Positions 1 through 64,000 of a stretch of DNA of 64,000 nucleotides are shown piece by piece. The DNA is taken from the NCBI GenBank assembly GCA_965200315.1, contig OZ241362.1, positions 5,056,001 to 5,120,000 on the forward strand, given 5' to 3'. Source of the stretch: Candidatus Latescibacterota bacterium (GTDB lineage: Bacteria; Latescibacterota; UBA2968; UBA8231). The translations under genes were made by a program, and so were the position numbers. The notes under the pieces were generated by a model. That model was not told where the DNA came from. It did no database searches and worked only from the letters and a program-made list of their open reading frames with translations. The stretch's first letter is position 1. The number at the start of each line of letters is the position of its first letter.

Positions 1-1
1 C

Positions 2-361
2 CGCCTGACTAGCGCCTCGACAGCCGACCGCCAAGACTGGAGCGGGATTTCCTCGCTCTTGCTGCGGCGTTCCTTTTTGAACCACGTGTCGCTACAGGTG
101 GGCGTTGAGCACCTGATCTTCCGCGATTTTATCCAAGACGAGACGGCTGCCGCTGGCTTGCACGCCGGCGATACGACCGGGGATTTCGACGAGACTTCGC
201 TCGCCGTACAATTTTCCATCGACAAGCCGTATCTGGGCTATACCCTGCAAACCCTGATGGGCATAAGGGTGAGCAGGCGCTACTTAGAGCGCTTTGAACA
301 GCCGAGCGCCCGGGAGACGGGTGCGCTCTCTTTCGTGACGGTATATGGCAGCGTCCGCTAG
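2..361 (+). CDS. 3' end of a hypothetical protein, truncated by the window edge
   Basis: The frame of ORF 59..361 is open back to base 2 with no stop; it ends with TAG at 359-361. Confidence 0.6.
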   Translation, partial: RLTSASTADRQDWSGISSLLLRRSFLNHVSLQVGVEHLIFRDFIQDETAAAGLHAGDTTGDFDETSLAVQFSIDKPYLGYTLQTLMGIRVSRRYLERFEQPSARETGALSFVTVYGSVR

Positions 362-427
362 CGCCTGTTGGTCGCTGTGTCGCAGTTTAATCCATCCCAC
401 CCAAAAAATTGTGAGTGTACTAAGTCT

Positions 428-2134
428 ATGAAAGCGTACCTGTTTTTGGTTTGCAGTGGAATTCTCCTGGCACTTATGGGTTGTGCAAAAGATGCCGAGG
501 AACTAGAAGACCCCATTTTAGCCGAAGTGGGAGACCGGCGGATAACAGCCTCTCAACTGATTGACTTTGAACAGCGCTTGCCGGCACAGCTAAAGACGAA
601 AAAGTCCGGCTTGGACGGCTATCGAGATTATGTACAGACGATTATCGACAAGGAGATCTTTCTCCAAGAAGCGATCAAAAGGGGACTCGACGAGGCACCG
701 GAGGTGGTGCAGAAGCTACAGCGGGAAAAAGCCGAACGGGTGTTGAGCCTGTTGTTCGAGCGCGAATTTCTCGCCAAGGTCCACGTTGATGAGCAGGAAT
801 TGCGGGCGGCTTATGAGGCTGCGGACAAGGAGCGCGAGGTCAAGCTGCGCCTGATCATCGTCGACACGCAGGCAGAAGCCGAGGAAATTGGGCAAAGCCT
901 TGCCGACGGCCGGGATTTCGCCGAACTGGCGCACAGCCGATCACAGCACAAATCGACAGCACCGCAAGGTGGGGAACTGGATGGCTACCTGACCCCCAAG
1001 CGCATTCCGATCTATCTGCAAGAATACATAAACGCGCTTGCGGGCGGCGAGTACTCCGAGTCGATCCGCCTGCCCAATGGCCAGTTCGGGATCTATCAAG
1101 TCATGCACACCCGGCCCGTGAGTTTTGCCACCGCGAGCAACGAGCTGGAGGCCAAGCTGCGAGAGGAAAAGACGACGGAGCTGATAGAGGCATTCTTGGC
1201 GCAACTGCGGACCGACATCGACTTGCAGGCCAACGCCGAGACCTTGCACCAGCTCCAGCAATGGGTCGCGGCAGGGCGCAGAGAGTACACCGAGGCAGAG
1301 CGCGCAGCAGTGCTCTTTCAGTTCAGCGACGGTAGCGTCACGGTGGGTGATTTTTGGGATTATGCCGCAGTGTTGAAGATGGGCTTTTCGGGTGACATTG
1401 CCGAGTCGGTGCGCTGGTTTGCTGAGGACGTGCTATTGCCCCGCACCTTGTTCCTCCAGGTGGCTTATGAAAGGGGGATTGACCGCGAGGATCAGATTGT
1501 GCGCTGGTATGAGCGACGCAAAGACGCCCTGTTGCTGTTGGCGCTTAGGCAGACGGCGGTCAAGGACCAAGTCCATATCGAGCCGGAGGCCATTAGGAAA
1601 CTATACGACGAGCGGCCCGAATTATTCACCGCACCTGAGGAGGTCACGTTGCAGGAGATCATGGTGCAAACTCGGGAAGAGGCCGTCGCAATCAAAGAGC
1701 GAATCGAGGCGGGTGAGGATATGGCAGCACTCGCCGACGAATACACCTTGCGAACGGCGGGCAAGGGCGCACAGGGCACATTTCACATCCACGCCTTTGA
1801 GCAGTCCTTTTATCCAGAATTGATCGACATCGTGCGCAATGCCGAGGTCGGCCGGTTGTACGGCCCGCTAGCGGTGACGGCGCAGGCCGCCCAAGTGGTC
1901 GGACCGGAGGCCATGCCTCGGGGTGGGGAGTACTATTCGGTGTTCAAGGTGCTGAAGTCGAATTTCGGCAGCACTCCCGAGCCTTTTGATGCGGCGGCGA
2001 AGCGAGCGCGGGCGCTTTTGAAACGCGCCGAGGAGAGCCGTTTGGCGGATGCGTTTTTGCTGGGGCTGCGGCGGGACTACGAGGATAAGGTTGTCGTATA
2101 TGAAGACAACCTCAAGACATTGTTGCCCCAATAG
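428..2134 (+). CDS. PrsA/SurA-like parvulin peptidyl-prolyl isomerase lipoprotein with two PpiC domains
   Basis: Lipoprotein signal MKAYLFLVCSGILLALMG-C from ATG 428; two rotamase-like segments (DFAELAHSRS...GGELDGYL and DMAALADEYT). Confidence 0.8.
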   Translation: MKAYLFLVCSGILLALMGCAKDAEELEDPILAEVGDRRITASQLIDFEQRLPAQLKTKKSGLDGYRDYVQTIIDKEIFLQEAIKRGLDEAPEVVQKLQREKAERVLSLLFEREFLAKVHVDEQELRAAYEAADKEREVKLRLIIVDTQAEAEEIGQSLADGRDFAELAHSRSQHKSTAPQGGELDGYLTPKRIPIYLQEYINALAGGEYSESIRLPNGQFGIYQVMHTRPVSFATASNELEAKLREEKTTELIEAFLAQLRTDIDLQANAETLHQLQQWVAAGRREYTEAERAAVLFQFSDGSVTVGDFWDYAAVLKMGFSGDIAESVRWFAEDVLLPRTLFLQVAYERGIDREDQIVRWYERRKDALLLLALRQTAVKDQVHIEPEAIRKLYDERPELFTAPEEVTLQEIMVQTREEAVAIKERIEAGEDMAALADEYTLRTAGKGAQGTFHIHAFEQSFYPELIDIVRNAEVGRLYGPLAVTAQAAQVVGPEAMPRGGEYYSVFKVLKSNFGSTPEPFDAAAKRARALLKRAEESRLADAFLLGLRRDYEDKVVVYEDNLKTLLPQ

Positions 2135-2149
2135 CTGGAGCGGTGTACG

Positions 2150-2242
2150 TTACCACTAAAGGAGCACATTGACGGCATACGCGGTGCTTTAAGAGAGAAC
2201 CAATTTCCAAATGAGGCAGCAGTATCTCAGGGAAGTGTTTAA
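2150..2242 (+). pseudogene. Relic N-terminus of an HsdR_N-like restriction protein
   Basis: Translates LPLKEHIDGIRGALRENQFPNEAAVSQGSV then stops; NEAAVSQG resembles the start of HsdR N-terminal-domain proteins as I recall them. Confidence 0.35.
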
Positions 2243-2300
2243 TCAAGATTTTTGGCTGTACCAGCTAGTTCACGACTCGTTCTGAGAAAGAAGAATCACA

Positions 2301-2831
2301 ATGACAGATATGTCTTTCGATGATTTCGTAAACCAACAGATAGCCAAGGAAGAACCATCAATCGACTGGATCCAAATACGCGACGATTGGATAAGGCATC
2401 TCGATGAATTCTACCAATTAGCCGAAGGATTCCTACGGAAATACATTGACCAAGGTAAGGTCCGTATTACAAGGACCACAAAGCAGATCAATGAGGAATA
2501 CATCGGTAGTTATGATGTGGAATCTCTTGAGGTCCAGATTGGTACCATCAAAGTTCTCTTCGATCCCATCGGTAGCCTAGTTCTCGGTGTGAAAGGGCGA
2601 GTGGACATGCACGGGCCGCATGGTACGGTTAAGTTTGTTCTTGTCCCGAAAACAGATTCTTCCCCTACGATCCGCGTCATCCAAGAGGAATATAGCGAAG
2701 TAAAGGATGAACCGGAACCTGTTATCGAGGAGTTGGCTTGGAAAATACTTACGCCGCCTCCGAACATCAAATACATCGAACTTGAAGAGGAGTCCTTCCT
2801 TTCCGCAATAATGGAAGTTGTGAATGCCTAG
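2301..2831 (+). CDS. Hypothetical protein in a lower-GC insert
   Basis: 176-aa ORF with a purine-rich upstream region; overlaps the start of the next ORF. Confidence 0.7.
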   Translation: MTDMSFDDFVNQQIAKEEPSIDWIQIRDDWIRHLDEFYQLAEGFLRKYIDQGKVRITRTTKQINEEYIGSYDVESLEVQIGTIKVLFDPIGSLVLGVKGRVDMHGPHGTVKFVLVPKTDSSPTIRVIQEEYSEVKDEPEPVIEELAWKILTPPPNIKYIELEEESFLSAIMEVVNA

Positions 2832-3359
2832 TGCTCGGAGAGTCCCGTTTTCTGGAGGACATCTCCCACTGGTCCAGATTGCCCAATATTATAGCGACAT
2901 AGAAGCATCCGTAAGGAACTACTTTTCTTTTGACAAACTGCAATCAGGCGAGCGTTTCGTCGGCTATACGCCACTAGAAATAAAACTTGAGATGACTTCC
3001 GTTCTTGTAGAACATGCACTGAGTACATCTATGAGTATCTTGGCCGCGTTAGAAGCGACTTTCCGTATGGACTTTTTGCAGCGTTGCTATAAAAGACAAA
3101 AAAACCCTCTCTCAAGATCCTTTAGAACATTATATCAGAATAAGGGTCAACATGTGCCGCTAGGGGATATTTTTTTGCAGTGGAAATCGCATCCGAATGT
3201 TCCCCGATCTATCATTTCAGACTTAGAGCAAGCCTTCAAGTATAGACATTGGCTTGCACTGGCCGGTACTGGACGCCTAAAATAGGCCGAGAGTATGACT
3301 ATGACGATATCTACGCGCTTGCTGAGTCGATATATAACTCATTTCCTTTTGCAGAGTGA
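2824..3359 (+). pseudogene. Frameshifted HEPN-like protein
   Basis: The ORF reads YRHWLA to base 3258. Restoring one base at 3259/3260 gives RHWLAHGRYWTPKIGREYDYDDIYALAESIYNSFPFAE to TGA 3357-3359, an R-x4-H motif. Confidence 0.65.
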
Positions 3360-3404
3360 TCAGCGGTATCTATGCAGTTATTCATATTCTGAGGAGGACC
3401 AATC

Positions 3405-4556
3405 GTGAAAATCACCGATGTCGAAGTCATTCACTTTCGCACCAAACACCGCGGCCGCAGTGCTGGATCGCGCTGGGGTTATGGCGTGTGGATTGACGAC
3501 GAGGAAGCGGAAGGCACCGGAGCGATCACCAGAATTTCCACCGACGAGGGCGTCACCGGGCACATGTTGGGCGGCAACAAGGCGACTATGGAAGGTGCCA
3601 TCAAAAACCTCCTGGTCGGCGAGGATCCCCTCAACCGCGAGAAGCTATGGCATTGGATGGACCAGATGTCCACGTTTGGCCACAGCCTCGCCGAACACGA
3701 ACTCGGCCTTGTCGATTGTGCGCTGTGGGATCTGGCGGGGCAAAAAGCCGGTATGCCCGTGTACCAACTGTTGGGCGGCACTCGCGACAAAGTCGAAGCA
3801 TACGCCAGTACGCACCCGAACTTGGGCGGTCCCGAGGTGTATGAAGAACTGGCGCGAGAGTGCGTAGCGCGCGGTTATAAAGCCTTCAAAGTACACGCTA
3901 ACATCTGCTGGAATCCGCACACGCGGGAGCCCGCGCCGCAACTGCCGGGATTTCCCAAAGAGGATGTGGAGATTTGTCGCGCCGTGCGCGAAGCCGTAGG
4001 CGACGATATCGTGCTGATGCTCGATCCGTTCGGCGTCTATACTCTAGAGGAATCGCTGTGGGTGGCGCGGGAATTGGAGGAGTTGAACTACTACTGGTTG
4101 GAGCACCCGATGGTCGAGACGCGGGTAGAGTCCTATCGCCGCTTGACGGAGCAGACCTCCATCGCCATCTGCTCCCCCGAACACGTCAAGGGCGGTCCCT
4201 TTGCACGGGCCGAGTGGCTGTTGCAAGGGGCCTGCGATATGCTGCGCATTGATGTGAATTACGGCGGCATCACTGGCTGCTGGAAGCTCGTCAACTTGTG
4301 CCAGCTCTACGGTGTGCAATGCGAGCTGCACGGGGTGGGTGCCCCGCACGTGCAGTTGGCCGCGGCCGCTCCCGAAGCCACCTGCCGCTATTACGAGCGC
4401 GGTCTGTTGCGGCTTGGGCGCGATTACGACGAGAGCCCACCGCACCTTGTTCAGATCGCCGACCCTATGGACGACGAAGGGTGCGTACTCGTGTCGCAGG
4501 AACCGGGGCTGGGGATAGCCTACAACTGGGATTATATCGCTGACAACCTGATCTGA
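3405..4556 (+). CDS. Mandelate racemase/muconate lactonizing enzyme family (enolase superfamily) protein
   Basis: VDCALWDLAGQKAGMPVYQLLGG signature; candidate metal ligands in MLDP, WLEHP, SPEH; GAGGAGG SD before the GTG start. Confidence 0.9.
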   Translation: MKITDVEVIHFRTKHRGRSAGSRWGYGVWIDDEEAEGTGAITRISTDEGVTGHMLGGNKATMEGAIKNLLVGEDPLNREKLWHWMDQMSTFGHSLAEHELGLVDCALWDLAGQKAGMPVYQLLGGTRDKVEAYASTHPNLGGPEVYEELARECVARGYKAFKVHANICWNPHTREPAPQLPGFPKEDVEICRAVREAVGDDIVLMLDPFGVYTLEESLWVARELEELNYYWLEHPMVETRVESYRRLTEQTSIAICSPEHVKGGPFARAEWLLQGACDMLRIDVNYGGITGCWKLVNLCQLYGVQCELHGVGAPHVQLAAAAPEATCRYYERGLLRLGRDYDESPPHLVQIADPMDDEGCVLVSQEPGLGIAYNWDYIADNLI

Positions 4557-4572
4557 GCGGAGGAATCGGCAC

Positions 4573-5667
4573 ATGCAAAAGTGCAGCGCGATCCTAACCG
4601 TTGGCGTACTGTGGGCACTGTCCGCCGCCGCACTGGAACGGCCGGATACCACCTTCAAAATTTTTCAGTTCCCCGCCGATCAGATCCCCCGGGTTGATGG
4701 GGATGTATCCGACTGGGACATGGTTCCTGCTGATTACGCCATCGGCATCGATGAGTTGAAAGACACCGTACACAACAGCCCGATTGATACCACTGATCTA
4801 GATGTCACCATGCGCGTCGGCTGGGTCAAGGGGCTAAACCGACTCTACTTTCTCTACGAAGCTTATGACGACTACTGGGATTTCAGCCACCGCGATCTGC
4901 ACAACGACATTTTGGAGATCGTCGTCGATGGCGATTTGTCCGGCGGTCCTTTGATCCCTCAACTGCGCGAAGACAAGGAGACCAACGGGCTGGAGGGCCT
5001 CGACGGGCACTTCAAATTCCACGGCGTCCACGCCCAGAACTACCACGTCCTGACCCCGGCCGACGGCAAGCCCTGGACTATGGTCTGGGGTGCCAATCAG
5101 TGGATCTACGAGCTGCCTTGGGCCAATGCGGCGGCGCGCTACGATTTTGCGCCGGGCGATAGCGGGCACTACACGCTCGAATTCTGGATCACCCCTTTCG
5201 ACTACGCCCCGGCCGACGGGCCGGAGCGCGCCGTGGAGTCGAAGCTCGAAGAGGACGCCTTGATCGGCCTTTCTTGGTGCATCCTCGACTACGATGATGT
5301 CGAGGTCAAACAGCAGGAGTTTGAGGGCTTTTGGAACCTATCCCACAAGACGACCATGTTCGGCAATGCCTCCGAACTGGTCGGCTTCCGACTGATGCCG
5401 CTGGAAAAAGCCTTTCGCGATCCGGTCGAGGCGCAATGGGAATTTACCGTTATCGATATGGAACGCCGCTTGGTCGCGTTCAAGGATTTGTCCTACGGGG
5501 ATATCCGCTCATGGCGTTGGGATTTCGGCGACGGCACCACCTCAACCGAGCAACACCCCGTCCACCAATACGCAGAGCCTGGGACGACCTATACAGTCAC
5601 GCTCTACGTCGAAGGCCCCGAGGGGAAGGCGCGGATGTCGAAGGTGTGGGACGTGATCGTCCGCTAA
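4573..5667 (+). CDS. Secreted protein with a CBM9-like N-terminal region and a C-terminal PKD domain
   Basis: Signal peptide; IPRVDGDVSDW; PKD motif WRWDFGDG...HQY...YTVTL. Confidence 0.75.
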   Translation: MQKCSAILTVGVLWALSAAALERPDTTFKIFQFPADQIPRVDGDVSDWDMVPADYAIGIDELKDTVHNSPIDTTDLDVTMRVGWVKGLNRLYFLYEAYDDYWDFSHRDLHNDILEIVVDGDLSGGPLIPQLREDKETNGLEGLDGHFKFHGVHAQNYHVLTPADGKPWTMVWGANQWIYELPWANAAARYDFAPGDSGHYTLEFWITPFDYAPADGPERAVESKLEEDALIGLSWCILDYDDVEVKQQEFEGFWNLSHKTTMFGNASELVGFRLMPLEKAFRDPVEAQWEFTVIDMERRLVAFKDLSYGDIRSWRWDFGDGTTSTEQHPVHQYAEPGTTYTVTLYVEGPEGKARMSKVWDVIVR

Positions 5668-5688
5668 AACGGTCGTACTGAGAGTCCT

Positions 5689-7392
5689 ATGAGGCGGCTC
5701 TGGCATTGGGGAGGGATCGTCTTTGTACTAGCGCTGAGCCTGCGTTTGGTACATGCGTTCCAGATGTCGGCTAGCCCTCTTTTTACTCTGCCGGCGGTGG
5801 ACGCGGCCACGTATTCCGAACAGGCGGCTAGCCTAGCCGAAGGCCATTGGTTGGGACGCGGCCAAGGTCCGTTCTGGCAACCGCCGCTCTATCCTTATTT
5901 CTTAGGCCTAATCAAGCTCGTATTCCCAGAATCCTTTTACTACGTAGCTCGCTTGGCGCAGGCGCTAATTGGCAGCCTTACCTGTGTGTTGCTGTACTGG
6001 GTTGGGCGGCGGCTTTTTGGCTCAGGGGTTGGTTTCATCGGCGGTCTCATTGCGGCGGTGTACGGGCCGCTGATCTATTTTGACGCCCGGCTCTTGCCGG
6101 CTGGGCTAGCCACTCTTTTTGTCCTTGTCAGTCTCTTGCTGTTAATGCGCGCGGTTGAGCGGCCGACGCGATTCGTTTTTACGGCTGCGGGTTTTGCAAT
6201 GGGGCTGGCGTCGCTTACCGCGGCGATCCTCGCGTCCTTGATCTTAGGTGTGGCTCTCTGGCTGTTCTATGGGTTGCGGAAAAACGCCGCGCAGGCCGTC
6301 GCTGCTTTTCTGCTAGGAGCGGTGCTGGCTATTGCGCCGGTAACGCTGAGAAATTACACCATCGGCGGTGACTTCGTGCTGATCTCTTATAACGGAGGGG
6401 TGAATTTCTACATAGGGAACAACGCAAACGCCGAGCAGACGCTCGCGCTGCGCCCGGGATGGGAGTGGGAGGAACTGGTTGCTCTGCCGCTGCGGGAAGG
6501 GATTACGCGCCCTTCGGCCAAGTCCCTGTTTTTTTACAGGCAGGCTCTTGAATACATACAGGATGCGCCCTTCGATTACATGGGGTTGCTAGCGGCAAAA
6601 ACCGCCGATTTCTGGCGCGGCGATGAAATAGAGCGCAATCAGGAAATGTACTATTGGCGCAAGTATTCGAGCGTCCTCGCGGGTACCTTGTGGAAGTGGG
6701 GGGTGGCTTTCCCCTTTGGCTTGGTAAGCCCCCTCGCGCTGCTAGGGCTGATAGTGTACATCCGGCGGCAAGGCATTGCGCTGCCGGTGCTTTTCGTCCT
6801 CGGCTATAGTTTCGCGGTCATCTCCTTTTTTGTCGCGGCGCGCTACCGCCTGCCGCTCGTGCCGCTGCTGATTCTGTTCGCCGCGTACGGGGGGAATTGG
6901 CTGTATGCGAGGTGGCGGCAATCCTGGCGCCAAGTGCTTTGGCCGACGGCTGTTCTCGCCTTCTTGGTGCTGTTGGTGAATTGGGATTTGCCGCCGATGG
7001 ATGGGCGGGGCAAGGCCGCCACGCACAACGATTTGGGCAACGCCTACTTGCAACAAGGCCGCCGCGATATGGCACTGCTGAAATACGAACAGGCCACGCG
7101 GCGCGATTCGACGTATTGGCAGGCTTGGTTCAACCTCGGCTCACTGCGAGCAATGCGCGGCGATTTGCACGGCGCGCTGCCCATTCTTCTGAACGTGTTG
7201 GAGCCCGAGCGGGAACGCGCTGACGTGTGGAGCAATGTGGCCGGCGTCTATGTGGGATTGGGGCAATATCAGCAGGCGGTCGAGGTTCTCGAACAGGCTG
7301 TGGTGGCGGCACCGCGCGAGGATATCTACGCGGCGTTGGAGAGGGTGTACGCAATGATGGGAAAGCCAAGACATGGTGAGCGCGAAGAATAG
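5689..7392 (+). CDS. GT-C (ArnT/PMT-like, GT39/83) membrane glycosyltransferase with C-terminal TPRs
   Basis: Many hydrophobic helices; DAATY, PPLYPYFL, NFYIGNN and RYRLP motifs; TPR-like NDLGNAY and FNLGSL. Confidence 0.8.
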   Translation: MRRLWHWGGIVFVLALSLRLVHAFQMSASPLFTLPAVDAATYSEQAASLAEGHWLGRGQGPFWQPPLYPYFLGLIKLVFPESFYYVARLAQALIGSLTCVLLYWVGRRLFGSGVGFIGGLIAAVYGPLIYFDARLLPAGLATLFVLVSLLLLMRAVERPTRFVFTAAGFAMGLASLTAAILASLILGVALWLFYGLRKNAAQAVAAFLLGAVLAIAPVTLRNYTIGGDFVLISYNGGVNFYIGNNANAEQTLALRPGWEWEELVALPLREGITRPSAKSLFFYRQALEYIQDAPFDYMGLLAAKTADFWRGDEIERNQEMYYWRKYSSVLAGTLWKWGVAFPFGLVSPLALLGLIVYIRRQGIALPVLFVLGYSFAVISFFVAARYRLPLVPLLILFAAYGGNWLYARWRQSWRQVLWPTAVLAFLVLLVNWDLPPMDGRGKAATHNDLGNAYLQQGRRDMALLKYEQATRRDSTYWQAWFNLGSLRAMRGDLHGALPILLNVLEPERERADVWSNVAGVYVGLGQYQQAVEVLEQAVVAAPREDIYAALERVYAMMGKPRHGEREE

Positions 7393-9367
7393 AATCTGGT
7401 TTTTGCGTTTGGCGACCTTGGCGTTTGGCGTGGCTTTGGTCGTGGGGGTCGAAGGCTTGCTGCGGCTCGTGCCGGGGTTGGGGCCGTCGCCGTTGGTTGT
7501 GACTTTGGCCGAGGACGAAGTGACCGGCGAATCGCTGCGTGCGACGAGTCGGTTTTATGCACAGCGATTTTTCGCGCAATACAAGGGCCGGCTGGCGGCG
7601 GCGGGTCAGATGGGCGAGCACTTCTTTGTCGAACCCGCACCGGCCAATCGCTATCGCGTCGTTTTTGTCGGCGCTTCCACCGTGCAGGGTTTTCCCCATC
7701 CGCGTCGTTTGGCCGCGGCGTCCTTTTTGCAGGCGATGCTGGCGGATGCTTGGCCGGAACGGGAGGTGGAGGTCGTCAATTTGGGCATTACGTCCATTGC
7801 CAGCTTTGCGGTGGCGCAAGTGGTGGAAGATGCGTTGGTCCTGTCGCCTGATCTGGTCGTCGTCTATACCGGGCACAATGAATTCTACGGGTTGTACGGG
7901 GCCGGGAGGTATCAGCGGCTACAGTACTTTTTGCGGCAACTGCATTTGACGCATCTGGTGGATGGGTTGATAGGGAGCATTGGGACTGAGGATGAGCCAG
8001 CGGATCTGATAAAAATGGCGGCTGCACGCGGCGCGGTGCCGTTGCACAGCTCCGACCGAGAGACGGTGGAGCAAAATTTGCGCGACAACTTGCGGCGCGT
8101 GAGTCAGCTTTGCGAGCGAGCGCAGGTGCCCTTGGTGCTGTGTACTATTGTGGCGAATGACGCGGGATTTGCGCCGGTGGGATCGACGGAGGGGGGCGAG
8201 GTGTGGGAGGCGCGGGTGGAGCAAGCAGCGCAGGTATTGACGCGGGGTTACGTTGCGCCGGAGAATGCTGAGGATGCGCTGCAACAATTGGAGCAAGCGG
8301 CGGCTCTTGCGAGCGAACACGCTTGGCTGTGGTATTTGCAAGGCCGTGCGTTGGAGCGGTTGGGGCGAGACGCCCAAGCGCAGCGGGCTTTTCGCAAGGC
8401 GCGGGATTTGGACACCATGCCGTGGCGCGCTCCCACGGCGCACAATGCGGTGATTCGCGCTGTCGCCGCCGAGCATGGAGCGGTTTTGGCGGATGTGGAG
8501 GCTGCGTTTGTGGAGGCTGCGCCCGCGCAGGGCGTGGGTTGGGAGTGGATGGTGGACCACGTTCACTTCTCCGTTGCTGGGCAGGCTTTGTTGGCGCGGA
8601 CTGTTCTCCACAGCGTCGCCGGATTGCAGGACATTGACTTGGGATTGCTGCGGAGCGCGGAGGCGTATCGGCGCGATTTAGGCGACCTGCCGGTGGAGCG
8701 CGTGGTAGCGTACAACAAAATGGGGGCGATGCTCGCGCAAGCGCCCTTGCACCAATACAATGGACACAATGCGCGCTATCTCAAGCAACTGGCGGCTATG
8801 GAAGGGCAGCGGCTGTCGCCGGGAGAACGGCGCGGCGTTGAGCAGTGGGTCGAGCAGGGTCAGCGGGGGCCGTTGGTGTTAGCGGTGGCAGATCAGCTTT
8901 TCACCGAGCGGGATTTTGCGCGGGCGCAGGTGTACTACGCGGCAGCACTCCGCGAAGTGCCGTTTACGCGGCGTGGGTTGTGGGCGGCGGTGCAGTGGGC
9001 GTGGTGCATCAAGATGCAGGGGATGGCTGTTACCGACGGGCAGCGGGGCGAGGTGCGGGCCGCGCTGAAACAGGCGGGGTTTCTCGCGCACGATCCGGCT
9101 GTGGGCGCGTCCTTCGTCGATTTTGTCAAGGGTCAGCTCTACCATTTGCTCGCAGAACGCGAACCGGCCTTGAGGCATTTGGAGCGCGCTTTTTTGGACG
9201 CAGATTTTCGCCGCCGCTATGCGTTGAGTTTGTTTCAGGCGTTGGCGTTTGAATTGGTTTGGGCTGGGCGGGTGGAAGATGCGCGGGAATACGCTCGCTT
9301 GGTGGGGGGAGAGGTCGGACAGGAGGCGCATTTTTTGCGGATCGTGGAGGGCCAACTGAGGCCGTAG
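7373..9367 (+). CDS. Membrane-anchored SGNH/GDSL hydrolase-like protein with TPRs
   Basis: Blocks VGAST, NLG, GHNE and DHVH; TPR-like AWLWYLQGRAL. Confidence 0.75.
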   Translation: MVSAKNRIWFLRLATLAFGVALVVGVEGLLRLVPGLGPSPLVVTLAEDEVTGESLRATSRFYAQRFFAQYKGRLAAAGQMGEHFFVEPAPANRYRVVFVGASTVQGFPHPRRLAAASFLQAMLADAWPEREVEVVNLGITSIASFAVAQVVEDALVLSPDLVVVYTGHNEFYGLYGAGRYQRLQYFLRQLHLTHLVDGLIGSIGTEDEPADLIKMAAARGAVPLHSSDRETVEQNLRDNLRRVSQLCERAQVPLVLCTIVANDAGFAPVGSTEGGEVWEARVEQAAQVLTRGYVAPENAEDALQQLEQAAALASEHAWLWYLQGRALERLGRDAQAQRAFRKARDLDTMPWRAPTAHNAVIRAVAAEHGAVLADVEAAFVEAAPAQGVGWEWMVDHVHFSVAGQALLARTVLHSVAGLQDIDLGLLRSAEAYRRDLGDLPVERVVAYNKMGAMLAQAPLHQYNGHNARYLKQLAAMEGQRLSPGERRGVEQWVEQGQRGPLVLAVADQLFTERDFARAQVYYAAALREVPFTRRGLWAAVQWAWCIKMQGMAVTDGQRGEVRAALKQAGFLAHDPAVGASFVDFVKGQLYHLLAEREPALRHLERAFLDADFRRRYALSLFQALAFELVWAGRVEDAREYARLVGGEVGQEAHFLRIVEGQLRP

Positions 9368-9389
9368 GGGCGATTCGCCAACCGCCGTA
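9364..9389 (+). repeat. Degenerate GTAG-type REP-like palindrome
   Basis: GTAGGGGCGATTCGCCAACCGCCGTA overlaps the stop codon; imperfect stem, single copy in the window. Confidence 0.3.
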
Positions 9390-9413
9390 AGAGTTTAGAA
9401 AAAGAGATAGGAT

Positions 9414-9716
9414 ATGTTCAAACGCGCTGTGCATCCAGGTGAAGTCCTGAAAGACGAGCTCGAAGAGATAGGCGTCAAGCCCACGTCGTTTGCGCGTCAG
9501 ATCAATGTGCCGCCGAACCGCGTTGGCCAGATCATCGCGGGCAAGCGGTCGGTGACGGGCGACACGGCTTTGCGGTTCGGCCACTGGTTTGGGGTAGAGC
9601 CTCAATTCTGGCTGAACCTTCAGACGCAGTTCGATCTGGTTGCCGCCGACCAGCAAGCCGGTGCGGCCATACGTCGGCTGCCGACTCGCGTTGCTGCCCA
9701 AGAAGCAATGAAATGA
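9414..9716 (+). CDS. higA: HigA-family antitoxin (XRE HTH) with no adjacent HigB
   Basis: VHPGEVLKDEL...IIAGKRSVTGDTALRF...FWLNLQ. Confidence 0.9.
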   Translation: MFKRAVHPGEVLKDELEEIGVKPTSFARQINVPPNRVGQIIAGKRSVTGDTALRFGHWFGVEPQFWLNLQTQFDLVAADQQAGAAIRRLPTRVAAQEAMK

Positions 9717-12559
9717 CGCCTGAAGAATTCATAGCCAAGTGGCGTGCAGTTCAGCTCAAGGAGCGTTCTGCCGCGCAAGAGCACTTTATCGACTTGTGCG
9801 GGTTGCTCGACGAGCCAACGCCGGCTAAGGCTGACCCTACGGGCGATGCGTATTGCTTTGAGCACGGTGCGAGCATAGAGGGTGGGGGAGATGGTTGGGC
9901 CGATGTGTGGAAGCGGCACCATTTTGCGTGGGAATACAAAGGCAAGCGCACCAACTTGGATGATGCTTTTACGCAGCTTCGACGGTATGCGCTCGCGCTG
10001 GAGAATCCACCGCTCTTGATCGCGTCAGATATGGCGCAATTTCGCATCCGCACGAATTGGACGAATAGCGTCAGCGAGACCTACGAGATCGGGCTGGAGG
10101 AATTGGTTGATGCTGAGAAGCGCGATCTGCTCAAATGGGCTTTTTCGGACCCGGAGCGGCTACGACCTGGGCTGACGCGGCAGGTGCTTACCGAGCGGGC
10201 GGCTGCGTCTTTTGCTCAGTTGGCGCAAAGGTTGCGCGAGCGTGGGCACGAGCCGCAGACTGTGGCGCATTTTATCAATCGTCTCGTGTTCTGCATGTTC
10301 GCCGAAGACGTGGGCTTGCTACCCAATGCGATGTTTACGCGGATGTTGGAACGCACACTTGAGCAGCCTGAAAAATTCGCCGAATATGCGCGAAGTCTGT
10401 TTCAGGCGATGGCTGAGGGCGGTGATGTGGGCTTTGAGCCGGTCGCTTGGTTCAACGGCGGCTTGTTTGACGATGATGCAGCTCTGCCGCTGGAAAGGGC
10501 GGATATTGCAGCGGCGTTGGCGGCAGCAGCTCTCGATTGGGCGGAGATTGATCCTTCCATCCTCGGCACTTTATTTGAGCGTGGGTTAGACCCGGCTAAG
10601 CGAGCGCAGTTGGGGGCGCATTATACGGACCGCGACAAAGTTATGCTTCTCGTCGAGCCAGTGGTGATTCGTCCGTGGCTGGCTGAGTGGGCGGAGGTGA
10701 AGGATGAGATCGTCGCTATGGTGGAACGGGCGAAGGCCGCGAGGACACCGGCTGTTCGCACTCGACGCCTTGCAGAGGCTGAGCGGCGATTGCGCGCGTT
10801 TCTCCAACGGCTGCGTGGGTTTACTGTACTCGACCCAGCCTGTGGTTCGGGGAATTTCCTATACATTGCCTTGCAGTCGCTCAAGGATTTGGAGCAGCAG
10901 GTGCAGTGGGAGGCCGAGGTGCTTGGCTTTCAGCGCCAGTTTCCGGGGATTGGGCCGGCCAACGTTAAGGGAATCGAGATCAATCCGTATGCGGCGGAAC
11001 TAGCTCGCGTTTCCGTGTGGATTGGGGAGATTCAGTGGATGCGGCGGAATGGGCATGGCGAGGCGCGAGACCCGATCTTGAAGCCGTTAGATACGATTGA
11101 ATGCCGCGATGCGATTATTGGGGAGAATGGAGAGGAACCGGAGTGGCCGGAGGCGGATGTAGTGATCGGCAATCCACCGTTTCTCGGAGGAAAGTTGTTG
11201 CGTCGGACGCTAGGGGGTGAGTATGTGCAGCGTTTGCAGCGGCTCTATGGGGAGCGGATTCACGGGGAGGCGGACTTGGTCTGTCATTGGTTTGACAAGG
11301 CGGCTCGACTGATAGCTGCTAAAAAGATCGTCCGCGCCGGTCTAGTTGCCACTAATTCGATTCGGGGTGGGCGCAATCGGGCCGTGCTTGACCGGGTTGT
11401 CAAGGCTGGGGGCATTTTTGACGCTTGGGCAGACGAGCCGTGGGTTGTTGATGGGGCGGCGGTGCGGGTGTCATTGGTGTGCTTTGCTGACGAGGGGTCT
11501 GCTTTGCCCGTGCGTCTAAATGGCGGGGATGCTCCGCGGATTAACTCGGACTTGACGGCAGGCAATCTCGACTTAGCGCAAGTCGTGCGCTTGAAGCAAA
11601 ACGCCAAGGTTTCGTTTATGGGCAATACCAAAAATGGAAAGTTTGATGTTGCGGGCGATTTGGCCCGCGATTGGCTCAGCCAGCCGACGAATCCGAATGG
11701 GCGTCCTAATTCTGATGTACTCAAGCCGTGGGTGAACGGCATGGACTTGACGCGGCGTCCGGCAGGCAAGTGGATTGTGGATTTTGGCGACGCCATGGAC
11801 GAAGGAGAGGCCGCTCTGTACGAAGCCCCGTTTGCCCATGTCGCTACATACGTGCGACCGGTGAGAGAGAAAAACCGCGCACCGAAAGTTAAGAAATTCT
11901 GGTGGCAGCACGAAGCACCGCGGTCCGGCATGTGGAATGCCCTGAAGGGGCTCACGCGCTACATCGCTACGCCGCGTGTTGCCAAGCATCGGCTGTTCGT
12001 CTGGCTTGATGTATGCGTTTGCCCCGACAGTGCGGTCATCGCCATCGCCCGGGACGACGACACGACGTTTGGTATCCTGCACAGCCGGTTTCACGAAGCG
12101 TGGTCGCTGCGGCTCTGCACATGGCTCGGCAAGGGCAACGATCCGCGCTACACGCCAACCACCACCTTCGAGACATTCCCGTTCCCTAAAGGGCTATCGC
12201 CCGACATCCCGGCCGCTGATTATGCAGACGATCCCCACGCCGTTGCCATCGCTGAAACAGCGCGGCGACTGGTCAAATTTCGCGACCACTGGCTCAACCC
12301 GCCCGAAAGGGTCGAATGGGTGGACGAGCCGGTGCCCGGCTATCCCAAGCGCCCGGTGCCCCGCGACGAAGCGGCGGCGCAGGAACTCAAGAAGCGGCCG
12401 CTGACGAATCTCTACAACGACCGCCCGCAATGGCTTGACGACGCGCATAAAGCTCTTGATGCAGCAGTGGCGGCGGCGTATGGGTGGGATGCGAACATAT
12501 CGGAGGATGCGGTACTGGAGAAGTTGCTGGCGTTAAATTCGGAGGATGGACGCGGTTAA
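9713..12559 (+). CDS. MmeI-like (type IIG/IIL) restriction-modification adenine methyltransferase fusion
   Basis: Motif I VLDPACGSGNF and motif IV GNPPF; N-terminal ADVW...WEYK nuclease-like segment; C-terminal TRD; ATGA overlap with higA. Confidence 0.88.
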   Translation: MTPEEFIAKWRAVQLKERSAAQEHFIDLCGLLDEPTPAKADPTGDAYCFEHGASIEGGGDGWADVWKRHHFAWEYKGKRTNLDDAFTQLRRYALALENPPLLIASDMAQFRIRTNWTNSVSETYEIGLEELVDAEKRDLLKWAFSDPERLRPGLTRQVLTERAAASFAQLAQRLRERGHEPQTVAHFINRLVFCMFAEDVGLLPNAMFTRMLERTLEQPEKFAEYARSLFQAMAEGGDVGFEPVAWFNGGLFDDDAALPLERADIAAALAAAALDWAEIDPSILGTLFERGLDPAKRAQLGAHYTDRDKVMLLVEPVVIRPWLAEWAEVKDEIVAMVERAKAARTPAVRTRRLAEAERRLRAFLQRLRGFTVLDPACGSGNFLYIALQSLKDLEQQVQWEAEVLGFQRQFPGIGPANVKGIEINPYAAELARVSVWIGEIQWMRRNGHGEARDPILKPLDTIECRDAIIGENGEEPEWPEADVVIGNPPFLGGKLLRRTLGGEYVQRLQRLYGERIHGEADLVCHWFDKAARLIAAKKIVRAGLVATNSIRGGRNRAVLDRVVKAGGIFDAWADEPWVVDGAAVRVSLVCFADEGSALPVRLNGGDAPRINSDLTAGNLDLAQVVRLKQNAKVSFMGNTKNGKFDVAGDLARDWLSQPTNPNGRPNSDVLKPWVNGMDLTRRPAGKWIVDFGDAMDEGEAALYEAPFAHVATYVRPVREKNRAPKVKKFWWQHEAPRSGMWNALKGLTRYIATPRVAKHRLFVWLDVCVCPDSAVIAIARDDDTTFGILHSRFHEAWSLRLCTWLGKGNDPRYTPTTTFETFPFPKGLSPDIPAADYADDPHAVAIAETARRLVKFRDHWLNPPERVEWVDEPVPGYPKRPVPRDEAAAQELKKRPLTNLYNDRPQWLDDAHKALDAAVAAAYGWDANISEDAVLEKLLALNSEDGRG

Positions 12560-12639
12560 AGTATTAAAGTCCGTAGTGGCACTTTCAGCGAAGTACTGAA
12601 CTTGGCGACCGCAACTAACTGTTAGGGTTTAATAGGGAG

Positions 12640-14655
12640 ATGGCACAGTCTTGCCAAGAAGCGCACCGCGTGCAAAAGGAAATCCCCACCCAGTACCTCG
12701 CCCATCTCAGCGACCGCTATCTTGTAGAATTGCCCGGGTCCGGCCTGAGTTGGCGGTCTGTGTTGCTCGGGCTGGGGCTGGTCGTGGCCATCAGCATCGG
12801 CAGCCCCTATTCAATATGGATGGTCGGCTCGTCGGAAATGACGTGGTCGTACTTTCCCATTGCCGTGGGGGCGCCGCTGTTTCTCTTGGTCTTGGGCAAC
12901 GCGCTGCTCAAACGCGCCCTCAGCGCGGCCGAGCTGATCACCATAGTCATCATGGGGTTGGTCGCCAGCGGTATGCCCATCTTCATGGTCGGCCTGATTC
13001 TCAGCATTATATCTAAGCCCTATTACGGTGCGCTTCCGACCAACCAGTGGGCCGAATACGTCCATCCCTATCTGCCGGATTGGGCTATCCCCGACCCAGC
13101 GCACGACGCCATGCGCTTTTTCTACGAGGGCCTGCCGAGCAAAGACTTGGCTATTCCGTGGGGGGCGTGGGTCGAGCCGCTGTTGTGGTGGCTGCTGCTG
13201 GTGCTGGCCATATACTTCGTCGGCCTGTGCTCGGTGGTAGTGCTGCGCCGGCATTGGATGGAGCGCGAACGGCTGACCTTCCCCCTGACTGAAGTGGCCT
13301 TGATGCTGACTGAAGAGGCCCCGGGATCGGCGTTGCCGCCCGCGCTCAAGACCCGGGTTTTCTGGATCGGCTTTGCCATACCGTTCGGCCTGATCGCCTT
13401 CAATGTTCCCAGCTACTTTTACCCCGGCTTGGCGCAAGTGCCCGTCTTTCAGGGGTGGAACTTTTCCCTCATTCCCCAAGCACCGCCCATCAACCTGCTG
13501 CTGTACTTTCCGGTCTTGGGGTTTATGTATCTGGCTCCGCTGGCCATTTCGTTTAGCGTCTGGTTCTTCCATCTGCTCTACTTGGTGCAACTGGGCCTGA
13601 TCACCGAAATGGGTCTTTTCAATTTGCGCGCCGACCCGTTTGTGTACAGCGGCCCGCCCTTGTCGTGGCAGTCTTGGGGGGCTTTTGTGGCAATGGTGGG
13701 GTGGAGCTTGTGGATGGCAAGGAGTCACCTCGCGGCCGTGTGGCGCACTGCGCTGGGACGCGCCGGACAGATCGACGACAGCGACGAGATGATTTCCTAT
13801 CGGGTTGCTGTGGGTGGTGGGTTGGCCGGGCTGTGTTTTATCCTCGGCTGGCTGTGGCGCAGCGGCTTGGACCTGCACCTGGCGGCCCTCTATTTGGCGG
13901 CCGCGCTGACGATTTTCTTGGGCATTACGCGGCTGGTGGTACAAGCGGGTCTGCACTATTTGACGACGCCCATGAGCGCTCAGGGCATGGTTGTGGCTGC
14001 TGCTGGCTCGGCCTTGGGGCCGCAGAACTTGGTCGCGCTGGCACTGACTTTTGCGTGGTGCAGCGATGTGCAATCCACCTTCATGCCGTCGGCAGCCAAC
14101 GCGCTCAAGCTGCACGATTACTACACGCATCGACGCAGCGGGGGGTTGGCCTTGGCTATTGGCTTGGCGGTGGTGGTCAGCTTTGTCGCGACTACCAGCT
14201 TTATGATCTACTTGTGCTACGACTACGGGGCGGGCAATTTGCGCTCGTGGTTTTTCAATGCGGCTGGAGGTGTGGGCGGCCGAGCCTTCGACTGGGTCGC
14301 CGAGCAGACGCGCAATCCCGCGCCCGTTGATTGGGACAAACTTGGCTTGGCTGGCAGTGGGGTGGTGGGCTATGTGGTGCTGGCGTTTTTGCACTATCGG
14401 ATCGCGTGGTGGCCCTTGCACCCGGTGGGGCTAGCGGTAGCCTCGACTTGGATGGTCCGGCGGATTGTGTTCTCGGTCTTCTTGGCGTGGGCCTGCAAGG
14501 CGTTGATCTTGCGCTTCGGCGGCGTGGTGCTCTACCAGCGGCTCAAACCGCTGTTTATCGGGCTGGTGGTGGGGTTTTTCTGCGGGGTTTTTCTGTCGTT
14601 TGTGCTCGACTGGGGCTGGTTTAAGGGTGCGGGGCATCCGATCCTGCACGGGTGA
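12640..14655 (+). CDS. Polytopic membrane protein, DUF6785/DUF6784-like putative transporter
   Basis: Many TM helices; WMERERLTFPL and WWPLHPVG motifs. Confidence 0.7.
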   Translation: MAQSCQEAHRVQKEIPTQYLAHLSDRYLVELPGSGLSWRSVLLGLGLVVAISIGSPYSIWMVGSSEMTWSYFPIAVGAPLFLLVLGNALLKRALSAAELITIVIMGLVASGMPIFMVGLILSIISKPYYGALPTNQWAEYVHPYLPDWAIPDPAHDAMRFFYEGLPSKDLAIPWGAWVEPLLWWLLLVLAIYFVGLCSVVVLRRHWMERERLTFPLTEVALMLTEEAPGSALPPALKTRVFWIGFAIPFGLIAFNVPSYFYPGLAQVPVFQGWNFSLIPQAPPINLLLYFPVLGFMYLAPLAISFSVWFFHLLYLVQLGLITEMGLFNLRADPFVYSGPPLSWQSWGAFVAMVGWSLWMARSHLAAVWRTALGRAGQIDDSDEMISYRVAVGGGLAGLCFILGWLWRSGLDLHLAALYLAAALTIFLGITRLVVQAGLHYLTTPMSAQGMVVAAAGSALGPQNLVALALTFAWCSDVQSTFMPSAANALKLHDYYTHRRSGGLALAIGLAVVVSFVATTSFMIYLCYDYGAGNLRSWFFNAAGGVGGRAFDWVAEQTRNPAPVDWDKLGLAGSGVVGYVVLAFLHYRIAWWPLHPVGLAVASTWMVRRIVFSVFLAWACKALILRFGGVVLYQRLKPLFIGLVVGFFCGVFLSFVLDWGWFKGAGHPILHG

Positions 14656-14704
14656 GGGGATTGCTGTATATTGAGGCCGCAACCACGAGGAAAGGTATTC
14701 TCTT

Positions 14705-15478
14705 ATGAACACTTCCCATTCCCTGCATGTCCCCGCCGAGGCCGTGCAGTTCTACCGCGATCACGGTTATTTCGTCTATCAACAGCCGCTCTTTCCCGCT
14801 GAAAAGTTTCAGTGCCTGCAAGCCTTCTTCGCTGGCTTGTTGGCCGATTTGCCTGCGGGCAAGCGGCCAGAGGCCATGGATGTGCCACACTTTGCCCACC
14901 CAGTGCTTTTCGAGTGGCTGCTCGCCGACGAGGTGCTCGATTTTGTCGAGGCGTTTATCGGCCCGGACCTTGTCTTGTGGTCGAGCCACTTTATCAGCAA
15001 GCCGCCCGGCGACGGCAAGCGCGTGCCTTGGCACGAAGACTCGGCGTATTGGAATGAGCGGCTCAGCGAGCACGAGGTGTTGACCGTGTGGCTGGCCATC
15101 GACGACTCGACGCGAGAAAACGGCTGTATGCGGGTGATCGCTGATTCGCACCGACACGGCTTTTCCGACTACGTGGAGGTCGATCACAACACCCACGTCT
15201 TCGGGCGCGAAATTGTGGCCGAGCAAGTTGATACGTCGCGGATTGTCGATCTGGAACTCCGCGAGGGCCAGTGCCACATCCACCACGCCAAAATTATCCA
15301 CGGCTCCAACCCCAACACCAGTGCCAAGCGGCGCTGCGGCTACACCATGCGCTACATGCCAGCGACGGTGAAGGTGCGGTCCACACAGTCCCATGCGGTG
15401 TATTTGGCGCGGGGCCGAGATCGGGCCGGCAACGAGTACGCAGATCCGTCGACGCCGTTTGCATCGGGCATTCGCTAG
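14705..15478 (+). CDS. Phytanoyl-CoA dioxygenase (PhyH) family Fe(II)/2-oxoglutarate oxygenase
   Basis: PWHED (HxD), TVWLAIDD...NGC, IHGSNPN...RR. Confidence 0.9.
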   Translation: MNTSHSLHVPAEAVQFYRDHGYFVYQQPLFPAEKFQCLQAFFAGLLADLPAGKRPEAMDVPHFAHPVLFEWLLADEVLDFVEAFIGPDLVLWSSHFISKPPGDGKRVPWHEDSAYWNERLSEHEVLTVWLAIDDSTRENGCMRVIADSHRHGFSDYVEVDHNTHVFGREIVAEQVDTSRIVDLELREGQCHIHHAKIIHGSNPNTSAKRRCGYTMRYMPATVKVRSTQSHAVYLARGRDRAGNEYADPSTPFASGIR

Positions 15479-15544
15479 CGGGTAGTAATTGACGCGGATG
15501 TACAAATACATTCACGTTGTTTTCTCAACAACAAGAGGTGCGCT

Positions 15545-16270
15545 ATGGACCTATTTCACGAGACCGAGTTAGGTAAAATCTACTTAGGGGACGCGCTCGA
15601 TTTGATGAGTGAGTTTGAGGATAAAAGTGTCAATCTGATTATGACGTCACCGCCATTTGGATTGGTTCGCAAAAAGGACTACGGCAATGTCGATGCGGAT
15701 CAATACCTCGATTGGTTTCGGCCATTTGCCAAAGAATTTATACGCATCCTCAAGGACAATGGTTCTCTGGTCATTGATATTGGTGGTGCTTGGATTCCGG
15801 GGCAGCCAACTCGCTCGCTTTATCACTATGAGCTTTTGATTATGCTTTGCCGGGAATTCGATTTTCATCTCGCCCAAGAATTCTTCTGGTGGAATCCCTC
15901 AAAGTTGCCTACGCCGGCCGAGTGGGTGAACATACGGCGAGTTCGAGTTAAAGATGCGGTCAATTGCGTCTGGTGGCTTTCGCCGACTCCTTGGCCCAAA
16001 GCTAGCAATCGCCGGGTTTTGGTTCCGTATAGCAATTCGATGAAAGGGTTGCTCAAGAATGGATATAGAGCCAAGCTAAGGCCCAGTGGGCACGATATTA
16101 GTGAAAAATTTAACGTTGACAATGGTGCTTCTATTCCACCCAATCTCATCGCCATTCCCAATACAGAGAGCAATTCCAATTATTTGCGACTTTGCAAGGA
16201 GCACGATGTAAAACCGCATCCCGCTCGCTTTCCTGCTGAATTGCCCGAGTACTTCATTAGGATGCTAACC
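15545..16270 (+). pseudogene. Beta-class (N4-cytosine-type) DNA methyltransferase, 3'-truncated
   Basis: TSPPF catalytic motif and HPARFP present; the sequence diverges after FIRMLT and the downstream SAM-binding DPFxGS motif is missing. Confidence 0.8.
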
Positions 16271-16497
16271 ATCGCGCTTATGACAACAGCTTGATTTATC
16301 TCGATACAAAATACTACATGCGGCTCAATAGTCAGAAAGTAGATGAATTAAAAAGCCAGCGGCTCAACGCCGGCCTTGACGATCTGCGTTGTTACTTGGA
16401 TGCTCGGATACACTTGCCGGTAGATAAAGATCAGTGGCCCGACCTGGGACTTATTGAGAGAGCCAATAAGCTGTGGCGAATACAGGGCTACTACTGA
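16267..16497 (+). pseudogene. C-terminal fragment of an HNH endonuclease-like gene
   Basis: Frame reads NHRAYDNSLIYLD...IHLP...WP, like the C-terminal half of HNH restriction nucleases; no N-terminus present. Confidence 0.55.
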
Positions 16498-16544
16498 GTG
16501 GCGAGGTTCGGAGTGCAACTTTGCTGACAATGGAGGAGCAAACC

Positions 16545-17825
16545 ATGAAAAAATACACACTGGTCTCACTGCTGCTTTTGGCCGCTTTGTGCGCTGGTGC
16601 TGAAGAGTACTGGCCCCAGTGGCGCGGCCCCAACCACAACGGCGTCAGCAAAGCTGTGGGCCTGCCGACGACTTGGAGCACGAGCGAGAATGTGGTCTGG
16701 AGTAGGAAACTGCCTTCTTGGAGCGGGAGCACACCGGTGGTGTGGGGCGAGCGGATCTTTTTGACGTCGCCCAATTCGGGCGAGGAGATCCAAGGCGGCG
16801 AAAAGCTGCTTTTGGGCTGCTTGTCAACGGCCGATGGCCGCGTGTTGTGGCAGCGCACACTCGACGAGGGCAATGCCTATTGGCGCAAGCACAACAACAC
16901 CTCGCCTTCGCCAGTCACGGACGGCGAGCGCGTACTGGCCGTTACGGGTACAGGGATGATCCGGGCCTTTGACATGGAGGGTGAGGAACTATGGCACTAC
17001 GACTTGCAGGCCAAGCACGGCTCCTTCGGCCTGATGTGGGGCTACGCCTCTTCGCCTTTGCTCTACGACGGCAAGCTCTTCGTCGAGGTTCTGCACGGAA
17101 TGAACACGGACGATCCTTCCTACCTGATTGCCTTTGATGCGGCTACTGGCGGGGTTGAATGGCGGCGGGAGCGGCCAACAGACGCGCCGGGCGAGTCGCC
17201 GGACGCCTATACTACGCCCGTAGTCCTCGAACACAACGGCCAGACGCAAATTGTCGTCTCCGGCGGCGACTATCTCACCGGGCACGATCCAGCTACCGGC
17301 GCAGAGGTGTGGCGGGCGGGTGGCTTGAATCCGGGCAAGGAGCGGAATTACCGGGTGGTCGGGTCGCCGGTCGCGGTTGCCGGAATGGTGTACGCGACGA
17401 GTCGCCGCAATCCAGTGCTAGCGTTTCGCGCCGGTGGCACGGGGGACATTAGCGCAAGCCACTTGGCGTGGAAGTGGACGGGGGCCGGCGGTCCAGACGT
17501 GCCTTCGGCTGCTAGCGATGGCCGCTATTTCTACATGGTTGATGACCGCGGGCGGGCCACCTGCCTCGATGCCCAAACGGGTGCGGTGCTGTGGGGGCCG
17601 GAGCGCACGGCCCAAGGGTCGGTTAGTGCCTCGCCGGTTTTGGCCGACGGCAAGCTCTACGTGGTCAACGAAAACGCAGTGACGACCGTGATGCAGGCCG
17701 GACCAGAGTACCAGGTGCTGGCGACTAACGAACTCGCCGGGGGCTATACGCTGTCGTCGCTGGCCATCGCCGGGGGGCGGATTTTCCTGCGGACGGAGTC
17801 GCACCTGTACTGCATCGGCCCGTAG
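16545..17825 (+). CDS. Secreted PQQ-like beta-propeller repeat protein
   Basis: GGAGGAG SD before ATG 16545; signal peptide; WPQWRGP; repeated SSP and D..TG...W blades. Confidence 0.88.
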   Translation: MKKYTLVSLLLLAALCAGAEEYWPQWRGPNHNGVSKAVGLPTTWSTSENVVWSRKLPSWSGSTPVVWGERIFLTSPNSGEEIQGGEKLLLGCLSTADGRVLWQRTLDEGNAYWRKHNNTSPSPVTDGERVLAVTGTGMIRAFDMEGEELWHYDLQAKHGSFGLMWGYASSPLLYDGKLFVEVLHGMNTDDPSYLIAFDAATGGVEWRRERPTDAPGESPDAYTTPVVLEHNGQTQIVVSGGDYLTGHDPATGAEVWRAGGLNPGKERNYRVVGSPVAVAGMVYATSRRNPVLAFRAGGTGDISASHLAWKWTGAGGPDVPSAASDGRYFYMVDDRGRATCLDAQTGAVLWGPERTAQGSVSASPVLADGKLYVVNENAVTTVMQAGPEYQVLATNELAGGYTLSSLAIAGGRIFLRTESHLYCIGP

Positions 17826-17831
17826 CGCCGC

Positions 17832-20800
17832 TCACTCGGCCTTGAGGGCCGCGAGCAGGGGGCGGCGCAGGGCCCAGTGCGCCGCGACCCCACACGCCAA
17901 CAGGCCAGCAGCGAAGACCAAGCCGAGCGAGATGCCCAGCGAGGCCCAAGGCAAGGGGGCGGGGTCGAAGAGGCGGGGGGCCACAGCGATGAGGGCGGCG
18001 GCGCTGCCTATCCCTGCGCCCGCTAGCAGGAGGAATCCGTGCTCGTAGAGCAGCATGGCCCCGAGGCGGGCGCGGCCGAAGCCACAGGCACTCAAGGCCG
18101 CCAACTCGCCACTGCGCTCGAGGACGTTGCGCAGGATGAGAACTCCCAATCCCAAAGTTCCCAAGAGCAGCCCGAGCAAGCCCAGCGTCTGAAAGGTCGT
18201 TAGGTACGTGTTTTCGACGGCGCGGTAGCCGCGAAGGTGCTCGGCGCTCAAGGTGGCGTCGAGGCCGTAGGCTGCTAGCTCCCTTTCGAGCGCGGCCGCG
18301 ACAGCGGCTGGTTGCTCCGTTTCGACCAAGAAGTAGCCATAGCCTTCGCGTGCGGGGAAATGCGCGGCGAAGCGATCCTCGGCAATGAGCAACTCGCTCT
18401 GGAACAGGCTGCCGTCCAACAGCCCGACCAACCGCACGGCCAAGCCCTCGGCAATCGGGATGTCGTCGCCCAGACGCTTGTGCAAAATCCACTGCGCCGA
18501 ATTAAAATCGCCGATGGCTGGGATGACGCCCGGCCCCAAATCTCGCTGGAGCAATCGCCAGGGATTGGTGCGCTCGGCCGGCGTTAGGGGGAGGGTCTGC
18601 CGGAAAGGCAAACGACCGAGTTGGACGAACTCGGCCGGTGCGCCGAGGATGCGCGGGGTCTGGGGTATGTAGAGGTTGCGGCAGCTCACATCGTCGCCGG
18701 GCAAGACGCGGAAGGGGAAAAAGTGCGCGTCATCCAAGTCTGTTGCTAGTCCCAATTCAAAGCGGCCGTCCGCGCTGTTGAGGTCTTGGAGCAGGGGAAT
18801 TTCTGCCTCGGCGACGAGTGAGAAGCCGCCCGGCCCCGGATCGTCTGACCACTCGACCTGTCGGTGAGCTCCAGCGGCGACGATGACGAAGGTAGCGCAG
18901 GCGACGAGAGAGGTGCAGAGGGTGCTGCGGCTTGGTTTACGGCTGCTGTTGAGGAGGCCCAAGCCAAGGCTGGAACTGAGGCGGCTCACTGTCGGAGTGC
19001 GCAGCCATACTGCGAATAGGGCCAACAGCGCCAACAGGGCCGCTGCGCCGCTGCCTAAAAAAAGCGCGGCCGCCGTTGCTGCGTCGGCCATACCGGCGAG
19101 GATGCTTAAGGTGAGAGCTATAACCAGACCAAATGCGGCGAGGACGGAACTGCGACGGCGTGGGAGCTGCGGTGCGGTGTCGAGGGCACCGGCGAGCAAG
19201 GCGCGGACGGGCAGCCGATGGAAGCGCTGCACAGTGCGCCACAGTGCCAGCGAAACCAGCAGCAGGGTGGATAGATAGCCCACCCCTAGGCTCAACGAGC
19301 TAACGTGGAGGTGGAGGAAGGGGGTGCCGATAGCGTCCAACCACAAGGTGTGCAAGCCGACTAGCATCAGATAGGCGTAGAGCGGGGCACCGGCTAGGCC
19401 GAGTAGTGAGCCGAGCCCGGCTAGGGCAATGCCCTCGCCCAAGAAACGCCGGCCCACGGCGGTGAGCGGGTAGCCGGTGGCGAGCAGCAGCCCCGCTTCA
19501 CGCGCACGTTGTTCGAGGCCGAACTTGCACAGCAGAACCACCAGTAATGCAGCCGCGGCGATGAGGAAGAGGCTGAAGCCGATAAAGAGGCCACCGAAGT
19601 CCGTGGCTCCGGTTGATGCTAACAGAGCTTCTTGACGGACGGGGCGCAAGGAGAAGCCCGCCGCCGTCGGAGACAGGTGCGCTAGTAGGTCTTGATGCAG
19701 ACTCTCGTACTGGGCGGACGAGGACGGATAGAAGCGGATGGCGGTTAGGGCTCCGTGGCGGCTGCGCCAGAGGTGCTGACCGGTATGGGCTGCGACGAAG
19801 GCTTTGGGCGCGGCCCCATACTGATCCCAGTAGGCTTCGTCCCGCGGGCGAATTTGACCCAAGTCGATGGGGAAGGGCGCATCCCAAGCAGCCATATCGC
19901 CTTCTGCCTGCAACCCCGGATATTCGGGCGTCAGGGTCGGGTCAATGGCCAAGCCGCGCATCTGCACGATCCCTTGGAGGCGGAAGTGGGCCTGCTCGGT
20001 CCGTAATTCATGGCGCGGGCCGACGACGTAATAGGTCAGGGAGATAGAGTCACCGGGCGCGGCGGTTAGGTCTTGGGCCGTCCAAGCGTCGAGGTAGAGG
20101 GCGTCGGCGGCGAGGGGCGGTGCGGGCCGTCCGTCTGCGAGGTAGAGGCCGGTGGGATCGTCGAGGGCGGTAACGGTTGAATAGGGAACTTGGCGATCGT
20201 TGGCCAGAATGGCGTTGGCCAGATAAGTAGAGAAGGTCGCGGTTTTGAGCTGTAGGGCCGCGGCACTGGTCAAGGCGGCGCGGGTCGAGTCGTCGAGGAC
20301 GAAGCGGGTGCTGGTCAGCTCGATGTAGTTGGAGTGCAGCGCGAGGTCCAGCTTATAGTCGGCAAGGGTTAGGTGCTGGGCGAGAGCGTGTTGCAGGTCT
20401 TGGTGTTGACTGTTGGGCGCGGCGATGAGCAGGGTGTTGACGCGGTCCTGCTGGTCGAGGGTGCGCTGGAGGTCTTGGAGGTTGAGGTAGGCGTTGAGCG
20501 GCAGATGCTGGTGAGGTCGCAGGCCAAAGCGCCCCACCCCGCTGTCGGGCAAGACGCCGGTGAGCACCACGCGCAGGGTAGTGACGATATCGATAGTGGC
20601 GCGGCGGCCAAAGAGGGATTCTCGGTAGGTTGGGCTGGGACTCTCTAGGGAGAGCAGGACTGCGTCGCCTAGTTCAAGGCCGAGGGCGCGTTGCAGCGAG
20701 GCACTGACGGCGAGTGGGGGAAACGGCTGGCCGGGCGTTGGCTTGAGGGCGTCGCGCAAGGCTTCGCCGCTGTCGGGAAAGAGCGCGGTGAAGCGGGAGT

Positions 20801-21089
20801 CGATGCCTTGGATTTGTACGCCAGCGGCGAGCGCTTGGGTTGTGGCGTGCCGGGCGCTGCCGTTGAGGAGGATAGCCGGCGCGTGGCCTCCAAGCAGTTC
20901 GCTGCGGAAGAAGTGCGCGGCCACTAGCGAGTAGTCGATGCGACCTAGGCGCTCCAAAGCCAAGTCGCGCAGGCTGCCGCGCATGGAGTCGCCAACTAGG
21001 AGAGCGCCGGTCAGGGCGGTTGTGGCGACAGCAGTGCCCAGCAGCAGCCCTAGGTGAACCCGCCAGTAGTAGATCAGGCTTCGACGCAC
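17832..21089 (-). CDS. Large FtsX/MacB-type ABC transporter permease with duplicated domains
   Basis: 1085 aa; two FtsX-like ends (EQRAREAGLLLATG, ERSGELAALSACG); overlaps the ATPase gene. Confidence 0.85.
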   Translation of the reverse strand: MRRSLIYYWRVHLGLLLGTAVATTALTGALLVGDSMRGSLRDLALERLGRIDYSLVAAHFFRSELLGGHAPAILLNGSARHATTQALAAGVQIQGIDSRFTALFPDSGEALRDALKPTPGQPFPPLAVSASLQRALGLELGDAVLLSLESPSPTYRESLFGRRATIDIVTTLRVVLTGVLPDSGVGRFGLRPHQHLPLNAYLNLQDLQRTLDQQDRVNTLLIAAPNSQHQDLQHALAQHLTLADYKLDLALHSNYIELTSTRFVLDDSTRAALTSAAALQLKTATFSTYLANAILANDRQVPYSTVTALDDPTGLYLADGRPAPPLAADALYLDAWTAQDLTAAPGDSISLTYYVVGPRHELRTEQAHFRLQGIVQMRGLAIDPTLTPEYPGLQAEGDMAAWDAPFPIDLGQIRPRDEAYWDQYGAAPKAFVAAHTGQHLWRSRHGALTAIRFYPSSSAQYESLHQDLLAHLSPTAAGFSLRPVRQEALLASTGATDFGGLFIGFSLFLIAAAALLVVLLCKFGLEQRAREAGLLLATGYPLTAVGRRFLGEGIALAGLGSLLGLAGAPLYAYLMLVGLHTLWLDAIGTPFLHLHVSSLSLGVGYLSTLLLVSLALWRTVQRFHRLPVRALLAGALDTAPQLPRRRSSVLAAFGLVIALTLSILAGMADAATAAALFLGSGAAALLALLALFAVWLRTPTVSRLSSSLGLGLLNSSRKPSRSTLCTSLVACATFVIVAAGAHRQVEWSDDPGPGGFSLVAEAEIPLLQDLNSADGRFELGLATDLDDAHFFPFRVLPGDDVSCRNLYIPQTPRILGAPAEFVQLGRLPFRQTLPLTPAERTNPWRLLQRDLGPGVIPAIGDFNSAQWILHKRLGDDIPIAEGLAVRLVGLLDGSLFQSELLIAEDRFAAHFPAREGYGYFLVETEQPAAVAAALERELAAYGLDATLSAEHLRGYRAVENTYLTTFQTLGLLGLLLGTLGLGVLILRNVLERSGELAALSACGFGRARLGAMLLYEHGFLLLAGAGIGSAAALIAVAPRLFDPAPLPWASLGISLGLVFAAGLLACGVAAHWALRRPLLAALKAE

Positions 21090-21751
21090 GTCCCCTCGTG
21101 TAGCTGTAGGCGGCGGTCGCAGCGCGCCGCTAGCTCAAGGTCGTGGGTTGCAATGACGAGGGCGGCTTGCTCGGCGCGATGGAGCGCGAAGAGCAAGCCG
21201 GCGACGGTGGTGGCCGTCTGGCGGTCGAGGCTGCCGGTCGGCTCGTCGCAGAGCAAGAGACCGGGCTGGTTGATCAAGGCACGCGCCACAGCCACACGCT
21301 GGCACTCGCCGCCGGATAGCTCGGCGGGGCGGTGGTGTAGGCGCTCTGCTAGGCCGACGGCGGTCAAGAGGTCGCGGGCGCGTTCGCGTCGGTCGGGTTG
21401 GGGAAAGGCGAGGGTGGGGATTAGGGCGTTTTCGAGGGCCGAGTACTGAGGCAGCAGGTGGTGATTTTGGAAGACGAAGCCGATGTGCTGGTTGCGGAAG
21501 CGGGCGAGTTGCGGTTCGGGGAGGGCTAGTGGATTCTGGCCGCTGATGGCGATTTGGCCCGAGCTCGGCGGTTCGAGGGTGCCGAGCAGGTGCAGTAAGG
21601 TGCTCTTGCCCGAGCCGGACGGACCGATAAGCGCCAAGGACTGGCCCACTTCGACGCACAGTGAGACGCCGCGCAGCACGGCGACGGTCTGGTCGCCGAG
21701 GGCGAAGTGTTTGCAGACGGCGGCTGCGGAGAGGGCCGGGGCTGCGTTCAT
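21074..21751 (-). CDS. ABC transporter ATP-binding protein (LolD/MacB-like)
   Basis: GPSGSGKST, LSGGE, LLCDEPTGSLD and ATHD; start at ATG 21751 overlaps the upstream stop. Confidence 0.92.
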   Translation of the reverse strand: MNAAPALSAAAVCKHFALGDQTVAVLRGVSLCVEVGQSLALIGPSGSGKSTLLHLLGTLEPPSSGQIAISGQNPLALPEPQLARFRNQHIGFVFQNHHLLPQYSALENALIPTLAFPQPDRRERARDLLTAVGLAERLHHRPAELSGGECQRVAVARALINQPGLLLCDEPTGSLDRQTATTVAGLLFALHRAEQAALVIATHDLELAARCDRRLQLHEGTCVEA

Positions 21752-22164
21752 GGGTGTGCCGCCAGTTTGCGGGTGATAAAGTCTGGGATGGGGATGGCGC
21801 GGATAGCCTCGCCCGGGTTGCAGATGCAGCAAGCGACCTTGAGCCGCCCTTGGGCTATTTGTTTGCCGCCGCAGTGGAAGTCGAAGCAAAAGCTAAGGGA
21901 TTTCTCGCCCTGCTTTTCGAGGTGGACGTGGATGTCGAGGACGTCTTCAAAAGAGACGGGGTGGAGGTACTCGCATTCGGCGACGAGGCGGGGCCAGCTA
22001 ATGATGTCGCCGTCTCGTTGGCTGTGGACGCTCAGGCCTAGGCTGCGCCAGAAGGCGTGCTCGGCCGCTTCCATGAAGACGAAAAAGCGCGCAAAGTGGA
22101 CGATGCCCGCCTGATCGGTATCGGCCCACTCGACGCGGCGGCAGGTGTGGAATTCGCCGGACAC
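21748..22164 (-). CDS. Hotdog-fold acyl-CoA thioesterase (4HBT/YbgC family)
   Basis: RVEWADTDQAGIVHF signature. Confidence 0.88.
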   Translation of the reverse strand: MSGEFHTCRRVEWADTDQAGIVHFARFFVFMEAAEHAFWRSLGLSVHSQRDGDIISWPRLVAECEYLHPVSFEDVLDIHVHLEKQGEKSLSFCFDFHCGGKQIAQGRLKVACCICNPGEAIRAIPIPDFITRKLAAHP

Positions 22165-22165
22165 G

Positions 22166-22636
22166 TCAGGTGCCGGGGCGGAAGAATGTGACTAGGCAGC
22201 CGCCCATAGCAGCCAAGACGATGCCGAGGACAAAGGGCCAGCGCACGGCGGCCCAGCCGCCCGCGGGTGGATGCACGAGCACGGCGACGACCGCGTTGAC
22301 GATGGGAGCACCGGCAAAGACGATGGACATGACCACGGCCGGCGTCCCCTTGGCCCCGAAGGCGAGGAGGACGCCCAACGCGCCGATGGCCCCGGCGATG
22401 CCAGCGGCCGTGGACCAGAACATGCCCTTGGCCGGGTAGAGCCAGCTCGCGCCATTGTAGGCTAGGACGATCAGCGAGCCAAAGACGGCGGTGAGTAGAT
22501 AGGCCAAGCCGACGAAGAGAAAGGCTTTGTAGCGGCCATTTACCGGGTCGGCCATGGCGATCTGGCCGGTGTGCAGCAAGACTCCGTAGAGGCCCCAGCT
22601 AGCCACGGTGAGGAGGGCGAAGACGAGCCAAGTCAT
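22166..22636 (-). CDS. Small EamA/DMT-like membrane protein
   Basis: About five hydrophobic helices; GAAAGGA SD before ATG 22636 (MTWLVFALL). Confidence 0.7.
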   Translation of the reverse strand: MTWLVFALLTVASWGLYGVLLHTGQIAMADPVNGRYKAFLFVGLAYLLTAVFGSLIVLAYNGASWLYPAKGMFWSTAAGIAGAIGALGVLLAFGAKGTPAVVMSIVFAGAPIVNAVVAVLVHPPAGGWAAVRWPFVLGIVLAAMGGCLVTFFRPGT

Positions 22637-22868
22637 GGAGATAATCCTTTCGCTGAGACGAGAAGAGAGAAGGTAGAGCCGTGAGAAAAGAGAGGGGCTG
22701 CAAACGTGCGTTGGTGCGTCTCTCGCCTCAAAGTCGTGATTGCTCTCAAGCACCTCTGCACTTGCAAACGTGCGGTTGGGCAGGGGGCTTTCACTCCTCA
22801 CTCCTCTTCAGACCAACCAAGTGCGTACCATCAGTAATGTCGGCAGAGGACTTGTCGCTGTCGAGAGA

Positions 22869-23888
22869 TCAATCGATCGCGATGAGGTTCTCAAAATGTA
22901 CCCCACAATCGCAGAGCGCTACGGGAATGTTGAATCGCTTCTCCAGTTCGTCGATGAGGTGTCGGACTGGTGAGGTCAACGCGCTGCGGTGGCGTGCGCC
23001 GGCGACCTCGGGGTCGAGGTGATCGCAGAAGGTCAGGGCCAATTGGGTGGGACCGTTGAGTAGGACGGCTGTTTCCAAATGGCCCCAAGAGATACCCGCG
23101 GCTTTGCGCCTCCGTCGCCCGGTCGTCACGCCGTATTCGGCGATGCCGCGGCGGTCTTCCTCGGCCGGTGCCAGTTGTAGCGGTAGGGGCCCCGTGCCGA
23201 CGCGGCTAGGCAGTGCTTTGACCACCAAGCAGACTTCTTCGATATGACGCCAGTTGAGTCCGACGTCATCGGCAAAGGCGGTGGTGGTACAGTTGTCTGA
23301 GGTGCAGTCGGGGTAGTCATCGCTCAGGGCTAGCGACAGGTGAGTGCCTTGGCTGCCCTCGACGACGATGGTTTCGCCGCGCAGGCAGCTCTCGTTGAGC
23401 TCGCGGGCCACGTCGGCGGTGTAATCGGCGAGGCGAGGCTCGTCGCGGGCTTGGCGGGCTTGGCGCAAGGCGAATTCGGCGCGGGCCACGCCGCTGCCGC
23501 TGCCGGTGGTGCCGTGTTCCTGCAGAAAGCTGTCGTCCGCTTCGCGTTGGCGGTACTCGGGCAGGATCAGCGGGCAGCGGTAATCGACGCGGGTCCGCTC
23601 GCGCAGCCCATAGCTTGGGTCTAGCTGGTCGAGTTCGGCGCAGAACAGCTCGGGATCGACGGCGACGCCGCTGCCGATGCGCAGTTGCGAGTCGGGATGG
23701 AGAAAGCCGCAGGGTAGCTGCCGAGTGCGGATTGCGCGGCCGTCGGCAAAGAGGATGCTGTGCCCGGCGTTGGTGCCGATCCCAGCGCGGACGCTGTAGG
23801 CGGCTTGGTGTTTTTGTGCGAGGAAGGCGGCGACCTTGCCTTTACCCGAATCGCCCCAGAAGGCGTCGACGACGATGATGGCGCTCAT
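22869..23888 (-). CDS. purA: Adenylosuccinate synthetase, short archaeal-type form (339 aa)
   Basis: WGDSGKGK, TNAGH, GTTGSG, EGSQG and EYGVTTGRRRR motifs; AAGGAGG SD. Confidence 0.8.
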   Translation of the reverse strand: MSAIIVVDAFWGDSGKGKVAAFLAQKHQAAYSVRAGIGTNAGHSILFADGRAIRTRQLPCGFLHPDSQLRIGSGVAVDPELFCAELDQLDPSYGLRERTRVDYRCPLILPEYRQREADDSFLQEHGTTGSGSGVARAEFALRQARQARDEPRLADYTADVARELNESCLRGETIVVEGSQGTHLSLALSDDYPDCTSDNCTTTAFADDVGLNWRHIEEVCLVVKALPSRVGTGPLPLQLAPAEEDRRGIAEYGVTTGRRRRKAAGISWGHLETAVLLNGPTQLALTFCDHLDPEVAGARHRSALTSPVRHLIDELEKRFNIPVALCDCGVHFENLIAID

Positions 23889-23931
23889 AGCGCACCTCCT
23901 TTAAAGAGTGAATTGGTTGACGCTCCTGACG

Positions 23932-23963
23932 ATAAGCGAAATTGTAGCATAAGTGAAATTTAT
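23932..23963. promoter_or_regulatory. Putative LysR-type operator in the divergent purA/lysR promoter
   Basis: ATAAGTGAAATTTAT (23949-23963) is a T-N11-A box with ATAA/TTAT dyad; a related ATAAGCGAAATT lies 17 bp away at 23932. Confidence 0.55.
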
Positions 23964-24006
23964 ATATCTTATTTTTAGAATAATTGATATAAATGAAGGA
24001 TTCCGA

Positions 24007-24900
24007 ATGGACCTCTACCAATTGCGCAGTTTCTACGAAATCGTCCGCGAGCAGAGCTTTACGCGGGCGGCCGACAAGCTCTTTCTGACGCAGCCGGCCA
24101 TCAGCCTCCAGCTCAAGGCACTGGAGAACGAACTGGACGAGATGCTACTCGAGCGCAATCGGCGGCAGCTCCGGCTGACGCCGGCCGGTGAGCTCCTCTT
24201 TGCTCATGCGAAGGCGGTTCTCGCCCAGCAGGAGAAAGTGTGCTCCGATATTGCGGCGCTCAGGCAGGTCTTGCGTGGGCGGCTGGCAATCGGGACTAGC
24301 GATACCAACTGCACCTATGTTTTGCCCAGCGTGCTCGCCGAGTTCCGCGCCCGCTACCCGGCGGTCGAGTTGGATGTCCGCAATCGAATGTCGCCGGAGG
24401 TGAGCAACCTAGTGCTCAACGACGAAGTGGCGTTCGGGTTGGCGACCTTGCCGGTCAAGCACCGCGATTTGGTCAGCGAGTCGCTTTTTGAACGGCGGGA
24501 TGTGCTTATTTGCCCCCCGGACCACGCGCTGGGCAAAAGGCGCAGGATAGGGCTCAAACAGCTTGCCGAATATCCGTTCCTAGTCTTGGAACGCGGCAGC
24601 ACGAGCCGGCAGTTGATCGACGCGGTTTTCCAACGGCAGGGCTTGGCGTTGCAGGTCGAAATGACGCTCGGCGGGGTCGAGATTATCAAGCGCTACGTGG
24701 AGATAGGGTTGGGTATTGCGCTGGTGCCGGAGGTGGCGGTGGAAGCAGAAGTCGCCGCCGGGAAAGTACGCGCCATACAGGTCAGTGGATTGGCCAAACG
24801 CCAAATAGGTCTCATTGAGCACCGGCAGCGACGGCGTTCACCGGCGACGGAGGCTTTCTTGGGGCTTTTGCGCGAATTTGTTGCGGCTAGGAAGATTTAA
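24007..24900 (+). CDS. LysR-family transcriptional regulator
   Basis: SFTRAADKLFLTQPAISLQLKALE HTH; LERGSTSR; start at ATG 24007. Confidence 0.93.
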   Translation: MDLYQLRSFYEIVREQSFTRAADKLFLTQPAISLQLKALENELDEMLLERNRRQLRLTPAGELLFAHAKAVLAQQEKVCSDIAALRQVLRGRLAIGTSDTNCTYVLPSVLAEFRARYPAVELDVRNRMSPEVSNLVLNDEVAFGLATLPVKHRDLVSESLFERRDVLICPPDHALGKRRRIGLKQLAEYPFLVLERGSTSRQLIDAVFQRQGLALQVEMTLGGVEIIKRYVEIGLGIALVPEVAVEAEVAAGKVRAIQVSGLAKRQIGLIEHRQRRRSPATEAFLGLLREFVAARKI

Positions 24901-24910
24901 TCCGCAGATG
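24869..24910 (+). repeat. Direct repeat A, copy 1 (42 bp, covers the lysR 3' end)
   Basis: TGCGCGAATTTGTTGCGGCTAGGAAGATTTAATCCGCAGATG matches 26255-26296 with one mismatch. Confidence 0.9.
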
Positions 24911-24946
24911 AACGCAGATGGACGCAGAGTGCTTGCTGGGATGTCG

Positions 24947-24969
24947 TTCCCGCGCTCCGCAAGCGGGAA
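24947..24969. repeat. Short palindrome (REP-like hairpin or terminator)
   Basis: TTCCCGC-N9-GCGGGAA between convergent genes. Confidence 0.45.
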
Positions 24970-25016
24970 TCCAGTTTGGGTACAGTCTCTAAGTGCCATT
25001 TCTGTTGTTGTCGACT

Positions 25017-26207
25017 TCAAATAGCAAACCACGGCTGCACCGCCACTTTGTTGCGCCGGTACGCACGGTCGCCGCCGTAGATCAGCGAAGCATTCGCAAG
25101 GTCCTGTCCGGCGGTGCGGCTCCACCATGTAAGTGTGGTGAACGCATCGGCACTGACCGTTTGGCCAGACTTGATCTCAATCGGGTAGAGTGCCGATCCC
25201 TGTTCCACCAGCAGATCGACCTCGTGGCCGGTGCGGTCGCGCCAAAAATACAGCGGAGGCTTCTGGCGGTGGTGGTGGAAGGCTTTGGCCGCTTCGGCGA
25301 CTTGGTAATTTTCAAAAAGGGGGCCGCGCAATGGATGGGTGGGCAGCACCCGGGGGTCTTTTATGCCCAGCAAATAACAGGCAAGGCCGGTGTCGTAGAA
25401 GTACAGCTTGGGACTTTTGATCATCCGCTTGTTGAAGTTGCGGTAATGCGGCGGCAGCAGAAAGACGACAAAGCTGGTTTTCAAAACGGATATCCAGCGA
25501 CGTGCCGTATCTACGGCGATGCCGCAATCGCTGGCTAGTGCCGCGCAGTTGAGTACCTGCCCGACCCGACCGGCGCACAAAGCCAAAAATCGCTCAAAGG
25601 CATCCATGTTGCCGATATTGACTAGTGAACGCACGTCGCGTTCGAGATAGGTTTGCACGTAGTCGGGGAGCCATATTGCGGGCGGGATGCGCTGGTCGTG
25701 AATTCGCGGATAGAAGCCGGTGTAGAGGGTCTGCCATAGCTGGAGATGGGTCTTGCGACTGGCCAATAACGTCGCGGGGGTTTCGGGCACCGGCTGGACT
25801 TGGCCTTCGAGTTCGGCACGCGAAAGCGGCAACAGGTGCAAAACGGCGCAACGGCCCGCCAAGGTCTGCACAATGCGATCCATGAGCAGGAAATTCTGCG
25901 AACCGGTCAGCACAAATCGGCCCGTGCTACCGTCTGCGTCAACTCTGCTCTGGATATAGGAAAACAACTCGGGCACCCGCTGGGCTTCGTCCAAAATGAC
26001 CGGGCCGTCGAGTTGGTCGAGGAATCCTCGGGGATCCTCTAAGGCAAAGAGGCGTTGGTCGGGGTCTTCCAAGGAGTAGTAGCTATGCTGGGGGAAGGTC
26101 GCTCTGGCTAAGGTCGTCTTGCCGGACTGGCGCGGGCCGGTGAGGGTAAGCACCGGGTACAAGCGGGCATCGCGCAAAAGATACTGTTGTAGGGTTCGCC
26201 TAATCAT
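25017..26207 (-). CDS. AAA_14 ATPase with a DUF4143 (restriction-nuclease-like) C-terminus
   Basis: GPRQSGKT, ILDEAQ, LTGS, KSPKLYFYDTG, EVDLL...IEIK. Confidence 0.88.
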   Translation of the reverse strand: MIRRTLQQYLLRDARLYPVLTLTGPRQSGKTTLARATFPQHSYYSLEDPDQRLFALEDPRGFLDQLDGPVILDEAQRVPELFSYIQSRVDADGSTGRFVLTGSQNFLLMDRIVQTLAGRCAVLHLLPLSRAELEGQVQPVPETPATLLASRKTHLQLWQTLYTGFYPRIHDQRIPPAIWLPDYVQTYLERDVRSLVNIGNMDAFERFLALCAGRVGQVLNCAALASDCGIAVDTARRWISVLKTSFVVFLLPPHYRNFNKRMIKSPKLYFYDTGLACYLLGIKDPRVLPTHPLRGPLFENYQVAEAAKAFHHHRQKPPLYFWRDRTGHEVDLLVEQGSALYPIEIKSGQTVSADAFTTLTWWSRTAGQDLANASLIYGGDRAYRRNKVAVQPWFAI

Positions 26208-26213
26208 CTGGCG

Positions 26214-26242
26214 AATCTACGATTGAATCGTAAATCTGTCAA
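26214..26242 (-). promoter_or_regulatory. Sigma70-type promoter, probably leaderless, for the AAA_14 gene
   Basis: TTGACA (26242-26237), 17-nt spacer, TAGATT (26219-26214), then 6 nt to ATG 26207. Confidence 0.65.
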
Positions 26243-26254
26243 AGCACCATCTCC

Positions 26255-26304
26255 TGCGCGAATTTGTTGCGGCTGGGAAGATTTAATCCGCAGATGGACG
26301 CAGA
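26255..26304 (+). repeat. Direct repeat A, copy 2
   Basis: TGCGCGAATTTGTTGCGGCTGGGAAGATTTAATCCGCAGATGGACGCAGA. Confidence 0.9.
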
Positions 26305-26327
26305 ATGATGCTTTAGCTTTGGGAGTG

Positions 26328-27611
26328 CTACAGATACTGCTCGTACACGGCGAGCGTCCCCGCGGCCATAGCATCGGCGTGGAAGCGACGGTGGACCGCC
26401 TCTTGGCCGGTTTGTCCGAGCTGGCGTCGCCGCTTTTCGTCGCGCAGCAAGGCGGCCAGTTCAGTGGCTAGGGCTTCTGCAGAATGGGGGGCGACGAGGA
26501 GACCGCCGCCGGTGGCCGCGATGAGTTCGGGGAATGCGCCGTGGTCGGGCTGGATGACCGGGATGCCGTTGGCTAAGGCTTCGAGGATAGACAGCCCCTT
26601 GGGATCGGCGTACACCGAGGGTACGGAAAAGACGTGGAGCGAGGAGAGGAAGCGGATTTTTTCGCGGCGGTCAACTTCGCCGTGGTAGGTGAACGAGTCG
26701 GCTAGCCCCCAGTCGCGGATTTTTTGCACCTGCTCGGCGAAGTAGGGCTTGTCGTAGGCACTGAGGTAGCCCGCGGCTTCGAGGCGCAGGGAGGCAAATT
26801 CGGGCTGCTCCTTTAACTGCTGAAAGGCATTGACGAGCAGGTGAAAGCCCTTTTCCGGGCAGATGCGGGCGAGGTAGCCGATTTTGTAGGGGCCGTCGGC
26901 GGGCGGGGGCTCTTGCCCGTGTCCGATCAGGTTGAGGCCGAGCGGCACCACGTGGATTTTTGTGTGTGGTATCTGCAGGTACGCGGCCATCTGCTCTTGG
27001 TAATACGCGCACGGGGCGATGAAGGCGTCGATGTCTTGGGCGCGTTGGCGCAGGGTTTTCAGGGCTTGAGACTTCGAGGGTTCGACTAGGCTGTCTAAGA
27101 ATAGGTCCTCGCCTTGGAGGGCGCAGAGGACCGGGACGCCGAGTTGTGCTTTTAATTGCCGGGCCATGCCGACGAACATGGCGTTGGTTAGCTCGATGAT
27201 GTCGGGTTTGAAGTCGCGCTGGAGCCAGGCGATGAGGCGGGTGAGTTCCTTTTGTTGGTTCCCCTCCTCGCCGGCGAGGATTGAGACGGTGAGCGGGCCT
27301 AGCGAGCGGGCATTGGTAGAGGAGCCAAAACGCGCGAGGGTGCGGATCAGGAGCGGCGAGTCGAGGACGCGGTCGAAGAGGCGGTGTGTGCGGCGAAAAA
27401 ACGGCCATTGCTGTTGCAGGAAGATGCTGACGCCACCGTAGAAGACGCGGTCGAGCGCGACGTTTTCCTCGTCCGTGCGCAGCGGCGTATAGGTCGGGAT
27501 GAGGGCGACATCAACGTTGCGGTGCGAGAGGGCGGCCGCCAGCGCGTTGTCGTGAATGCAGCTACCGCAGTACATGCTGGCGGCACCGGCCGTGATGTAG
27601 GCGACGCGCAT
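26328..27611 (-). CDS. Glycosyltransferase family 4 (GT-B) with an N-terminal CxxC
   Basis: ARICPEKG and DPKGLSILEALANGIPV; N-terminal MYCGSCIHDN. Confidence 0.85.
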   Translation of the reverse strand: MRVAYITAGAASMYCGSCIHDNALAAALSHRNVDVALIPTYTPLRTDEENVALDRVFYGGVSIFLQQQWPFFRRTHRLFDRVLDSPLLIRTLARFGSSTNARSLGPLTVSILAGEEGNQQKELTRLIAWLQRDFKPDIIELTNAMFVGMARQLKAQLGVPVLCALQGEDLFLDSLVEPSKSQALKTLRQRAQDIDAFIAPCAYYQEQMAAYLQIPHTKIHVVPLGLNLIGHGQEPPPADGPYKIGYLARICPEKGFHLLVNAFQQLKEQPEFASLRLEAAGYLSAYDKPYFAEQVQKIRDWGLADSFTYHGEVDRREKIRFLSSLHVFSVPSVYADPKGLSILEALANGIPVIQPDHGAFPELIAATGGGLLVAPHSAEALATELAALLRDEKRRRQLGQTGQEAVHRRFHADAMAAGTLAVYEQYL

Positions 27612-27614
27612 GCG

Positions 27615-29069
27615 TTAGAAGAATTTATCGACGGTGCTTTTGGCCGGTGGCTTGGTCAGTAGCGAGCCGACGACCATGGCCACGGCCGAAGCCGCTAGGA
27701 TCACGGCTACGGGCATGACCCCGGTCATGCCGACCGTATAGCCGGGGACTTTCCACCCCTGAAAGAAGAAATAGCACCACAGCGCGGCCACGGTGAGCAC
27801 CGAGGCCAAGGCGCCGTACTGGGTACTGCGCTTCCAAAAAAGGGCGGCGACGACCACCGGAAAGAGCGCCGCAAAGCCGGTAAAGGACCACACAGCGAGG
27901 GCAAAGATGCTGCGGGCCGAGACCAGCGAGAGCACGTAGGTAACGGCTAAGATGGCGATCACGAAGAGGCGGCCCCACAGCACTTGGGCCTTTTCGCTCA
28001 ACTCGTCGCCCTTGCGGTAGTGGCGGACGATGTCTTGGGTGAACATGTTGCTGATGGAGAGCACCTGCGAGTCGAGCGAAGACATAATGGCGGCAAATAC
28101 TCCGGCGGCGAGCAGGCCGGCTAGGGCACCAGGGGCGTGTAGGTCGATCATCTTGACCAGCACCGAGTTGGCGGCCGCGCCTTTGAGGCCGGGGAAGTCA
28201 ATGCTGCCGAAGATCCCCAAGAGTACGCTGGGGATCCAGACGATGGCGATGCACAGGGGATACAGCATCAGCGGGTAGCGGAAGGTGCGGGCGCTTTGGG
28301 CGGTGAGCCAGTGGGTGAAGAGGTGGGGGAACATGCCCACCGACAGCGGGATGCAGGTGTAGGTTAGCAGTTTGATTGGGCTGATGAGGTCTCCTTTGAT
28401 CAGCAGCTCGGGGTGCGCTGCTGCTACTTGCGCTAGTGCGCTGTCTAGCCCGCCTAACTTATCGACGATGACGAAGAAGGTCGCGCCGCCCAAGACCATA
28501 AAGACTAGGGTTTGGAAGGCGTTGGCCCAGGCTGTGCTTCGCATGCCACCGAAACTGACGTAGGTCAGCACCACCAAGCAGATCAACAGGCCGCCGGCCC
28601 ATTGGGGAATCTGTCCCTTGGTTATTTGGGCGAGGGTGATGCCGCCGCCCATGACGCCGATGAGCAGGTAGGGGATCAGCAGCGCGATCATGACGACGAA
28701 GAGCAGCAGACCCAAGCCGTCGGAGTCCCAGCGGCGGCGGAAGTACTGGACCTGCGTGAGGAGATTGTGGCGCTTGCCGAGTGCCCAGATGCGGGTGCCG
28801 ATAAAGAAGAAAACCGCAGGGATAATCAGGGCCGCGCCCGAAGGCATCAGGGCAAAGACGCCGATACCGGTGTGATAGGCTTCGCCGGAGGCCCCCAAGA
28901 TGGCAAACGCGGTCATGTTGGTGCCAAACAGCGACATCAGCAGCAGGAAGGGGCCGATGGAGCGGCTGGCGACAAAATAGTCCTCGCCCGTGCCGCGAAA
29001 GAAGCGATTGGAGAGGACGCCGATGCAGAGGACTAGGCCGAGGTAGCAGAAGATGATGACTGTGGTCAT
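27615..29069 (-). CDS. Sodium:solute symporter (SSS) family protein
   Basis: DYFVASRSIG, GGMRSTAW and AAIMSSLDSQ; start ATG 29069 overlaps the upstream stop. Confidence 0.9.
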   Translation of the reverse strand: MTTVIIFCYLGLVLCIGVLSNRFFRGTGEDYFVASRSIGPFLLLMSLFGTNMTAFAILGASGEAYHTGIGVFALMPSGAALIIPAVFFFIGTRIWALGKRHNLLTQVQYFRRRWDSDGLGLLLFVVMIALLIPYLLIGVMGGGITLAQITKGQIPQWAGGLLICLVVLTYVSFGGMRSTAWANAFQTLVFMVLGGATFFVIVDKLGGLDSALAQVAAAHPELLIKGDLISPIKLLTYTCIPLSVGMFPHLFTHWLTAQSARTFRYPLMLYPLCIAIVWIPSVLLGIFGSIDFPGLKGAAANSVLVKMIDLHAPGALAGLLAAGVFAAIMSSLDSQVLSISNMFTQDIVRHYRKGDELSEKAQVLWGRLFVIAILAVTYVLSLVSARSIFALAVWSFTGFAALFPVVVAALFWKRSTQYGALASVLTVAALWCYFFFQGWKVPGYTVGMTGVMPVAVILAASAVAMVVGSLLTKPPAKSTVDKFF

Positions 29070-29290
29070 GCCGCTTGCTCCTCGTCCTCCGCGTCTAACT
29101 CGGACGGCCAAGCGTAATTGACCAGCAAGATCATTAGCCCGGTGGCGACCGCGCAGAAGCCGATGTGGTAGAGCAAGCCGATGGGCAGCCCCCAGACGAT
29201 GCGCGGATCGTCCCACAGCCAGAGGTCGTTGTGCAGGAGATAGAGGACTAAAATCCCCAAGTAGAGGAGTCGGCGGACGGTGGCGTTCAC
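29066..29290 (-). CDS. Small two-helix membrane protein (DUF3311-like SSS partner)
   Basis: LHNDLWLW...GLPIGLLY; sits directly upstream of the SSS gene. Confidence 0.75.
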   Translation of the reverse strand: MNATVRRLLYLGILVLYLLHNDLWLWDDPRIVWGLPIGLLYHIGFCAVATGLMILLVNYAWPSELDAEDEEQAA

Positions 29291-29321
29291 GGGGTTGCTC
29301 CTGAAGGTTGCGGGGTTAAGG
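29272..29321 (+). repeat. Direct repeat B, copy 1 (50 bp, perfect)
   Basis: GGCGGACGGTGGCGTTCACGGGGTTGCTCCTGAAGGTTGCGGGGTTAAGG, identical to 31164-31213. Confidence 0.95.
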
Positions 29322-29502
29322 TGTGCAGAGGATGTTGCATAATATCTTCAATGGTTAAAGAATCAACTTCGCAGGGCAGGTATTCCTTGATGGCGACCCC
29401 AGATACGTCATGCCAAAGCCGCCAAACGCCCGCAGCCGATGGCCTTGCGGCAAGGCGTGAAATTTTCAACAAAGTGTCAAGGTCTGTCCAAGGACAGGTC
29501 AC
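29287..29502 (-). CDS. 71-aa chimeric ORF ending in the duplicated halogenase C-terminus (LTPQPSGATP)
   Basis: GTGA overlaps at both ends (29499-29502 and 29287-29290); no recognisable family. Confidence 0.35.
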   Translation of the reverse strand: MTCPWTDLDTLLKISRLAARPSAAGVWRLWHDVSGVAIKEYLPCEVDSLTIEDIMQHPLHTLTPQPSGATP

Positions 29503-31052
29503 GCCTGCGCCACCTCGAAGGCGAATACATTGCGGCTTTGGCGGTTGAACTCCACTGCGATCAAGTGAATCGGCTCGCCCCGGGCGCGGTATTTGTCGGC
29601 GTAAGCTCGCGCCTGCAACTGCGTCATGGCCGAGCCGGTGGTCGCCGCGACGACCTTGAACTCAAACAGGTACACGTTGCCGTTGAACAACACAGCCATA
29701 TCTAGCCGCCCGTGACTGCTGCTGTCCTCCACGACAAGGTCCAACCCCAGCGATGCGAAGTACGAATAGAACACGCTGGCGTAGTAGCCCTCGTAATCGG
29801 CGATAGGATTCTTCGTGTGCCACTGATAGGGGATGCTGGCGAAGAAGGCTTTGAACAGCACCTCCAGCCCGGCGAAATCGTTGACCAACAACAGATCGTA
29901 GAGCCGGGCGCGGTGCTCGACGAGGCGGGAGGAACGCCCCGCCAGATGGCTCAACAGGCTTGCGTTCAAGCTCTGCTGCACCTCCCGATTCGGATAGCCC
30001 AACCGATAGAACATCTGCCCGAAACGCGGCTCGGTCTGGTGAATGGTCAAATAGCCGGTTTGGAACAGCAGCGCTTCGGTGGCGATATCGCCTACGTCGA
30101 AGGTGGATAACAGGTCGTCGCTGCTGAGTAGGTTGTCTAAGGCCAACGCACTGACGGCGCGGTCCACCAACGTTTGGATCAGAAAGGTCGGCGTACCCGT
30201 CTCAAACCAGTAGGCCCCAAACTCGCGGTTTTTGAACAGCAAGAGGATGTCGAAGGGATTGTACACCTTCTCTGCGCCGCGCCAGCTATAGCCGTTATAC
30301 CAGCGGCGTATCTCGTCTCGGTCTAAGCCGGGCAGTTCGGGGGCGAACACGGTGTTGAGGTCGTCGTCGGTATAGCCGCAGAGCGCCGAGTAGCTCGGGT
30401 CGAGGGTGATGTCGGTAAGGTTGTTGAGGCCGGAAAACAAGCTGACCTTGGAGAATTTGCTGACGCCGGTGAGGAAGGTGAACTTGATGTGGGCGTCGCT
30501 GACCTTGATGACCGCATATAGGCCGCGCAGCAAGTCGCGGTTGGCGCGCGCTATCTCCGGGGCCTCCAAGGCGTCGAGGATGGGCTTGTCGTATTCATCG
30601 ACCAGCACCACCACTCGCTGCCCCGCCCGCTCGTGCAGCACCTCGAGCAAATAGGCGAACCGCCCTGCGGCGGTCCTCGCCTCGGCCACCACCCCAGCCC
30701 GGCGTTCGAGGGCGGTCAACTGATCCAAGAGATTCTCTTGCAAGTAGCCCGGTTCCTTAAAGTGGCCGCTGCCAAAATCGAGTCGCAGCACCGGATAGCG
30801 CACCGACCAGTCCCACCGGTCGTGGATGTAAAGCCCGGCAAACAGCGGCTGGTTGCCCTCGAATAGTTCCTTCAGCATGTCCAGAAACAGGCTCTTGCCA
30901 AAGCGACGCGGGCGCGACAAAAAGTAGTGCTTCCCCTCGTTCAACAGCCGCAGTGCGTAGGGTGTTTTATCGACATAGTAGTACGATTCCTCGCGAATCT
31001 CGCGGAAGGTCTGAATGCCGATGGGCAACTTCCGGCGGTTGGCTGGGAGCAT
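29499..31052 (-). CDS. AAA-ATPase_like + PD-(D/E)XK nuclease protein
   Basis: KLPIGIQTF, RPRRFGKSL, LVDEYDKP, YNGY, GRLDM...FEFK. Confidence 0.9.
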   Translation of the reverse strand: MLPANRRKLPIGIQTFREIREESYYYVDKTPYALRLLNEGKHYFLSRPRRFGKSLFLDMLKELFEGNQPLFAGLYIHDRWDWSVRYPVLRLDFGSGHFKEPGYLQENLLDQLTALERRAGVVAEARTAAGRFAYLLEVLHERAGQRVVVLVDEYDKPILDALEAPEIARANRDLLRGLYAVIKVSDAHIKFTFLTGVSKFSKVSLFSGLNNLTDITLDPSYSALCGYTDDDLNTVFAPELPGLDRDEIRRWYNGYSWRGAEKVYNPFDILLLFKNREFGAYWFETGTPTFLIQTLVDRAVSALALDNLLSSDDLLSTFDVGDIATEALLFQTGYLTIHQTEPRFGQMFYRLGYPNREVQQSLNASLLSHLAGRSSRLVEHRARLYDLLLVNDFAGLEVLFKAFFASIPYQWHTKNPIADYEGYYASVFYSYFASLGLDLVVEDSSSHGRLDMAVLFNGNVYLFEFKVVAATTGSAMTQLQARAYADKYRARGEPIHLIAVEFNRQSRNVFAFEVAQA

Positions 31053-31163
31053 AGCGATTGTCTCGTTCTCAACGTTCTGTATGCACATCCCTTGGGGCAA
31101 TGCTCAATGACGGTGTTATGCCGTTTGGTATTATTCCTTGATTCATAAGAGTCGGCTATGATT

Positions 31164-31213
31164 GGCGGACGGTGGCGTTCACGGGGTTGCTCCTGAAGGT
31201 TGCGGGGTTAAGG
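31164..31213 (+). repeat. Direct repeat B, copy 2
   Basis: Identical to 29272-29321; contains the halogenase stop and a stub start (VNATVRQS then stop). Confidence 0.95.
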
Positions 31214-32435
31214 CGATGGCCTCGGGCAGCGGGCAGACCTCGCTCATCGGCCCGAAAATAGGCTCGATGCGTTCGCTGAAGAGGTTGCCGCTGAGTACGT
31301 CGATGACCCCCTGTTTGCATTCGGGATGGCGTTTGAGGAATGCGGCGAAGCTGAAGTCTTTGGAATAGAAGGCGTACACCATTTTGCGCACTGCCTCCAT
31401 GCCGAGTACTAGCTCCGGGCCGAAACCGCCCAACTGCGCGGCCGAAAAGTCTTCTTTGGCAAAGGCTTCGGCGATGGCGTTGGCGGCCATTTCGCCGGAT
31501 TTGAGGGCTAGGTACACGCCCGAGGAATACATCGGGTCGAGAAAACAGAACGCGTCGCCGACCAGCACCCAGCCCTCGCCAGCGATGCGACTGGCGCGGT
31601 AGGAAAAGTCCTTGGTGGTCTTGACTGGGAAGAGTTGCGCGGCGTTTTGCAAGCGCTCCTGCATGGGGCGGCATTTGGCTAACTCTTGCTCGAAGATGGT
31701 CTGCGCGTCTTCGCGGCGGCCTTGAACCAAGTAGGAGATTGCGCCGACCACGCCGACGCTGACCGTATCGTCGGGCAGGGGGATGTACCAGAACCAGGAA
31801 TCCCGGTTCGCGGTGTGGAGAATCAAAGTCGCGCCTTCGTCGATGCCCTCGTCGCGCAGGCCACCGCGATAGTGGGTGTAGATCGAAGCCTTCTTCAGCG
31901 CGGGCTCGGGTTGGGTCAGCTTGAGTTTGCGGCCAATTAGCGCACTCTGGCCGGTGGCATCGACGACGACACGCGCGGTAAAATCGCGGGTTTGGCCGTC
32001 GGCGAGCTTGGCGCGTACGCCAGTGGCGCGATCTCTCTCGAACAGCACTTTGAGGACCCGGGCACCCTGATGCACGTGGGCACCTTTTGCGCGGGCGTTG
32101 TCGAGGAGCATCGCGTCGAATGGGCCGCGCAAGACCTGCCATGTTATGGCGCTTTCGTGGGGGTTGGTGTCGGAAAAGTAAAAGGGCGTTGAGCCGCGAC
32201 CCGACTTGCCGAAAAACTGCACGCTGTGCTTGCGGGGAAAGGCGCTGTCTTTGAGCCGGTCGAGCACGCCGAGCCGTTTGAACGTCCAGTAGGTCTCCGG
32301 CATCAGGGACTCGCCGATTGCGAAGCGGGGAAACTGCTCGCGCTCGAAGAGCTGGACTTGGCGGCCGGTTGCAGCGACGAGGGCGGCTACGGTGCTGCCG
32401 GCCGGGCCACCGCCGATGACGATGACGTCGCTCAC
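31179..32435 (-). CDS. Flavin-dependent halogenase-like oxidoreductase
   Basis: GGGPAG, IGESL, FPRK, DATG, WFWYIPL (WxWxIP), GDA.CFLDPMYSSG. Confidence 0.8.
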   Translation of the reverse strand: MSDVIVIGGGPAGSTVAALVAATGRQVQLFEREQFPRFAIGESLMPETYWTFKRLGVLDRLKDSAFPRKHSVQFFGKSGRGSTPFYFSDTNPHESAITWQVLRGPFDAMLLDNARAKGAHVHQGARVLKVLFERDRATGVRAKLADGQTRDFTARVVVDATGQSALIGRKLKLTQPEPALKKASIYTHYRGGLRDEGIDEGATLILHTANRDSWFWYIPLPDDTVSVGVVGAISYLVQGRREDAQTIFEQELAKCRPMQERLQNAAQLFPVKTTKDFSYRASRIAGEGWVLVGDAFCFLDPMYSSGVYLALKSGEMAANAIAEAFAKEDFSAAQLGGFGPELVLGMEAVRKMVYAFYSKDFSFAAFLKRHPECKQGVIDVLSGNLFSERIEPIFGPMSEVCPLPEAIALTPQPSGATP

Positions 32436-33709
32436 GGGTAGGTCCGGTGATCGGTGACGCGCCGGGCTTTGAGTTCAAAGCGCGGCAGGGTGTTCGGCGC
32501 GGCGATTTGGATGGCGGTGCGCAGGCCCAGCCGGTGGGCGAGGGCACGTGCTACTTGGTCGGCCGTGTCGTCGGCATGGCCGTTGAGCTCTAGGCGCACC
32601 TCCAACTCGTCGAGTGCGTTGCGCCGGTGGATGTCAACGGCGAATTCGGTCACTGTAGGGAACTGGCGCACTACGTTTTCGATGGCACTGGGATAGACGA
32701 CCACGCCGCGGATGAGCAACGCGTCGTCGAGGCGGCCGATGACGCCACCTTGGAGCCGCTGGAAGGTGCGCCCGCAAGCACAGGGCGCGCGATTGAGGGC
32801 GACGCGGTCGCCGGTGCGGTAGCGGATAACCGGCATCCCGGTGCGGCCGAGATTGGTGATGACCAGCTCGCCCGCGTCGGCGGGTGCGCCGCTTTGCGGA
32901 TCGACGATCTCGCAGATGAACTCGCCCTCGTTGAGGTGCAAGCCGGCCTGTTTGTCGCAGTCAAAACCCCAAGCGCCGACCTCGGTGGCCCCGGCGTGGT
33001 CAAAGCAGCGGGCACCCCAAGTGCGTTCGAGTTGGGAGCGGGTAGCGGGGAGGTTTGCGCCCGGCTCGCCCGCGTGGATGGTGGTGTGTACGCTGCTGGC
33101 GGCGAGGTCGATGCCGCGTTCGCGGGCGACTTCGCCTAGGTGCAAGGCATACGTTGGTGTACAGACGAGGACGGTGATTTCGTTCTCGACGATGGCGTCT
33201 AGGCGCTGCGCCGAAGACATGCCACCGCCGGGGACTATTAGTGCGCCGATGTGGCTAGCGCCTTGGTGCCCGCTCCAGAAGCCGATGAAGGGGCCAAAGG
33301 AGAAGGCGAAAAAGATGCGGTCGCGGTCGCCGACGCCAGCGGCGCGATAGACTTGGGCCCAGCAGCAGCCCCACCAGCCCCAGCTCTCGGCTGTGTCGAG
33401 CCAGCGCAGACGCTGGCCGGTGGTGCCGGAGGTCTGGTGGATGCGGGTGTAGCATTCGGGCGGATAGGTGAGGTTGGTGCCATAGGGAGGATGGGCTATT
33501 TGGTCGGCAGAGAGTTCGGCGCGCGTGGTAAAGGGGAGGCGGGCCAAGTCGCTGAGCGCGGCGATGTCTTCGGCCTGCGTGATCCCGACCGCGTTGAGCT
33601 TCTGGCGGTAAAATGCGTTGGTCGCCAGCACTTGGCCCAGCAGGATGTGCAAGCGTTGGAGTTGGTGCTCGGCCAGCGCGTCGCGGCTGAGATGTTCGCC
33701 GGCACTCAC
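32432..33709 (-). CDS. Phenylacetate-CoA ligase (PaaK/F390 synthetase)-family adenylating enzyme
   Basis: TSGTTG, AGEPG, GATEVG, IRYRTGD, CACGR. Confidence 0.85.
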   Translation of the reverse strand: MSAGEHLSRDALAEHQLQRLHILLGQVLATNAFYRQKLNAVGITQAEDIAALSDLARLPFTTRAELSADQIAHPPYGTNLTYPPECYTRIHQTSGTTGQRLRWLDTAESWGWWGCCWAQVYRAAGVGDRDRIFFAFSFGPFIGFWSGHQGASHIGALIVPGGGMSSAQRLDAIVENEITVLVCTPTYALHLGEVARERGIDLAASSVHTTIHAGEPGANLPATRSQLERTWGARCFDHAGATEVGAWGFDCDKQAGLHLNEGEFICEIVDPQSGAPADAGELVITNLGRTGMPVIRYRTGDRVALNRAPCACGRTFQRLQGGVIGRLDDALLIRGVVVYPSAIENVVRQFPTVTEFAVDIHRRNALDELEVRLELNGHADDTADQVARALAHRLGLRTAIQIAAPNTLPRFELKARRVTDHRTYP

Positions 33710-35841
33710 AGCGAATAACCCAAGGTTGCCTTAAAGGAGAACGGGGCCGCCGGGATGACCGAGGCGGCGCCAAACCCTCGGGTCTCGTATTCGCTGCTGG
33801 TCGCGTTCTTGAGGTTTATCCGCAGCAGCCCCGGCCCCTGCCGGTAAGTCAGCCCGCAGTCGAGCGTCAGGGCACCGTCGATCTCATAGACATTGTCCTC
33901 GGCCACGAACTGATTGCCTACGTAACGGATGCCGGTGGCCAAGGTGAGGTTTTCGCCCAAATCGCGGGCGGCCCACAGCGTCAGGAGGTGTGCGGGCGCG
34001 AAGGCTGGCACATTGCCCGTGCGGTCGAAGATTTGGGGGACGAAGCCAGTGGTGGTGGGGATCAGCACGGATTCGCTGAAGCGCGTCAGCTCGGCGTCTA
34101 AAAAGGCATAGGTGCCTTGGGCGTACCAGCCGTGGGCCAGACGCGCTGCCAATTCCAACTCCAAACCCCGGGTGCGCTGGTCGCCGAGTTGCTGGGTGAT
34201 GCCGTTGTCGTCGGGGATGGCGATGTGCTCTTTGTCGAGGTTAAAGACGGCGAGGTTGGCGCTGAGGTTGCCGTTGAGCAGCGCGGCTTTGGCACCGATT
34301 TCGTACTGGGTGCTTTCTTCGGGGTCGCGGTCGCCGACGACTTGAGCAGAAGGCGGGGCAAAGGCGCGGCCCGTATTGGCGTAGAGCGAGAGGGTCTGAG
34401 TGGGAGCGAAGACTGCGCCGAGCATCGGGCTTAGCTGCCGGTACTCGCGCTTAGTGGCAGTGAGCGCGTCCTCGTAGTCGATCCGGTCGAAGCGGCCCCC
34501 GAACAAAAGCTCAAAGTGAGGGCTGAAAATTATGCGATCGACAAAGTAGGGGGCGAGGGATTGGGCGGCGGTTTGGCCGGCCGTCGCTTGGTCGGGGAGG
34601 GGGACCACGAGAGAGTCGGTCCCGGCTTCTGCTGGCATGGAGGGGGCCAAACTCGGCGGCAACGTCGAGTCGAGCGTGAACAGATCGACGAACGAAAGCA
34701 ACGCCACGTCGAGAGTAAAGTCATCCGCGTGGCGGGCGATTTCCAAGCCAAAGAGCAGTTGATGCTCGATACCGCCGGTTTGCAATTTTAGCAGCCCTTC
34801 GAGTTGGTTGCCGACGATCCACTGCTGGTCGTCTAGGTTGAGCAACGTGCGGGCGAGATTAAGCGAACCGGCCGCGTTGGGAAAGGCCCCGTTGAAGAGG
34901 GTCCCCTGCGAGGGCCAGTCGAGGCTGGTGTAGTAGAGTTTGTCGCGCAAGGTGAAATTAGGCGCTAGATGCCATTCGTAATCAGCGCGAAAGCGCCGGA
35001 TGGTCTGTTCGGAAAGATCGAAGGGCGACTGGTATGAGCGGGTGCGTGGCACATCGGGCAGTGTGCCGCCGACGATGGGCAGCCCCGAGTCAGAGCGATG
35101 TTCGCTCGCCAAGTACTCGAAGTCGAGGTGTAGTGTCGAGCGCTCGCCGAGGGCCAACCGCAGCGTTGGGTTTACGGCGACGATCGAGCTGTTTTTGTCG
35201 TCTCGGTAGCTTTCCGCATCTTGCCACAGGGCGTTGAGACGAAAAGCGAGACCTTGGTCTGGCAGGGCGCGGGCGGCATCGAGGGTGGCGCGGTAAGTGG
35301 AGAAGCTCCCTAAGGAAGCGTTGACGCGGGCGAAATCGCTTGCCGGGTCTGGCCGTTTGCGGACCAGGCTGATGGTGCCCGACAGCGGGTTGCCGCCGTA
35401 GAGGAAGGCACCGGGGCCTTTGAGGGCTTCGACGCGAGCAACATTGTAGAGCTGGTAGAAGGTCGCTTCGGGTTCGGGCACTCCGTCGGAGAGGACCAAG
35501 CCGTTGGCGAGCGAGTCGAAGCCACGCAAATAGAACAGGTCGTGGACGCCAAAGTTGGTGTGGACGCCGACGCCGCTGACATTGGCTAGCGCGTCGCTGA
35601 GGGTTGCGCCGTCTTGAGTTTCGATAAGGGCTTGGGGGACGATCCCGACGCTCAAGGGGGTCTTGTGCAGGGGCAGCGGCATTTTGGTGGCGATGGCGTT
35701 GGCGCGGGGGATGGCCAGTCGCGAGCCGGTGACAATGGTCTCGCCGACGACGTGGAGTGAGTCGTCGGCGCTCTGAGCATGGGCGAAGGTTGCCGTCAGC
35801 GATAAGGCAAAAATTAGCAGCGCACCGGACAGATTTCTCAT
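33706..35841 (-). CDS. TonB-dependent receptor (siderophore-receptor-like)
   Basis: Signal peptide; ETIVTG TonB box; plug motifs LRGF and RVEALKGPGAFLYG; C-terminal GYSL. Confidence 0.9.
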   Translation of the reverse strand: MRNLSGALLIFALSLTATFAHAQSADDSLHVVGETIVTGSRLAIPRANAIATKMPLPLHKTPLSVGIVPQALIETQDGATLSDALANVSGVGVHTNFGVHDLFYLRGFDSLANGLVLSDGVPEPEATFYQLYNVARVEALKGPGAFLYGGNPLSGTISLVRKRPDPASDFARVNASLGSFSTYRATLDAARALPDQGLAFRLNALWQDAESYRDDKNSSIVAVNPTLRLALGERSTLHLDFEYLASEHRSDSGLPIVGGTLPDVPRTRSYQSPFDLSEQTIRRFRADYEWHLAPNFTLRDKLYYTSLDWPSQGTLFNGAFPNAAGSLNLARTLLNLDDQQWIVGNQLEGLLKLQTGGIEHQLLFGLEIARHADDFTLDVALLSFVDLFTLDSTLPPSLAPSMPAEAGTDSLVVPLPDQATAGQTAAQSLAPYFVDRIIFSPHFELLFGGRFDRIDYEDALTATKREYRQLSPMLGAVFAPTQTLSLYANTGRAFAPPSAQVVGDRDPEESTQYEIGAKAALLNGNLSANLAVFNLDKEHIAIPDDNGITQQLGDQRTRGLELELAARLAHGWYAQGTYAFLDAELTRFSESVLIPTTTGFVPQIFDRTGNVPAFAPAHLLTLWAARDLGENLTLATGIRYVGNQFVAEDNVYEIDGALTLDCGLTYRQGPGLLRINLKNATSSEYETRGFGAASVIPAAPFSFKATLGYSL

Positions 35842-37082
35842 TGGGCCACTCCCACTATGTTTATGCGGACGATTTCCTTATCGTCGCGGAGGTAAATCCC
35901 ACCGTCGGCGAGCGAGGGGACGGTCCCACATCTGCTGCGGCGGAAGATTGGGATATTGGCCTTTTCGACGAAGCCTGCGGGTGTGGCTTTAGCTATGCCG
36001 AGAAGACAGCGTTCACCCAAGATGACGAGGTGGCCGTCGGCGATGATCAAGGTGCCCTTGCCGTAGCCGCGGGTCTTCCACTTTTCCTCGCCGGTCTCGG
36101 CGTCGAGGCATTTGAGGGTCGAGCCGTCAAAACCGTAGAGGTATCCCTGGTAGTAGATGGAGGTGGCGGAGTGGTTTTGCATGTTATGATTGCGCCAGAC
36201 CTCGGCCACTTCATAGCCCTTGTCTGTGGCTGTGACTTCTACCACAGTGCCGCCCAGACCCTCGCTGGAGGAGATAAAGAAGCGATTAGGCGAGATAAAA
36301 ACCGGGGTGGCAAGGCTGATGTGTTGGGGAGTTATATAGGGATATTTCCACAGCACTCGGCCATTTTGCGGCGCGACCGCGATCAGCCCGTAGCCGGTGA
36401 AAAATACCGCCTGGCGCGTTTGGCCGATGGTGGCGATGATGGGAGAGGAATTTCCTCTCTCATCGCTGCCGGTTTTCCAGGCGACCTCGCCACTGGTTTT
36501 GTCAAAGGCTATCAGCGCATGGCCACTCTTACTGCCCGCTTCGATTAAGACGCGGTCTCCTTCGACTAGCGGCGACGATCCAAAGCCCCGACCGGCCCTG
36601 ATGCCGTCGAACTCGAGCACTATATTGCGGCTCCAGCGTTGAGTGCCGAACTGGCTGTCGAATGCGTGGAGCTTGCCATGGGAGCTGAAGACATAGACCA
36701 TCTTGCCGTCAACCGTGGGGGTGGCACGCGGATTGCCGCCGCGCGATTCCGAGGGATCGTTGCCGGTGGTGCGAGTGCGCCACATCAATTCGCCATTGCG
36801 GGCGTCGAGACAGACTGCGTATTCGTCCCCACTGTAGATGTACATTGTATAGAGGCGATTGCCGACTACGGACAGACCCGAAAAGCCCAGCCCGGCATGG
36901 ACGCGCCAAGACTCTTTAAAAGATGGTGCTTTGCCGAACAGACCCGTCTCTGACGATATGCCATTGCGGTGGGGGCCGAGCCATTGCGGCCAGCCCGTCC
37001 ATTGCCAGTGCGACCAATTTTGGGCCAAGGCCGGCAGGGTGCCTAAGACGAGGGCGAACAGGGCGGTGCCTAAGGTGCTCAC
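35838..37082 (-). CDS. Secreted PQQ-like beta-propeller protein (tandem paralog 3)
   Basis: Signal peptide; WPQWLGP; repeated blades. Confidence 0.88.
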   Translation of the reverse strand: MSTLGTALFALVLGTLPALAQNWSHWQWTGWPQWLGPHRNGISSETGLFGKAPSFKESWRVHAGLGFSGLSVVGNRLYTMYIYSGDEYAVCLDARNGELMWRTRTTGNDPSESRGGNPRATPTVDGKMVYVFSSHGKLHAFDSQFGTQRWSRNIVLEFDGIRAGRGFGSSPLVEGDRVLIEAGSKSGHALIAFDKTSGEVAWKTGSDERGNSSPIIATIGQTRQAVFFTGYGLIAVAPQNGRVLWKYPYITPQHISLATPVFISPNRFFISSSEGLGGTVVEVTATDKGYEVAEVWRNHNMQNHSATSIYYQGYLYGFDGSTLKCLDAETGEEKWKTRGYGKGTLIIADGHLVILGERCLLGIAKATPAGFVEKANIPIFRRSRCGTVPSLADGGIYLRDDKEIVRINIVGVAQ

Positions 37083-38320
37083 TGGGCCGTTCCTTGTATA
37101 GTGAGGCAGACGATTTCCTTATCATCTCGGAGGTACAGCCGGCCATCGGCGAGTGAGGGGGCCGTCCAGCATTTGCTGTGGAGGATTTGGGTGTTCGCCT
37201 TTTCGACGAAGCCTGCGGGCGTAGCTTCGGCTAGGCCGAGATTGCCGCGTTCGCCCAAGATGACGAGGTGGTCGTCGGCCGCGAGCAAGGTGCCCTTGCC
37301 GTAGCCCCGAGCCTTCCACTTTTCCGCGCCGGTCTCGGCGTCGAGGCACTTGAGGATCGAGCCGTCAAAACCGTAGAGATGCCCCTCATAGTAGATGGAG
37401 GTGGCGAAGTGATTTTCCATCTCTTTGTTGCGCCAGACCTCTGCCACCGCATAGCGCCCATCTGTGGCGGAGACCTCCACCACACTGGCACCCGTGCCGT
37501 AGCCGGAGGATATAAAGAAGCGGTTGGGCGGGATGAAGACCGGGGTGGCGGCGTTGACTTCGTGCCTAGTCGTCCAAGGGTGTTTCCACAGCACTTGGCC
37601 GTGTTGCGGCGCGACCGAGATTAGCCCGTTGCCGGTGAAAAACACCGCTTGGCGCGTTTGGCCGATGGTGGTGGTGATGGGAGAGGAATAGCCCAGTTTG
37701 TCGCTGCCGGTTTTCCAGGCGACGTCGCCACTTTTTTTGTCAAAGGCTATCAGCGAATGACCGCCCCTACCGCCGGCTTCGATTAGGACTAGGTCTCCTG
37801 CGACTAGGGGCGACGGGCAAAAGCCCCAGCGGGCCTTCTTGCTGCCGAATTCGCTTACTAGGTCGTGGCTCCATTGTTGCGCTCCGGTTTGGCTGTCGAG
37901 TGCGTAGAGTTTGCCATAGGCGCTAGAGACATAGACCATCCCGTCGTCCACAGTGGGGGTGGCACGCGGGCCGTCGCCGCCTTGCCGTTCCATTAACATA
38001 CCGTCAGTGCGGGTGCGCCACAGCACTTGGCCATTGCTGGCGTCGAGGCAGACTGCGTATTCATCCCCGCTGTGGATGTACATCGTATAGATGCGATTGC
38101 CGACGATGGACAGGCCGGAAAAGCCCTTGCCGCCTTGGATGCGCCAAGATTCTTCAAATGACGGCTCGTCGCCGAATAGGCCGGTTTCTGGCGAGATGCC
38201 GTTGCGGTCGGGGCCGAGCCATTGCGGCCAGCCCGCCCCTTGCCAGCGCGACCAGTCTTGGGCCAAGGTTGGCAAGGCGGATAAGGCGAGGGCTAACAGG
38301 GCGCTGCGTGTGATGCTCAT
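37079..38320 (-). CDS. Secreted PQQ-like beta-propeller protein (tandem paralog 2)
   Basis: WPQWLGP, GPRATP, GYSSP, CWTAP. Confidence 0.88.
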   Translation of the reverse strand: MSITRSALLALALSALPTLAQDWSRWQGAGWPQWLGPDRNGISPETGLFGDEPSFEESWRIQGGKGFSGLSIVGNRIYTMYIHSGDEYAVCLDASNGQVLWRTRTDGMLMERQGGDGPRATPTVDDGMVYVSSAYGKLYALDSQTGAQQWSHDLVSEFGSKKARWGFCPSPLVAGDLVLIEAGGRGGHSLIAFDKKSGDVAWKTGSDKLGYSSPITTTIGQTRQAVFFTGNGLISVAPQHGQVLWKHPWTTRHEVNAATPVFIPPNRFFISSGYGTGASVVEVSATDGRYAVAEVWRNKEMENHFATSIYYEGHLYGFDGSILKCLDAETGAEKWKARGYGKGTLLAADDHLVILGERGNLGLAEATPAGFVEKANTQILHSKCWTAPSLADGRLYLRDDKEIVCLTIQGTAQ

Positions 38321-39564
38321 TGGGCTATTCCTTGCACTTTGAGACAGATGATCTCGCTTTCGTCGCGCATGTAGAGGCGGCCATTGGCCAGCGAAGGGGC
38401 CGTCCAGCAGCGGCTGTTGAAGGCTGGGTAGCTGGCCTTTTCGACAAAGCCTTCCGGCGTGGCTTCGGCTAGGCCGAGATTGCCTTGTTCACCCAACAGG
38501 ATGAGGTGGCTGTCGGCGACGATCAGGGAGCCTTTGCCGTAGCCTCGGGTCTTCCACTTTTCCGCGCCGGTCTCGGCATCGAGGCACTTGAGGATCGAGT
38601 TGTCAAAGCCGTAGAGATGATTCTCGTAGAGGATCGAGGTGCCAAAGTGGTTTTTCATCTTTTTGTTTTGCCAGACCTGCTCGACGGCGAGGCTGTCGCC
38701 GTCGCTCTTGATTTGCAAGACTGCGCCGCCGTTGCCGTCGCCGGTGGAGATGAAAAGTCGGTCGGGCGCGATGAAAACTGGGGTCGCCGCGCTGACGTCG
38801 TAGCGGGTCTTCCAGGGGTAGCGCCAGTAAATGCGGCCGTCTTCCGGCGCTAGGCCGGTAAGCGAATAAGCCGTGAAGTAGGCGAGTTGGCGGGTGCCGG
38901 CTGCGGTGAAGGCGATGGGCGATGAATAGCTCATCTTTTCGTTGAGGGCGGTCCAAGCGGTTGCGCCGGTGTTCTTGTCGAGGGCTACGGCGGTGACCTC
39001 GGTTGTGCGGTCGATGGCCATATCGACGACGAAGTTGCCGTTGTGGCCGCCTGCTTCGACTAGGAGTAGGTCGCCCTCTACAAGCGGGGAGGTACTAAAC
39101 CCCCACCTAGGCACTTGGCTGCTGAACTCGGCGACCAAATCCTTTTCCCAGATCGGCTCACCACTCGCGGCTGCGAGTGCGAACAGCTTGCCGGTGGCAC
39201 CGAGTACATAGACGACTTCGCTCTCGACGGTGGGCGTGGAGCGCGGACCGTCGCCGCCTTGGGTTTCCTTGTAGTAAGGGCCGGTGCGGTGACGCCAGAG
39301 TTCTGCGCCGGTTTGGTCATCGAGGCAGATGACGAACTCGTCGTCGCCTTGGGCGAACATGGTGAAGAGCCGGCCGTCGGCAACGGCGATGCCGGAGAAG
39401 CCATTGCCAAGCGGGACGCGCCACGCTTCTGCAAAAGGCTGCTCGGTGGTGAAGAGGTCGGTTTCGCTGGAGATGCCGTCGCGCTGGGGGCCGCGCCACT
39501 GAGGCCAGTCGGCCGCCTGTGCAACAGCGGTCAGGAACAGCAAAAGTGAGATCGCGCTTTTCAA
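38317..39564 (-). CDS. Secreted PQQ-like beta-propeller protein (tandem paralog 1)
   Basis: DWPQWRGP, GPRSTP, CWTAP; AGGAGG SD before the TTG start. Confidence 0.88.
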   Translation of the reverse strand: MKSAISLLLFLTAVAQAADWPQWRGPQRDGISSETDLFTTEQPFAEAWRVPLGNGFSGIAVADGRLFTMFAQGDDEFVICLDDQTGAELWRHRTGPYYKETQGGDGPRSTPTVESEVVYVLGATGKLFALAAASGEPIWEKDLVAEFSSQVPRWGFSTSPLVEGDLLLVEAGGHNGNFVVDMAIDRTTEVTAVALDKNTGATAWTALNEKMSYSSPIAFTAAGTRQLAYFTAYSLTGLAPEDGRIYWRYPWKTRYDVSAATPVFIAPDRLFISTGDGNGGAVLQIKSDGDSLAVEQVWQNKKMKNHFGTSILYENHLYGFDNSILKCLDAETGAEKWKTRGYGKGSLIVADSHLILLGEQGNLGLAEATPEGFVEKASYPAFNSRCWTAPSLANGRLYMRDESEIICLKVQGIAQ

Positions 39565-39577
39565 TGGTACCTCCTAC

Positions 39578-40951
39578 TCAGGTATAGCGCACGTTGCGGT
39601 ATTGGGCTTGGTAAAAATCGGGCAGAAGTTGATCGACGCGCATGAGGCCTTCGTCAGTTAAGGCGACCGAGTTCGCGTCGAATTGGAGCATGCCCTCGTC
39701 GCGCAGGCCGCTGAGTGCTGTGGCGAAGTGGGCGACGATATCGACTCCGAATTTGGTGCGAAAATACGCGGAATCCAGCGCACCCAATTTGAGTTGCAGG
39801 ATCACTTCGCGGATAAGTTGCTCTTCGCGGTTGGTGGCGAAGGCGCGGTGGATGGGGAGGTCGCCGCGGTGGATGGCATCGAGATAATCATCCCATTGGG
39901 GCGCGTTCTGGTAGTGGACGCCGCTCAGGTGCGAGAAGGAGGCGACGCCGGCGCCGATCATGTCTTGGCCGGTCCACACGGCGTCGCGGTACGCGAAGCG
40001 GGCGTCGGGCCCTTTCTGCATGGTATAGGCGCTCGAACGCACGTATCCGGCGGCGGATAGTTGCTCGAAGGCGTAGGCGTGCCAAGCGCGCTTGGTCTTC
40101 CAGTCGGCCAAGGCCAGCGACTCGCCGTCGCCAGCGAGTAGGTCTTTGGAATAGACCGTATTGTAGGGCAGCTCCATCTGATAGACGGTGACGCTGTCGG
40201 GATCGAGTTCGATGGTCTGCTGCACGGTCTGACGCCAGCTCGGCCACGCCTCGCCGACCATACCGGCAATCAGATCGACGTTGACCTGATCGAAGTCGAG
40301 CGCCGCGATCCAAGGCACTACTTGGTAGATTTCCTTGCTGACGTGGGCGCGGCCATTGTGGCGCAGAATCTCGTCGTCGAGGTTTTCGATTCCGAGGCTA
40401 AGGCGGGTGACGCCGATGTCGCGGATGGCTTCCAATTTGGCTTGGGTTAGGGTGCCAGGCTCGCACTCAAAGGCGATTTCGTCGGCGTGATCTGAGGGCA
40501 TGGCGTCTTTGAGGCGCGATACCAGGGCCCGGAGATGCCGCGAACTGATGTAAGAAGGGGTGCCGCCGCCAAAGTAGATAAAGTGCAGGGGCCGGTCTTT
40601 GACTGCTGGCTGTTGGGCGTAGTGTTCCACCTCGCGGGCGAGGGCGTCGAGGTAGATCTGGATTTGCTGGCTGTTTTTGTCCGTGTAAACTCGGAAGTAG
40701 CAAAACTTGCAGCGCCTGCGGCAGAAGGGGATGTGAAGGTAAAGGCCGAGTTGGGTGTTGGGTCGCGGCGAGTCAGCGAGTGCGCGGTGTGCTTGTGGCA
40801 CGTCCTCCTCGCCCCAAAACGAATAGGCTGGGTAGTTGGAGACGAAGACGCTGCCGACCTCGGTTTCGGTGCGGTCGGCGCGGGTAGTAGCGGGGTCGCT
40901 GCCGGGTTGGGACTTTTGGATCGAAATGTTAGGTACAGTTTCATCACTCAT
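39578..40951 (-). CDS. HemN-like (class C) radical SAM enzyme
   Basis: YLHIPFCRRRCKFC (CxxxCxxC), YFGGGTPS, RLSLG; start ATG 40951 overlaps the upstream stop. Confidence 0.88.
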   Translation of the reverse strand: MSDETVPNISIQKSQPGSDPATTRADRTETEVGSVFVSNYPAYSFWGEEDVPQAHRALADSPRPNTQLGLYLHIPFCRRRCKFCYFRVYTDKNSQQIQIYLDALAREVEHYAQQPAVKDRPLHFIYFGGGTPSYISSRHLRALVSRLKDAMPSDHADEIAFECEPGTLTQAKLEAIRDIGVTRLSLGIENLDDEILRHNGRAHVSKEIYQVVPWIAALDFDQVNVDLIAGMVGEAWPSWRQTVQQTIELDPDSVTVYQMELPYNTVYSKDLLAGDGESLALADWKTKRAWHAYAFEQLSAAGYVRSSAYTMQKGPDARFAYRDAVWTGQDMIGAGVASFSHLSGVHYQNAPQWDDYLDAIHRGDLPIHRAFATNREEQLIREVILQLKLGALDSAYFRTKFGVDIVAHFATALSGLRDEGMLQFDANSVALTDEGLMRVDQLLPDFYQAQYRNVRYT

Positions 40952-42033
40952 GGTTTGACTTCTTTTGCAAAACAATACAGTACGCCGTCGGTAGCTCCGA
41001 TGACGAGATGGTCGGCGGCGATGGCCGGCGAAGCGGCAAGGGCCGCGCCCGTTTCAAAGCGCCAGGCTTCCGCGCCCGATGCGAGCGCGAGGGCGATGAG
41101 CGCATGGGTACCTATGTAAATATAATCACCGGCGATGACCGGCGAAGAATCCACCCGCGCTCCCGCGGCAAAAGTCCACAAGGGTTGGCCTGTTTGCGGG
41201 TCGAGAGCGTGTACTAGCTTGTCTCGGCCGCCGATGACGACTGCTTGGTCGGCAACAGCCGGCGACGAGTAAAACGGGAATTTCCGCACTGCGTGAGCAT
41301 AGCGCCAGCGGATTTCTCCTGAGTCCAAAGAGATGCTTAGTACTTCGTTACCAAAGGTGCCTAGATAGGCGCGTCCCGCGTGGATGGCGGTGCTAGATGC
41401 TACGTACCCGCCTAGCTCAAGTGGCTGGTGCTGCGTGCCGTCGGCGACATTCAAAAGACGCAGGTATCCGTCGCAACCAGCTACGGCGACGCGATTTTCA
41501 TACAGCGCCGGCGTACTGTGAATATACCCCTCTGTAGCGATTTTCCAAATCAGGGTCCCGGTGCTTGCGTCGAGGCAGTACAGGTGCTGGTCGTAGCTGC
41601 CGAAGTAGAGACGGCCGCCTGTGTAGTTGGCCGAGGAGATGATGCCAGCGTCGGCGGCGAAGGTCCAGCGGCACTGACCGCTTTGGATAGCGACGGCGTG
41701 CAAGGTGCCGGCTTCGTCACCGAAGTACACGGTGCTGTCGGCAACGGTGGGGGAGGACTTGATCTCGCCGTCGGCTTGGTACTGCCATACTAGCGTGCCG
41801 GTGTGCAAGTTGAGTGCGTAGAGTTGGCCGTCGAGCGAGCCGACGTACACCGTGCTCTCGTGGATGGCAGCGGTGGATTCGATGGCGTCTTGGGTGGGGT
41901 AGGCCCACAGTCGCGTTAGGGGCGGGGCGAGATTGGCAGTGGCGACGCCGGTGAGTTGGGGATTTCCGCGGAAGGTGTTCCAGTCGGCGGCGGCCGCGGT
42001 GACTAGGAGTAAGAATAAGAAGTAGAGTGGCAT
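40948..42033 (-). CDS. Secreted PQQ-like beta-propeller protein with regular BamB-like blades
   Basis: Signal peptide from ATG 42033; DWNTFRGN; repeated SSP...VY.GS.DG.LY.L. Confidence 0.88.
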   Translation of the reverse strand: MPLYFLFLLLVTAAAADWNTFRGNPQLTGVATANLAPPLTRLWAYPTQDAIESTAAIHESTVYVGSLDGQLYALNLHTGTLVWQYQADGEIKSSPTVADSTVYFGDEAGTLHAVAIQSGQCRWTFAADAGIISSANYTGGRLYFGSYDQHLYCLDASTGTLIWKIATEGYIHSTPALYENRVAVAGCDGYLRLLNVADGTQHQPLELGGYVASSTAIHAGRAYLGTFGNEVLSISLDSGEIRWRYAHAVRKFPFYSSPAVADQAVVIGGRDKLVHALDPQTGQPLWTFAAGARVDSSPVIAGDYIYIGTHALIALALASGAEAWRFETGAALAASPAIAADHLVIGATDGVLYCFAKEVKP

Positions 42034-42122
42034 AGCCTTTCCATCGCTTGACAGAGCTAGCTCCAAAGGCCCTTTTTAATTTTTTTAACGAGGCATTCGG
42101 CCTGTAACAGGGAGCAAGTTGG

Positions 42123-42473
42123 TTGGGAATTACATATATAGAAGGCACGGTCCGAAACGACGGGACAGAAGAGTCGGTCAGCTTCTTGGTTGATAGCGGG
42201 GCCACTTACACGCTGCTTCCTCAGCAGGTGTGGCAGTCGCTGAGGCTACAGCCTACTAGAGAGATGGACTTCATCTTGGCCGACGGCACAAGGGTCAGCC
42301 GTGGCATATCCGAGTGTTGGATCGAGCTTCCGCAGGGTAAGGGGCACACCCCGGTCATCCTGGGCGAGGCGCGCGACGATGCTCTGCTCGGGGTGGTGAC
42401 GCTGGAGGAGTTGGGGCTGGTTCTCAATCCCTTCGAGAGAAGCCTCCAGCCGATGCGCGCCCGCCTGACCTGA
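42123..42473 (+). CDS. Clan AA (retropepsin-like) aspartic protease, antisense to the operon
   Basis: FLVDSGATYT, LADG and LLGVVTLE motifs. Confidence 0.8.
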   Translation: MGITYIEGTVRNDGTEESVSFLVDSGATYTLLPQQVWQSLRLQPTREMDFILADGTRVSRGISECWIELPQGKGHTPVILGEARDDALLGVVTLEELGLVLNPFERSLQPMRARLT

Positions 42474-42539
42474 TACCCCTGCCCCGCGAGAAGGCTCAAT
42501 AGCTCTAGCAGTCGTCTCACATTCATCCTTTTCCTCCCA

Positions 42540-43646
42540 TCAAAACGCCGTCTCGTATAGCCGCAGGAAGTCCGCTTCTTGCAAAGGAAGCGGGTTGAAG
42601 GTGCCGGTCCACTGCCCGGCCGCTTCTCGGGCCATGATGGGTAAATCGCTTGCGGCGACCTGACAAGCGGCGAGTCGGCGCGGTAGCCCGGCTACAGCAC
42701 ACAGTTCTTCGAGATGGGCGGCGAGTGCGCGGGCACTGCCCTTGAGCTGGATGTCCGCGCACAGTTCGCCGTATAGACCGTCCACCACTTGGCCATTCAA
42801 GCGAATTACGTGCGGCAGCATCAGGGCCACGGCGCGACCGTGGGTGAGCGGGTAGCGGGCGGTGAGCGGGTTGGCGGTGGCGTGGGCGGCACCGAGCATG
42901 GAGTTTTCGATGGCCGTGCCGGCTAGGTGAGCACCTAAAAGCATGGCGTCGTCGTCTTTCCCGTAGTGGGGTGCTAACAGCCGCCAAGCTTGGCGGGCGA
43001 ACATTTGCGACAGCGGCGTCCGGCGGGTGGAGACGTAGCTTTCGACGGCGTGGGCGAGGGCGTCGATACCGGCGTCGGTGCGGACGCGCTGGGGGACGCT
43101 GGCCAGTACATCTGGGTCGAGGATGGCGATGTGGAAACGCGCTTTGCGGTCGCCGCAGGCCATTTTGGCCCCTGTGTCGCCGCAGGTAATTAGGGCGTAG
43201 GATTGGGCCTCGCTGCCCGTTCCGGCTGTGGTCGGAACGCCGATGGAGGGGAGCATGGGCAGGGGGGCTTTGCTGTAGCCTTGGTAATCCTGCATTTGGC
43301 CGCCGTTGGTCAGCAGGAAATTGATGCCCTTGGCGCAGTCCATCGCGCTGCCGCCGCCCAAGGCGACGATTAGATCAATGGGGCCGTGGGCGCGGGCGTG
43401 GCGGACGCCAGCGGCTACGTGTTTGGTGGTGGGGTTTTCTCCTACGGCGGAGAAAATAGTCGTCGTTAAGCCGGCATTTTGTAGCGCGTGGTGGGCCTGT
43501 TCGGCGAGGCCGGCTTGGACGAGGCCGGGGTCGGTTACGAGCAGGGCGTGGGGGCCGGCCAATGCCTTGGCCAAGTCGCCTAGCTGATCGAGGGTTCCGG
43601 CGCCAAAGACTACGCGGATAGACGGATCAAAGTCGAAGGGAGTCAT
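42540..43646 (-). CDS. Iron-containing alcohol dehydrogenase
   Basis: LVTDPG, GGGSAMD, PTTAGTGSE, DALAH, AAH and THG ligand motifs. Confidence 0.9.
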   Translation of the reverse strand: MTPFDFDPSIRVVFGAGTLDQLGDLAKALAGPHALLVTDPGLVQAGLAEQAHHALQNAGLTTTIFSAVGENPTTKHVAAGVRHARAHGPIDLIVALGGGSAMDCAKGINFLLTNGGQMQDYQGYSKAPLPMLPSIGVPTTAGTGSEAQSYALITCGDTGAKMACGDRKARFHIAILDPDVLASVPQRVRTDAGIDALAHAVESYVSTRRTPLSQMFARQAWRLLAPHYGKDDDAMLLGAHLAGTAIENSMLGAAHATANPLTARYPLTHGRAVALMLPHVIRLNGQVVDGLYGELCADIQLKGSARALAAHLEELCAVAGLPRRLAACQVAASDLPIMAREAAGQWTGTFNPLPLQEADFLRLYETAF

Positions 43647-45037
43647 CCGGCCCGGCGCTGCAAGGCGCGCTGCTGGTAGAGGAAGTCGAAGAGATTGCCC
43701 TCGTGCGGCTGGTCCCAGGCTATTTGGTGGGTGGGGATCGGGCCGAGGTTGAGGCGTTCAATGTGGGGCGCGGCGAGCAGTTGGCGCGTTAGGTGCTCGT
43801 CCGCGGTGAGGGCGGTGGCTACCAGCGTCGGGCCGATTTGCGCGACTACTTCTTCTGGCGGGATTTCGACGACCGCGGCGAAGGGGAAGAGGTATTCGGT
43901 GTTGGCGAGTGGGTGTTGCCAGTCGGGGGCGTGGATTAAGGTTGGGTTGAGGAAGGTGCAGCCGCCGGTCTCGGCGATGCGTTCGCCTTGGTCTCTGGCC
44001 GTGTCTGTCGCGGCACCGAGTTGGGAGTCGATTAGGGATGAGACCTGGTGTGCTACTGAGGGGTTGGAGAAGGCGGCGATTTGGGCTTGGGGGTCGTCGA
44101 GGGGGCGGGCTTGGATTTGGCTCAGGCGTTCGCCGAGGGCGGCGGCGATGGCACCACCGTGGGCGGGCACCCAGATGCCAGAAGCATTGAGGCAGGAGCG
44201 GCCCCCATTGGAAGCGATTGAGGCGACCATGAGGTCGAGGTAGTGCTCCCACTGGTCGATTTTGTCTGCGCCGATGATGATCTTGCTGCGCCCTGGTCCG
44301 TGTAGTTGGACGCGAGGGTCGTCGCGCCAAGGGGCGACGGTAGGACCGCCGCCGAATAGTAGCGAGCGATCGCAGCGGAGCAGGATTTCGGTGCTGCCGC
44401 CGTGGTCGGTCGGGTAGTAGCTCAGGGCTTGGGGTGGACAGCCGGCTGCGATCAGGGATTGGGCGATGCGGTAGGGCGTCCACGGCTCTTCGCGGCCTGG
44501 CTTGAGCACTAGCGGGATTTTGAGTGGGATGGCTGGCAGCCACAGCGCGTGGACGCCGGGTGAGTTGCTGGGCAGGATGCAGCCGAGGGCTTGGGCGTGG
44601 GACGCGAAGTGGAGCGGACTTGGGCCGTCGTCGAGAATGGTCAAGTCCAAACCTCGGGTCAGGCCGCTGAGCACGGCGGGCATTTCGCGGCCGACGCGGT
44701 GGATTTTGTCCATGTTGGCGCGGGCAAGCGACTGCGGCAGGCCGGTGGTGGCCGAGACTTGCGCGACGTAGTCGTCCGGGGTTTGGCTGTCGTCGCCTAA
44801 AGGCAGTTCGGCGCGCAAGAAGAGGTCCGCGGCCCGTTGGCAGATGGCGACCAACTCGGCGACGGTGAGGGCTTGCAGTGCTTGGCGGTTGCGCTCTTGG
44901 GCAGCCAAGTCGCGGGCGATCAGGCCGCGGTTGGCTTGGCTGACTTGCGCGAGAGGTTGGCCGGTGGCGATGTGGGCGACAGCGAGGCGGTCGAGGCTGG
45001 TGTAGGGCTGGCCGGCGCGGAGGATGGGTAGGTGCAT
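43643..45037 (-). CDS. Aldehyde dehydrogenase-fold protein, LuxC-like acyl-thioester reductase
   Basis: PSNSPG, LKPG, FGG and catalytic GRSC; HGPGRSK in place of ELGGK. Confidence 0.75.
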   Translation of the reverse strand: MHLPILRAGQPYTSLDRLAVAHIATGQPLAQVSQANRGLIARDLAAQERNRQALQALTVAELVAICQRAADLFLRAELPLGDDSQTPDDYVAQVSATTGLPQSLARANMDKIHRVGREMPAVLSGLTRGLDLTILDDGPSPLHFASHAQALGCILPSNSPGVHALWLPAIPLKIPLVLKPGREEPWTPYRIAQSLIAAGCPPQALSYYPTDHGGSTEILLRCDRSLLFGGGPTVAPWRDDPRVQLHGPGRSKIIIGADKIDQWEHYLDLMVASIASNGGRSCLNASGIWVPAHGGAIAAALGERLSQIQARPLDDPQAQIAAFSNPSVAHQVSSLIDSQLGAATDTARDQGERIAETGGCTFLNPTLIHAPDWQHPLANTEYLFPFAAVVEIPPEEVVAQIGPTLVATALTADEHLTRQLLAAPHIERLNLGPIPTHQIAWDQPHEGNLFDFLYQQRALQRRAG

Positions 45038-45183
45038 GAGTTTGGATTTGGGGTTAGAGTTGGAGTGAGTCTTTGCGATCTGCAATCTATAATCTGCAAG
45101 AGTTTGGGGTAGCGGAAAAGGTGTCGTTTTCAGATCGAATTATACTGGGAACGGGGCGACGCTCTGCCAGAGGGTTCGCATTT

Positions 45184-45570
45184 ATGTTTACTATGCGTTT
45201 CAGGTTAGTCGTCTTAGCTGCCATCTCGCGAATCAATTCCTAGACCGCGCGGCTGCACAAGACGATTCTGACAGGATTCATCAACGCGAAGAAACTGTTG
45301 TTACTGCGGAGCGGATGGAAAACTCGCTTTTTGCATCTACTGCTGAGGTGTCGGTGCGTACCGGTGCTGAACTGGAGTTTCTGCCACTAAAAAACCTCGC
45401 CGCTGCACTGGAGACGTTGCCGGGAATTTCGTTTTTGCACCGCGATGGGCTGGGGCGCGACCCGTTGGCAACACTGCGCGGTTTTTACGGTGGTGGCGCA
45501 GCAGAGTATCGGCTGGTTATGATCGATGGAAGGCCGATCAATGCGCTCGAGAAAGCTACAGTACAACGGG
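45184..45570 (+). pseudogene. TonB-dependent receptor remnant (signal peptide and plug only)
   Basis: Signal-like MFTMRFRLVVLAA is out of frame with EETVVTAER...LPGI...LRGF...VMIDGRPIN; no barrel follows. Confidence 0.65.
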
Positions 45571-45580
45571 ATATCCCAAC

Positions 45581-45856
45581 TCATCGGGAGGATGCGTCTC
45601 GTTTGCGCGATTCGCCGATGACGGCCAAGTGCTCTTGCCAATCCGGTTCTCGCTTTGGGCCTTCCAATGCGTCGCAGGCGCTGAAGAACTCTTCAAGGTC
45701 GGTTGGGAATTCAAAGGGGTGGGATTGCTGCTGTTCTTCGAGCTGTCGGCGGGCGGCGGCCCTGAGCCACGCGCTCAAGGTCATGCCCTCGCTCCGCGCC
45801 TGATGAACGAAGCGAGCACGGTCTTCGTCGGGGATCACTAACTGAACTCTGGCCAC
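45581..45856 (-). CDS. Ribbon-helix-helix antitoxin-like protein with no toxin partner
   Basis: RVQLVIPDED...ARSEGMTLSAWLR and an acidic tail; AAGGAG upstream. Confidence 0.65.
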   Translation of the reverse strand: MARVQLVIPDEDRARFVHQARSEGMTLSAWLRAAARRQLEEQQQSHPFEFPTDLEEFFSACDALEGPKREPDWQEHLAVIGESRKRDASSR

Positions 45857-45859
45857 TTT

Positions 45860-46370
45860 TACCTACTCCTTTCTTGTAACCTTCTGCTGCTTTATTCTGT
45901 CCAATGGCTTCAGGTGAAATTCGGCCGCTCTCCACAAGAAGAGTGAAGTGAGCCAGAACGTCTAAAGCCTGCCAGAGAATTTTAGTAAACACATCACGCA
46001 AACTCTGACTCTCAATGCCAAAATCCTTAGCAATTTTTCGATAGTTACTGCCATCCCAACATCTTGGCTTGCGACAGCCTTTCTTGATCCAATTCAATAC
46101 TCATAACTATCTCTCTTCAAGAAGAATTTCTAACCCCAGTGATATATCCAATGTTTCTTATCACTTACACCCGGTCAGGAATGGCTACAGTGGCAGGTGG
46201 GATTGGCTATTTACCTGCTCAGCTACTGGTGTCGTGTTGTTGTAGTGGTATAGTTTGAAATTTAAGAATGGTGCAGACAAAAGCCCGATATCGACGAGTA
46301 TTAGAGCTTTCACAAAAACTCTTGATAATCCATTGCGCATCCCTCTCGATATGACTTCATCATAGAGTAC
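45860..46370. other. Low-GC degenerate foreign DNA
   Basis: Visibly AT-richer than its flanks; only fragmentary ORFs. Confidence 0.5.
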
Positions 46371-46375
46371 ACGCC

Positions 46376-47446
46376 TCAGTACACCCCCACCACCACAGAC
46401 TCCTGCAACTCAGTCAGCAAGCGCAAATTTTTAACCCCATCCCAAGGATACACGTCGATCGGCGCGGTGCGTTCGGCCTCGTCGCGTTCGAGGAAGCGGG
46501 GCATGAAAAACTCCTTGGTCAGGGTCGTGAGCATGACTTGGCCGGTCTCGCCGTAGCCGACCTTGCGCGCGGGGGCTTGGGGATCAACTAGTTCGATGAC
46601 GGCGCGCGGCTGCGGCGGGTAGTAAGTGATGGCGTACTCGTCGGCCGGGTCAAAGGGCTTGGGGCAGGCCAGGCCCATCAAGGTGTTGCCGTAGGTGGGC
46701 ACAAAGGCGAGGCCGGGCACCAACTCCTCGCGGGCGAAGCGGTGGAACTGGGCGTTCATTTCCGTGCCGCCGCAGAAGATGCCCTTAATGCCGAGCTTGA
46801 GCAGGGAGACTTTTTCGCAGAGCGCTTCGAGGAGCCGGGGGGTGGTGAAGACGCACTGTACGTTGTCGTGGGCCTTGAGAATTTTGAGTGCCTGATCGAC
46901 GACATGGGCTTTGTAGTCTTCCAACTCGCGCATCTGGCCGGCGCGGATGAGTTCGTTGACCCAGCGCGGGTCGAGATCCACCATAAAGCACAAGCCACCG
47001 CGTAGCTGGGCGAGGTACTCGATGGCGAGGCGCAAGCGGCGCGGCCCCGAAGGCCCCAGCATCAGCCAGTCGGCCCCTTTGGGAAAACCCTCTTCGGACA
47101 AACTTTCGCTGTAGAGCGCGTAGTCGGTGTGGAAGTCGCGGATGTTGATGCGGTATTTGGGCAAGCCGGTCGAGCCGCCGGTCTCGAAGACGTAGATCGG
47201 CTCGTCGGCGTAGGCTTTGGGCACCCACTGGCGCACCGGGCCGCCGCGCAGCCACTCGTCCTCAAAGTGGCCGAGCAGGGCCAAGTCGGCGTAGGAGCGG
47301 ATTTGCTCGCGTGGGTCGAAGTCGAGCCGCTGTGCGTAGGAAAGCCAAAACGGGCAGCCAGTCTCGGGGCTGAAGTGCCACTCGACGATGGCGCGGACGT
47401 GAGCGTCGAGGTCGTCGCGGGCAGCGGCGATTTTGTCCGCGCTCAT
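46376..47446 (-). CDS. LuxE/PaaK-like adenylate-forming enzyme (356 aa)
   Basis: ETGGSTGLPK P-loop, CGGT, PTYGNT and ERD; ATG 47446 overlaps the upstream stop. The longer track ORF is a shadow extension. Confidence 0.7.
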   Translation of the reverse strand: MSADKIAAARDDLDAHVRAIVEWHFSPETGCPFWLSYAQRLDFDPREQIRSYADLALLGHFEDEWLRGGPVRQWVPKAYADEPIYVFETGGSTGLPKYRINIRDFHTDYALYSESLSEEGFPKGADWLMLGPSGPRRLRLAIEYLAQLRGGLCFMVDLDPRWVNELIRAGQMRELEDYKAHVVDQALKILKAHDNVQCVFTTPRLLEALCEKVSLLKLGIKGIFCGGTEMNAQFHRFAREELVPGLAFVPTYGNTLMGLACPKPFDPADEYAITYYPPQPRAVIELVDPQAPARKVGYGETGQVMLTTLTKEFFMPRFLERDEAERTAPIDVYPWDGVKNLRLLTELQESVVVGVY

Positions 47447-48861
47447 TGGCTTTCTTCCGCGATGGCGAAGAGGGTGTTGCGCGAGGCGATGTAGAGGACG
47501 CCGTCGCGGGCGACCGGAGTGGTGTACACGGCGCTGCCCAGATTGGTTTCGTGGAGTAATTCGAGCGTTGTGCCGGCCTTGAGTATATCGACGTCGCCGT
47601 CCTCGTCGCCGATATAGACCTTGCCGTCGGCGACAAAGGGCGAGCCCCAGATCGCGGCGAACGTGTCGTGGGTCCAGTGGTGGGTGCCGGTTTGGGCGTC
47701 GAGGCAATAGACGAAGCCGCTCAGGTCGGCGGCGTAGAGCAGGCCATCGGCGATGGCGACTGTGGAGATGGTGCGGTTGTAGTTTTTGTCGCCGAAGTGC
47801 CAGATTGCGCCCGTCGCGGTGATGTCGCCGCTGCCGCTGGCGTCGATGGCCCACAGGTGGCCCTCGCCTTCGCCGTGCTCGGGGTCTTGGCCAACGCCGA
47901 TATAGACTATGCCGTCGTGGAAGACGGGCGTGGAGACGAGGTTGTTGCGGGTGCCGCGGCCACCTAATTCCCAGACCGAACCCTTGGGGTTGCAGTCGAA
48001 TTTCCACAGTAGTGCGCCGGTGTCGGGCGCGAAGGCATAGACCCAGCCGTCGCCGCCGGGGAAAATTACCTGCTTGCGGCCACCGGCCTCGCCGTAGGCG
48101 GGGTTGGACCACTGGCCGTGCAGAATCTGGTCACCGGGCAGGGCGCTGTCCCAGAGGAGGCTGCCGGTCTGCATGTCGAGGGCGATGAAGCTGGGGGCAA
48201 AGGGGGCCGGGATGTGGACGTGGCCCTCGTCCACGCCGTTGCTGGTTAGGGCGAAGAGCCGGCCATCGACGCCCAGCGGCGAGCTGGTGGCGAGGTTGTG
48301 GGGGAAGACGTCCAGCTCGGCGATCATGTCGAATTTCCAGATGAGATCCGCGTTGGTGGGCGCGGTGGCGGCTTCGTCGGCGATGGGGCCGTCGTTCTCG
48401 CCATCGCGGAAGCCTTCGGTGTCGAGACAGACGACTTCGGCGCGGTTGGAGACATAGTAGAGGCGGTCGCCTTCGATATAAGGGGTGGAACAGACGCCCT
48501 GTTGCGGCCAGTCGTTGACGCGGCCAGCCGGCAGCTTGGGATGGGCGATTTGCCACAGGAAAGCACCGTCCTCTAAGGAAAAGGCCATCACCACGCCGCG
48601 GTCGCCCTTGTGGTTGGGGTCGCGCTCGGCTTGGTTGTTGGTGCCGACGAAAATTTTGTCGCCGGCGATCAGGGGGCCGGCGTAAGTCTGCGAGCCGAGC
48701 GTGGCGCGCCACTTGACGTTTGTGCCGCTGGCGGTGTCCCAAGTGGTGGGTAGGTTTTGCTCGTCCGAGACTTGGTTGCGCCCGGGCGAGCCGCCCCACA
48801 TGGCGGTTTGGGCACTGACGGAGGCGGTTAGGGCGAGGATGAGGCAAATAGCGATAGTCAT
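47443..48861 (-). CDS. Secreted PQQ-like beta-propeller protein with acidic inserts
   Basis: Signal peptide; repeated blades; inserts DTEGFRDGENDGP, NGVDEGH and GQDPEHGEG. Confidence 0.85.
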   Translation of the reverse strand: MTIAICLILALTASVSAQTAMWGGSPGRNQVSDEQNLPTTWDTASGTNVKWRATLGSQTYAGPLIAGDKIFVGTNNQAERDPNHKGDRGVVMAFSLEDGAFLWQIAHPKLPAGRVNDWPQQGVCSTPYIEGDRLYYVSNRAEVVCLDTEGFRDGENDGPIADEAATAPTNADLIWKFDMIAELDVFPHNLATSSPLGVDGRLFALTSNGVDEGHVHIPAPFAPSFIALDMQTGSLLWDSALPGDQILHGQWSNPAYGEAGGRKQVIFPGGDGWVYAFAPDTGALLWKFDCNPKGSVWELGGRGTRNNLVSTPVFHDGIVYIGVGQDPEHGEGEGHLWAIDASGSGDITATGAIWHFGDKNYNRTISTVAIADGLLYAADLSGFVYCLDAQTGTHHWTHDTFAAIWGSPFVADGKVYIGDEDGDVDILKAGTTLELLHETNLGSAVYTTPVARDGVLYIASRNTLFAIAEESQ

Positions 48862-51023
48862 CACCAAACTTTCAGGTTGTCGTAGTAGATTTCAGCGGGA
48901 GAATAGCCGTAGAGTCCGGGGCTGCCGCTGCGGTTGGGCAGGGGATCGACCGCTTGGATGCTCCACGCGGCTGGCTCTGGCTCGTCGCGGGGCCAGACCT
49001 TGCCGCGGATGTAGGCCATATCGCCTTTGAGTTCCACCTGGATCTTCACGGTGTACCAGACGCCGGTTTCCCAAGCAAAGGGCACGGTTTTGGCCATCCG
49101 CAGCTCGGCGGCCCAAGTGCGAATCTGCAACTGCTGATGGTAGCCCATCAGGTCAAGGGTGTAGCGATTGGCGATCAGGCCCATGTCGGGGACGGCGCGG
49201 CGCTTCTTGGTGCCGAGCAGGTCGGCTTGGATGGTGTAGCCGGTCATGGTGGGCGCACCGAGGTAGGTGTTGGCGCGGTGCAGGCCGCGGGCGGCGGGTG
49301 GCTTGACCAACACCTTGTTGCCTTCCATTTCGCGCACCTTGAATTTGGTGCCTGTGCCGATCCAAGCTGGCGAGGCGTCAACGGTGAAACCCTCGAAGTC
49401 TTCGCTGTAGGTTGGCGGCGGCAGCACGGCGATGCGCGCCTCGGCAGTCAATTCGCCGGCGCTGGCGACGATTTTGCCACCGCTCGGTGCGTCTGCGAGG
49501 ACAAGCGTATTGCCGTCGAGTTGGCCAACTGGACCGGCGAGTGTCCATTCGGCTGAGGCCGGGCCAATTAGGCGGCCGTCTGCGTCGAAGGTTCGGGCGC
49601 GGAACAGCACGCGGGCCCCGGGCTGAGCTACGACTTCGGCGGGAATGATTTGCAGGTGCGCCGGTGTTGCGCTTGGGGCAGCTTGCGCGCGTGGGTAGCT
49701 CGCTGCGGTCGCGGCGACCTCGAACCTCGCCGCTGGATCGCCGAGGCAGTAAACGCCCGCTTCGGTGGCAAGGTAGATGTGGCCGTAGGCTACGGCAGGC
49801 GAGCCGAACAGTTCGGCCGGGCGTCCGTCGGGCATGGCAATCTCGGCGAGGTCGAGGGTCTCGGCGGCGGTGCTGTCAGGGGCGACGATGACAAAGCGGC
49901 CGTTGACCTCTGGCGCGTAGAGCCGGCCGTCGGCCAGCACAGGCGATCCCTTGCCGACGGTGCCGATGTTGTGGACCCAGTGGACTTGGCCGGTCTCGGC
50001 GTCGAGTGCGTGGATGTTGGCCGAGTTGTCGATGAGGTACAAGCGGCCGTCGTGGACGACCGGGCTACTGTAACCGGCGAAGACGCCATCGTAGCGCCAG
50101 ACCTCGTGGGTGTTCGCAACGTCGCCTTGGCCCGTGGCGTCGATGCACACGACGCGGCCGAGGGCGGTGTTGTCGAGGTTTTCCTCGCTGTGGGCTGCGT
50201 ACACCTTGTCGCCCGCGACGACGACCGAAGAGTTGATGCCGCGCCGACTCAGCTTGAAGCCCCACACCGTCTCGCCGGTGCGGATTTTCATGGCATAGAT
50301 GGCGCCGTCGGCGTTGCCGCCGATGAGCAGGCGGACGCCGTTGATGGTGGCGACGACGGGGACTGAGTACGTGGTGTCGAGCGGCCGGCCCCCCGGGGTG
50401 GCGATCCAGACGACTGCGCCGCTGCGCTTGTCAAAGGCGAAGTAGCGATGGCGGCCCGGCGTGTGCTGGCCCCAATTGGAGCTGAGATAGCTGATGATGA
50501 CGAGGTCTTCATCGACGACGGGCGTGTGGACGCGGCCGCCGTAGCCGGAGATGCGCCCGAATTCCTCGGTCAGCGAGCGCGACCATATTACCTTGCCGTC
50601 GCGGTCAAAGCAAAAGAACAGTCCGCTGACCGTGTGGGCATAGACATAGCCGGTCTCTGGGTCGCCGGCGAGGCTGGCCCAGCCGACGCGATTGAAGGGG
50701 ATGGTGGTGTGGAAGATGTTGTAGGCGTGTTCCCAGAGCAGGGTGCCGTCTTGGGCGTCAAAGGCGGCCACAACGCCCTCTTCCGCGATGTCCTCGCCGC
50801 GGCGACCGATGACGAATACTCGTCCGTCGAGGACGATGGGGGTCGAGCGGCTGGTGAATTCGGCGTGCCAGACCGGCGACCAGGATGCGACGAGGCCGGT
50901 CTCTTCGGAGACGCCGTTTTGCGCTGGGCCGCGCCAAGAGGGCCAGTCGGCTGGGTAGGCGCTGGAAACGGCGAACAGGAGGCCAAGAAAGGCATGGGGA
51001 AGTTGCAGGCGGAGATTGGGCAC
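48861..51023 (-). CDS. Secreted PQQ-like beta-propeller with C-terminal Ig-like and beta-sandwich (ConA-like) domains; first gene of the cluster
   Basis: AAGGA SD before GTG 51023; DWPSWRGP; C-terminal YSEDFE...WYTVK...GKVW...YYDNLKV. Confidence 0.8.
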   Translation of the reverse strand: MPNLRLQLPHAFLGLLFAVSSAYPADWPSWRGPAQNGVSEETGLVASWSPVWHAEFTSRSTPIVLDGRVFVIGRRGEDIAEEGVVAAFDAQDGTLLWEHAYNIFHTTIPFNRVGWASLAGDPETGYVYAHTVSGLFFCFDRDGKVIWSRSLTEEFGRISGYGGRVHTPVVDEDLVIISYLSSNWGQHTPGRHRYFAFDKRSGAVVWIATPGGRPLDTTYSVPVVATINGVRLLIGGNADGAIYAMKIRTGETVWGFKLSRRGINSSVVVAGDKVYAAHSEENLDNTALGRVVCIDATGQGDVANTHEVWRYDGVFAGYSSPVVHDGRLYLIDNSANIHALDAETGQVHWVHNIGTVGKGSPVLADGRLYAPEVNGRFVIVAPDSTAAETLDLAEIAMPDGRPAELFGSPAVAYGHIYLATEAGVYCLGDPAARFEVAATAASYPRAQAAPSATPAHLQIIPAEVVAQPGARVLFRARTFDADGRLIGPASAEWTLAGPVGQLDGNTLVLADAPSGGKIVASAGELTAEARIAVLPPPTYSEDFEGFTVDASPAWIGTGTKFKVREMEGNKVLVKPPAARGLHRANTYLGAPTMTGYTIQADLLGTKKRRAVPDMGLIANRYTLDLMGYHQQLQIRTWAAELRMAKTVPFAWETGVWYTVKIQVELKGDMAYIRGKVWPRDEPEPAAWSIQAVDPLPNRSGSPGLYGYSPAEIYYDNLKVW

Positions 51024-51150
51024 GGCTAGTCCTTGGTAGAGCAAGAGCGGAGGTTGAACTTTAGTAAGTACATAAAGAGTGTCGCCAATTCTTGTCAATC
51101 GGCGGCTTGATGTGCAATTTGTCCAAGTCCATTCACAAGCGGGAGGAGCC

Positions 51151-52362
51151 ATGAGCAATCAGAAAGACTACACAGTCCGTGCGACCCACTGTAGCCACCA
51201 AGCGTCGCCGGATGAAATCTACGACCAGCTAGCGGAAATCACTGCGCCGTTGCAGCGGTCGTGGGCCAAGATCGAAAAGGCGCGGCGGATCGGCATCAAG
51301 ATCAACATGCAGATGCGGACCAATAGTATCCGCCGGATCGGCGGGCGGCGGCAGGAATTGGTAGATGACGACGTGATGCGGGCGGTGCTGCGGCTGTTGC
51401 GGGAGCGCAGCGACGCGGAGATTTTCGCGCTCGACACCAGTGCTGCGCCGCCGGGCGAGCGCCCAGGTGACGATTTCAACGCCGGGCATATCTTGGAGGA
51501 ATTTGGCGTCGAATACGTCGAGGCTGGCGATCCGCCCTTTGAGCGCTACAAGGTGCCTAACGGTGGGATCATGTTTTCCGAGTACCAGCTTTCCGCCGCT
51601 TTGGGCGAGGCCGACGCCTTCGTCTCGCTGGCCAAGATGAAAAACCACGGTTTTATGGGCATTACCCTGTGCCTGAAAAACCTCTTCGGCCTGCCGCCAA
51701 TCCCGCCGCATGGCCGCTTGCGCACGTACTTCCATCACGTCATCCGTCTCTCGTATGTCCTGCCCGATTTAGGACTGATTGCCCAACCTTGTCTCAACAT
51801 TATCGACGGACTGACCGGTCAGGCTCGCAGGGAGTGGGGTGGCGAGGGGCGGATCGCCGACTGCTTGGTCGCGGGTGATCACGTCATCGCCACTGACGCT
51901 TGTGGGTCGTACCTGATGGGCACGGACCCCCGGCTCGATTGGCCGACGCCGCCCTTCCGCCGCGACCGCAGCCCGGTGGCGGTGGCGGCCGAGCACGGCT
52001 TCGGCACGGTAGATTTGGACGAAATCGACTTTGCTGCGGAGGGCCTGACGCCGCCGGTAGCTGAATTTGACTCGGCGGAAGCTGAGCCGCCGGAGCAGAT
52101 CGCACGGCTGCGACAGACGGCCAGCGAGCAGGCGCTTTTTTACCGCGACCACTGCGAGCGGATTTGGGACGCCCACGCTGGCCAGTACGTCTTTTTGCAG
52201 GACGGCGAGGTGATTTGGAGCGGACTCAAGCCCGAAGAAGCGGGAGCCGTACAGCACGTTGCCGCCGGCAAAAAGGATCAGGCGGTCTGGCTCAAGTTAG
52301 CCGATCCTGAAGAGTGCGAAGGTGAGCGGATGGAGGTGTACGAGAAGATTCTGGCGGCTTGA
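51151..52362 (+). CDS. DUF362-domain protein
   Basis: GGAGGAG SD; LAKMKNH...ITLCLKNLFG, IIDG and DVIATD-like motifs. Confidence 0.8.
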   Translation: MSNQKDYTVRATHCSHQASPDEIYDQLAEITAPLQRSWAKIEKARRIGIKINMQMRTNSIRRIGGRRQELVDDDVMRAVLRLLRERSDAEIFALDTSAAPPGERPGDDFNAGHILEEFGVEYVEAGDPPFERYKVPNGGIMFSEYQLSAALGEADAFVSLAKMKNHGFMGITLCLKNLFGLPPIPPHGRLRTYFHHVIRLSYVLPDLGLIAQPCLNIIDGLTGQARREWGGEGRIADCLVAGDHVIATDACGSYLMGTDPRLDWPTPPFRRDRSPVAVAAEHGFGTVDLDEIDFAAEGLTPPVAEFDSAEAEPPEQIARLRQTASEQALFYRDHCERIWDAHAGQYVFLQDGEVIWSGLKPEEAGAVQHVAAGKKDQAVWLKLADPEECEGERMEVYEKILAA

Positions 52363-52363
52363 A

Positions 52364-55300
52364 ATGAATTATCAAAGCGGATTGCGCGATAACTACTCCA
52401 GAGGCAGTGCCGGAGACTATCTCGCCGGCCTGCTCAGACAAGATACAGAGCTATCTGTTGTTTCTGCATACTTTTCGATGCAGGCGTACCGTGCATTGCA
52501 GAAAAAGCTGGATCAGATCGACCACCTGCGTTTTCTCTTTGGGGAGCCGAAGTTTTTAGGTCGCCTCGACAAGGACCTGAAAGCGACGAGGGAATACAGC
52601 CTCAGTGAGCAGGGGCTCAAGCTAGAAAATCAACTGTCGCAGCGAAAACTCGCTAAAGAGTGTGCTGATTGGATAAACGAAAAGGTCGATATCCGATCCG
52701 TGCGGCAAGCGGGTCTGTTGCACGGGAAGATGTATCACGTCCAGAATGGCGAGGTAGCCCATGCTCTTCTTGGAAGCTCGAATTTTACTGTTCCGGGCCT
52801 TGGCCTTGGTGAACGCGGCAACAACATTGAGCTCAACCTCGTCGTTGATAGCGACCGCGATCGCCAAGACCTGCTAGCGTGGTTCAATGATTGGTGGTCC
52901 TGTGATAAGCGTACCGAAGATGTTAGAGCACAAGTGCTCCGCGAATTGGCCCGTCTCTACGACAATCAAGCGCCCGAATTTATCTACTACCTGACGCTCT
53001 TCCACCTTTTTCGAGACTTCGTAGATGGCGAAAGAGACGCCGAAACCGAATTGGACCGCTTGGCGCTACCGGACATGAACATCTGGAAAGCACTTTACTC
53101 CTTCCAGAAGGATGGTGCCAAGGCAGCGATCAACAAAATTCGGGAGTTTAACGGTTGTGTTCTTGCCGATAGTGTGGGCCTTGGCAAAACCTTCACAGCC
53201 CTCGCGGTGATCAAGTATTTTGAACTCAAGAACGAGCGGGTGTTAGTACTTTGTCCCAAGAAATTGCGCCTGAACTGGATCCTCTACCGCAACAACAGCA
53301 ACCTGAATCCTTTTGTCGAGGATAGATTCCGCTACGACGTGCTGTCCCACACCGATCTCTCCCGGGAACGAGGGGATGTAGATGGCATTGACCTCGCTAC
53401 GATGAACTGGGGCAACTACGACCTCTTGGTCATCGACGAATCGCACAACTTCCGCAACAACAACCGAGCGCGGCAAACGCCGGGGGATAAACCCAAGCAG
53501 ACGCGATACGAGAAACTCGTTGAAGAAATTGTCAACAAGGGGATTAGAACAAAGGTTCTGCTGATTTCGGCGACCCCGGTGAATAACGAGCTTTCCGACC
53601 TGCGCAATCAAATCTCCTTCATTGCGGGCGGCGATGTATCGCGGGATCCAGTAGCCGATGCCGCCTTCCACCGCAACCTAGAAATTCAATCCGTCAAGGA
53701 GACGAATCGCAAAGCTCAGGCGCATTTTACGGCGTGGGCAAATCAACCGCCCGCGAAACGCCGTAATCACGATCTACTGCAAGCGATTGGCGGAGACTTT
53801 TTTAAACTATTGGACGGCCTAAGTATCGCCCGGTCCCGCAAACAGATTCAGCGGTATTACGAGAAGGAAATGGCCGCGCTCGGTGGATTCCCGGACCGGC
53901 CTCCCCCGCGCTCAATCCATCCGCCGATTGACCGCGAGGAGGGGTATTTGTCTTTTGAGCAGTTGGACGATGAAATCAATAAGCTAACGCTGGCCCTCTA
54001 CCATCCAACGCATCACCTGAGTTCAGACCTTCCTGACGCTATCAAGAAAAGCTACCAAGACGAAATCATGGGGGGATTTACTCAGGAAGGCCGCGAGAAA
54101 ATTCTCATTAGCATGATGAAGGTCAATCTGCTCAAGCGGCTAGAAAGTTCGGTGGATTCATTCCGCCTGACGCTATCGAGAACAATAGAGAAGATCGACG
54201 AACTAGAGAAAAGAATCCAAAGCTTTGAACGACATATAGAAGAGAATCCAGAAGTCGATTACGACACTGTGATGCCGGGCGACCTCGACGATCCCGACCT
54301 CGAAGACAGCGACTTTACGGTGGGAGGAAAGCGCAGGTTCCACTTGGGGCACATTGACCTTGCCCAATGGTGCGCAGCGATTCGCCGCGACCGGGAACAG
54401 CTTCAATTCCTGCTGAAAGGGGCAACCGCCATATCCGTAGAACGAGATGCAAAACTGGCGGAACTGCGGGCTGTCATTGACGACAAGTTTAGGGAGCCGA
54501 CCACGACCAAGGATGGACGGAAAAATCGCAAGGTGCTCATCTTCACGGCATTCGCGGATACTGCGCGCTACCTACACGCCAACCTCGTTCAACACATACG
54601 AAAACAGGGTGCGCACATGGCGCTGGTCTGCGGCGACGGCGGCAATAAGACCTCGCTGGGTAATGCAGACTACGATGACATTCTCACCAACTTCAGTCCG
54701 ATCTCCAAGCAGCGAGCTGAACGTCCCGGCTTCTCGCAGGACGAGGAAATTGACGTTCTGATTGCTACGGACTGTATCTCCGAAGGCCAGAACCTCCAAG
54801 ACTGCGACCTGCTGATTAACTACGACATCCACTGGAATCCAGTGCGCATCATACAGCGTTTCGGGCGCATCGACCGCATCGGTACGCACAACAAAGCCGT
54901 TCACTTAACCAACTTCTGGCCGGTGCAGGACTTGGATCATTATCTAAACGTGAAGCACCGCGTTGAAGCGCGCATGGCGTTGGTTGACCTGTCCGCAACT
55001 CAGACCGATAATCTGCTCGAAGACGGGCAACTTGAAGAGCTGATTGCGAAAGATCTTCTGTTCCGCAACCAGCAGTTGAAGCGCTTACAAAAAGAAATCC
55101 TCGACTTGGAGGATTTTGACGACCATATCACGCTGTCCGACTTCTCGCTGGATGAGTTCCGGCTCGATCTGTTGCAGTTTCTCGAGTTGCGCCGCGCTGA
55201 ATTAGAAGCCGCACATCCCGGTCTCTATGCCGCGGTGCCGCCCAAAGCCGATAATCCGCTGGCGCAACCGGGCGTCATTTTTTGTTTGCAACACTGTCCT

Positions 55301-55714
55301 GCCGACGAGTCTGAGGTTCTTCCGCAAAAAGGCGGAGTGCCCGAGATCAATCCACTTGGCCGTTACTACCTGATCTACGTTTTGGACGACGGCACTGTGC
55401 GCCTGACTTTTGCCCAACCCAAGCAGGCCCTCAACCTCCTGCGCGATTTGGCCACTGGGCACTCCTCGGCACTTGAGGAACTGTGCGACCTATTCGACGT
55501 GCGGACACAGGATGGGGCCGATATGAGCCGCTATGATCGGCTCGTCAAAAAGGCCCTTGAATCGATCAAGCGCACGTTCAGTAAGCGCGCTATGGAAATG
55601 CTGGTTGCCGGGCGCAGCGGTCGGTTGCCGGCGGCCGGCGAAGTTCCCTCTGATCACGAAGAAGAGTACAAGCTGTTGACTTGGCTGGTCATCTTGGATA
55701 CATATAGCGAGTAA
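52364..55714 (+). CDS. PLD-nuclease + SNF2-family helicase fusion
   Basis: LHGKMY...GSSN; DSVGLGKT; DESH; SATP; SEGQNLQ; QRFGRIDR. Confidence 0.88.
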   Translation: MNYQSGLRDNYSRGSAGDYLAGLLRQDTELSVVSAYFSMQAYRALQKKLDQIDHLRFLFGEPKFLGRLDKDLKATREYSLSEQGLKLENQLSQRKLAKECADWINEKVDIRSVRQAGLLHGKMYHVQNGEVAHALLGSSNFTVPGLGLGERGNNIELNLVVDSDRDRQDLLAWFNDWWSCDKRTEDVRAQVLRELARLYDNQAPEFIYYLTLFHLFRDFVDGERDAETELDRLALPDMNIWKALYSFQKDGAKAAINKIREFNGCVLADSVGLGKTFTALAVIKYFELKNERVLVLCPKKLRLNWILYRNNSNLNPFVEDRFRYDVLSHTDLSRERGDVDGIDLATMNWGNYDLLVIDESHNFRNNNRARQTPGDKPKQTRYEKLVEEIVNKGIRTKVLLISATPVNNELSDLRNQISFIAGGDVSRDPVADAAFHRNLEIQSVKETNRKAQAHFTAWANQPPAKRRNHDLLQAIGGDFFKLLDGLSIARSRKQIQRYYEKEMAALGGFPDRPPPRSIHPPIDREEGYLSFEQLDDEINKLTLALYHPTHHLSSDLPDAIKKSYQDEIMGGFTQEGREKILISMMKVNLLKRLESSVDSFRLTLSRTIEKIDELEKRIQSFERHIEENPEVDYDTVMPGDLDDPDLEDSDFTVGGKRRFHLGHIDLAQWCAAIRRDREQLQFLLKGATAISVERDAKLAELRAVIDDKFREPTTTKDGRKNRKVLIFTAFADTARYLHANLVQHIRKQGAHMALVCGDGGNKTSLGNADYDDILTNFSPISKQRAERPGFSQDEEIDVLIATDCISEGQNLQDCDLLINYDIHWNPVRIIQRFGRIDRIGTHNKAVHLTNFWPVQDLDHYLNVKHRVEARMALVDLSATQTDNLLEDGQLEELIAKDLLFRNQQLKRLQKEILDLEDFDDHITLSDFSLDEFRLDLLQFLELRRAELEAAHPGLYAAVPPKADNPLAQPGVIFCLQHCPADESEVLPQKGGVPEINPLGRYYLIYVLDDGTVRLTFAQPKQALNLLRDLATGHSSALEELCDLFDVRTQDGADMSRYDRLVKKALESIKRTFSKRAMEMLVAGRSGRLPAAGEVPSDHEEEYKLLTWLVILDTYSE

Positions 55715-55720
55715 CAGACT

Positions 55721-58700
55721 ATGAAAGACTCGAACAGAAACCAAATTGCGGGTGCGCTGGCGGCGATGCCAGCGGACGACTTTATGGCTGCGGCACAGGA
55801 GCTATTGAATGTCTTGCGCTATGAGAGCACGAAGAGGATTCCGCTTTCCGGCGATGTGGACGCTTTTTTAGCGGCACTGCCGCCGAGTCCCAAGACGCAG
55901 GCGACCGAGCGGTTTCGCAGCAACGCGGCATCCGCGCATATCGTCTTTCAGCTAACGGACGAGGAAATCGCGGTTGGGGCGAAGGGGCAACAAAGGCTGC
56001 TCACGACCAATGGCTTTGATACAGGCAACAACAAGAGTTTTCTCTTTGTGGCGGTGGAGTTGACCGGGACCAGTTACTCTCGCAGCGAGTACTCCTTGTT
56101 CACCCGCGAGATCAACAAGCGGTTTCCCATCCCCACCGTCGTCCTATTCAAGACCGCCAACGATCTGCTTACGCTCGCTTTTGTCCATCGCCGCGAAAAC
56201 AAGCGCAACCCGGAGCGCGATGTGCTCGGCAGCGTTGCGCTCGTGCGGCAGATAGACTTGAGCGATCCCCATCGCGCTCATCTAGACATTCTCGGCGACC
56301 TTGCGTTGGAAGAGCGACTGCGCTGGATGGATACCAAAGACCATCCAACGAATTTTGACGGCTTGCTAGCTGCTTGGCTGGACGCACTGGACACCGAGGA
56401 ACTGAACCGCCGGTTCTACCGAGACCTGTTCGGCTGGTTCGAGCGCACTATCCGCGAGGCGACTTTTCCGAGCAAGCAGAAACGAACGCTCCCGCCGGAG
56501 GAACACGTCATCCGCCTCATTACTCGCCTGTTGTTTATTTGGTTCATCAAAGAGAAAAGGCTGGTCGCCGAAGAGCTATTCATTGAGGAGCAGGTCAGCC
56601 GACTGCTGAAAAATTACGACCGCGACGCGGGAGATTCCTATTACCGAGCCGTGTTGCAAAACCTGTTTTTCGCTACGCTAAACACGGAAATAGGCAAGCG
56701 CGGTTTTAGCAAGGTAAGCAATACCACACACCGCAATTTTTCTCGCTATCGCCATAAAAAAGAAATCAGCGATCCCGACGCGCTATTGGATTTGTTAGCT
56801 CAGACCCCTTTCATCAACGGAGGCTTATTTGACTGTCTCGATAGTGAAGAGGCAACCGGCGACGGCGGCTATCGCATCGACTGCTTTTCCGACAACCCGA
56901 GTCATCGCAACCTACTGTCCATTCCCAATCGCCTGTTCTTTGACGATAAAGGGCTAATTCGCCTGTTTGAACACTACAAGTTCACAGTGGAGGAGAACAC
57001 GCCAGCGGAGCGGGAAGTTGCGCTGGACCCGGAATTGTTGGGCAAGGTCTTTGAAAACCTGCTGGCCGCTGTCAATCCAGAAACCCGCGAGACGGCCCGC
57101 AAGCAGACGGGGTCTTACTATACGCCGCGGCCGGTAGTGGATTATATGGTGGATGAGGCGTTGGTGGAGACGTTGGCGGCCAAAATCCAACCGGCGGATG
57201 GCGATAGCAAGTTTTGGCGAGAGCGACTCCATTATCTGCTGGACTACAACGACGCTAGCGAACTTTTTGACGCGGATGAAACTGAGGGTCTCGTTCGCGC
57301 CATCGCCGGGATCAAGATTCTCGATCCGGCCGTGGGTTCGGGTGCTTTTCCTATGGGGGTACTGCACAAGCTGACGCTGGCTCTGCGTCGCCTTGACCCG
57401 GAGAACAAGCAGTGGGAAACGCTGCAAAAGGAAATGGCTGGACGGCGTGCGACCGATGCTTTTGATACCCATAATCGCCGGGAACGCCCGGCCGAATTGA
57501 AGGAAATAAGCGATACTTTTGAGCGTTACCGCGACTCGGACTTCGGGCGTAAGCTGTATCTCATTCAGAACAGCATTTTTGGTGTGGACATTCAGCCCAT
57601 CGCCTGCCAGATCGCCAAGCTGCGGTTCTTCATTTCTCTTGCTATTGAGCAGGAACCTAACAGCGACCAAGATGACAACTTTGGCATTCAGCCGTTGCCC
57701 AATTTGGAGACGCGGTTTGTGGCGGCGAATACGCTGTTGGGATTAGGTAAACGAGTCTTGGCTAGCGACGAAGCACACCGTTTAGAGCGAGAATTACACG
57801 CCAATCGCGAGCGGCATTTCCACGCTACTAATCGTCGGGTAAAACTGAGATGCCGTAAGGTTGATGAGAAACTACGGGAAGCTTTGGCAGGGAAATTAAG
57901 GCAGATTGGGATGCCCACTGCCGCTGCGGACAAAATCGCGCAGTGGAACCCTTATGACCAGAACGCGAAAGCGGATTGGTTCGACGCCGAATATATGTTC
58001 GGTGTGCCCAAGGGATTTGACGCGGTGATTGGGAATCCGCCATACATTCAGTTACAGAAAGACGGCGGCAAACTGGGCAAGCTCTACAAGGATATCGGCT
58101 ATGAAACGTTCGCCCGCACTGGCGACATCTATCAGCTTTTCTATGAGTGTGGCTGTCAGTTGCTCAGACCGACTCAAGGCTTGCTGGTCTATATCACTTC
58201 CAATAGCTGGCTCAAGGCGGAATACGGCAAAGCCCTGCGACGCTACTTCTCCGAGAGGCACACGTCGCTACGCCTGCTGGAAACGGGTAAGGATGTTTTT
58301 GAGAACGCCATTGTTGACACCAGCATCCTGATCGTGCGCGAGGGCAGAGGCAATACCACATGCGATGCCGTTGATATGGACAAGCTGGACGCTAAAGACT
58401 TCCCACCTGATGAAAGTCTTTGGGGACAGATGCACCCGGATGGCGAAAAGCCTTGGAGTATTCTGTCTCAAGCCGAACACAGCGTTATGAATAAGATGAA
58501 GGCTAAAGGGATTCCATTGAAAGATTGGGAGATAAAGATAAATCGTGGAATCACTACTGGCTGCAATGATGCTTTCATAATTGATGATGAGACCAAAAAG
58601 GGACTCGTTAGAGAAGACTCTAATTCTGCGGATCTCATCAAGCCGGTACTACGTGGCCGGGACATTCAGCGTTATCAAGCAAAGTGGGCTGGCTTTTGGC

Positions 58701-59527
58701 TGATTAATATCCCTTGGCATTTTCCATTGCATTTGGATTCAGCTATCAAGAGAAGTAGTAGCCAAGCAGAGGATTTGTTCAAGGAACAATATCCGGTGAT
58801 TTATCAGTATTTACTTTCACATAAGTCTGCCTTGAGTTCCCGAAATAGGTCAGAGACTGGAATTCGATACGAATGGTATGCGCTACAGCGGTGGGGGGCT
58901 AATTACTACGAGGACTTCGCAAAAGAAAAGCTACTTTGGATTGAACTAGTTGAAAACGGTAGATTCGCCTATGATGACAGTGGAATATATGGCGAAGCGA
59001 CATCGTTTATAATGACTGGCGAATCTATAAAATATCTATGCGCTGTGCTGAATGGAAATTTAGTCCGCTGGTTTCTCCAGCAGATAGCACCTACATCTGG
59101 TACGGGAACGTTACGCTGGAAAAAAGTCTATGTTGAGGTTGTTCCCATACCCAAAATATCCGCCGCCGATCAGCGTCCATTCATCCGCTTAGTGGATTAC
59201 ATCATATACCTCAAGCAGCAGTCATGTACAGACGGTAAAAACCTATCCCATTCCCGAGACTACCTCATGGTCAAATACTTTGAGCAGATCATTGACGGAC
59301 TAGTTTATGAACTCTACCTAACGGATGAACTCCATAGCGCAGGTAAGTATTTCTCTAAACCGTTATTGGACGAAAAACTTCCTTCAATTGAGGACGTGAC
59401 TGATAGTAAAATGTCCTCGATTCGCGGTATTTTTGAACGGCTATTTGACAAAAATCATCCCGTGCGGAAGAACCTTTTCTTTCTCGATAGTTTAGAAACT
59501 ATTCGCATCATTGAGGGTAAAACATGA
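55721..59527 (+). CDS. Type IIG-like (Eco57I/TaqI-C) adenine DNA methyltransferase with TRD
   Basis: NGGLF, TGSYYTP, ILDPAVGSGAF, IGNPPY; C-terminal TRD. Confidence 0.88.
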   Translation: MKDSNRNQIAGALAAMPADDFMAAAQELLNVLRYESTKRIPLSGDVDAFLAALPPSPKTQATERFRSNAASAHIVFQLTDEEIAVGAKGQQRLLTTNGFDTGNNKSFLFVAVELTGTSYSRSEYSLFTREINKRFPIPTVVLFKTANDLLTLAFVHRRENKRNPERDVLGSVALVRQIDLSDPHRAHLDILGDLALEERLRWMDTKDHPTNFDGLLAAWLDALDTEELNRRFYRDLFGWFERTIREATFPSKQKRTLPPEEHVIRLITRLLFIWFIKEKRLVAEELFIEEQVSRLLKNYDRDAGDSYYRAVLQNLFFATLNTEIGKRGFSKVSNTTHRNFSRYRHKKEISDPDALLDLLAQTPFINGGLFDCLDSEEATGDGGYRIDCFSDNPSHRNLLSIPNRLFFDDKGLIRLFEHYKFTVEENTPAEREVALDPELLGKVFENLLAAVNPETRETARKQTGSYYTPRPVVDYMVDEALVETLAAKIQPADGDSKFWRERLHYLLDYNDASELFDADETEGLVRAIAGIKILDPAVGSGAFPMGVLHKLTLALRRLDPENKQWETLQKEMAGRRATDAFDTHNRRERPAELKEISDTFERYRDSDFGRKLYLIQNSIFGVDIQPIACQIAKLRFFISLAIEQEPNSDQDDNFGIQPLPNLETRFVAANTLLGLGKRVLASDEAHRLERELHANRERHFHATNRRVKLRCRKVDEKLREALAGKLRQIGMPTAAADKIAQWNPYDQNAKADWFDAEYMFGVPKGFDAVIGNPPYIQLQKDGGKLGKLYKDIGYETFARTGDIYQLFYECGCQLLRPTQGLLVYITSNSWLKAEYGKALRRYFSERHTSLRLLETGKDVFENAIVDTSILIVREGRGNTTCDAVDMDKLDAKDFPPDESLWGQMHPDGEKPWSILSQAEHSVMNKMKAKGIPLKDWEIKINRGITTGCNDAFIIDDETKKGLVREDSNSADLIKPVLRGRDIQRYQAKWAGFWLINIPWHFPLHLDSAIKRSSSQAEDLFKEQYPVIYQYLLSHKSALSSRNRSETGIRYEWYALQRWGANYYEDFAKEKLLWIELVENGRFAYDDSGIYGEATSFIMTGESIKYLCAVLNGNLVRWFLQQIAPTSGTGTLRWKKVYVEVVPIPKISAADQRPFIRLVDYIIYLKQQSCTDGKNLSHSRDYLMVKYFEQIIDGLVYELYLTDELHSAGKYFSKPLLDEKLPSIEDVTDSKMSSIRGIFERLFDKNHPVRKNLFFLDSLETIRIIEGKT

Positions 59528-60934
59528 GAATTACAGAGATTGAAATTAAAAACTTTAGAGCCTTCTACGGATCGTACCAAATTAATCTACACAAGGCTGG
59601 GAAAAATCTGCTCATTTACGGCGAAAACGGAAGTGGGAAGTCATCGCTGTATCTGGCGTTGAAGCTGTTCTTGGAATCTGCCGTGAAATCTCACCAATTT
59701 GAAGACTATCAGAACATCTTCGTCAAAGACGACAGTGGATACATTAAATTATATCTCCGTTCTGACTCGCATTCAAAGCGGCTTATCTACGAATGGTCGA
59801 AAAACGCTGTGGAAACGAATGATTCCTTGATTATTGATGCGTCAAAGGTCAAAGGTTTTCTCGATTATAAGACTCTTTTGGCGACGCACTATATTCAACA
59901 CGAAGAAAGAGACGTGAATATCTTTGATTTGCTGATCAACAACCTCCTTGCCACTACTATTAACGATGTGACAGAGCAAACTTTTGCCGACGATTGGACA
60001 AGTATAGAACAAGCTATTCCTCGCCGAAATACCAGCAATCAAATTAAGACCATAGAAGACAGGATACATGATTTCAATAATGGATTATCTAGTAAATTAA
60101 ATGAACTAAAGGAGAAAGCCTATGAAATACTTGATAAATTCGATTACAATATCGCTCTCGACTTTGGGTTTCAGGGCATCAAGTACAACCGCGATAATAA
60201 GAAGATAGGCAATAAACAGATATTTTTGATGGTCAATTTCTTTGATAGAAATATACCTTCGCACCATCATTTTCTGAATGAAGCAAAGCTTTCGGCAATT
60301 GCTATATCCATATCCTTTTCATCTTTTTTGCTTCAACCAAAAAGCGAGTTGAAAATTATCGCACTAGATGACGTATTGATTGGCTTAGACATGTCAAATC
60401 GCCTGCCCGTACTTGACATCCTAAGAGAAAACTTCTCAGATTACCAGATATTCTTTATGACGTATGATCGCATTTGGTATGAAATTGTCAGGCAACAGAC
60501 ACCAGATAATGAGTGGAAATATGCTGAGTTTTACTTCTCTAAAACCGATGAATACGAAATTCCCATATACGTGGAGGGACGATCCTAATATTAAAAAGGC
60601 GAAAGAATATTTTGGCGGCAACGACTACAAAGCCTGTGTGATTTATCTTCGTACAGCTTTTGAAGTCGCAATTAAGAGATTCTGCGACAAGAAGGAACTC
60701 CAAGTCAGGTATCGAGAAAATCCGAAACGTCTGACTAGCGAAGACTTTTGGCATCCGATAAAAAATAAAAATGCAAATTTTATTGCAACGGAACTCATTG
60801 AAGAAATCGAACTGTACCGAAGTATTATCCTAAATCCGCTCAGTCATGCTAATACTGTCAATACTTCCAAGAAAGAGATTTCAGCGGCAATAGAAGCAGT
60901 GGAGAAACTTGAGCAATCTCTAAACAGCAACTGA
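59524..60934 (+). pseudogene. ABC/AAA ATPase with a HEPN-like C-terminus, split by a +1 frameshift
   Basis: GENGSGKS, LDDVLIGLD and MTYD. Removing one A at 60587-60588 joins VEGRS to YIKKAKEYF...RSIILNPLSH. Confidence 0.75.
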
Positions 60935-60941
60935 CTGAATT

Positions 60942-62036
60942 ATGGAACAGCATTTTTACGAGCAGCTAAAAATTGAGAATTTCCGCGGTATCAAGTCGCT
61001 GGAAATCGACGATCTCGCCCAAGTCAATCTGTTTGTGGGAAGAAATAACTGCGGCAAAACCTCGGTGTTGGAATCGATTTTTTTGCTAACCGGGATGTCA
61101 GACCCTGCCGTGCTTGTCTATATAGAAAATAGGAGAGGATTAAACCTCAAAGAAAATTCTCAGCTAAGGGATTTCTTTTACCGTCAAGAATACGATGAAA
61201 GACTTAGGCTGTTAGGTAGGCAAGGAACAGAAAATAGAGAACTCAATATTGTACCAATACATGGAACCTTCAATGTTGAGCAGCCAGTACCTGATTCTTT
61301 AAAAAGTTCAAATACCATTAAAGAAAGAGATACTCTCCAAGTCGGTATGTCAGGTTATACAACGGAGCAATCGCTGAACGGTCTAAAGTTTAAATTTACT
61401 CATTCAGCCAAAGGAAATTGTCAACACGAGGCTACAATAAGCCTAGTGGGATCGGGAGATTATCCATTTAATTTTCGATTAGACGAAGATTATAAGGAAA
61501 CTACGCATATTTGGTTTTTAGGCTCATCCTACGGTCCGAATATGGTCGACAAGATGCTTAATGAAAAACGCAAGGATATTCTAGTGAGCAGCCTTCAAAC
61601 TATAGAGCCGAAGGTAAAAGATATAAGGATAGGGTTGAACGGCATTGTGATGATTGACATTGGAACGGATAACTTCCTGCCTATTAACCATCTTGGAGGT
61701 GGGACGGTACATGTTCTGAATATACTTTCCACTATCTATACGGCTAGGAATGAGATTTTGCTTATCGACGAGATTGAAAATGGCCTTCATGTTTCTTCTA
61801 TAAAATATATGTGGGACATGGTGCTGGAGGCTGCTAAACAAAATCATACCCAGATATTCATGGCGACTCACAGCAGCGACGTCATAGAAGGTTTGAGTAT
61901 GGCCTTGCAGGACAAATCAGATTCAGTCGCTTGTTTCTGGCTGCATAAATTTGACGATGACCGGATCAAGGCTTACAGATATTCGCCTGACGGGCTGAAA
62001 AATGCCTTAGACGTAGGTATAGATATTCGCCATTAG
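60942..62036 (+). CDS. AAA_15/AAA_21 ABC-type ATPase
   Basis: NFRGI, GRNNCGKT, LGGG, LIDEIENGLH, ATHS. Confidence 0.88.
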   Translation: MEQHFYEQLKIENFRGIKSLEIDDLAQVNLFVGRNNCGKTSVLESIFLLTGMSDPAVLVYIENRRGLNLKENSQLRDFFYRQEYDERLRLLGRQGTENRELNIVPIHGTFNVEQPVPDSLKSSNTIKERDTLQVGMSGYTTEQSLNGLKFKFTHSAKGNCQHEATISLVGSGDYPFNFRLDEDYKETTHIWFLGSSYGPNMVDKMLNEKRKDILVSSLQTIEPKVKDIRIGLNGIVMIDIGTDNFLPINHLGGGTVHVLNILSTIYTARNEILLIDEIENGLHVSSIKYMWDMVLEAAKQNHTQIFMATHSSDVIEGLSMALQDKSDSVACFWLHKFDDDRIKAYRYSPDGLKNALDVGIDIRH

Positions 62037-62038
62037 CT

Positions 62039-62608
62039 ATGACTGATAAAACCTTGATTATTGTCGAAGGAAAAGAGGATAAAAATTTCCTAGAATCCTA
62101 TATTAAAAACTTGGGCTATTCCGATGAAGTTTTTAATATCCAGCAAGCAAAAGGAAAGGATAATCTGAAAGAAGACAGTATTAGAAACGAAATTGAAAAT
62201 GCTTTGGACAGAGGTTCACAGGTCTTAATTATCTTTGACGCAAACTCGGATCATGAAAGCACTAAAACCGGTATTGAGCACACTATAGAACGATTGGAAG
62301 GATTTAATATATTTCTTTTTCCTGATGACAATAGCGGTGGAACCGTGGAAAATTTGCTAGAAAAAATAGTAAAGTCAGAATACGAAAGAATTTTTGAGTG
62401 CTTTGAAGAATACAAGCAGTGCATAAGCGAGGGGATGAGCGAATATGAGTTGCCCGATATAAAAGCAAAGATATATGCTTACAAGCAAGTGCTTGGCATT
62501 CTTGAAACCCCTTTCGATCCTCAGTACTGGGATTTTGAAAACTCTGCACTGGATCCCCTGAGAAATTTTCTGACGCAGAACTTGTCAAACGATTTTGCCG
62601 TGTCTTAA
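62039..62608 (+). CDS. DUF3226-like TOPRIM-fold protein
   Basis: IIVEGKED, IIFDAN, FLFPD..SG..ENLL. Confidence 0.75.
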   Translation: MTDKTLIIVEGKEDKNFLESYIKNLGYSDEVFNIQQAKGKDNLKEDSIRNEIENALDRGSQVLIIFDANSDHESTKTGIEHTIERLEGFNIFLFPDDNSGGTVENLLEKIVKSEYERIFECFEEYKQCISEGMSEYELPDIKAKIYAYKQVLGILETPFDPQYWDFENSALDPLRNFLTQNLSNDFAVS

Positions 62609-62735
62609 GAAGCTCTCTGAAAACCCCTGTCAGGCTACTTCGCGAGGAGGTCAAACGACTCGGGTGTCCGGCGTTTTTCGAGGTCGAGACGCCCCGATCC
62701 CAGCGGCTTGGAGTCAATACGAATCCGAGCCGAAG
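62607..62735. repeat. Structured intergenic element (possible MITE remnant)
   Basis: Two imperfect hairpins: TCGGGTGTC...GACGCCCCGA and CGGCTTGGA...TCCGAGCCG; higher GC than its flanks. Confidence 0.3.
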
Positions 62736-62778
62736 CCAAGTAGATGCAGATGAGTAACATCAGTTAGGAGGATAAATT

Positions 62779-64000
62779 ATGAGACTCGCAGCCTCAATTG
62801 AAAAGAATGGATACTTTTGGCTACCTAGCGAGGAAGAAGATGCACTCTCTGGAATACTTAAAATTTCCCAAAAAGGACAGGTAACGTTGGAATTAATGGT
62901 TCCTGTGGAATTCCCTAAAGCTACTGTCCAGACACCTTGGGCTTTTAGCTCAGACGACGACAACATTTCGTTAGATAAAATTATTGGTAAGGTCGAAGGA
63001 GACGAGTTCGTCACGTTGTGTCAATGTGAGTTCCTAACCCCTTTTAGTGGGCTAAACACTCTTCAAGCTGCTGCCAATGGCCCTGTTTCTTTGCAGCCAT
63101 CAAAATTCACCGTACAATATGCAATTATCGGTCGAAACTATTTCAAAAAAGAAGAGGAGATTTGTTTTTCTCGTTGCAAAGTTTTTTTCAAGGGACTCGA
63201 AGAATTGCTGAATACAGGGAGTATCAATGTAAAATACCCCTCCTTAAACAGAGTTACAATGGAGTATAATCGCCCTGATCCTGTATCCTTCAAGATACCC
63301 TACGAATCTAACAAAATTGAACTGACCCTGAATTTTCATCCGTCCAATTTTTCCTTTATTCCAGGAAATGAATTCGCCATCAAACAGAGCATTTATATAT
63401 CATTGTTATCTAACGAGTACTTATCATTTGATCGTTGTAGAGATATAATATGGAGAATTAATCAGTTTCTTTGTTTGGCGATTGATAAGCCTGTATCTTT
63501 TGAATCGGCCACTATATTTTCAAGAGAAAAATTAGAACGCATCGGAGATGAAGAACAAGAGATTCCGATGAAATTGTACTTCGACGGAAATTCTCGTCCT
63601 GAAATCGAGACTGAGATTTCACGGACAACTTGCCTTTTCTTTTATAAAGCTAACGAGATAAAAGAATTTGTATGTAATTTGATCTGTTGGATGCAGAATT
63701 ATGAAAAATATGATATTCCAATAAATCTATATTTTGCTTCTATTCATGGAAGATGGAATATAGAGCCGAGATTCTTGTCTCTCGTTCAGGGAATTGAGGT
63801 ATTTCATAGACAATTGAAAAACAGAGAAAAGCGCTTAGACGAGCGGATAAGGGAAATGACAGAAGAGTTCAAGGATAATTTTTTTGCAGATAACACCAAA
63901 CGAGAAATTTTTGCTCAAAACGTTAGAGAAGAAAGGAATTGGCTAACCCACTATGATAAGGCTAAATCTCCTTTTATGAAAGAGGGCAATATAAAAGGTT
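62779..64000 (+). CDS. ApeA-like HEPN protein, 3'-truncated by the window edge and absent from the ORF track
   Basis: AGGAGG SD. Hand translation is open to the edge: GYFWLP...VTLCQC...FLSLVQGIEVFHR...RNWLTH (R-x4-H at 63934-63951). Confidence 0.8.
   Translation, partial: MRLAASIEKNGYFWLPSEEEDALSGILKISQKGQVTLELMVPVEFPKATVQTPWAFSSDDDNISLDKIIGKVEGDEFVTLCQCEFLTPFSGLNTLQAAANGPVSLQPSKFTVQYAIIGRNYFKKEEEICFSRCKVFFKGLEELLNTGSINVKYPSLNRVTMEYNRPDPVSFKIPYESNKIELTLNFHPSNFSFIPGNEFAIKQSIYISLLSNEYLSFDRCRDIIWRINQFLCLAIDKPVSFESATIFSREKLERIGDEEQEIPMKLYFDGNSRPEIETEISRTTCLFFYKANEIKEFVCNLICWMQNYEKYDIPINLYFASIHGRWNIEPRFLSLVQGIEVFHRQLKNREKRLDERIREMTEEFKDNFFADNTKREIFAQNVREERNWLTHYDKAKSPFMKEGNIKG

Follow-up and report, generated by a model that had tools for sequence, protein, structure and literature searches.

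The BamB propeller is a non-enzymatic scaffold of the cell envelope. Rv3035, a solved propeller of the same fold, is likewise presented, in the abstract of PMC13041763, as a non-enzymatic scaffold which supports a periplasm-facing glycosyltransferase. Two-protein reduction of carboxylic acids is exemplified by GriC/GriD, whose function, with aryl acids as substrates, is given in the excerpted text of PMC10179220. 'Halo_AMP' gene clusters with PQQ-like domains, of the kind treated here, are reported from sponge symbionts in a 2026 preprint, where no function was assigned; a custom halogenase + AMP-binding rule was required to detect them, which bears out an earlier remark, in the first-pass annotation of the present locus, that rule-based finders could miss such a cluster.

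The window analysed here is a stretch of 64,000 nt from Candidatus Latescibacterota bacterium (GCA_965200315.1, contig OZ241362.1), and all coordinates are those of the window. It holds a cluster that is common to several little-studied bacterial phyla and still without an assigned function in the literature found; our literature search, in agreement with the first-pass annotation, turned up no characterised pathway that has this set of genes. That annotation had proposed that an imported acid is converted and exported to periplasmic propellers, possibly as a cofactor, an interpretation which, as a whole, is partly supported. The reading we prefer, and to which we give an even chance, is that of a conserved operon, shared horizontally, which produces a small aromatic metabolite and handles it in the cell envelope.

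Gene order and insertions

As listed below (ORF list with Pfam and NCBIfam scans), 20 conserved genes lie on the minus strand between 17832 and 51023, in the order originally described for about 19 co-oriented core genes.

48861-51023, minus: propeller prop1 (Pfam PQQ_2)
47443-48867, minus: propeller prop2
46376-47446, minus: ANL adenylating enzyme aden356, 356 aa (PDB match to EhpF)
45086-46375, unstranded: mostly non-coding insertion of 1.3 kb (small ORFs only, no Pfam match)
43643-45085, minus: ALDH-like protein aldh480 (Pfam Aldedh)
42540-43646, minus: iron-dependent alcohol dehydrogenase, Fe-ADH (Pfam Fe-ADH and ADH_Fe_C)
40948-42066, minus: propeller prop3 (PF13570, Beta-prop_ACSF4)
39578-40975, minus: HemN-like radical SAM enzyme (Radical_SAM and HemN_C)
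38317-39564, minus: tandem propeller prop4
37079-38320, minus: tandem propeller prop5
35838-37082, minus: tandem propeller prop6
33706-35841, minus: TonB-dependent receptor, TBDR (plug and barrel domains, TIGR01783)
32432-33709, minus: PaaK-like ligase (PDB phenylacetate-CoA ligases)
31179-32435, minus: flavin-dependent halogenase (Pfam Trp_halogenase)
29272-31213, minus: insertion with an AAA-ATPase_like/PDDEXK_9 gene (29499-31100) and perfect 50-nt direct repeats
29066-29290, minus: DUF3311 small subunit (Pfam)
27615-29069, minus: SSS sodium:solute symporter (Pfam)
26328-27611, minus: GT4 glycosyltransferase (Glycos_transf_1)
22802-26327, unstranded: insertion block outside the cluster proper (Pfam/NCBIfam and repeats)
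25017-26207, minus: DUF4143/AAA_14 ATPase, within this block
23953-24900, plus: LysR, within this block
22869-23888, minus: short PurA-like gene, within this block
22166-22636, minus: small membrane protein, 156 aa (orthologues in relatives)
21748-22164, minus: 4HBT (YbgC/FadM-type) acyl-CoA thioesterase (Pfam/NCBIfam)
21074-21751, minus: ABC ATPase (ABC_tran)
17832-21089, minus: double-FtsX permease, 1085 aa (two FtsX domains)
16473-17825, plus: prop0, a seventh propeller, exported (PQQ_2)

All 11 stop/start overlaps previously noted (at 48861, 47443, 43643, 40948, 38317, 37079, 35838, 33706, 32432, 29066 and 21748) were confirmed at 1-4 nt, if internal ATG starts are used; the probable starts of aldh480 and of the radical SAM enzyme are 45037 (464 aa) and 40951. 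In this genome the core is split by three later insertions with at least five unrelated genes, not mentioned in the first-pass annotation, which leave all coding sequences intact and two of which are bounded by direct repeats of 50-57 nt. The first separates aden356 from aldh480: in relatives L008 and L009 (84%-identical adenylating gene) the reductase genes are about 10 nt apart, and 4-7.5 kb of unrelated genes occupy the same junction in L002, L004, L005 and L010. The repeats of the second (29272-29321 and 31164-31213) are the duplicated halogenase-stop/DUF3311-start junction, and in L084, L085 and L064 the DUF3311-SSS genes directly follow the halogenase or TBDR gene. Within the third, the DUF4143/AAA_14 gene lies between 57-nt repeats (24869-24925 and 26255-26311, 91% identical); L083, without this block, has the small membrane protein directly after GT4. 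Since other genomes hold the same genes together without the insertions, the 33-kb extent of the cluster is real.

Conservation and distribution

A word-index search with aden356, present once in the genome, gave 8000 scored candidates, all with E ≤ 0.001, the best 120 of the 8000 being 74-94% identical. A contig scan for its gene gave at least 601 matching stretches, 592 of them encoding a relative, and synteny was read from the best 80 of the 592 loci (±10 kb, many ending at contig ends). The adenylating gene was accompanied by aldh480 (50/80), prop2 (48/80), prop1, upstream (47/80), Fe-ADH (24/80), prop4 (22/80), prop3 and GT4 (19/80 each), the radical SAM gene (18/80), TBDR (13/80) and FtsX (9/80), all or nearly all on its own strand, and at least one propeller was present in 64 of the 80 loci. 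The co-occurrence of the enzymes in other genomes, which the first-pass annotation had put forward for checking, is thus seen: the genes adjoin, in order, in Latescibacterota, Poribacteria, Acidobacteriota, Planctomycetota, Calditrichota and others, as expected of the single unit then proposed. Their clustering is far beyond chance; these genes are found beside the adenylating enzyme in other phyla too. The tail PaaK-halogenase-(DUF3311-SSS)-GT4-membrane protein-thioesterase-ABC-FtsX is unbroken in four other genomes, and the genes outside the conserved set vary by lineage.

Many versions of the cluster are devoid of SSS, PaaK and TBDR. The minimal, acidobacterial form comprises the adenylase, ALDH-like, GT4, ABC and FtsX genes plus a divergent propeller; halogenase, radical SAM, Fe-ADH and TBDR were not seen within ±10 kb of it, so that the aromatic-tailoring steps would be accessory and the core chemistry could differ. 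Within the phylum, 83 of 151 sampled genomes (that of the window included) gave a match, confined to three families (38/63, 27/30 and 17/19, against 0/38 in the other 11 families). The phyletic pattern is patchy and accessory.

Predicted functions of the proteins

Pfam and NCBIfam scans bear out the functions first suggested (acid activation, reduction, halogenation, glycosylation and transport), and they matched no PKS, NRPS, terpene or RiPP family, again as first described. The adenylating enzyme corresponds to an ANL N-domain only, of EhpF/GriC type (PDB 3l2k/3hgu, E 3e-45 over residues 7-356; 32% identity with Pantoea EhpF), and some Streptomyces homologues carry the PGAP label 'arylcarboxylate reductase'. 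Its neighbour aldh480 (Aldedh, E 7e-14) aligns over its full length with Pantoea EhpG (27% identity, E 3e-39), and Cys282, in the motif GGRSC.NAS, is invariant in an alignment of 17 sequences. By homology, the two belong with EhpF/EhpG (GriC/GriD), a family of aryl-carboxylate reductases made up of two proteins. The LuxE/LuxC-like chemistry initially assigned to them therefore stands but not the family, which is ruled out: Pfam LuxE and LuxC gave no match to the pair, and the full-length homology is to EhpF/EhpG instead. Complex prediction supports binding of the two proteins to each other, with an ipSAE of 0.79 (0.77-0.80 in three runs) versus 0.00 for the best of three controls, at least 87% of contacts in common between runs and partner pLDDT of at least 90; 116 of 157 solved complexes attain this ipSAE mark, as do 2 of 215 mismatched pairs, counts that hold only roughly here, custom alignments having been used. 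The Fe-ADH (Pfam, E 8e-46) is under the cut-off of every NCBIfam equivalog.

The radical SAM enzyme, with its CRRRCKFC motif and without the fourth Cys of HemN, is HemN-like, of the class C type (PDB: HemN, E 2e-32; methyltransferase NocN, E 5e-27). The genome encodes a distinct, HemW-like paralogue at another site. The PaaK-like ligase, a putative aryl-acetate/aryl-acid CoA ligase, matches phenylacetate-CoA ligases in PDB (E 1e-56) and is under the NCBIfam PaaK cut-offs. The halogenase (Pfam, E 3e-30; PDB matches 8zop, ChlB4, 5buk, CndH and PltA, E 1e-65 to 1e-52) has the three hallmarks GGGPAG, K69 (aligned with Lys 76 of CndH) and WFWYIP, and is predicted to be a flavin-dependent enzyme of the phenol/pyrrole, 'variant B' type with intact catalytic motifs. 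GT4 (E 4e-30) has an N-terminal CGSC motif and no NCBIfam equivalog above cut-off; thioesterase orthologues occur in L083, L084 and L086.

Among the transport proteins, the TonB receptor scores 252.2 bits against TIGR01783 (cut-off 223.5), which places it in the siderophore-receptor subfamily. DUF3311-SSS orthologues (64-73% identical) lie within the clusters of L022, L064, L084 and L085, and those of the 156-aa membrane protein (67-71%) in L030, L083, L084 and L085. The latter protein, without Pfam match even at E ≤ 5, is possibly a half-size EamA/DMT transporter, given the 'putative EamA/DMT' clusters returned by an Atlas feature search (0.97, a lead only). The ATPase, under the cut-off of the LolD-like model, is nearest to LolD and DevA-type exporters; with the permease (in which a hydropathy scan shows about 10 TM segments, plus a pair of large external loops) it probably forms a MacB/Lol-type ABC system. 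Full-length permease orthologues (44-50% identical) close the cluster in four of five genomes checked; in the fifth, a Poribacteria genome, the orthologue is about 956 kb away.

The six PQQ-like propellers of the first description are indeed six exported genes, each with a hydrophobic signal-like N-terminus (called by eye) followed by a (D)WP.WRG-type motif, but they represent four fixed families, expanded here by local duplication, and are PQQ_2/BamB-like rather than quinoprotein dehydrogenases; the latter assignment is ruled out by their fold and by scores far under the cut-off of every NCBIfam PQQ-dehydrogenase model. The 8-bladed prop1 (E 6e-43) ends in an Ig-like and a ConA-like lectin/glucanase-fold domain; its C-terminal 270 aa (pLDDT 93) have their best fold matches among lectin/CBM-type beta-sandwiches, examples being CBM66, GH16 and the lectin domain of galactocerebrosidase (TM 0.4-0.5). 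The most conserved is prop2, also 8-bladed (55-70% identity across phyla; AF2 model pLDDT 85), with the motifs GTNN, DWPxQGxCS, FPHNLA, NGVDExH, HGxW, LGGxGTxN, VGQDPEHGE, WGS and EDG invariant in 20 aligned sequences; BamB, YxaL and Rv3035 are its top fold matches, tetrathionate hydrolase and PQQ-ADH ranking lower. Against PF13570, prop3 scores 220.6 bits (cut-off 133). With 49-69% mutual identity versus 22-30% to the other propellers, prop4, prop5 and prop6 are recent paralogues of one family, present in one or two copies in most other loci. The plus-strand prop0 (E 8e-40), convergent with the permease gene and absent from the first-pass annotation, has relatives (27-37% identity) in 5 of the 80 loci; whether it belongs with the cluster is uncertain.

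Possible pathway and rival readings

The product, the step order and the role of the propellers, all of which we infer, would be as follows. An aryl or arylacetic acid, of the cell's own making or imported by way of the TonB receptor and symporter, would be converted to a CoA thioester and halogenated, with C-methylation probable, before the thioesterase frees the modified acid. The reductase pair would adenylate the carboxylate and reduce it to an aldehyde via a Cys thioester, Fe-ADH would give the alcohol and GT4 would add a sugar to it. The ABC system, perhaps with the small DMT-like protein, would take the product out of the cytoplasm to the propellers in the periplasm, which may bind or further process it (prop1 has its lectin-like domain, prop2 its enzyme-like invariant polar motifs); the TonB receptor may take it back in, siderophore-style. 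The variable tailoring genes found in other lineages (PhyH, sulfotransferase and HPPD-like) fit a natural-product cluster. Besides the minimal acidobacterial form, three points go against this aromatic-metabolite reading: the nearest solved halogenases include enzymes that use carrier-protein-bound substrates, yet Pfam scans found no carrier protein in the cluster; two importers beside an exporter are unusual for simple biosynthesis; and the solved same-fold propellers of known role, BamB and Rv3035, are scaffolds and not enzymes.

There is another reading, an unlikely one, in which the reductase, GT4, the Lol/MacB-type ABC system with its double-FtsX permease and the DMT-like protein make a glycosylated alcohol or aldehyde-derived lipid or surface component that is extracted from the inner membrane, as an envelope glycoconjugate or glycolipid system. 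The BamB-fold propellers would be periplasmic scaffolds or chaperones for delivery or assembly, and the aromatic-tailoring genes lineage-specific extras. The acidobacterial minimum retains only the reductase pair, GT4, the ABC and FtsX genes and one propeller, and the LolD/DevA-like ATPase, the fold matches of prop2 (with the glycosyltransferase-aiding Rv3035 among them), the lectin-like domain of prop1 and the half-size DMT lead all point the same way. However, the Streptomyces label and the aryl acids used by characterised EhpF/GriC-type reductases (excerpted text of PMC10179220) do not, Pfam/NCBIfam scans found no fatty-acid or polyprenyl enzyme in the cluster, the patchy spread would be odd for a core envelope component and the invariant Asp/Glu/His motifs of prop2 resemble an active site more than the surface of a scaffold.

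We consider it quite unlikely that the cluster serves uptake and conversion (salvage or detoxification) of an exogenous aromatic acid, passing from the TonB receptor through the propellers and SSS/DUF3311 to the ligase and reduction to alcohol, with a by-product expelled by the ABC system. Receptor, symporter and ligase are interleaved with propellers and are presumably similar to the front end, transport plus ligase, of the clusters for phenylacetate catabolism, but many versions dispense with them, the Pfam scan found no ring-cleavage or beta-oxidation genes in the cluster, GT4 and the MacB-type exporter belong to anabolism or export, and the flavoprotein has the full halogenase set, including WxWxIP, the motif that separates halogenases from flavin monooxygenases. 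Very unlikely, finally, is a new small-molecule cofactor that would be sent to the periplasm and built into the propellers, on the model of PQQ and its quinoproteins. Four propeller families are co-inherited with small-molecule enzymes across phyla, the invariant polar motifs of prop2 could form a pocket for a ligand or metal and, as a weak argument, PqqC was not found in the genome (94.7% complete; control genomes were equally silent). Against it, the propellers are BamB-sized (370-470 aa) besides their low PQQ-dehydrogenase scores, neither a c-type haem motif nor any other electron acceptor occurs in the cluster, a glycosyltransferase, halogenase and TonB receptor are atypical of cofactor pathways, the distribution is accessory, and the scaffold role of BamB and Rv3035 speaks mildly, by analogy, against a redox-cofactor role.

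Gene order and distribution of the cluster

The genome that holds the window is a single contig of 5.36 Mb, of which the window makes up positions 5056001-5120000. Its nearest named relatives, among the matches listed, are Candidatus Latescibacterota MAGs (95% identical in the adenylating gene), and the stretch is present in DNA and RNA-library runs labelled sponge metagenome. The ORF list and the Pfam and NCBIfam scans bore out the gene order of the first-pass annotation (17832-51023, minus strand). It reads, from 51023 downward: two exported propellers (prop1 and prop2), an adenylating enzyme (aden356), an ALDH-like reductase (aldh480), an Fe-ADH, prop3, a HemN-like radical SAM protein (rSAM), prop4 to prop6, a TonB receptor, a PaaK-like ligase, a halogenase, a DUF3311 protein, a sodium:solute symporter (SSS), a glycosyltransferase (GT4), a small membrane protein, a thioesterase, and an ABC ATPase with its FtsX permease. 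The 11 gene overlaps proposed there are all stop/start overlaps, given internal ATG starts, and the Pfam scan of the window gave no PKS, NRPS, terpene or RiPP core family, as had been claimed.

In a word-index search with the adenylating enzyme, all 8000 scored candidates were at E ≤ 0.001; the 120 best listed were 74-94% identical, with names that are generic at best. At least 592 stretches in a one-genome-per-species collection encode a relative. The best 80, taken with 10 kb on either side and many of them ended by contig edges, were used to count neighbours.

Table. Cluster genes found beside the adenylating gene in the best 80 of at least 592 loci
ALDH-like reductase: 50/80
prop2: 48/80
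prop1: 47/80
Fe-ADH: 24/80
prop4: 22/80
prop3: 19/80
GT4: 19/80
rSAM: 18/80
TonB receptor: 13/80
FtsX permease: 9/80

At least one propeller was present in 64 of these 80 loci, and all or nearly all neighbour genes were co-oriented with the adenylating gene; the enzymes co-occur in other genomes, as the first-pass annotation required. The distant tail, from the PaaK-like ligase and halogenase (with DUF3311-SSS) through GT4, membrane protein and thioesterase to the ABC ATPase and FtsX, is unbroken in four extended loci: one of Acidobacteria bacterium Mor1, one of another Latescibacterota genome and two of further MAGs. One Poribacteria genome has its permease about 956 kb from the rest of the cluster. 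A short form, typical of soil Acidobacteriota, comprises the adenylase, the ALDH-like gene, GT4, ABC, FtsX and one divergent propeller. Genes outside the cluster set vary by lineage: a search of the flanks of the other loci for conserved precursor-supply genes returned only lineage-specific ones (Vut_1 in 12 acidobacterial loci, PhyH in 7, DUF6785/6784 in 6, HPPD-like with DAO in one).

In a sample of 151 genomes of the phylum, the adenylating gene was present in 83, a count that includes the window's own. The carriers belong to three families (38/63, 27/30 and 17/19), the other 11 families gave 0/38, and in the window's genus all 21 other sampled genomes were positive. The tree of the adenylating enzyme (81 rows, quick method) divides into a long-form clade and a short-form one, the latter of Acidobacteriota and Planctomycetota; Latescibacterota branch in three or more places, and phyla are mixed in places. 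From these sequences horizontal transfer of the cluster is likely, and it is claimed only as such because the taxonomic labels of MAGs are unreliable; for instance, 93-95% identity links Gemmatimonadota-labelled contigs to Latescibacterota. Contigs of two metatranscriptomic libraries (X6 and X7), which belong to the study of a probable source run, cover 31201-51200, a non-coding insertion included, at ≥97% likeness; RNA libraries can hold DNA, so these contigs are no proof of transcription.

Three blocks interrupt the order of the cluster:

29499-31100: AAA-ATPase_like/PDDEXK_9 gene, between perfect 50-nt direct repeats (29272-29321 and 31164-31213)
25017-26207: DUF4143/AAA_14 ATPase gene, between 57-nt repeats that are 91% identical (block 24869-26311)
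45086-46375: 1.3-kb block with only small ORFs, between the two reductase genes

Each 50-nt repeat is a copy of the junction where the halogenase gene stops and DUF3311 starts. A LysR gene (plus strand) and a short PurA-like gene adjoin the DUF4143/AAA_14 gene, and no coding sequence is broken by any of the three blocks. In other genomes the junctions are tight, GT4 lying directly before the small membrane protein in locus L083, with only about 10 nt between the reductase genes in L008 and L009, which makes all three blocks later insertions.

Both orphan ATPase genes resemble mobile insertions of one gene each, whose target duplications are unusually long. Among sponge-symbiont genomes, insertions recur at the junction of the adenylating gene with the ALDH-like gene: DUF4143 genes are also found there in L021, L023, L027 and L056, and elsewhere this junction holds 4-7.5 kb (L002 11051-17130, L004 11051-15470, L010 11063-18550), with a TonB receptor, AbiEi, HAD, type I RM specificity subunit or AAA_35-NERD protein as cargo. 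The PurA-like gene (22869-23888, 339 aa) is of the PRK04293 type, falls short of the cut-off (298 versus 368 bits) and resembles PurZ too.

The putative carboxylate reductase and the other enzymes

The label LuxE/LuxC-like, given to the adenylating and ALDH-like pair by the first-pass annotation, had to be dropped as a family assignment: Pfam LuxE (PF04443) and LuxC (PF05893) were unmatched at E ≤ 0.001 or 0.01, and the matches were to PF00501 and PF00171. The adenylating enzyme is a 356-aa ANL N-terminal domain without the C-terminal subdomain. It aligns to EhpF over its full length, with 32% identity to the Pantoea protein over 350 aa and E 3e-45 against the crystal structures PDB 3l2k/3hgu (residues 7-356). 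Its partner, aldh480, is 27% identical over its full length to the adjoining EhpG (E 3e-39), and its Cys282 is unchanged in 17 of 17 orthologues. The two genes are adjacent in relatives that are 84% identical in the adenylating gene, and some Streptomyces homologues of the pair carry the PGAP label arylcarboxylate reductase. Judged by family, aden356 and aldh480 are a putative two-protein aryl-carboxylate reductase of the EhpF/EhpG (GriC/GriD) type. Prediction of their complex gave an ipSAE of 0.79 (0.77-0.80 in three runs) versus 0.00 for the best of three controls, with a contact agreement of ≥87% and partner pLDDT of ≥90. Of solved complexes, 116 of 157 reach that mark, as do 2 of 215 mismatched pairs; these counts hold only roughly here since our own alignments were used. 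The predicted model supports binding of aden356 to aldh480. Open frames of 833-835 aa in three genomes of the phylum were considered as fusions of the adenylating gene and rejected; the two fetched are out-of-frame extensions of neighbours.

EhpF and EhpG, of the phenazine D-alanylgriseoluteic acid cluster of Pantoea agglomerans, have reportedly been proposed to reduce phenazine-1,6-dicarboxylate. Like the window's pair, they are an adjacent, translationally coupled ANL protein (~360 aa) and ALDH (~470 aa) with a conserved Cys, and GriC/GriD (grixazone, Streptomyces griseus) have the same architecture. Unlike these two clusters, the window is devoid of phenazine or 3,4-AHBA genes; its adenylating family is far more conserved (64-95% identity, 80 loci) and widespread than EhpF/GriC, and its pair is accompanied by exported propellers, TonB receptor, GT4 and MacB-type ABC, all absent from the antibiotic clusters. 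In LuxE/LuxC, the fatty-acid reductase encoded in bioluminescence operons, one protein activates the acyl group with ATP and NAD(P)H reduction to the aldehyde takes place on a Cys of the second protein. The chemistry of the window's pair would be the same, but luciferase and LuxD are missing. For GriC/GriD, 3-amino-4-hydroxybenzoate is reported to be the acid that GriC adenylates, with GriD carrying out the reduction to the aldehyde (PMC10179220). As the first-pass annotation had it, no characterised pathway with such a gene set was found in the literature on EhpF/EhpG, GriC/GriD, arylcarboxylate reductase, 8ZOP and Poribacteria/Latescibacteria halogenase/PQQ.

The halogenase has all three expected features: GxGxxG (GGGPAG at 8-13), WxWxIP (WFWYIP at 214) and K69, aligned to Lys 76 of CndH, which we take to be the catalytic Lys. 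Its nearest structures are 8zop, ChlB4, 5buk, CndH and PltA, and with 205.8 bits on the CmlS-type model NF033113 (cut-off 900) it is below equivalog level. The rSAM protein matches both PF04055 and PF06969 (HemN C-terminal domain) and has CRRRCKFC (CxxxCxxC) at position 85, without the fourth Cys of HemN. It scores about 190-197 bits, below the cut-offs, on each of the HemN, ChuW/HutW and STM4012 models; its second PDB match is the methyltransferase NocN, and a HemW-like paralogue is found elsewhere in the genome. The PaaK-like ligase matches phenylacetate-CoA ligases at E 1e-56. For the TonB receptor, which has plug (PF07715) and barrel (PF00593), the siderophore-receptor subfamily model TIGR01783 gave 252.2 bits, above its cut-off of 223.5. 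The ABC ATPase was best matched by LolD (243.8 bits, under the equivalog cut-off of 307.75), and the permease has two FtsX stretches, about 10 hydrophobic segments and external loops of about 470 and 225 aa; the system is assigned to the MacB/Lol type (type VII), at superfamily level only. For the 156-aa membrane protein, a feature search of the Atlas named EamA/DMT clusters at 0.97, which is a lead only, and Pfam gave no match at E ≤ 5.

The exported propellers

The secreted PQQ-like propellers of the first-pass annotation stood as to export and fold: all six have a hydrophobic N-terminal segment, followed by a WP.WRG-type motif (both by eye), and the fold is of the PQQ_2 type. They do not fall among the PQQ dehydrogenases. 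On TIGR03075, TIGR03074 and TIGR04528 the best propeller reached 71.7 bits versus cut-offs of 480-830, and the proteins measure 372-474 aa (720 aa where extra domains are present), versus about 550-800 aa for PQQ-dependent dehydrogenases. No CxxCH motif was found within the cluster; PqqC had no match in the genome, and 14 control genomes were equally silent. The N-termini end in A-x-A-type sites without a Cys lipobox (by eye), and all six proteins are below the cut-off of the BamB models TIGR03300/NF008351 (best prop3, 196.8 versus 285.2 bits). Because prop4, prop5 and prop6 are mutually 49-69% identical, and prop1, prop2 and prop3 only 22-30% identical to those and to one another, four propeller families are recognised as fixed parts of the cluster; prop4 to prop6 are recent paralogues.

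The prop2 protein is 55-70% identical across phyla, and its invariant motifs are rich in Asp, Glu, His and Asn (e.g. VGQDPEHGE, NGVDExH and FPHNLA). It is modelled as an 8-bladed propeller (pLDDT 85), and the searches with this model gave fold-level matches only. The closest was YxaL (Z 37.2, rmsd 2.2 Å, 335 residues aligned), followed by BamB (Z 34-35; Foldseek TM 0.6-0.8) and Rv3035 (Z 32.3), with tetrathionate hydrolase and PQQ alcohol dehydrogenases ranked below these three. BamB, YxaL and Rv3035, which are bacterial exported 8-bladed propellers of the PQQ_2 type, share the fold of prop2 but differ from it by a sequence identity of 14-25% and by the long invariant polar motifs of the prop2 family. 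Rv3035 is described as supporting an arabinofuranosyltransferase, as its partner in the periplasm (PMC13041763). For prop1, the 270 C-terminal residues are predicted to form an Ig-like domain and a ConA-like sandwich (pLDDT 93), best matched by lectin and carbohydrate-binding modules, at a modest TM of 0.4-0.5.

A possible pathway, its alternatives and its setting

Only conservation and family membership are established. As a set, the genes fit a pathway for a small molecule, whose substrate, order of steps, product and propeller role we infer; we regard this reading as evenly balanced. An aryl or arylacetic acid would be activated to the CoA thioester, halogenated and probably methylated also; the thioester would be hydrolysed and the carboxylate reduced to the aldehyde and then the alcohol. 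Glycosylation and export would follow, with periplasmic handling by the propellers, and the TonB receptor and symporter may serve for precursor uptake or product re-uptake. In pyoverdine-type siderophore pathways, a cytoplasmic precursor is exported by an ABC system, matured by several periplasmic proteins and released by a MacB-type exporter, and a TonB receptor ensures re-uptake. The overall logic of the cluster may be similar, but the window has no NRPS and its periplasmic proteins are propellers, not Pvd enzymes.

Other readings are less probable. The cluster could be an envelope glycoconjugate system, which we think unlikely and which is kept alive by the short acidobacterial form. Its role as an uptake-and-conversion system is more doubtful than that, and the supply of a new cofactor to the propellers is the most doubtful of the three. 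Within the small-molecule reading, the four co-inherited propeller families might be periplasmic enzymes or ligand-bound clients rather than scaffolds, and would then complete, polymerise or use an exported halogenated aryl glycoside; we offer this as a speculation, slightly less improbable than the uptake system. If it were true, Acidobacteriota, Planctomycetota, Latescibacterota, Poribacteria and others would share a periplasmic chemistry that has gone unrecognised, perhaps a new cofactor or metallophore system of the envelope.

Standard biosynthetic-cluster rules miss this cluster, the carriers of which include dominant soil Acidobacteriota and sponge symbionts. Its product, once found, would provide a function for a widespread two-protein carboxylate reductase family, a first role for several exported BamB-like propeller families, and a possible link of a bacterial pathway to orphan halogenated sponge compounds. 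With compact versions of about 20 kb, e.g. that of Acidobacteria bacterium Mor1, the question can be tested directly.

Clusters of sponge symbionts with a halogenase, an AMP-binding enzyme and PQQ-like domains of no assigned function are already known. In a preprint, these Halo_AMP clusters of sponge microbiomes are defined by a flavin halogenase together with an AMP-binding enzyme and come from MAGs of Acidobacteriota, Latescibacterota and Poribacteria; PQQ-like domains and TonB transporters are noted as frequent in them, as are rSAM, GT, thioesterase and toxin-antitoxin genes, and the PQQ-like genes are given no function (Loureiro et al., bioRxiv 10.64898/2026.08.03.742642). The window's cluster may be one of the families listed there; the P450-containing family CC A, on which the preprint centres, does not match the window. 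New here are the three insertions with their long flanking repeats, the synteny evidence by which the GT4-to-permease tail, though distant, is part of the unit, the prediction of a reductase complex, the invariant motifs of prop2 and the lectin-like prop1 domain.

A few oddities concern labels and flanks. Submitters' labels look inconsistent: contigs deposited as Gemmatimonadota share 84-95% identity with those of Latescibacterota (L003, L005, L009), and Bacillota-type labels (Clostridia, Heliobacteriaceae; L042-L044, L054) nest among Acidobacteriota in the gene tree. Defence-type genes lie on both sides of the cluster, with an MmeI-like RM enzyme (9713-12559) and an N6_N4 methylase (15545-16294) on one flank, and a PLD-SNF2 helicase (52322-55714) and an Eco57I-type methylase (55721-59527) on the other. 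Further out on the latter are AAA_15/AAA_21 ATPases with DUF3226 (59524-62608) and an ApeA-HEPN protein (62779 to the window end); the GC content drops to 0.39-0.45 past 58 kb. A DUF6785/DUF6784 membrane protein is encoded near the cluster (12640-14655), and just upstream of it in six Latescibacterota and Poribacteria loci (e.g. L021 3398-5386). A DUF362 gene (51079-52362), divergent from prop1, is 86-95% identical and in the same position in 7 close loci, and absent there in other lineages.
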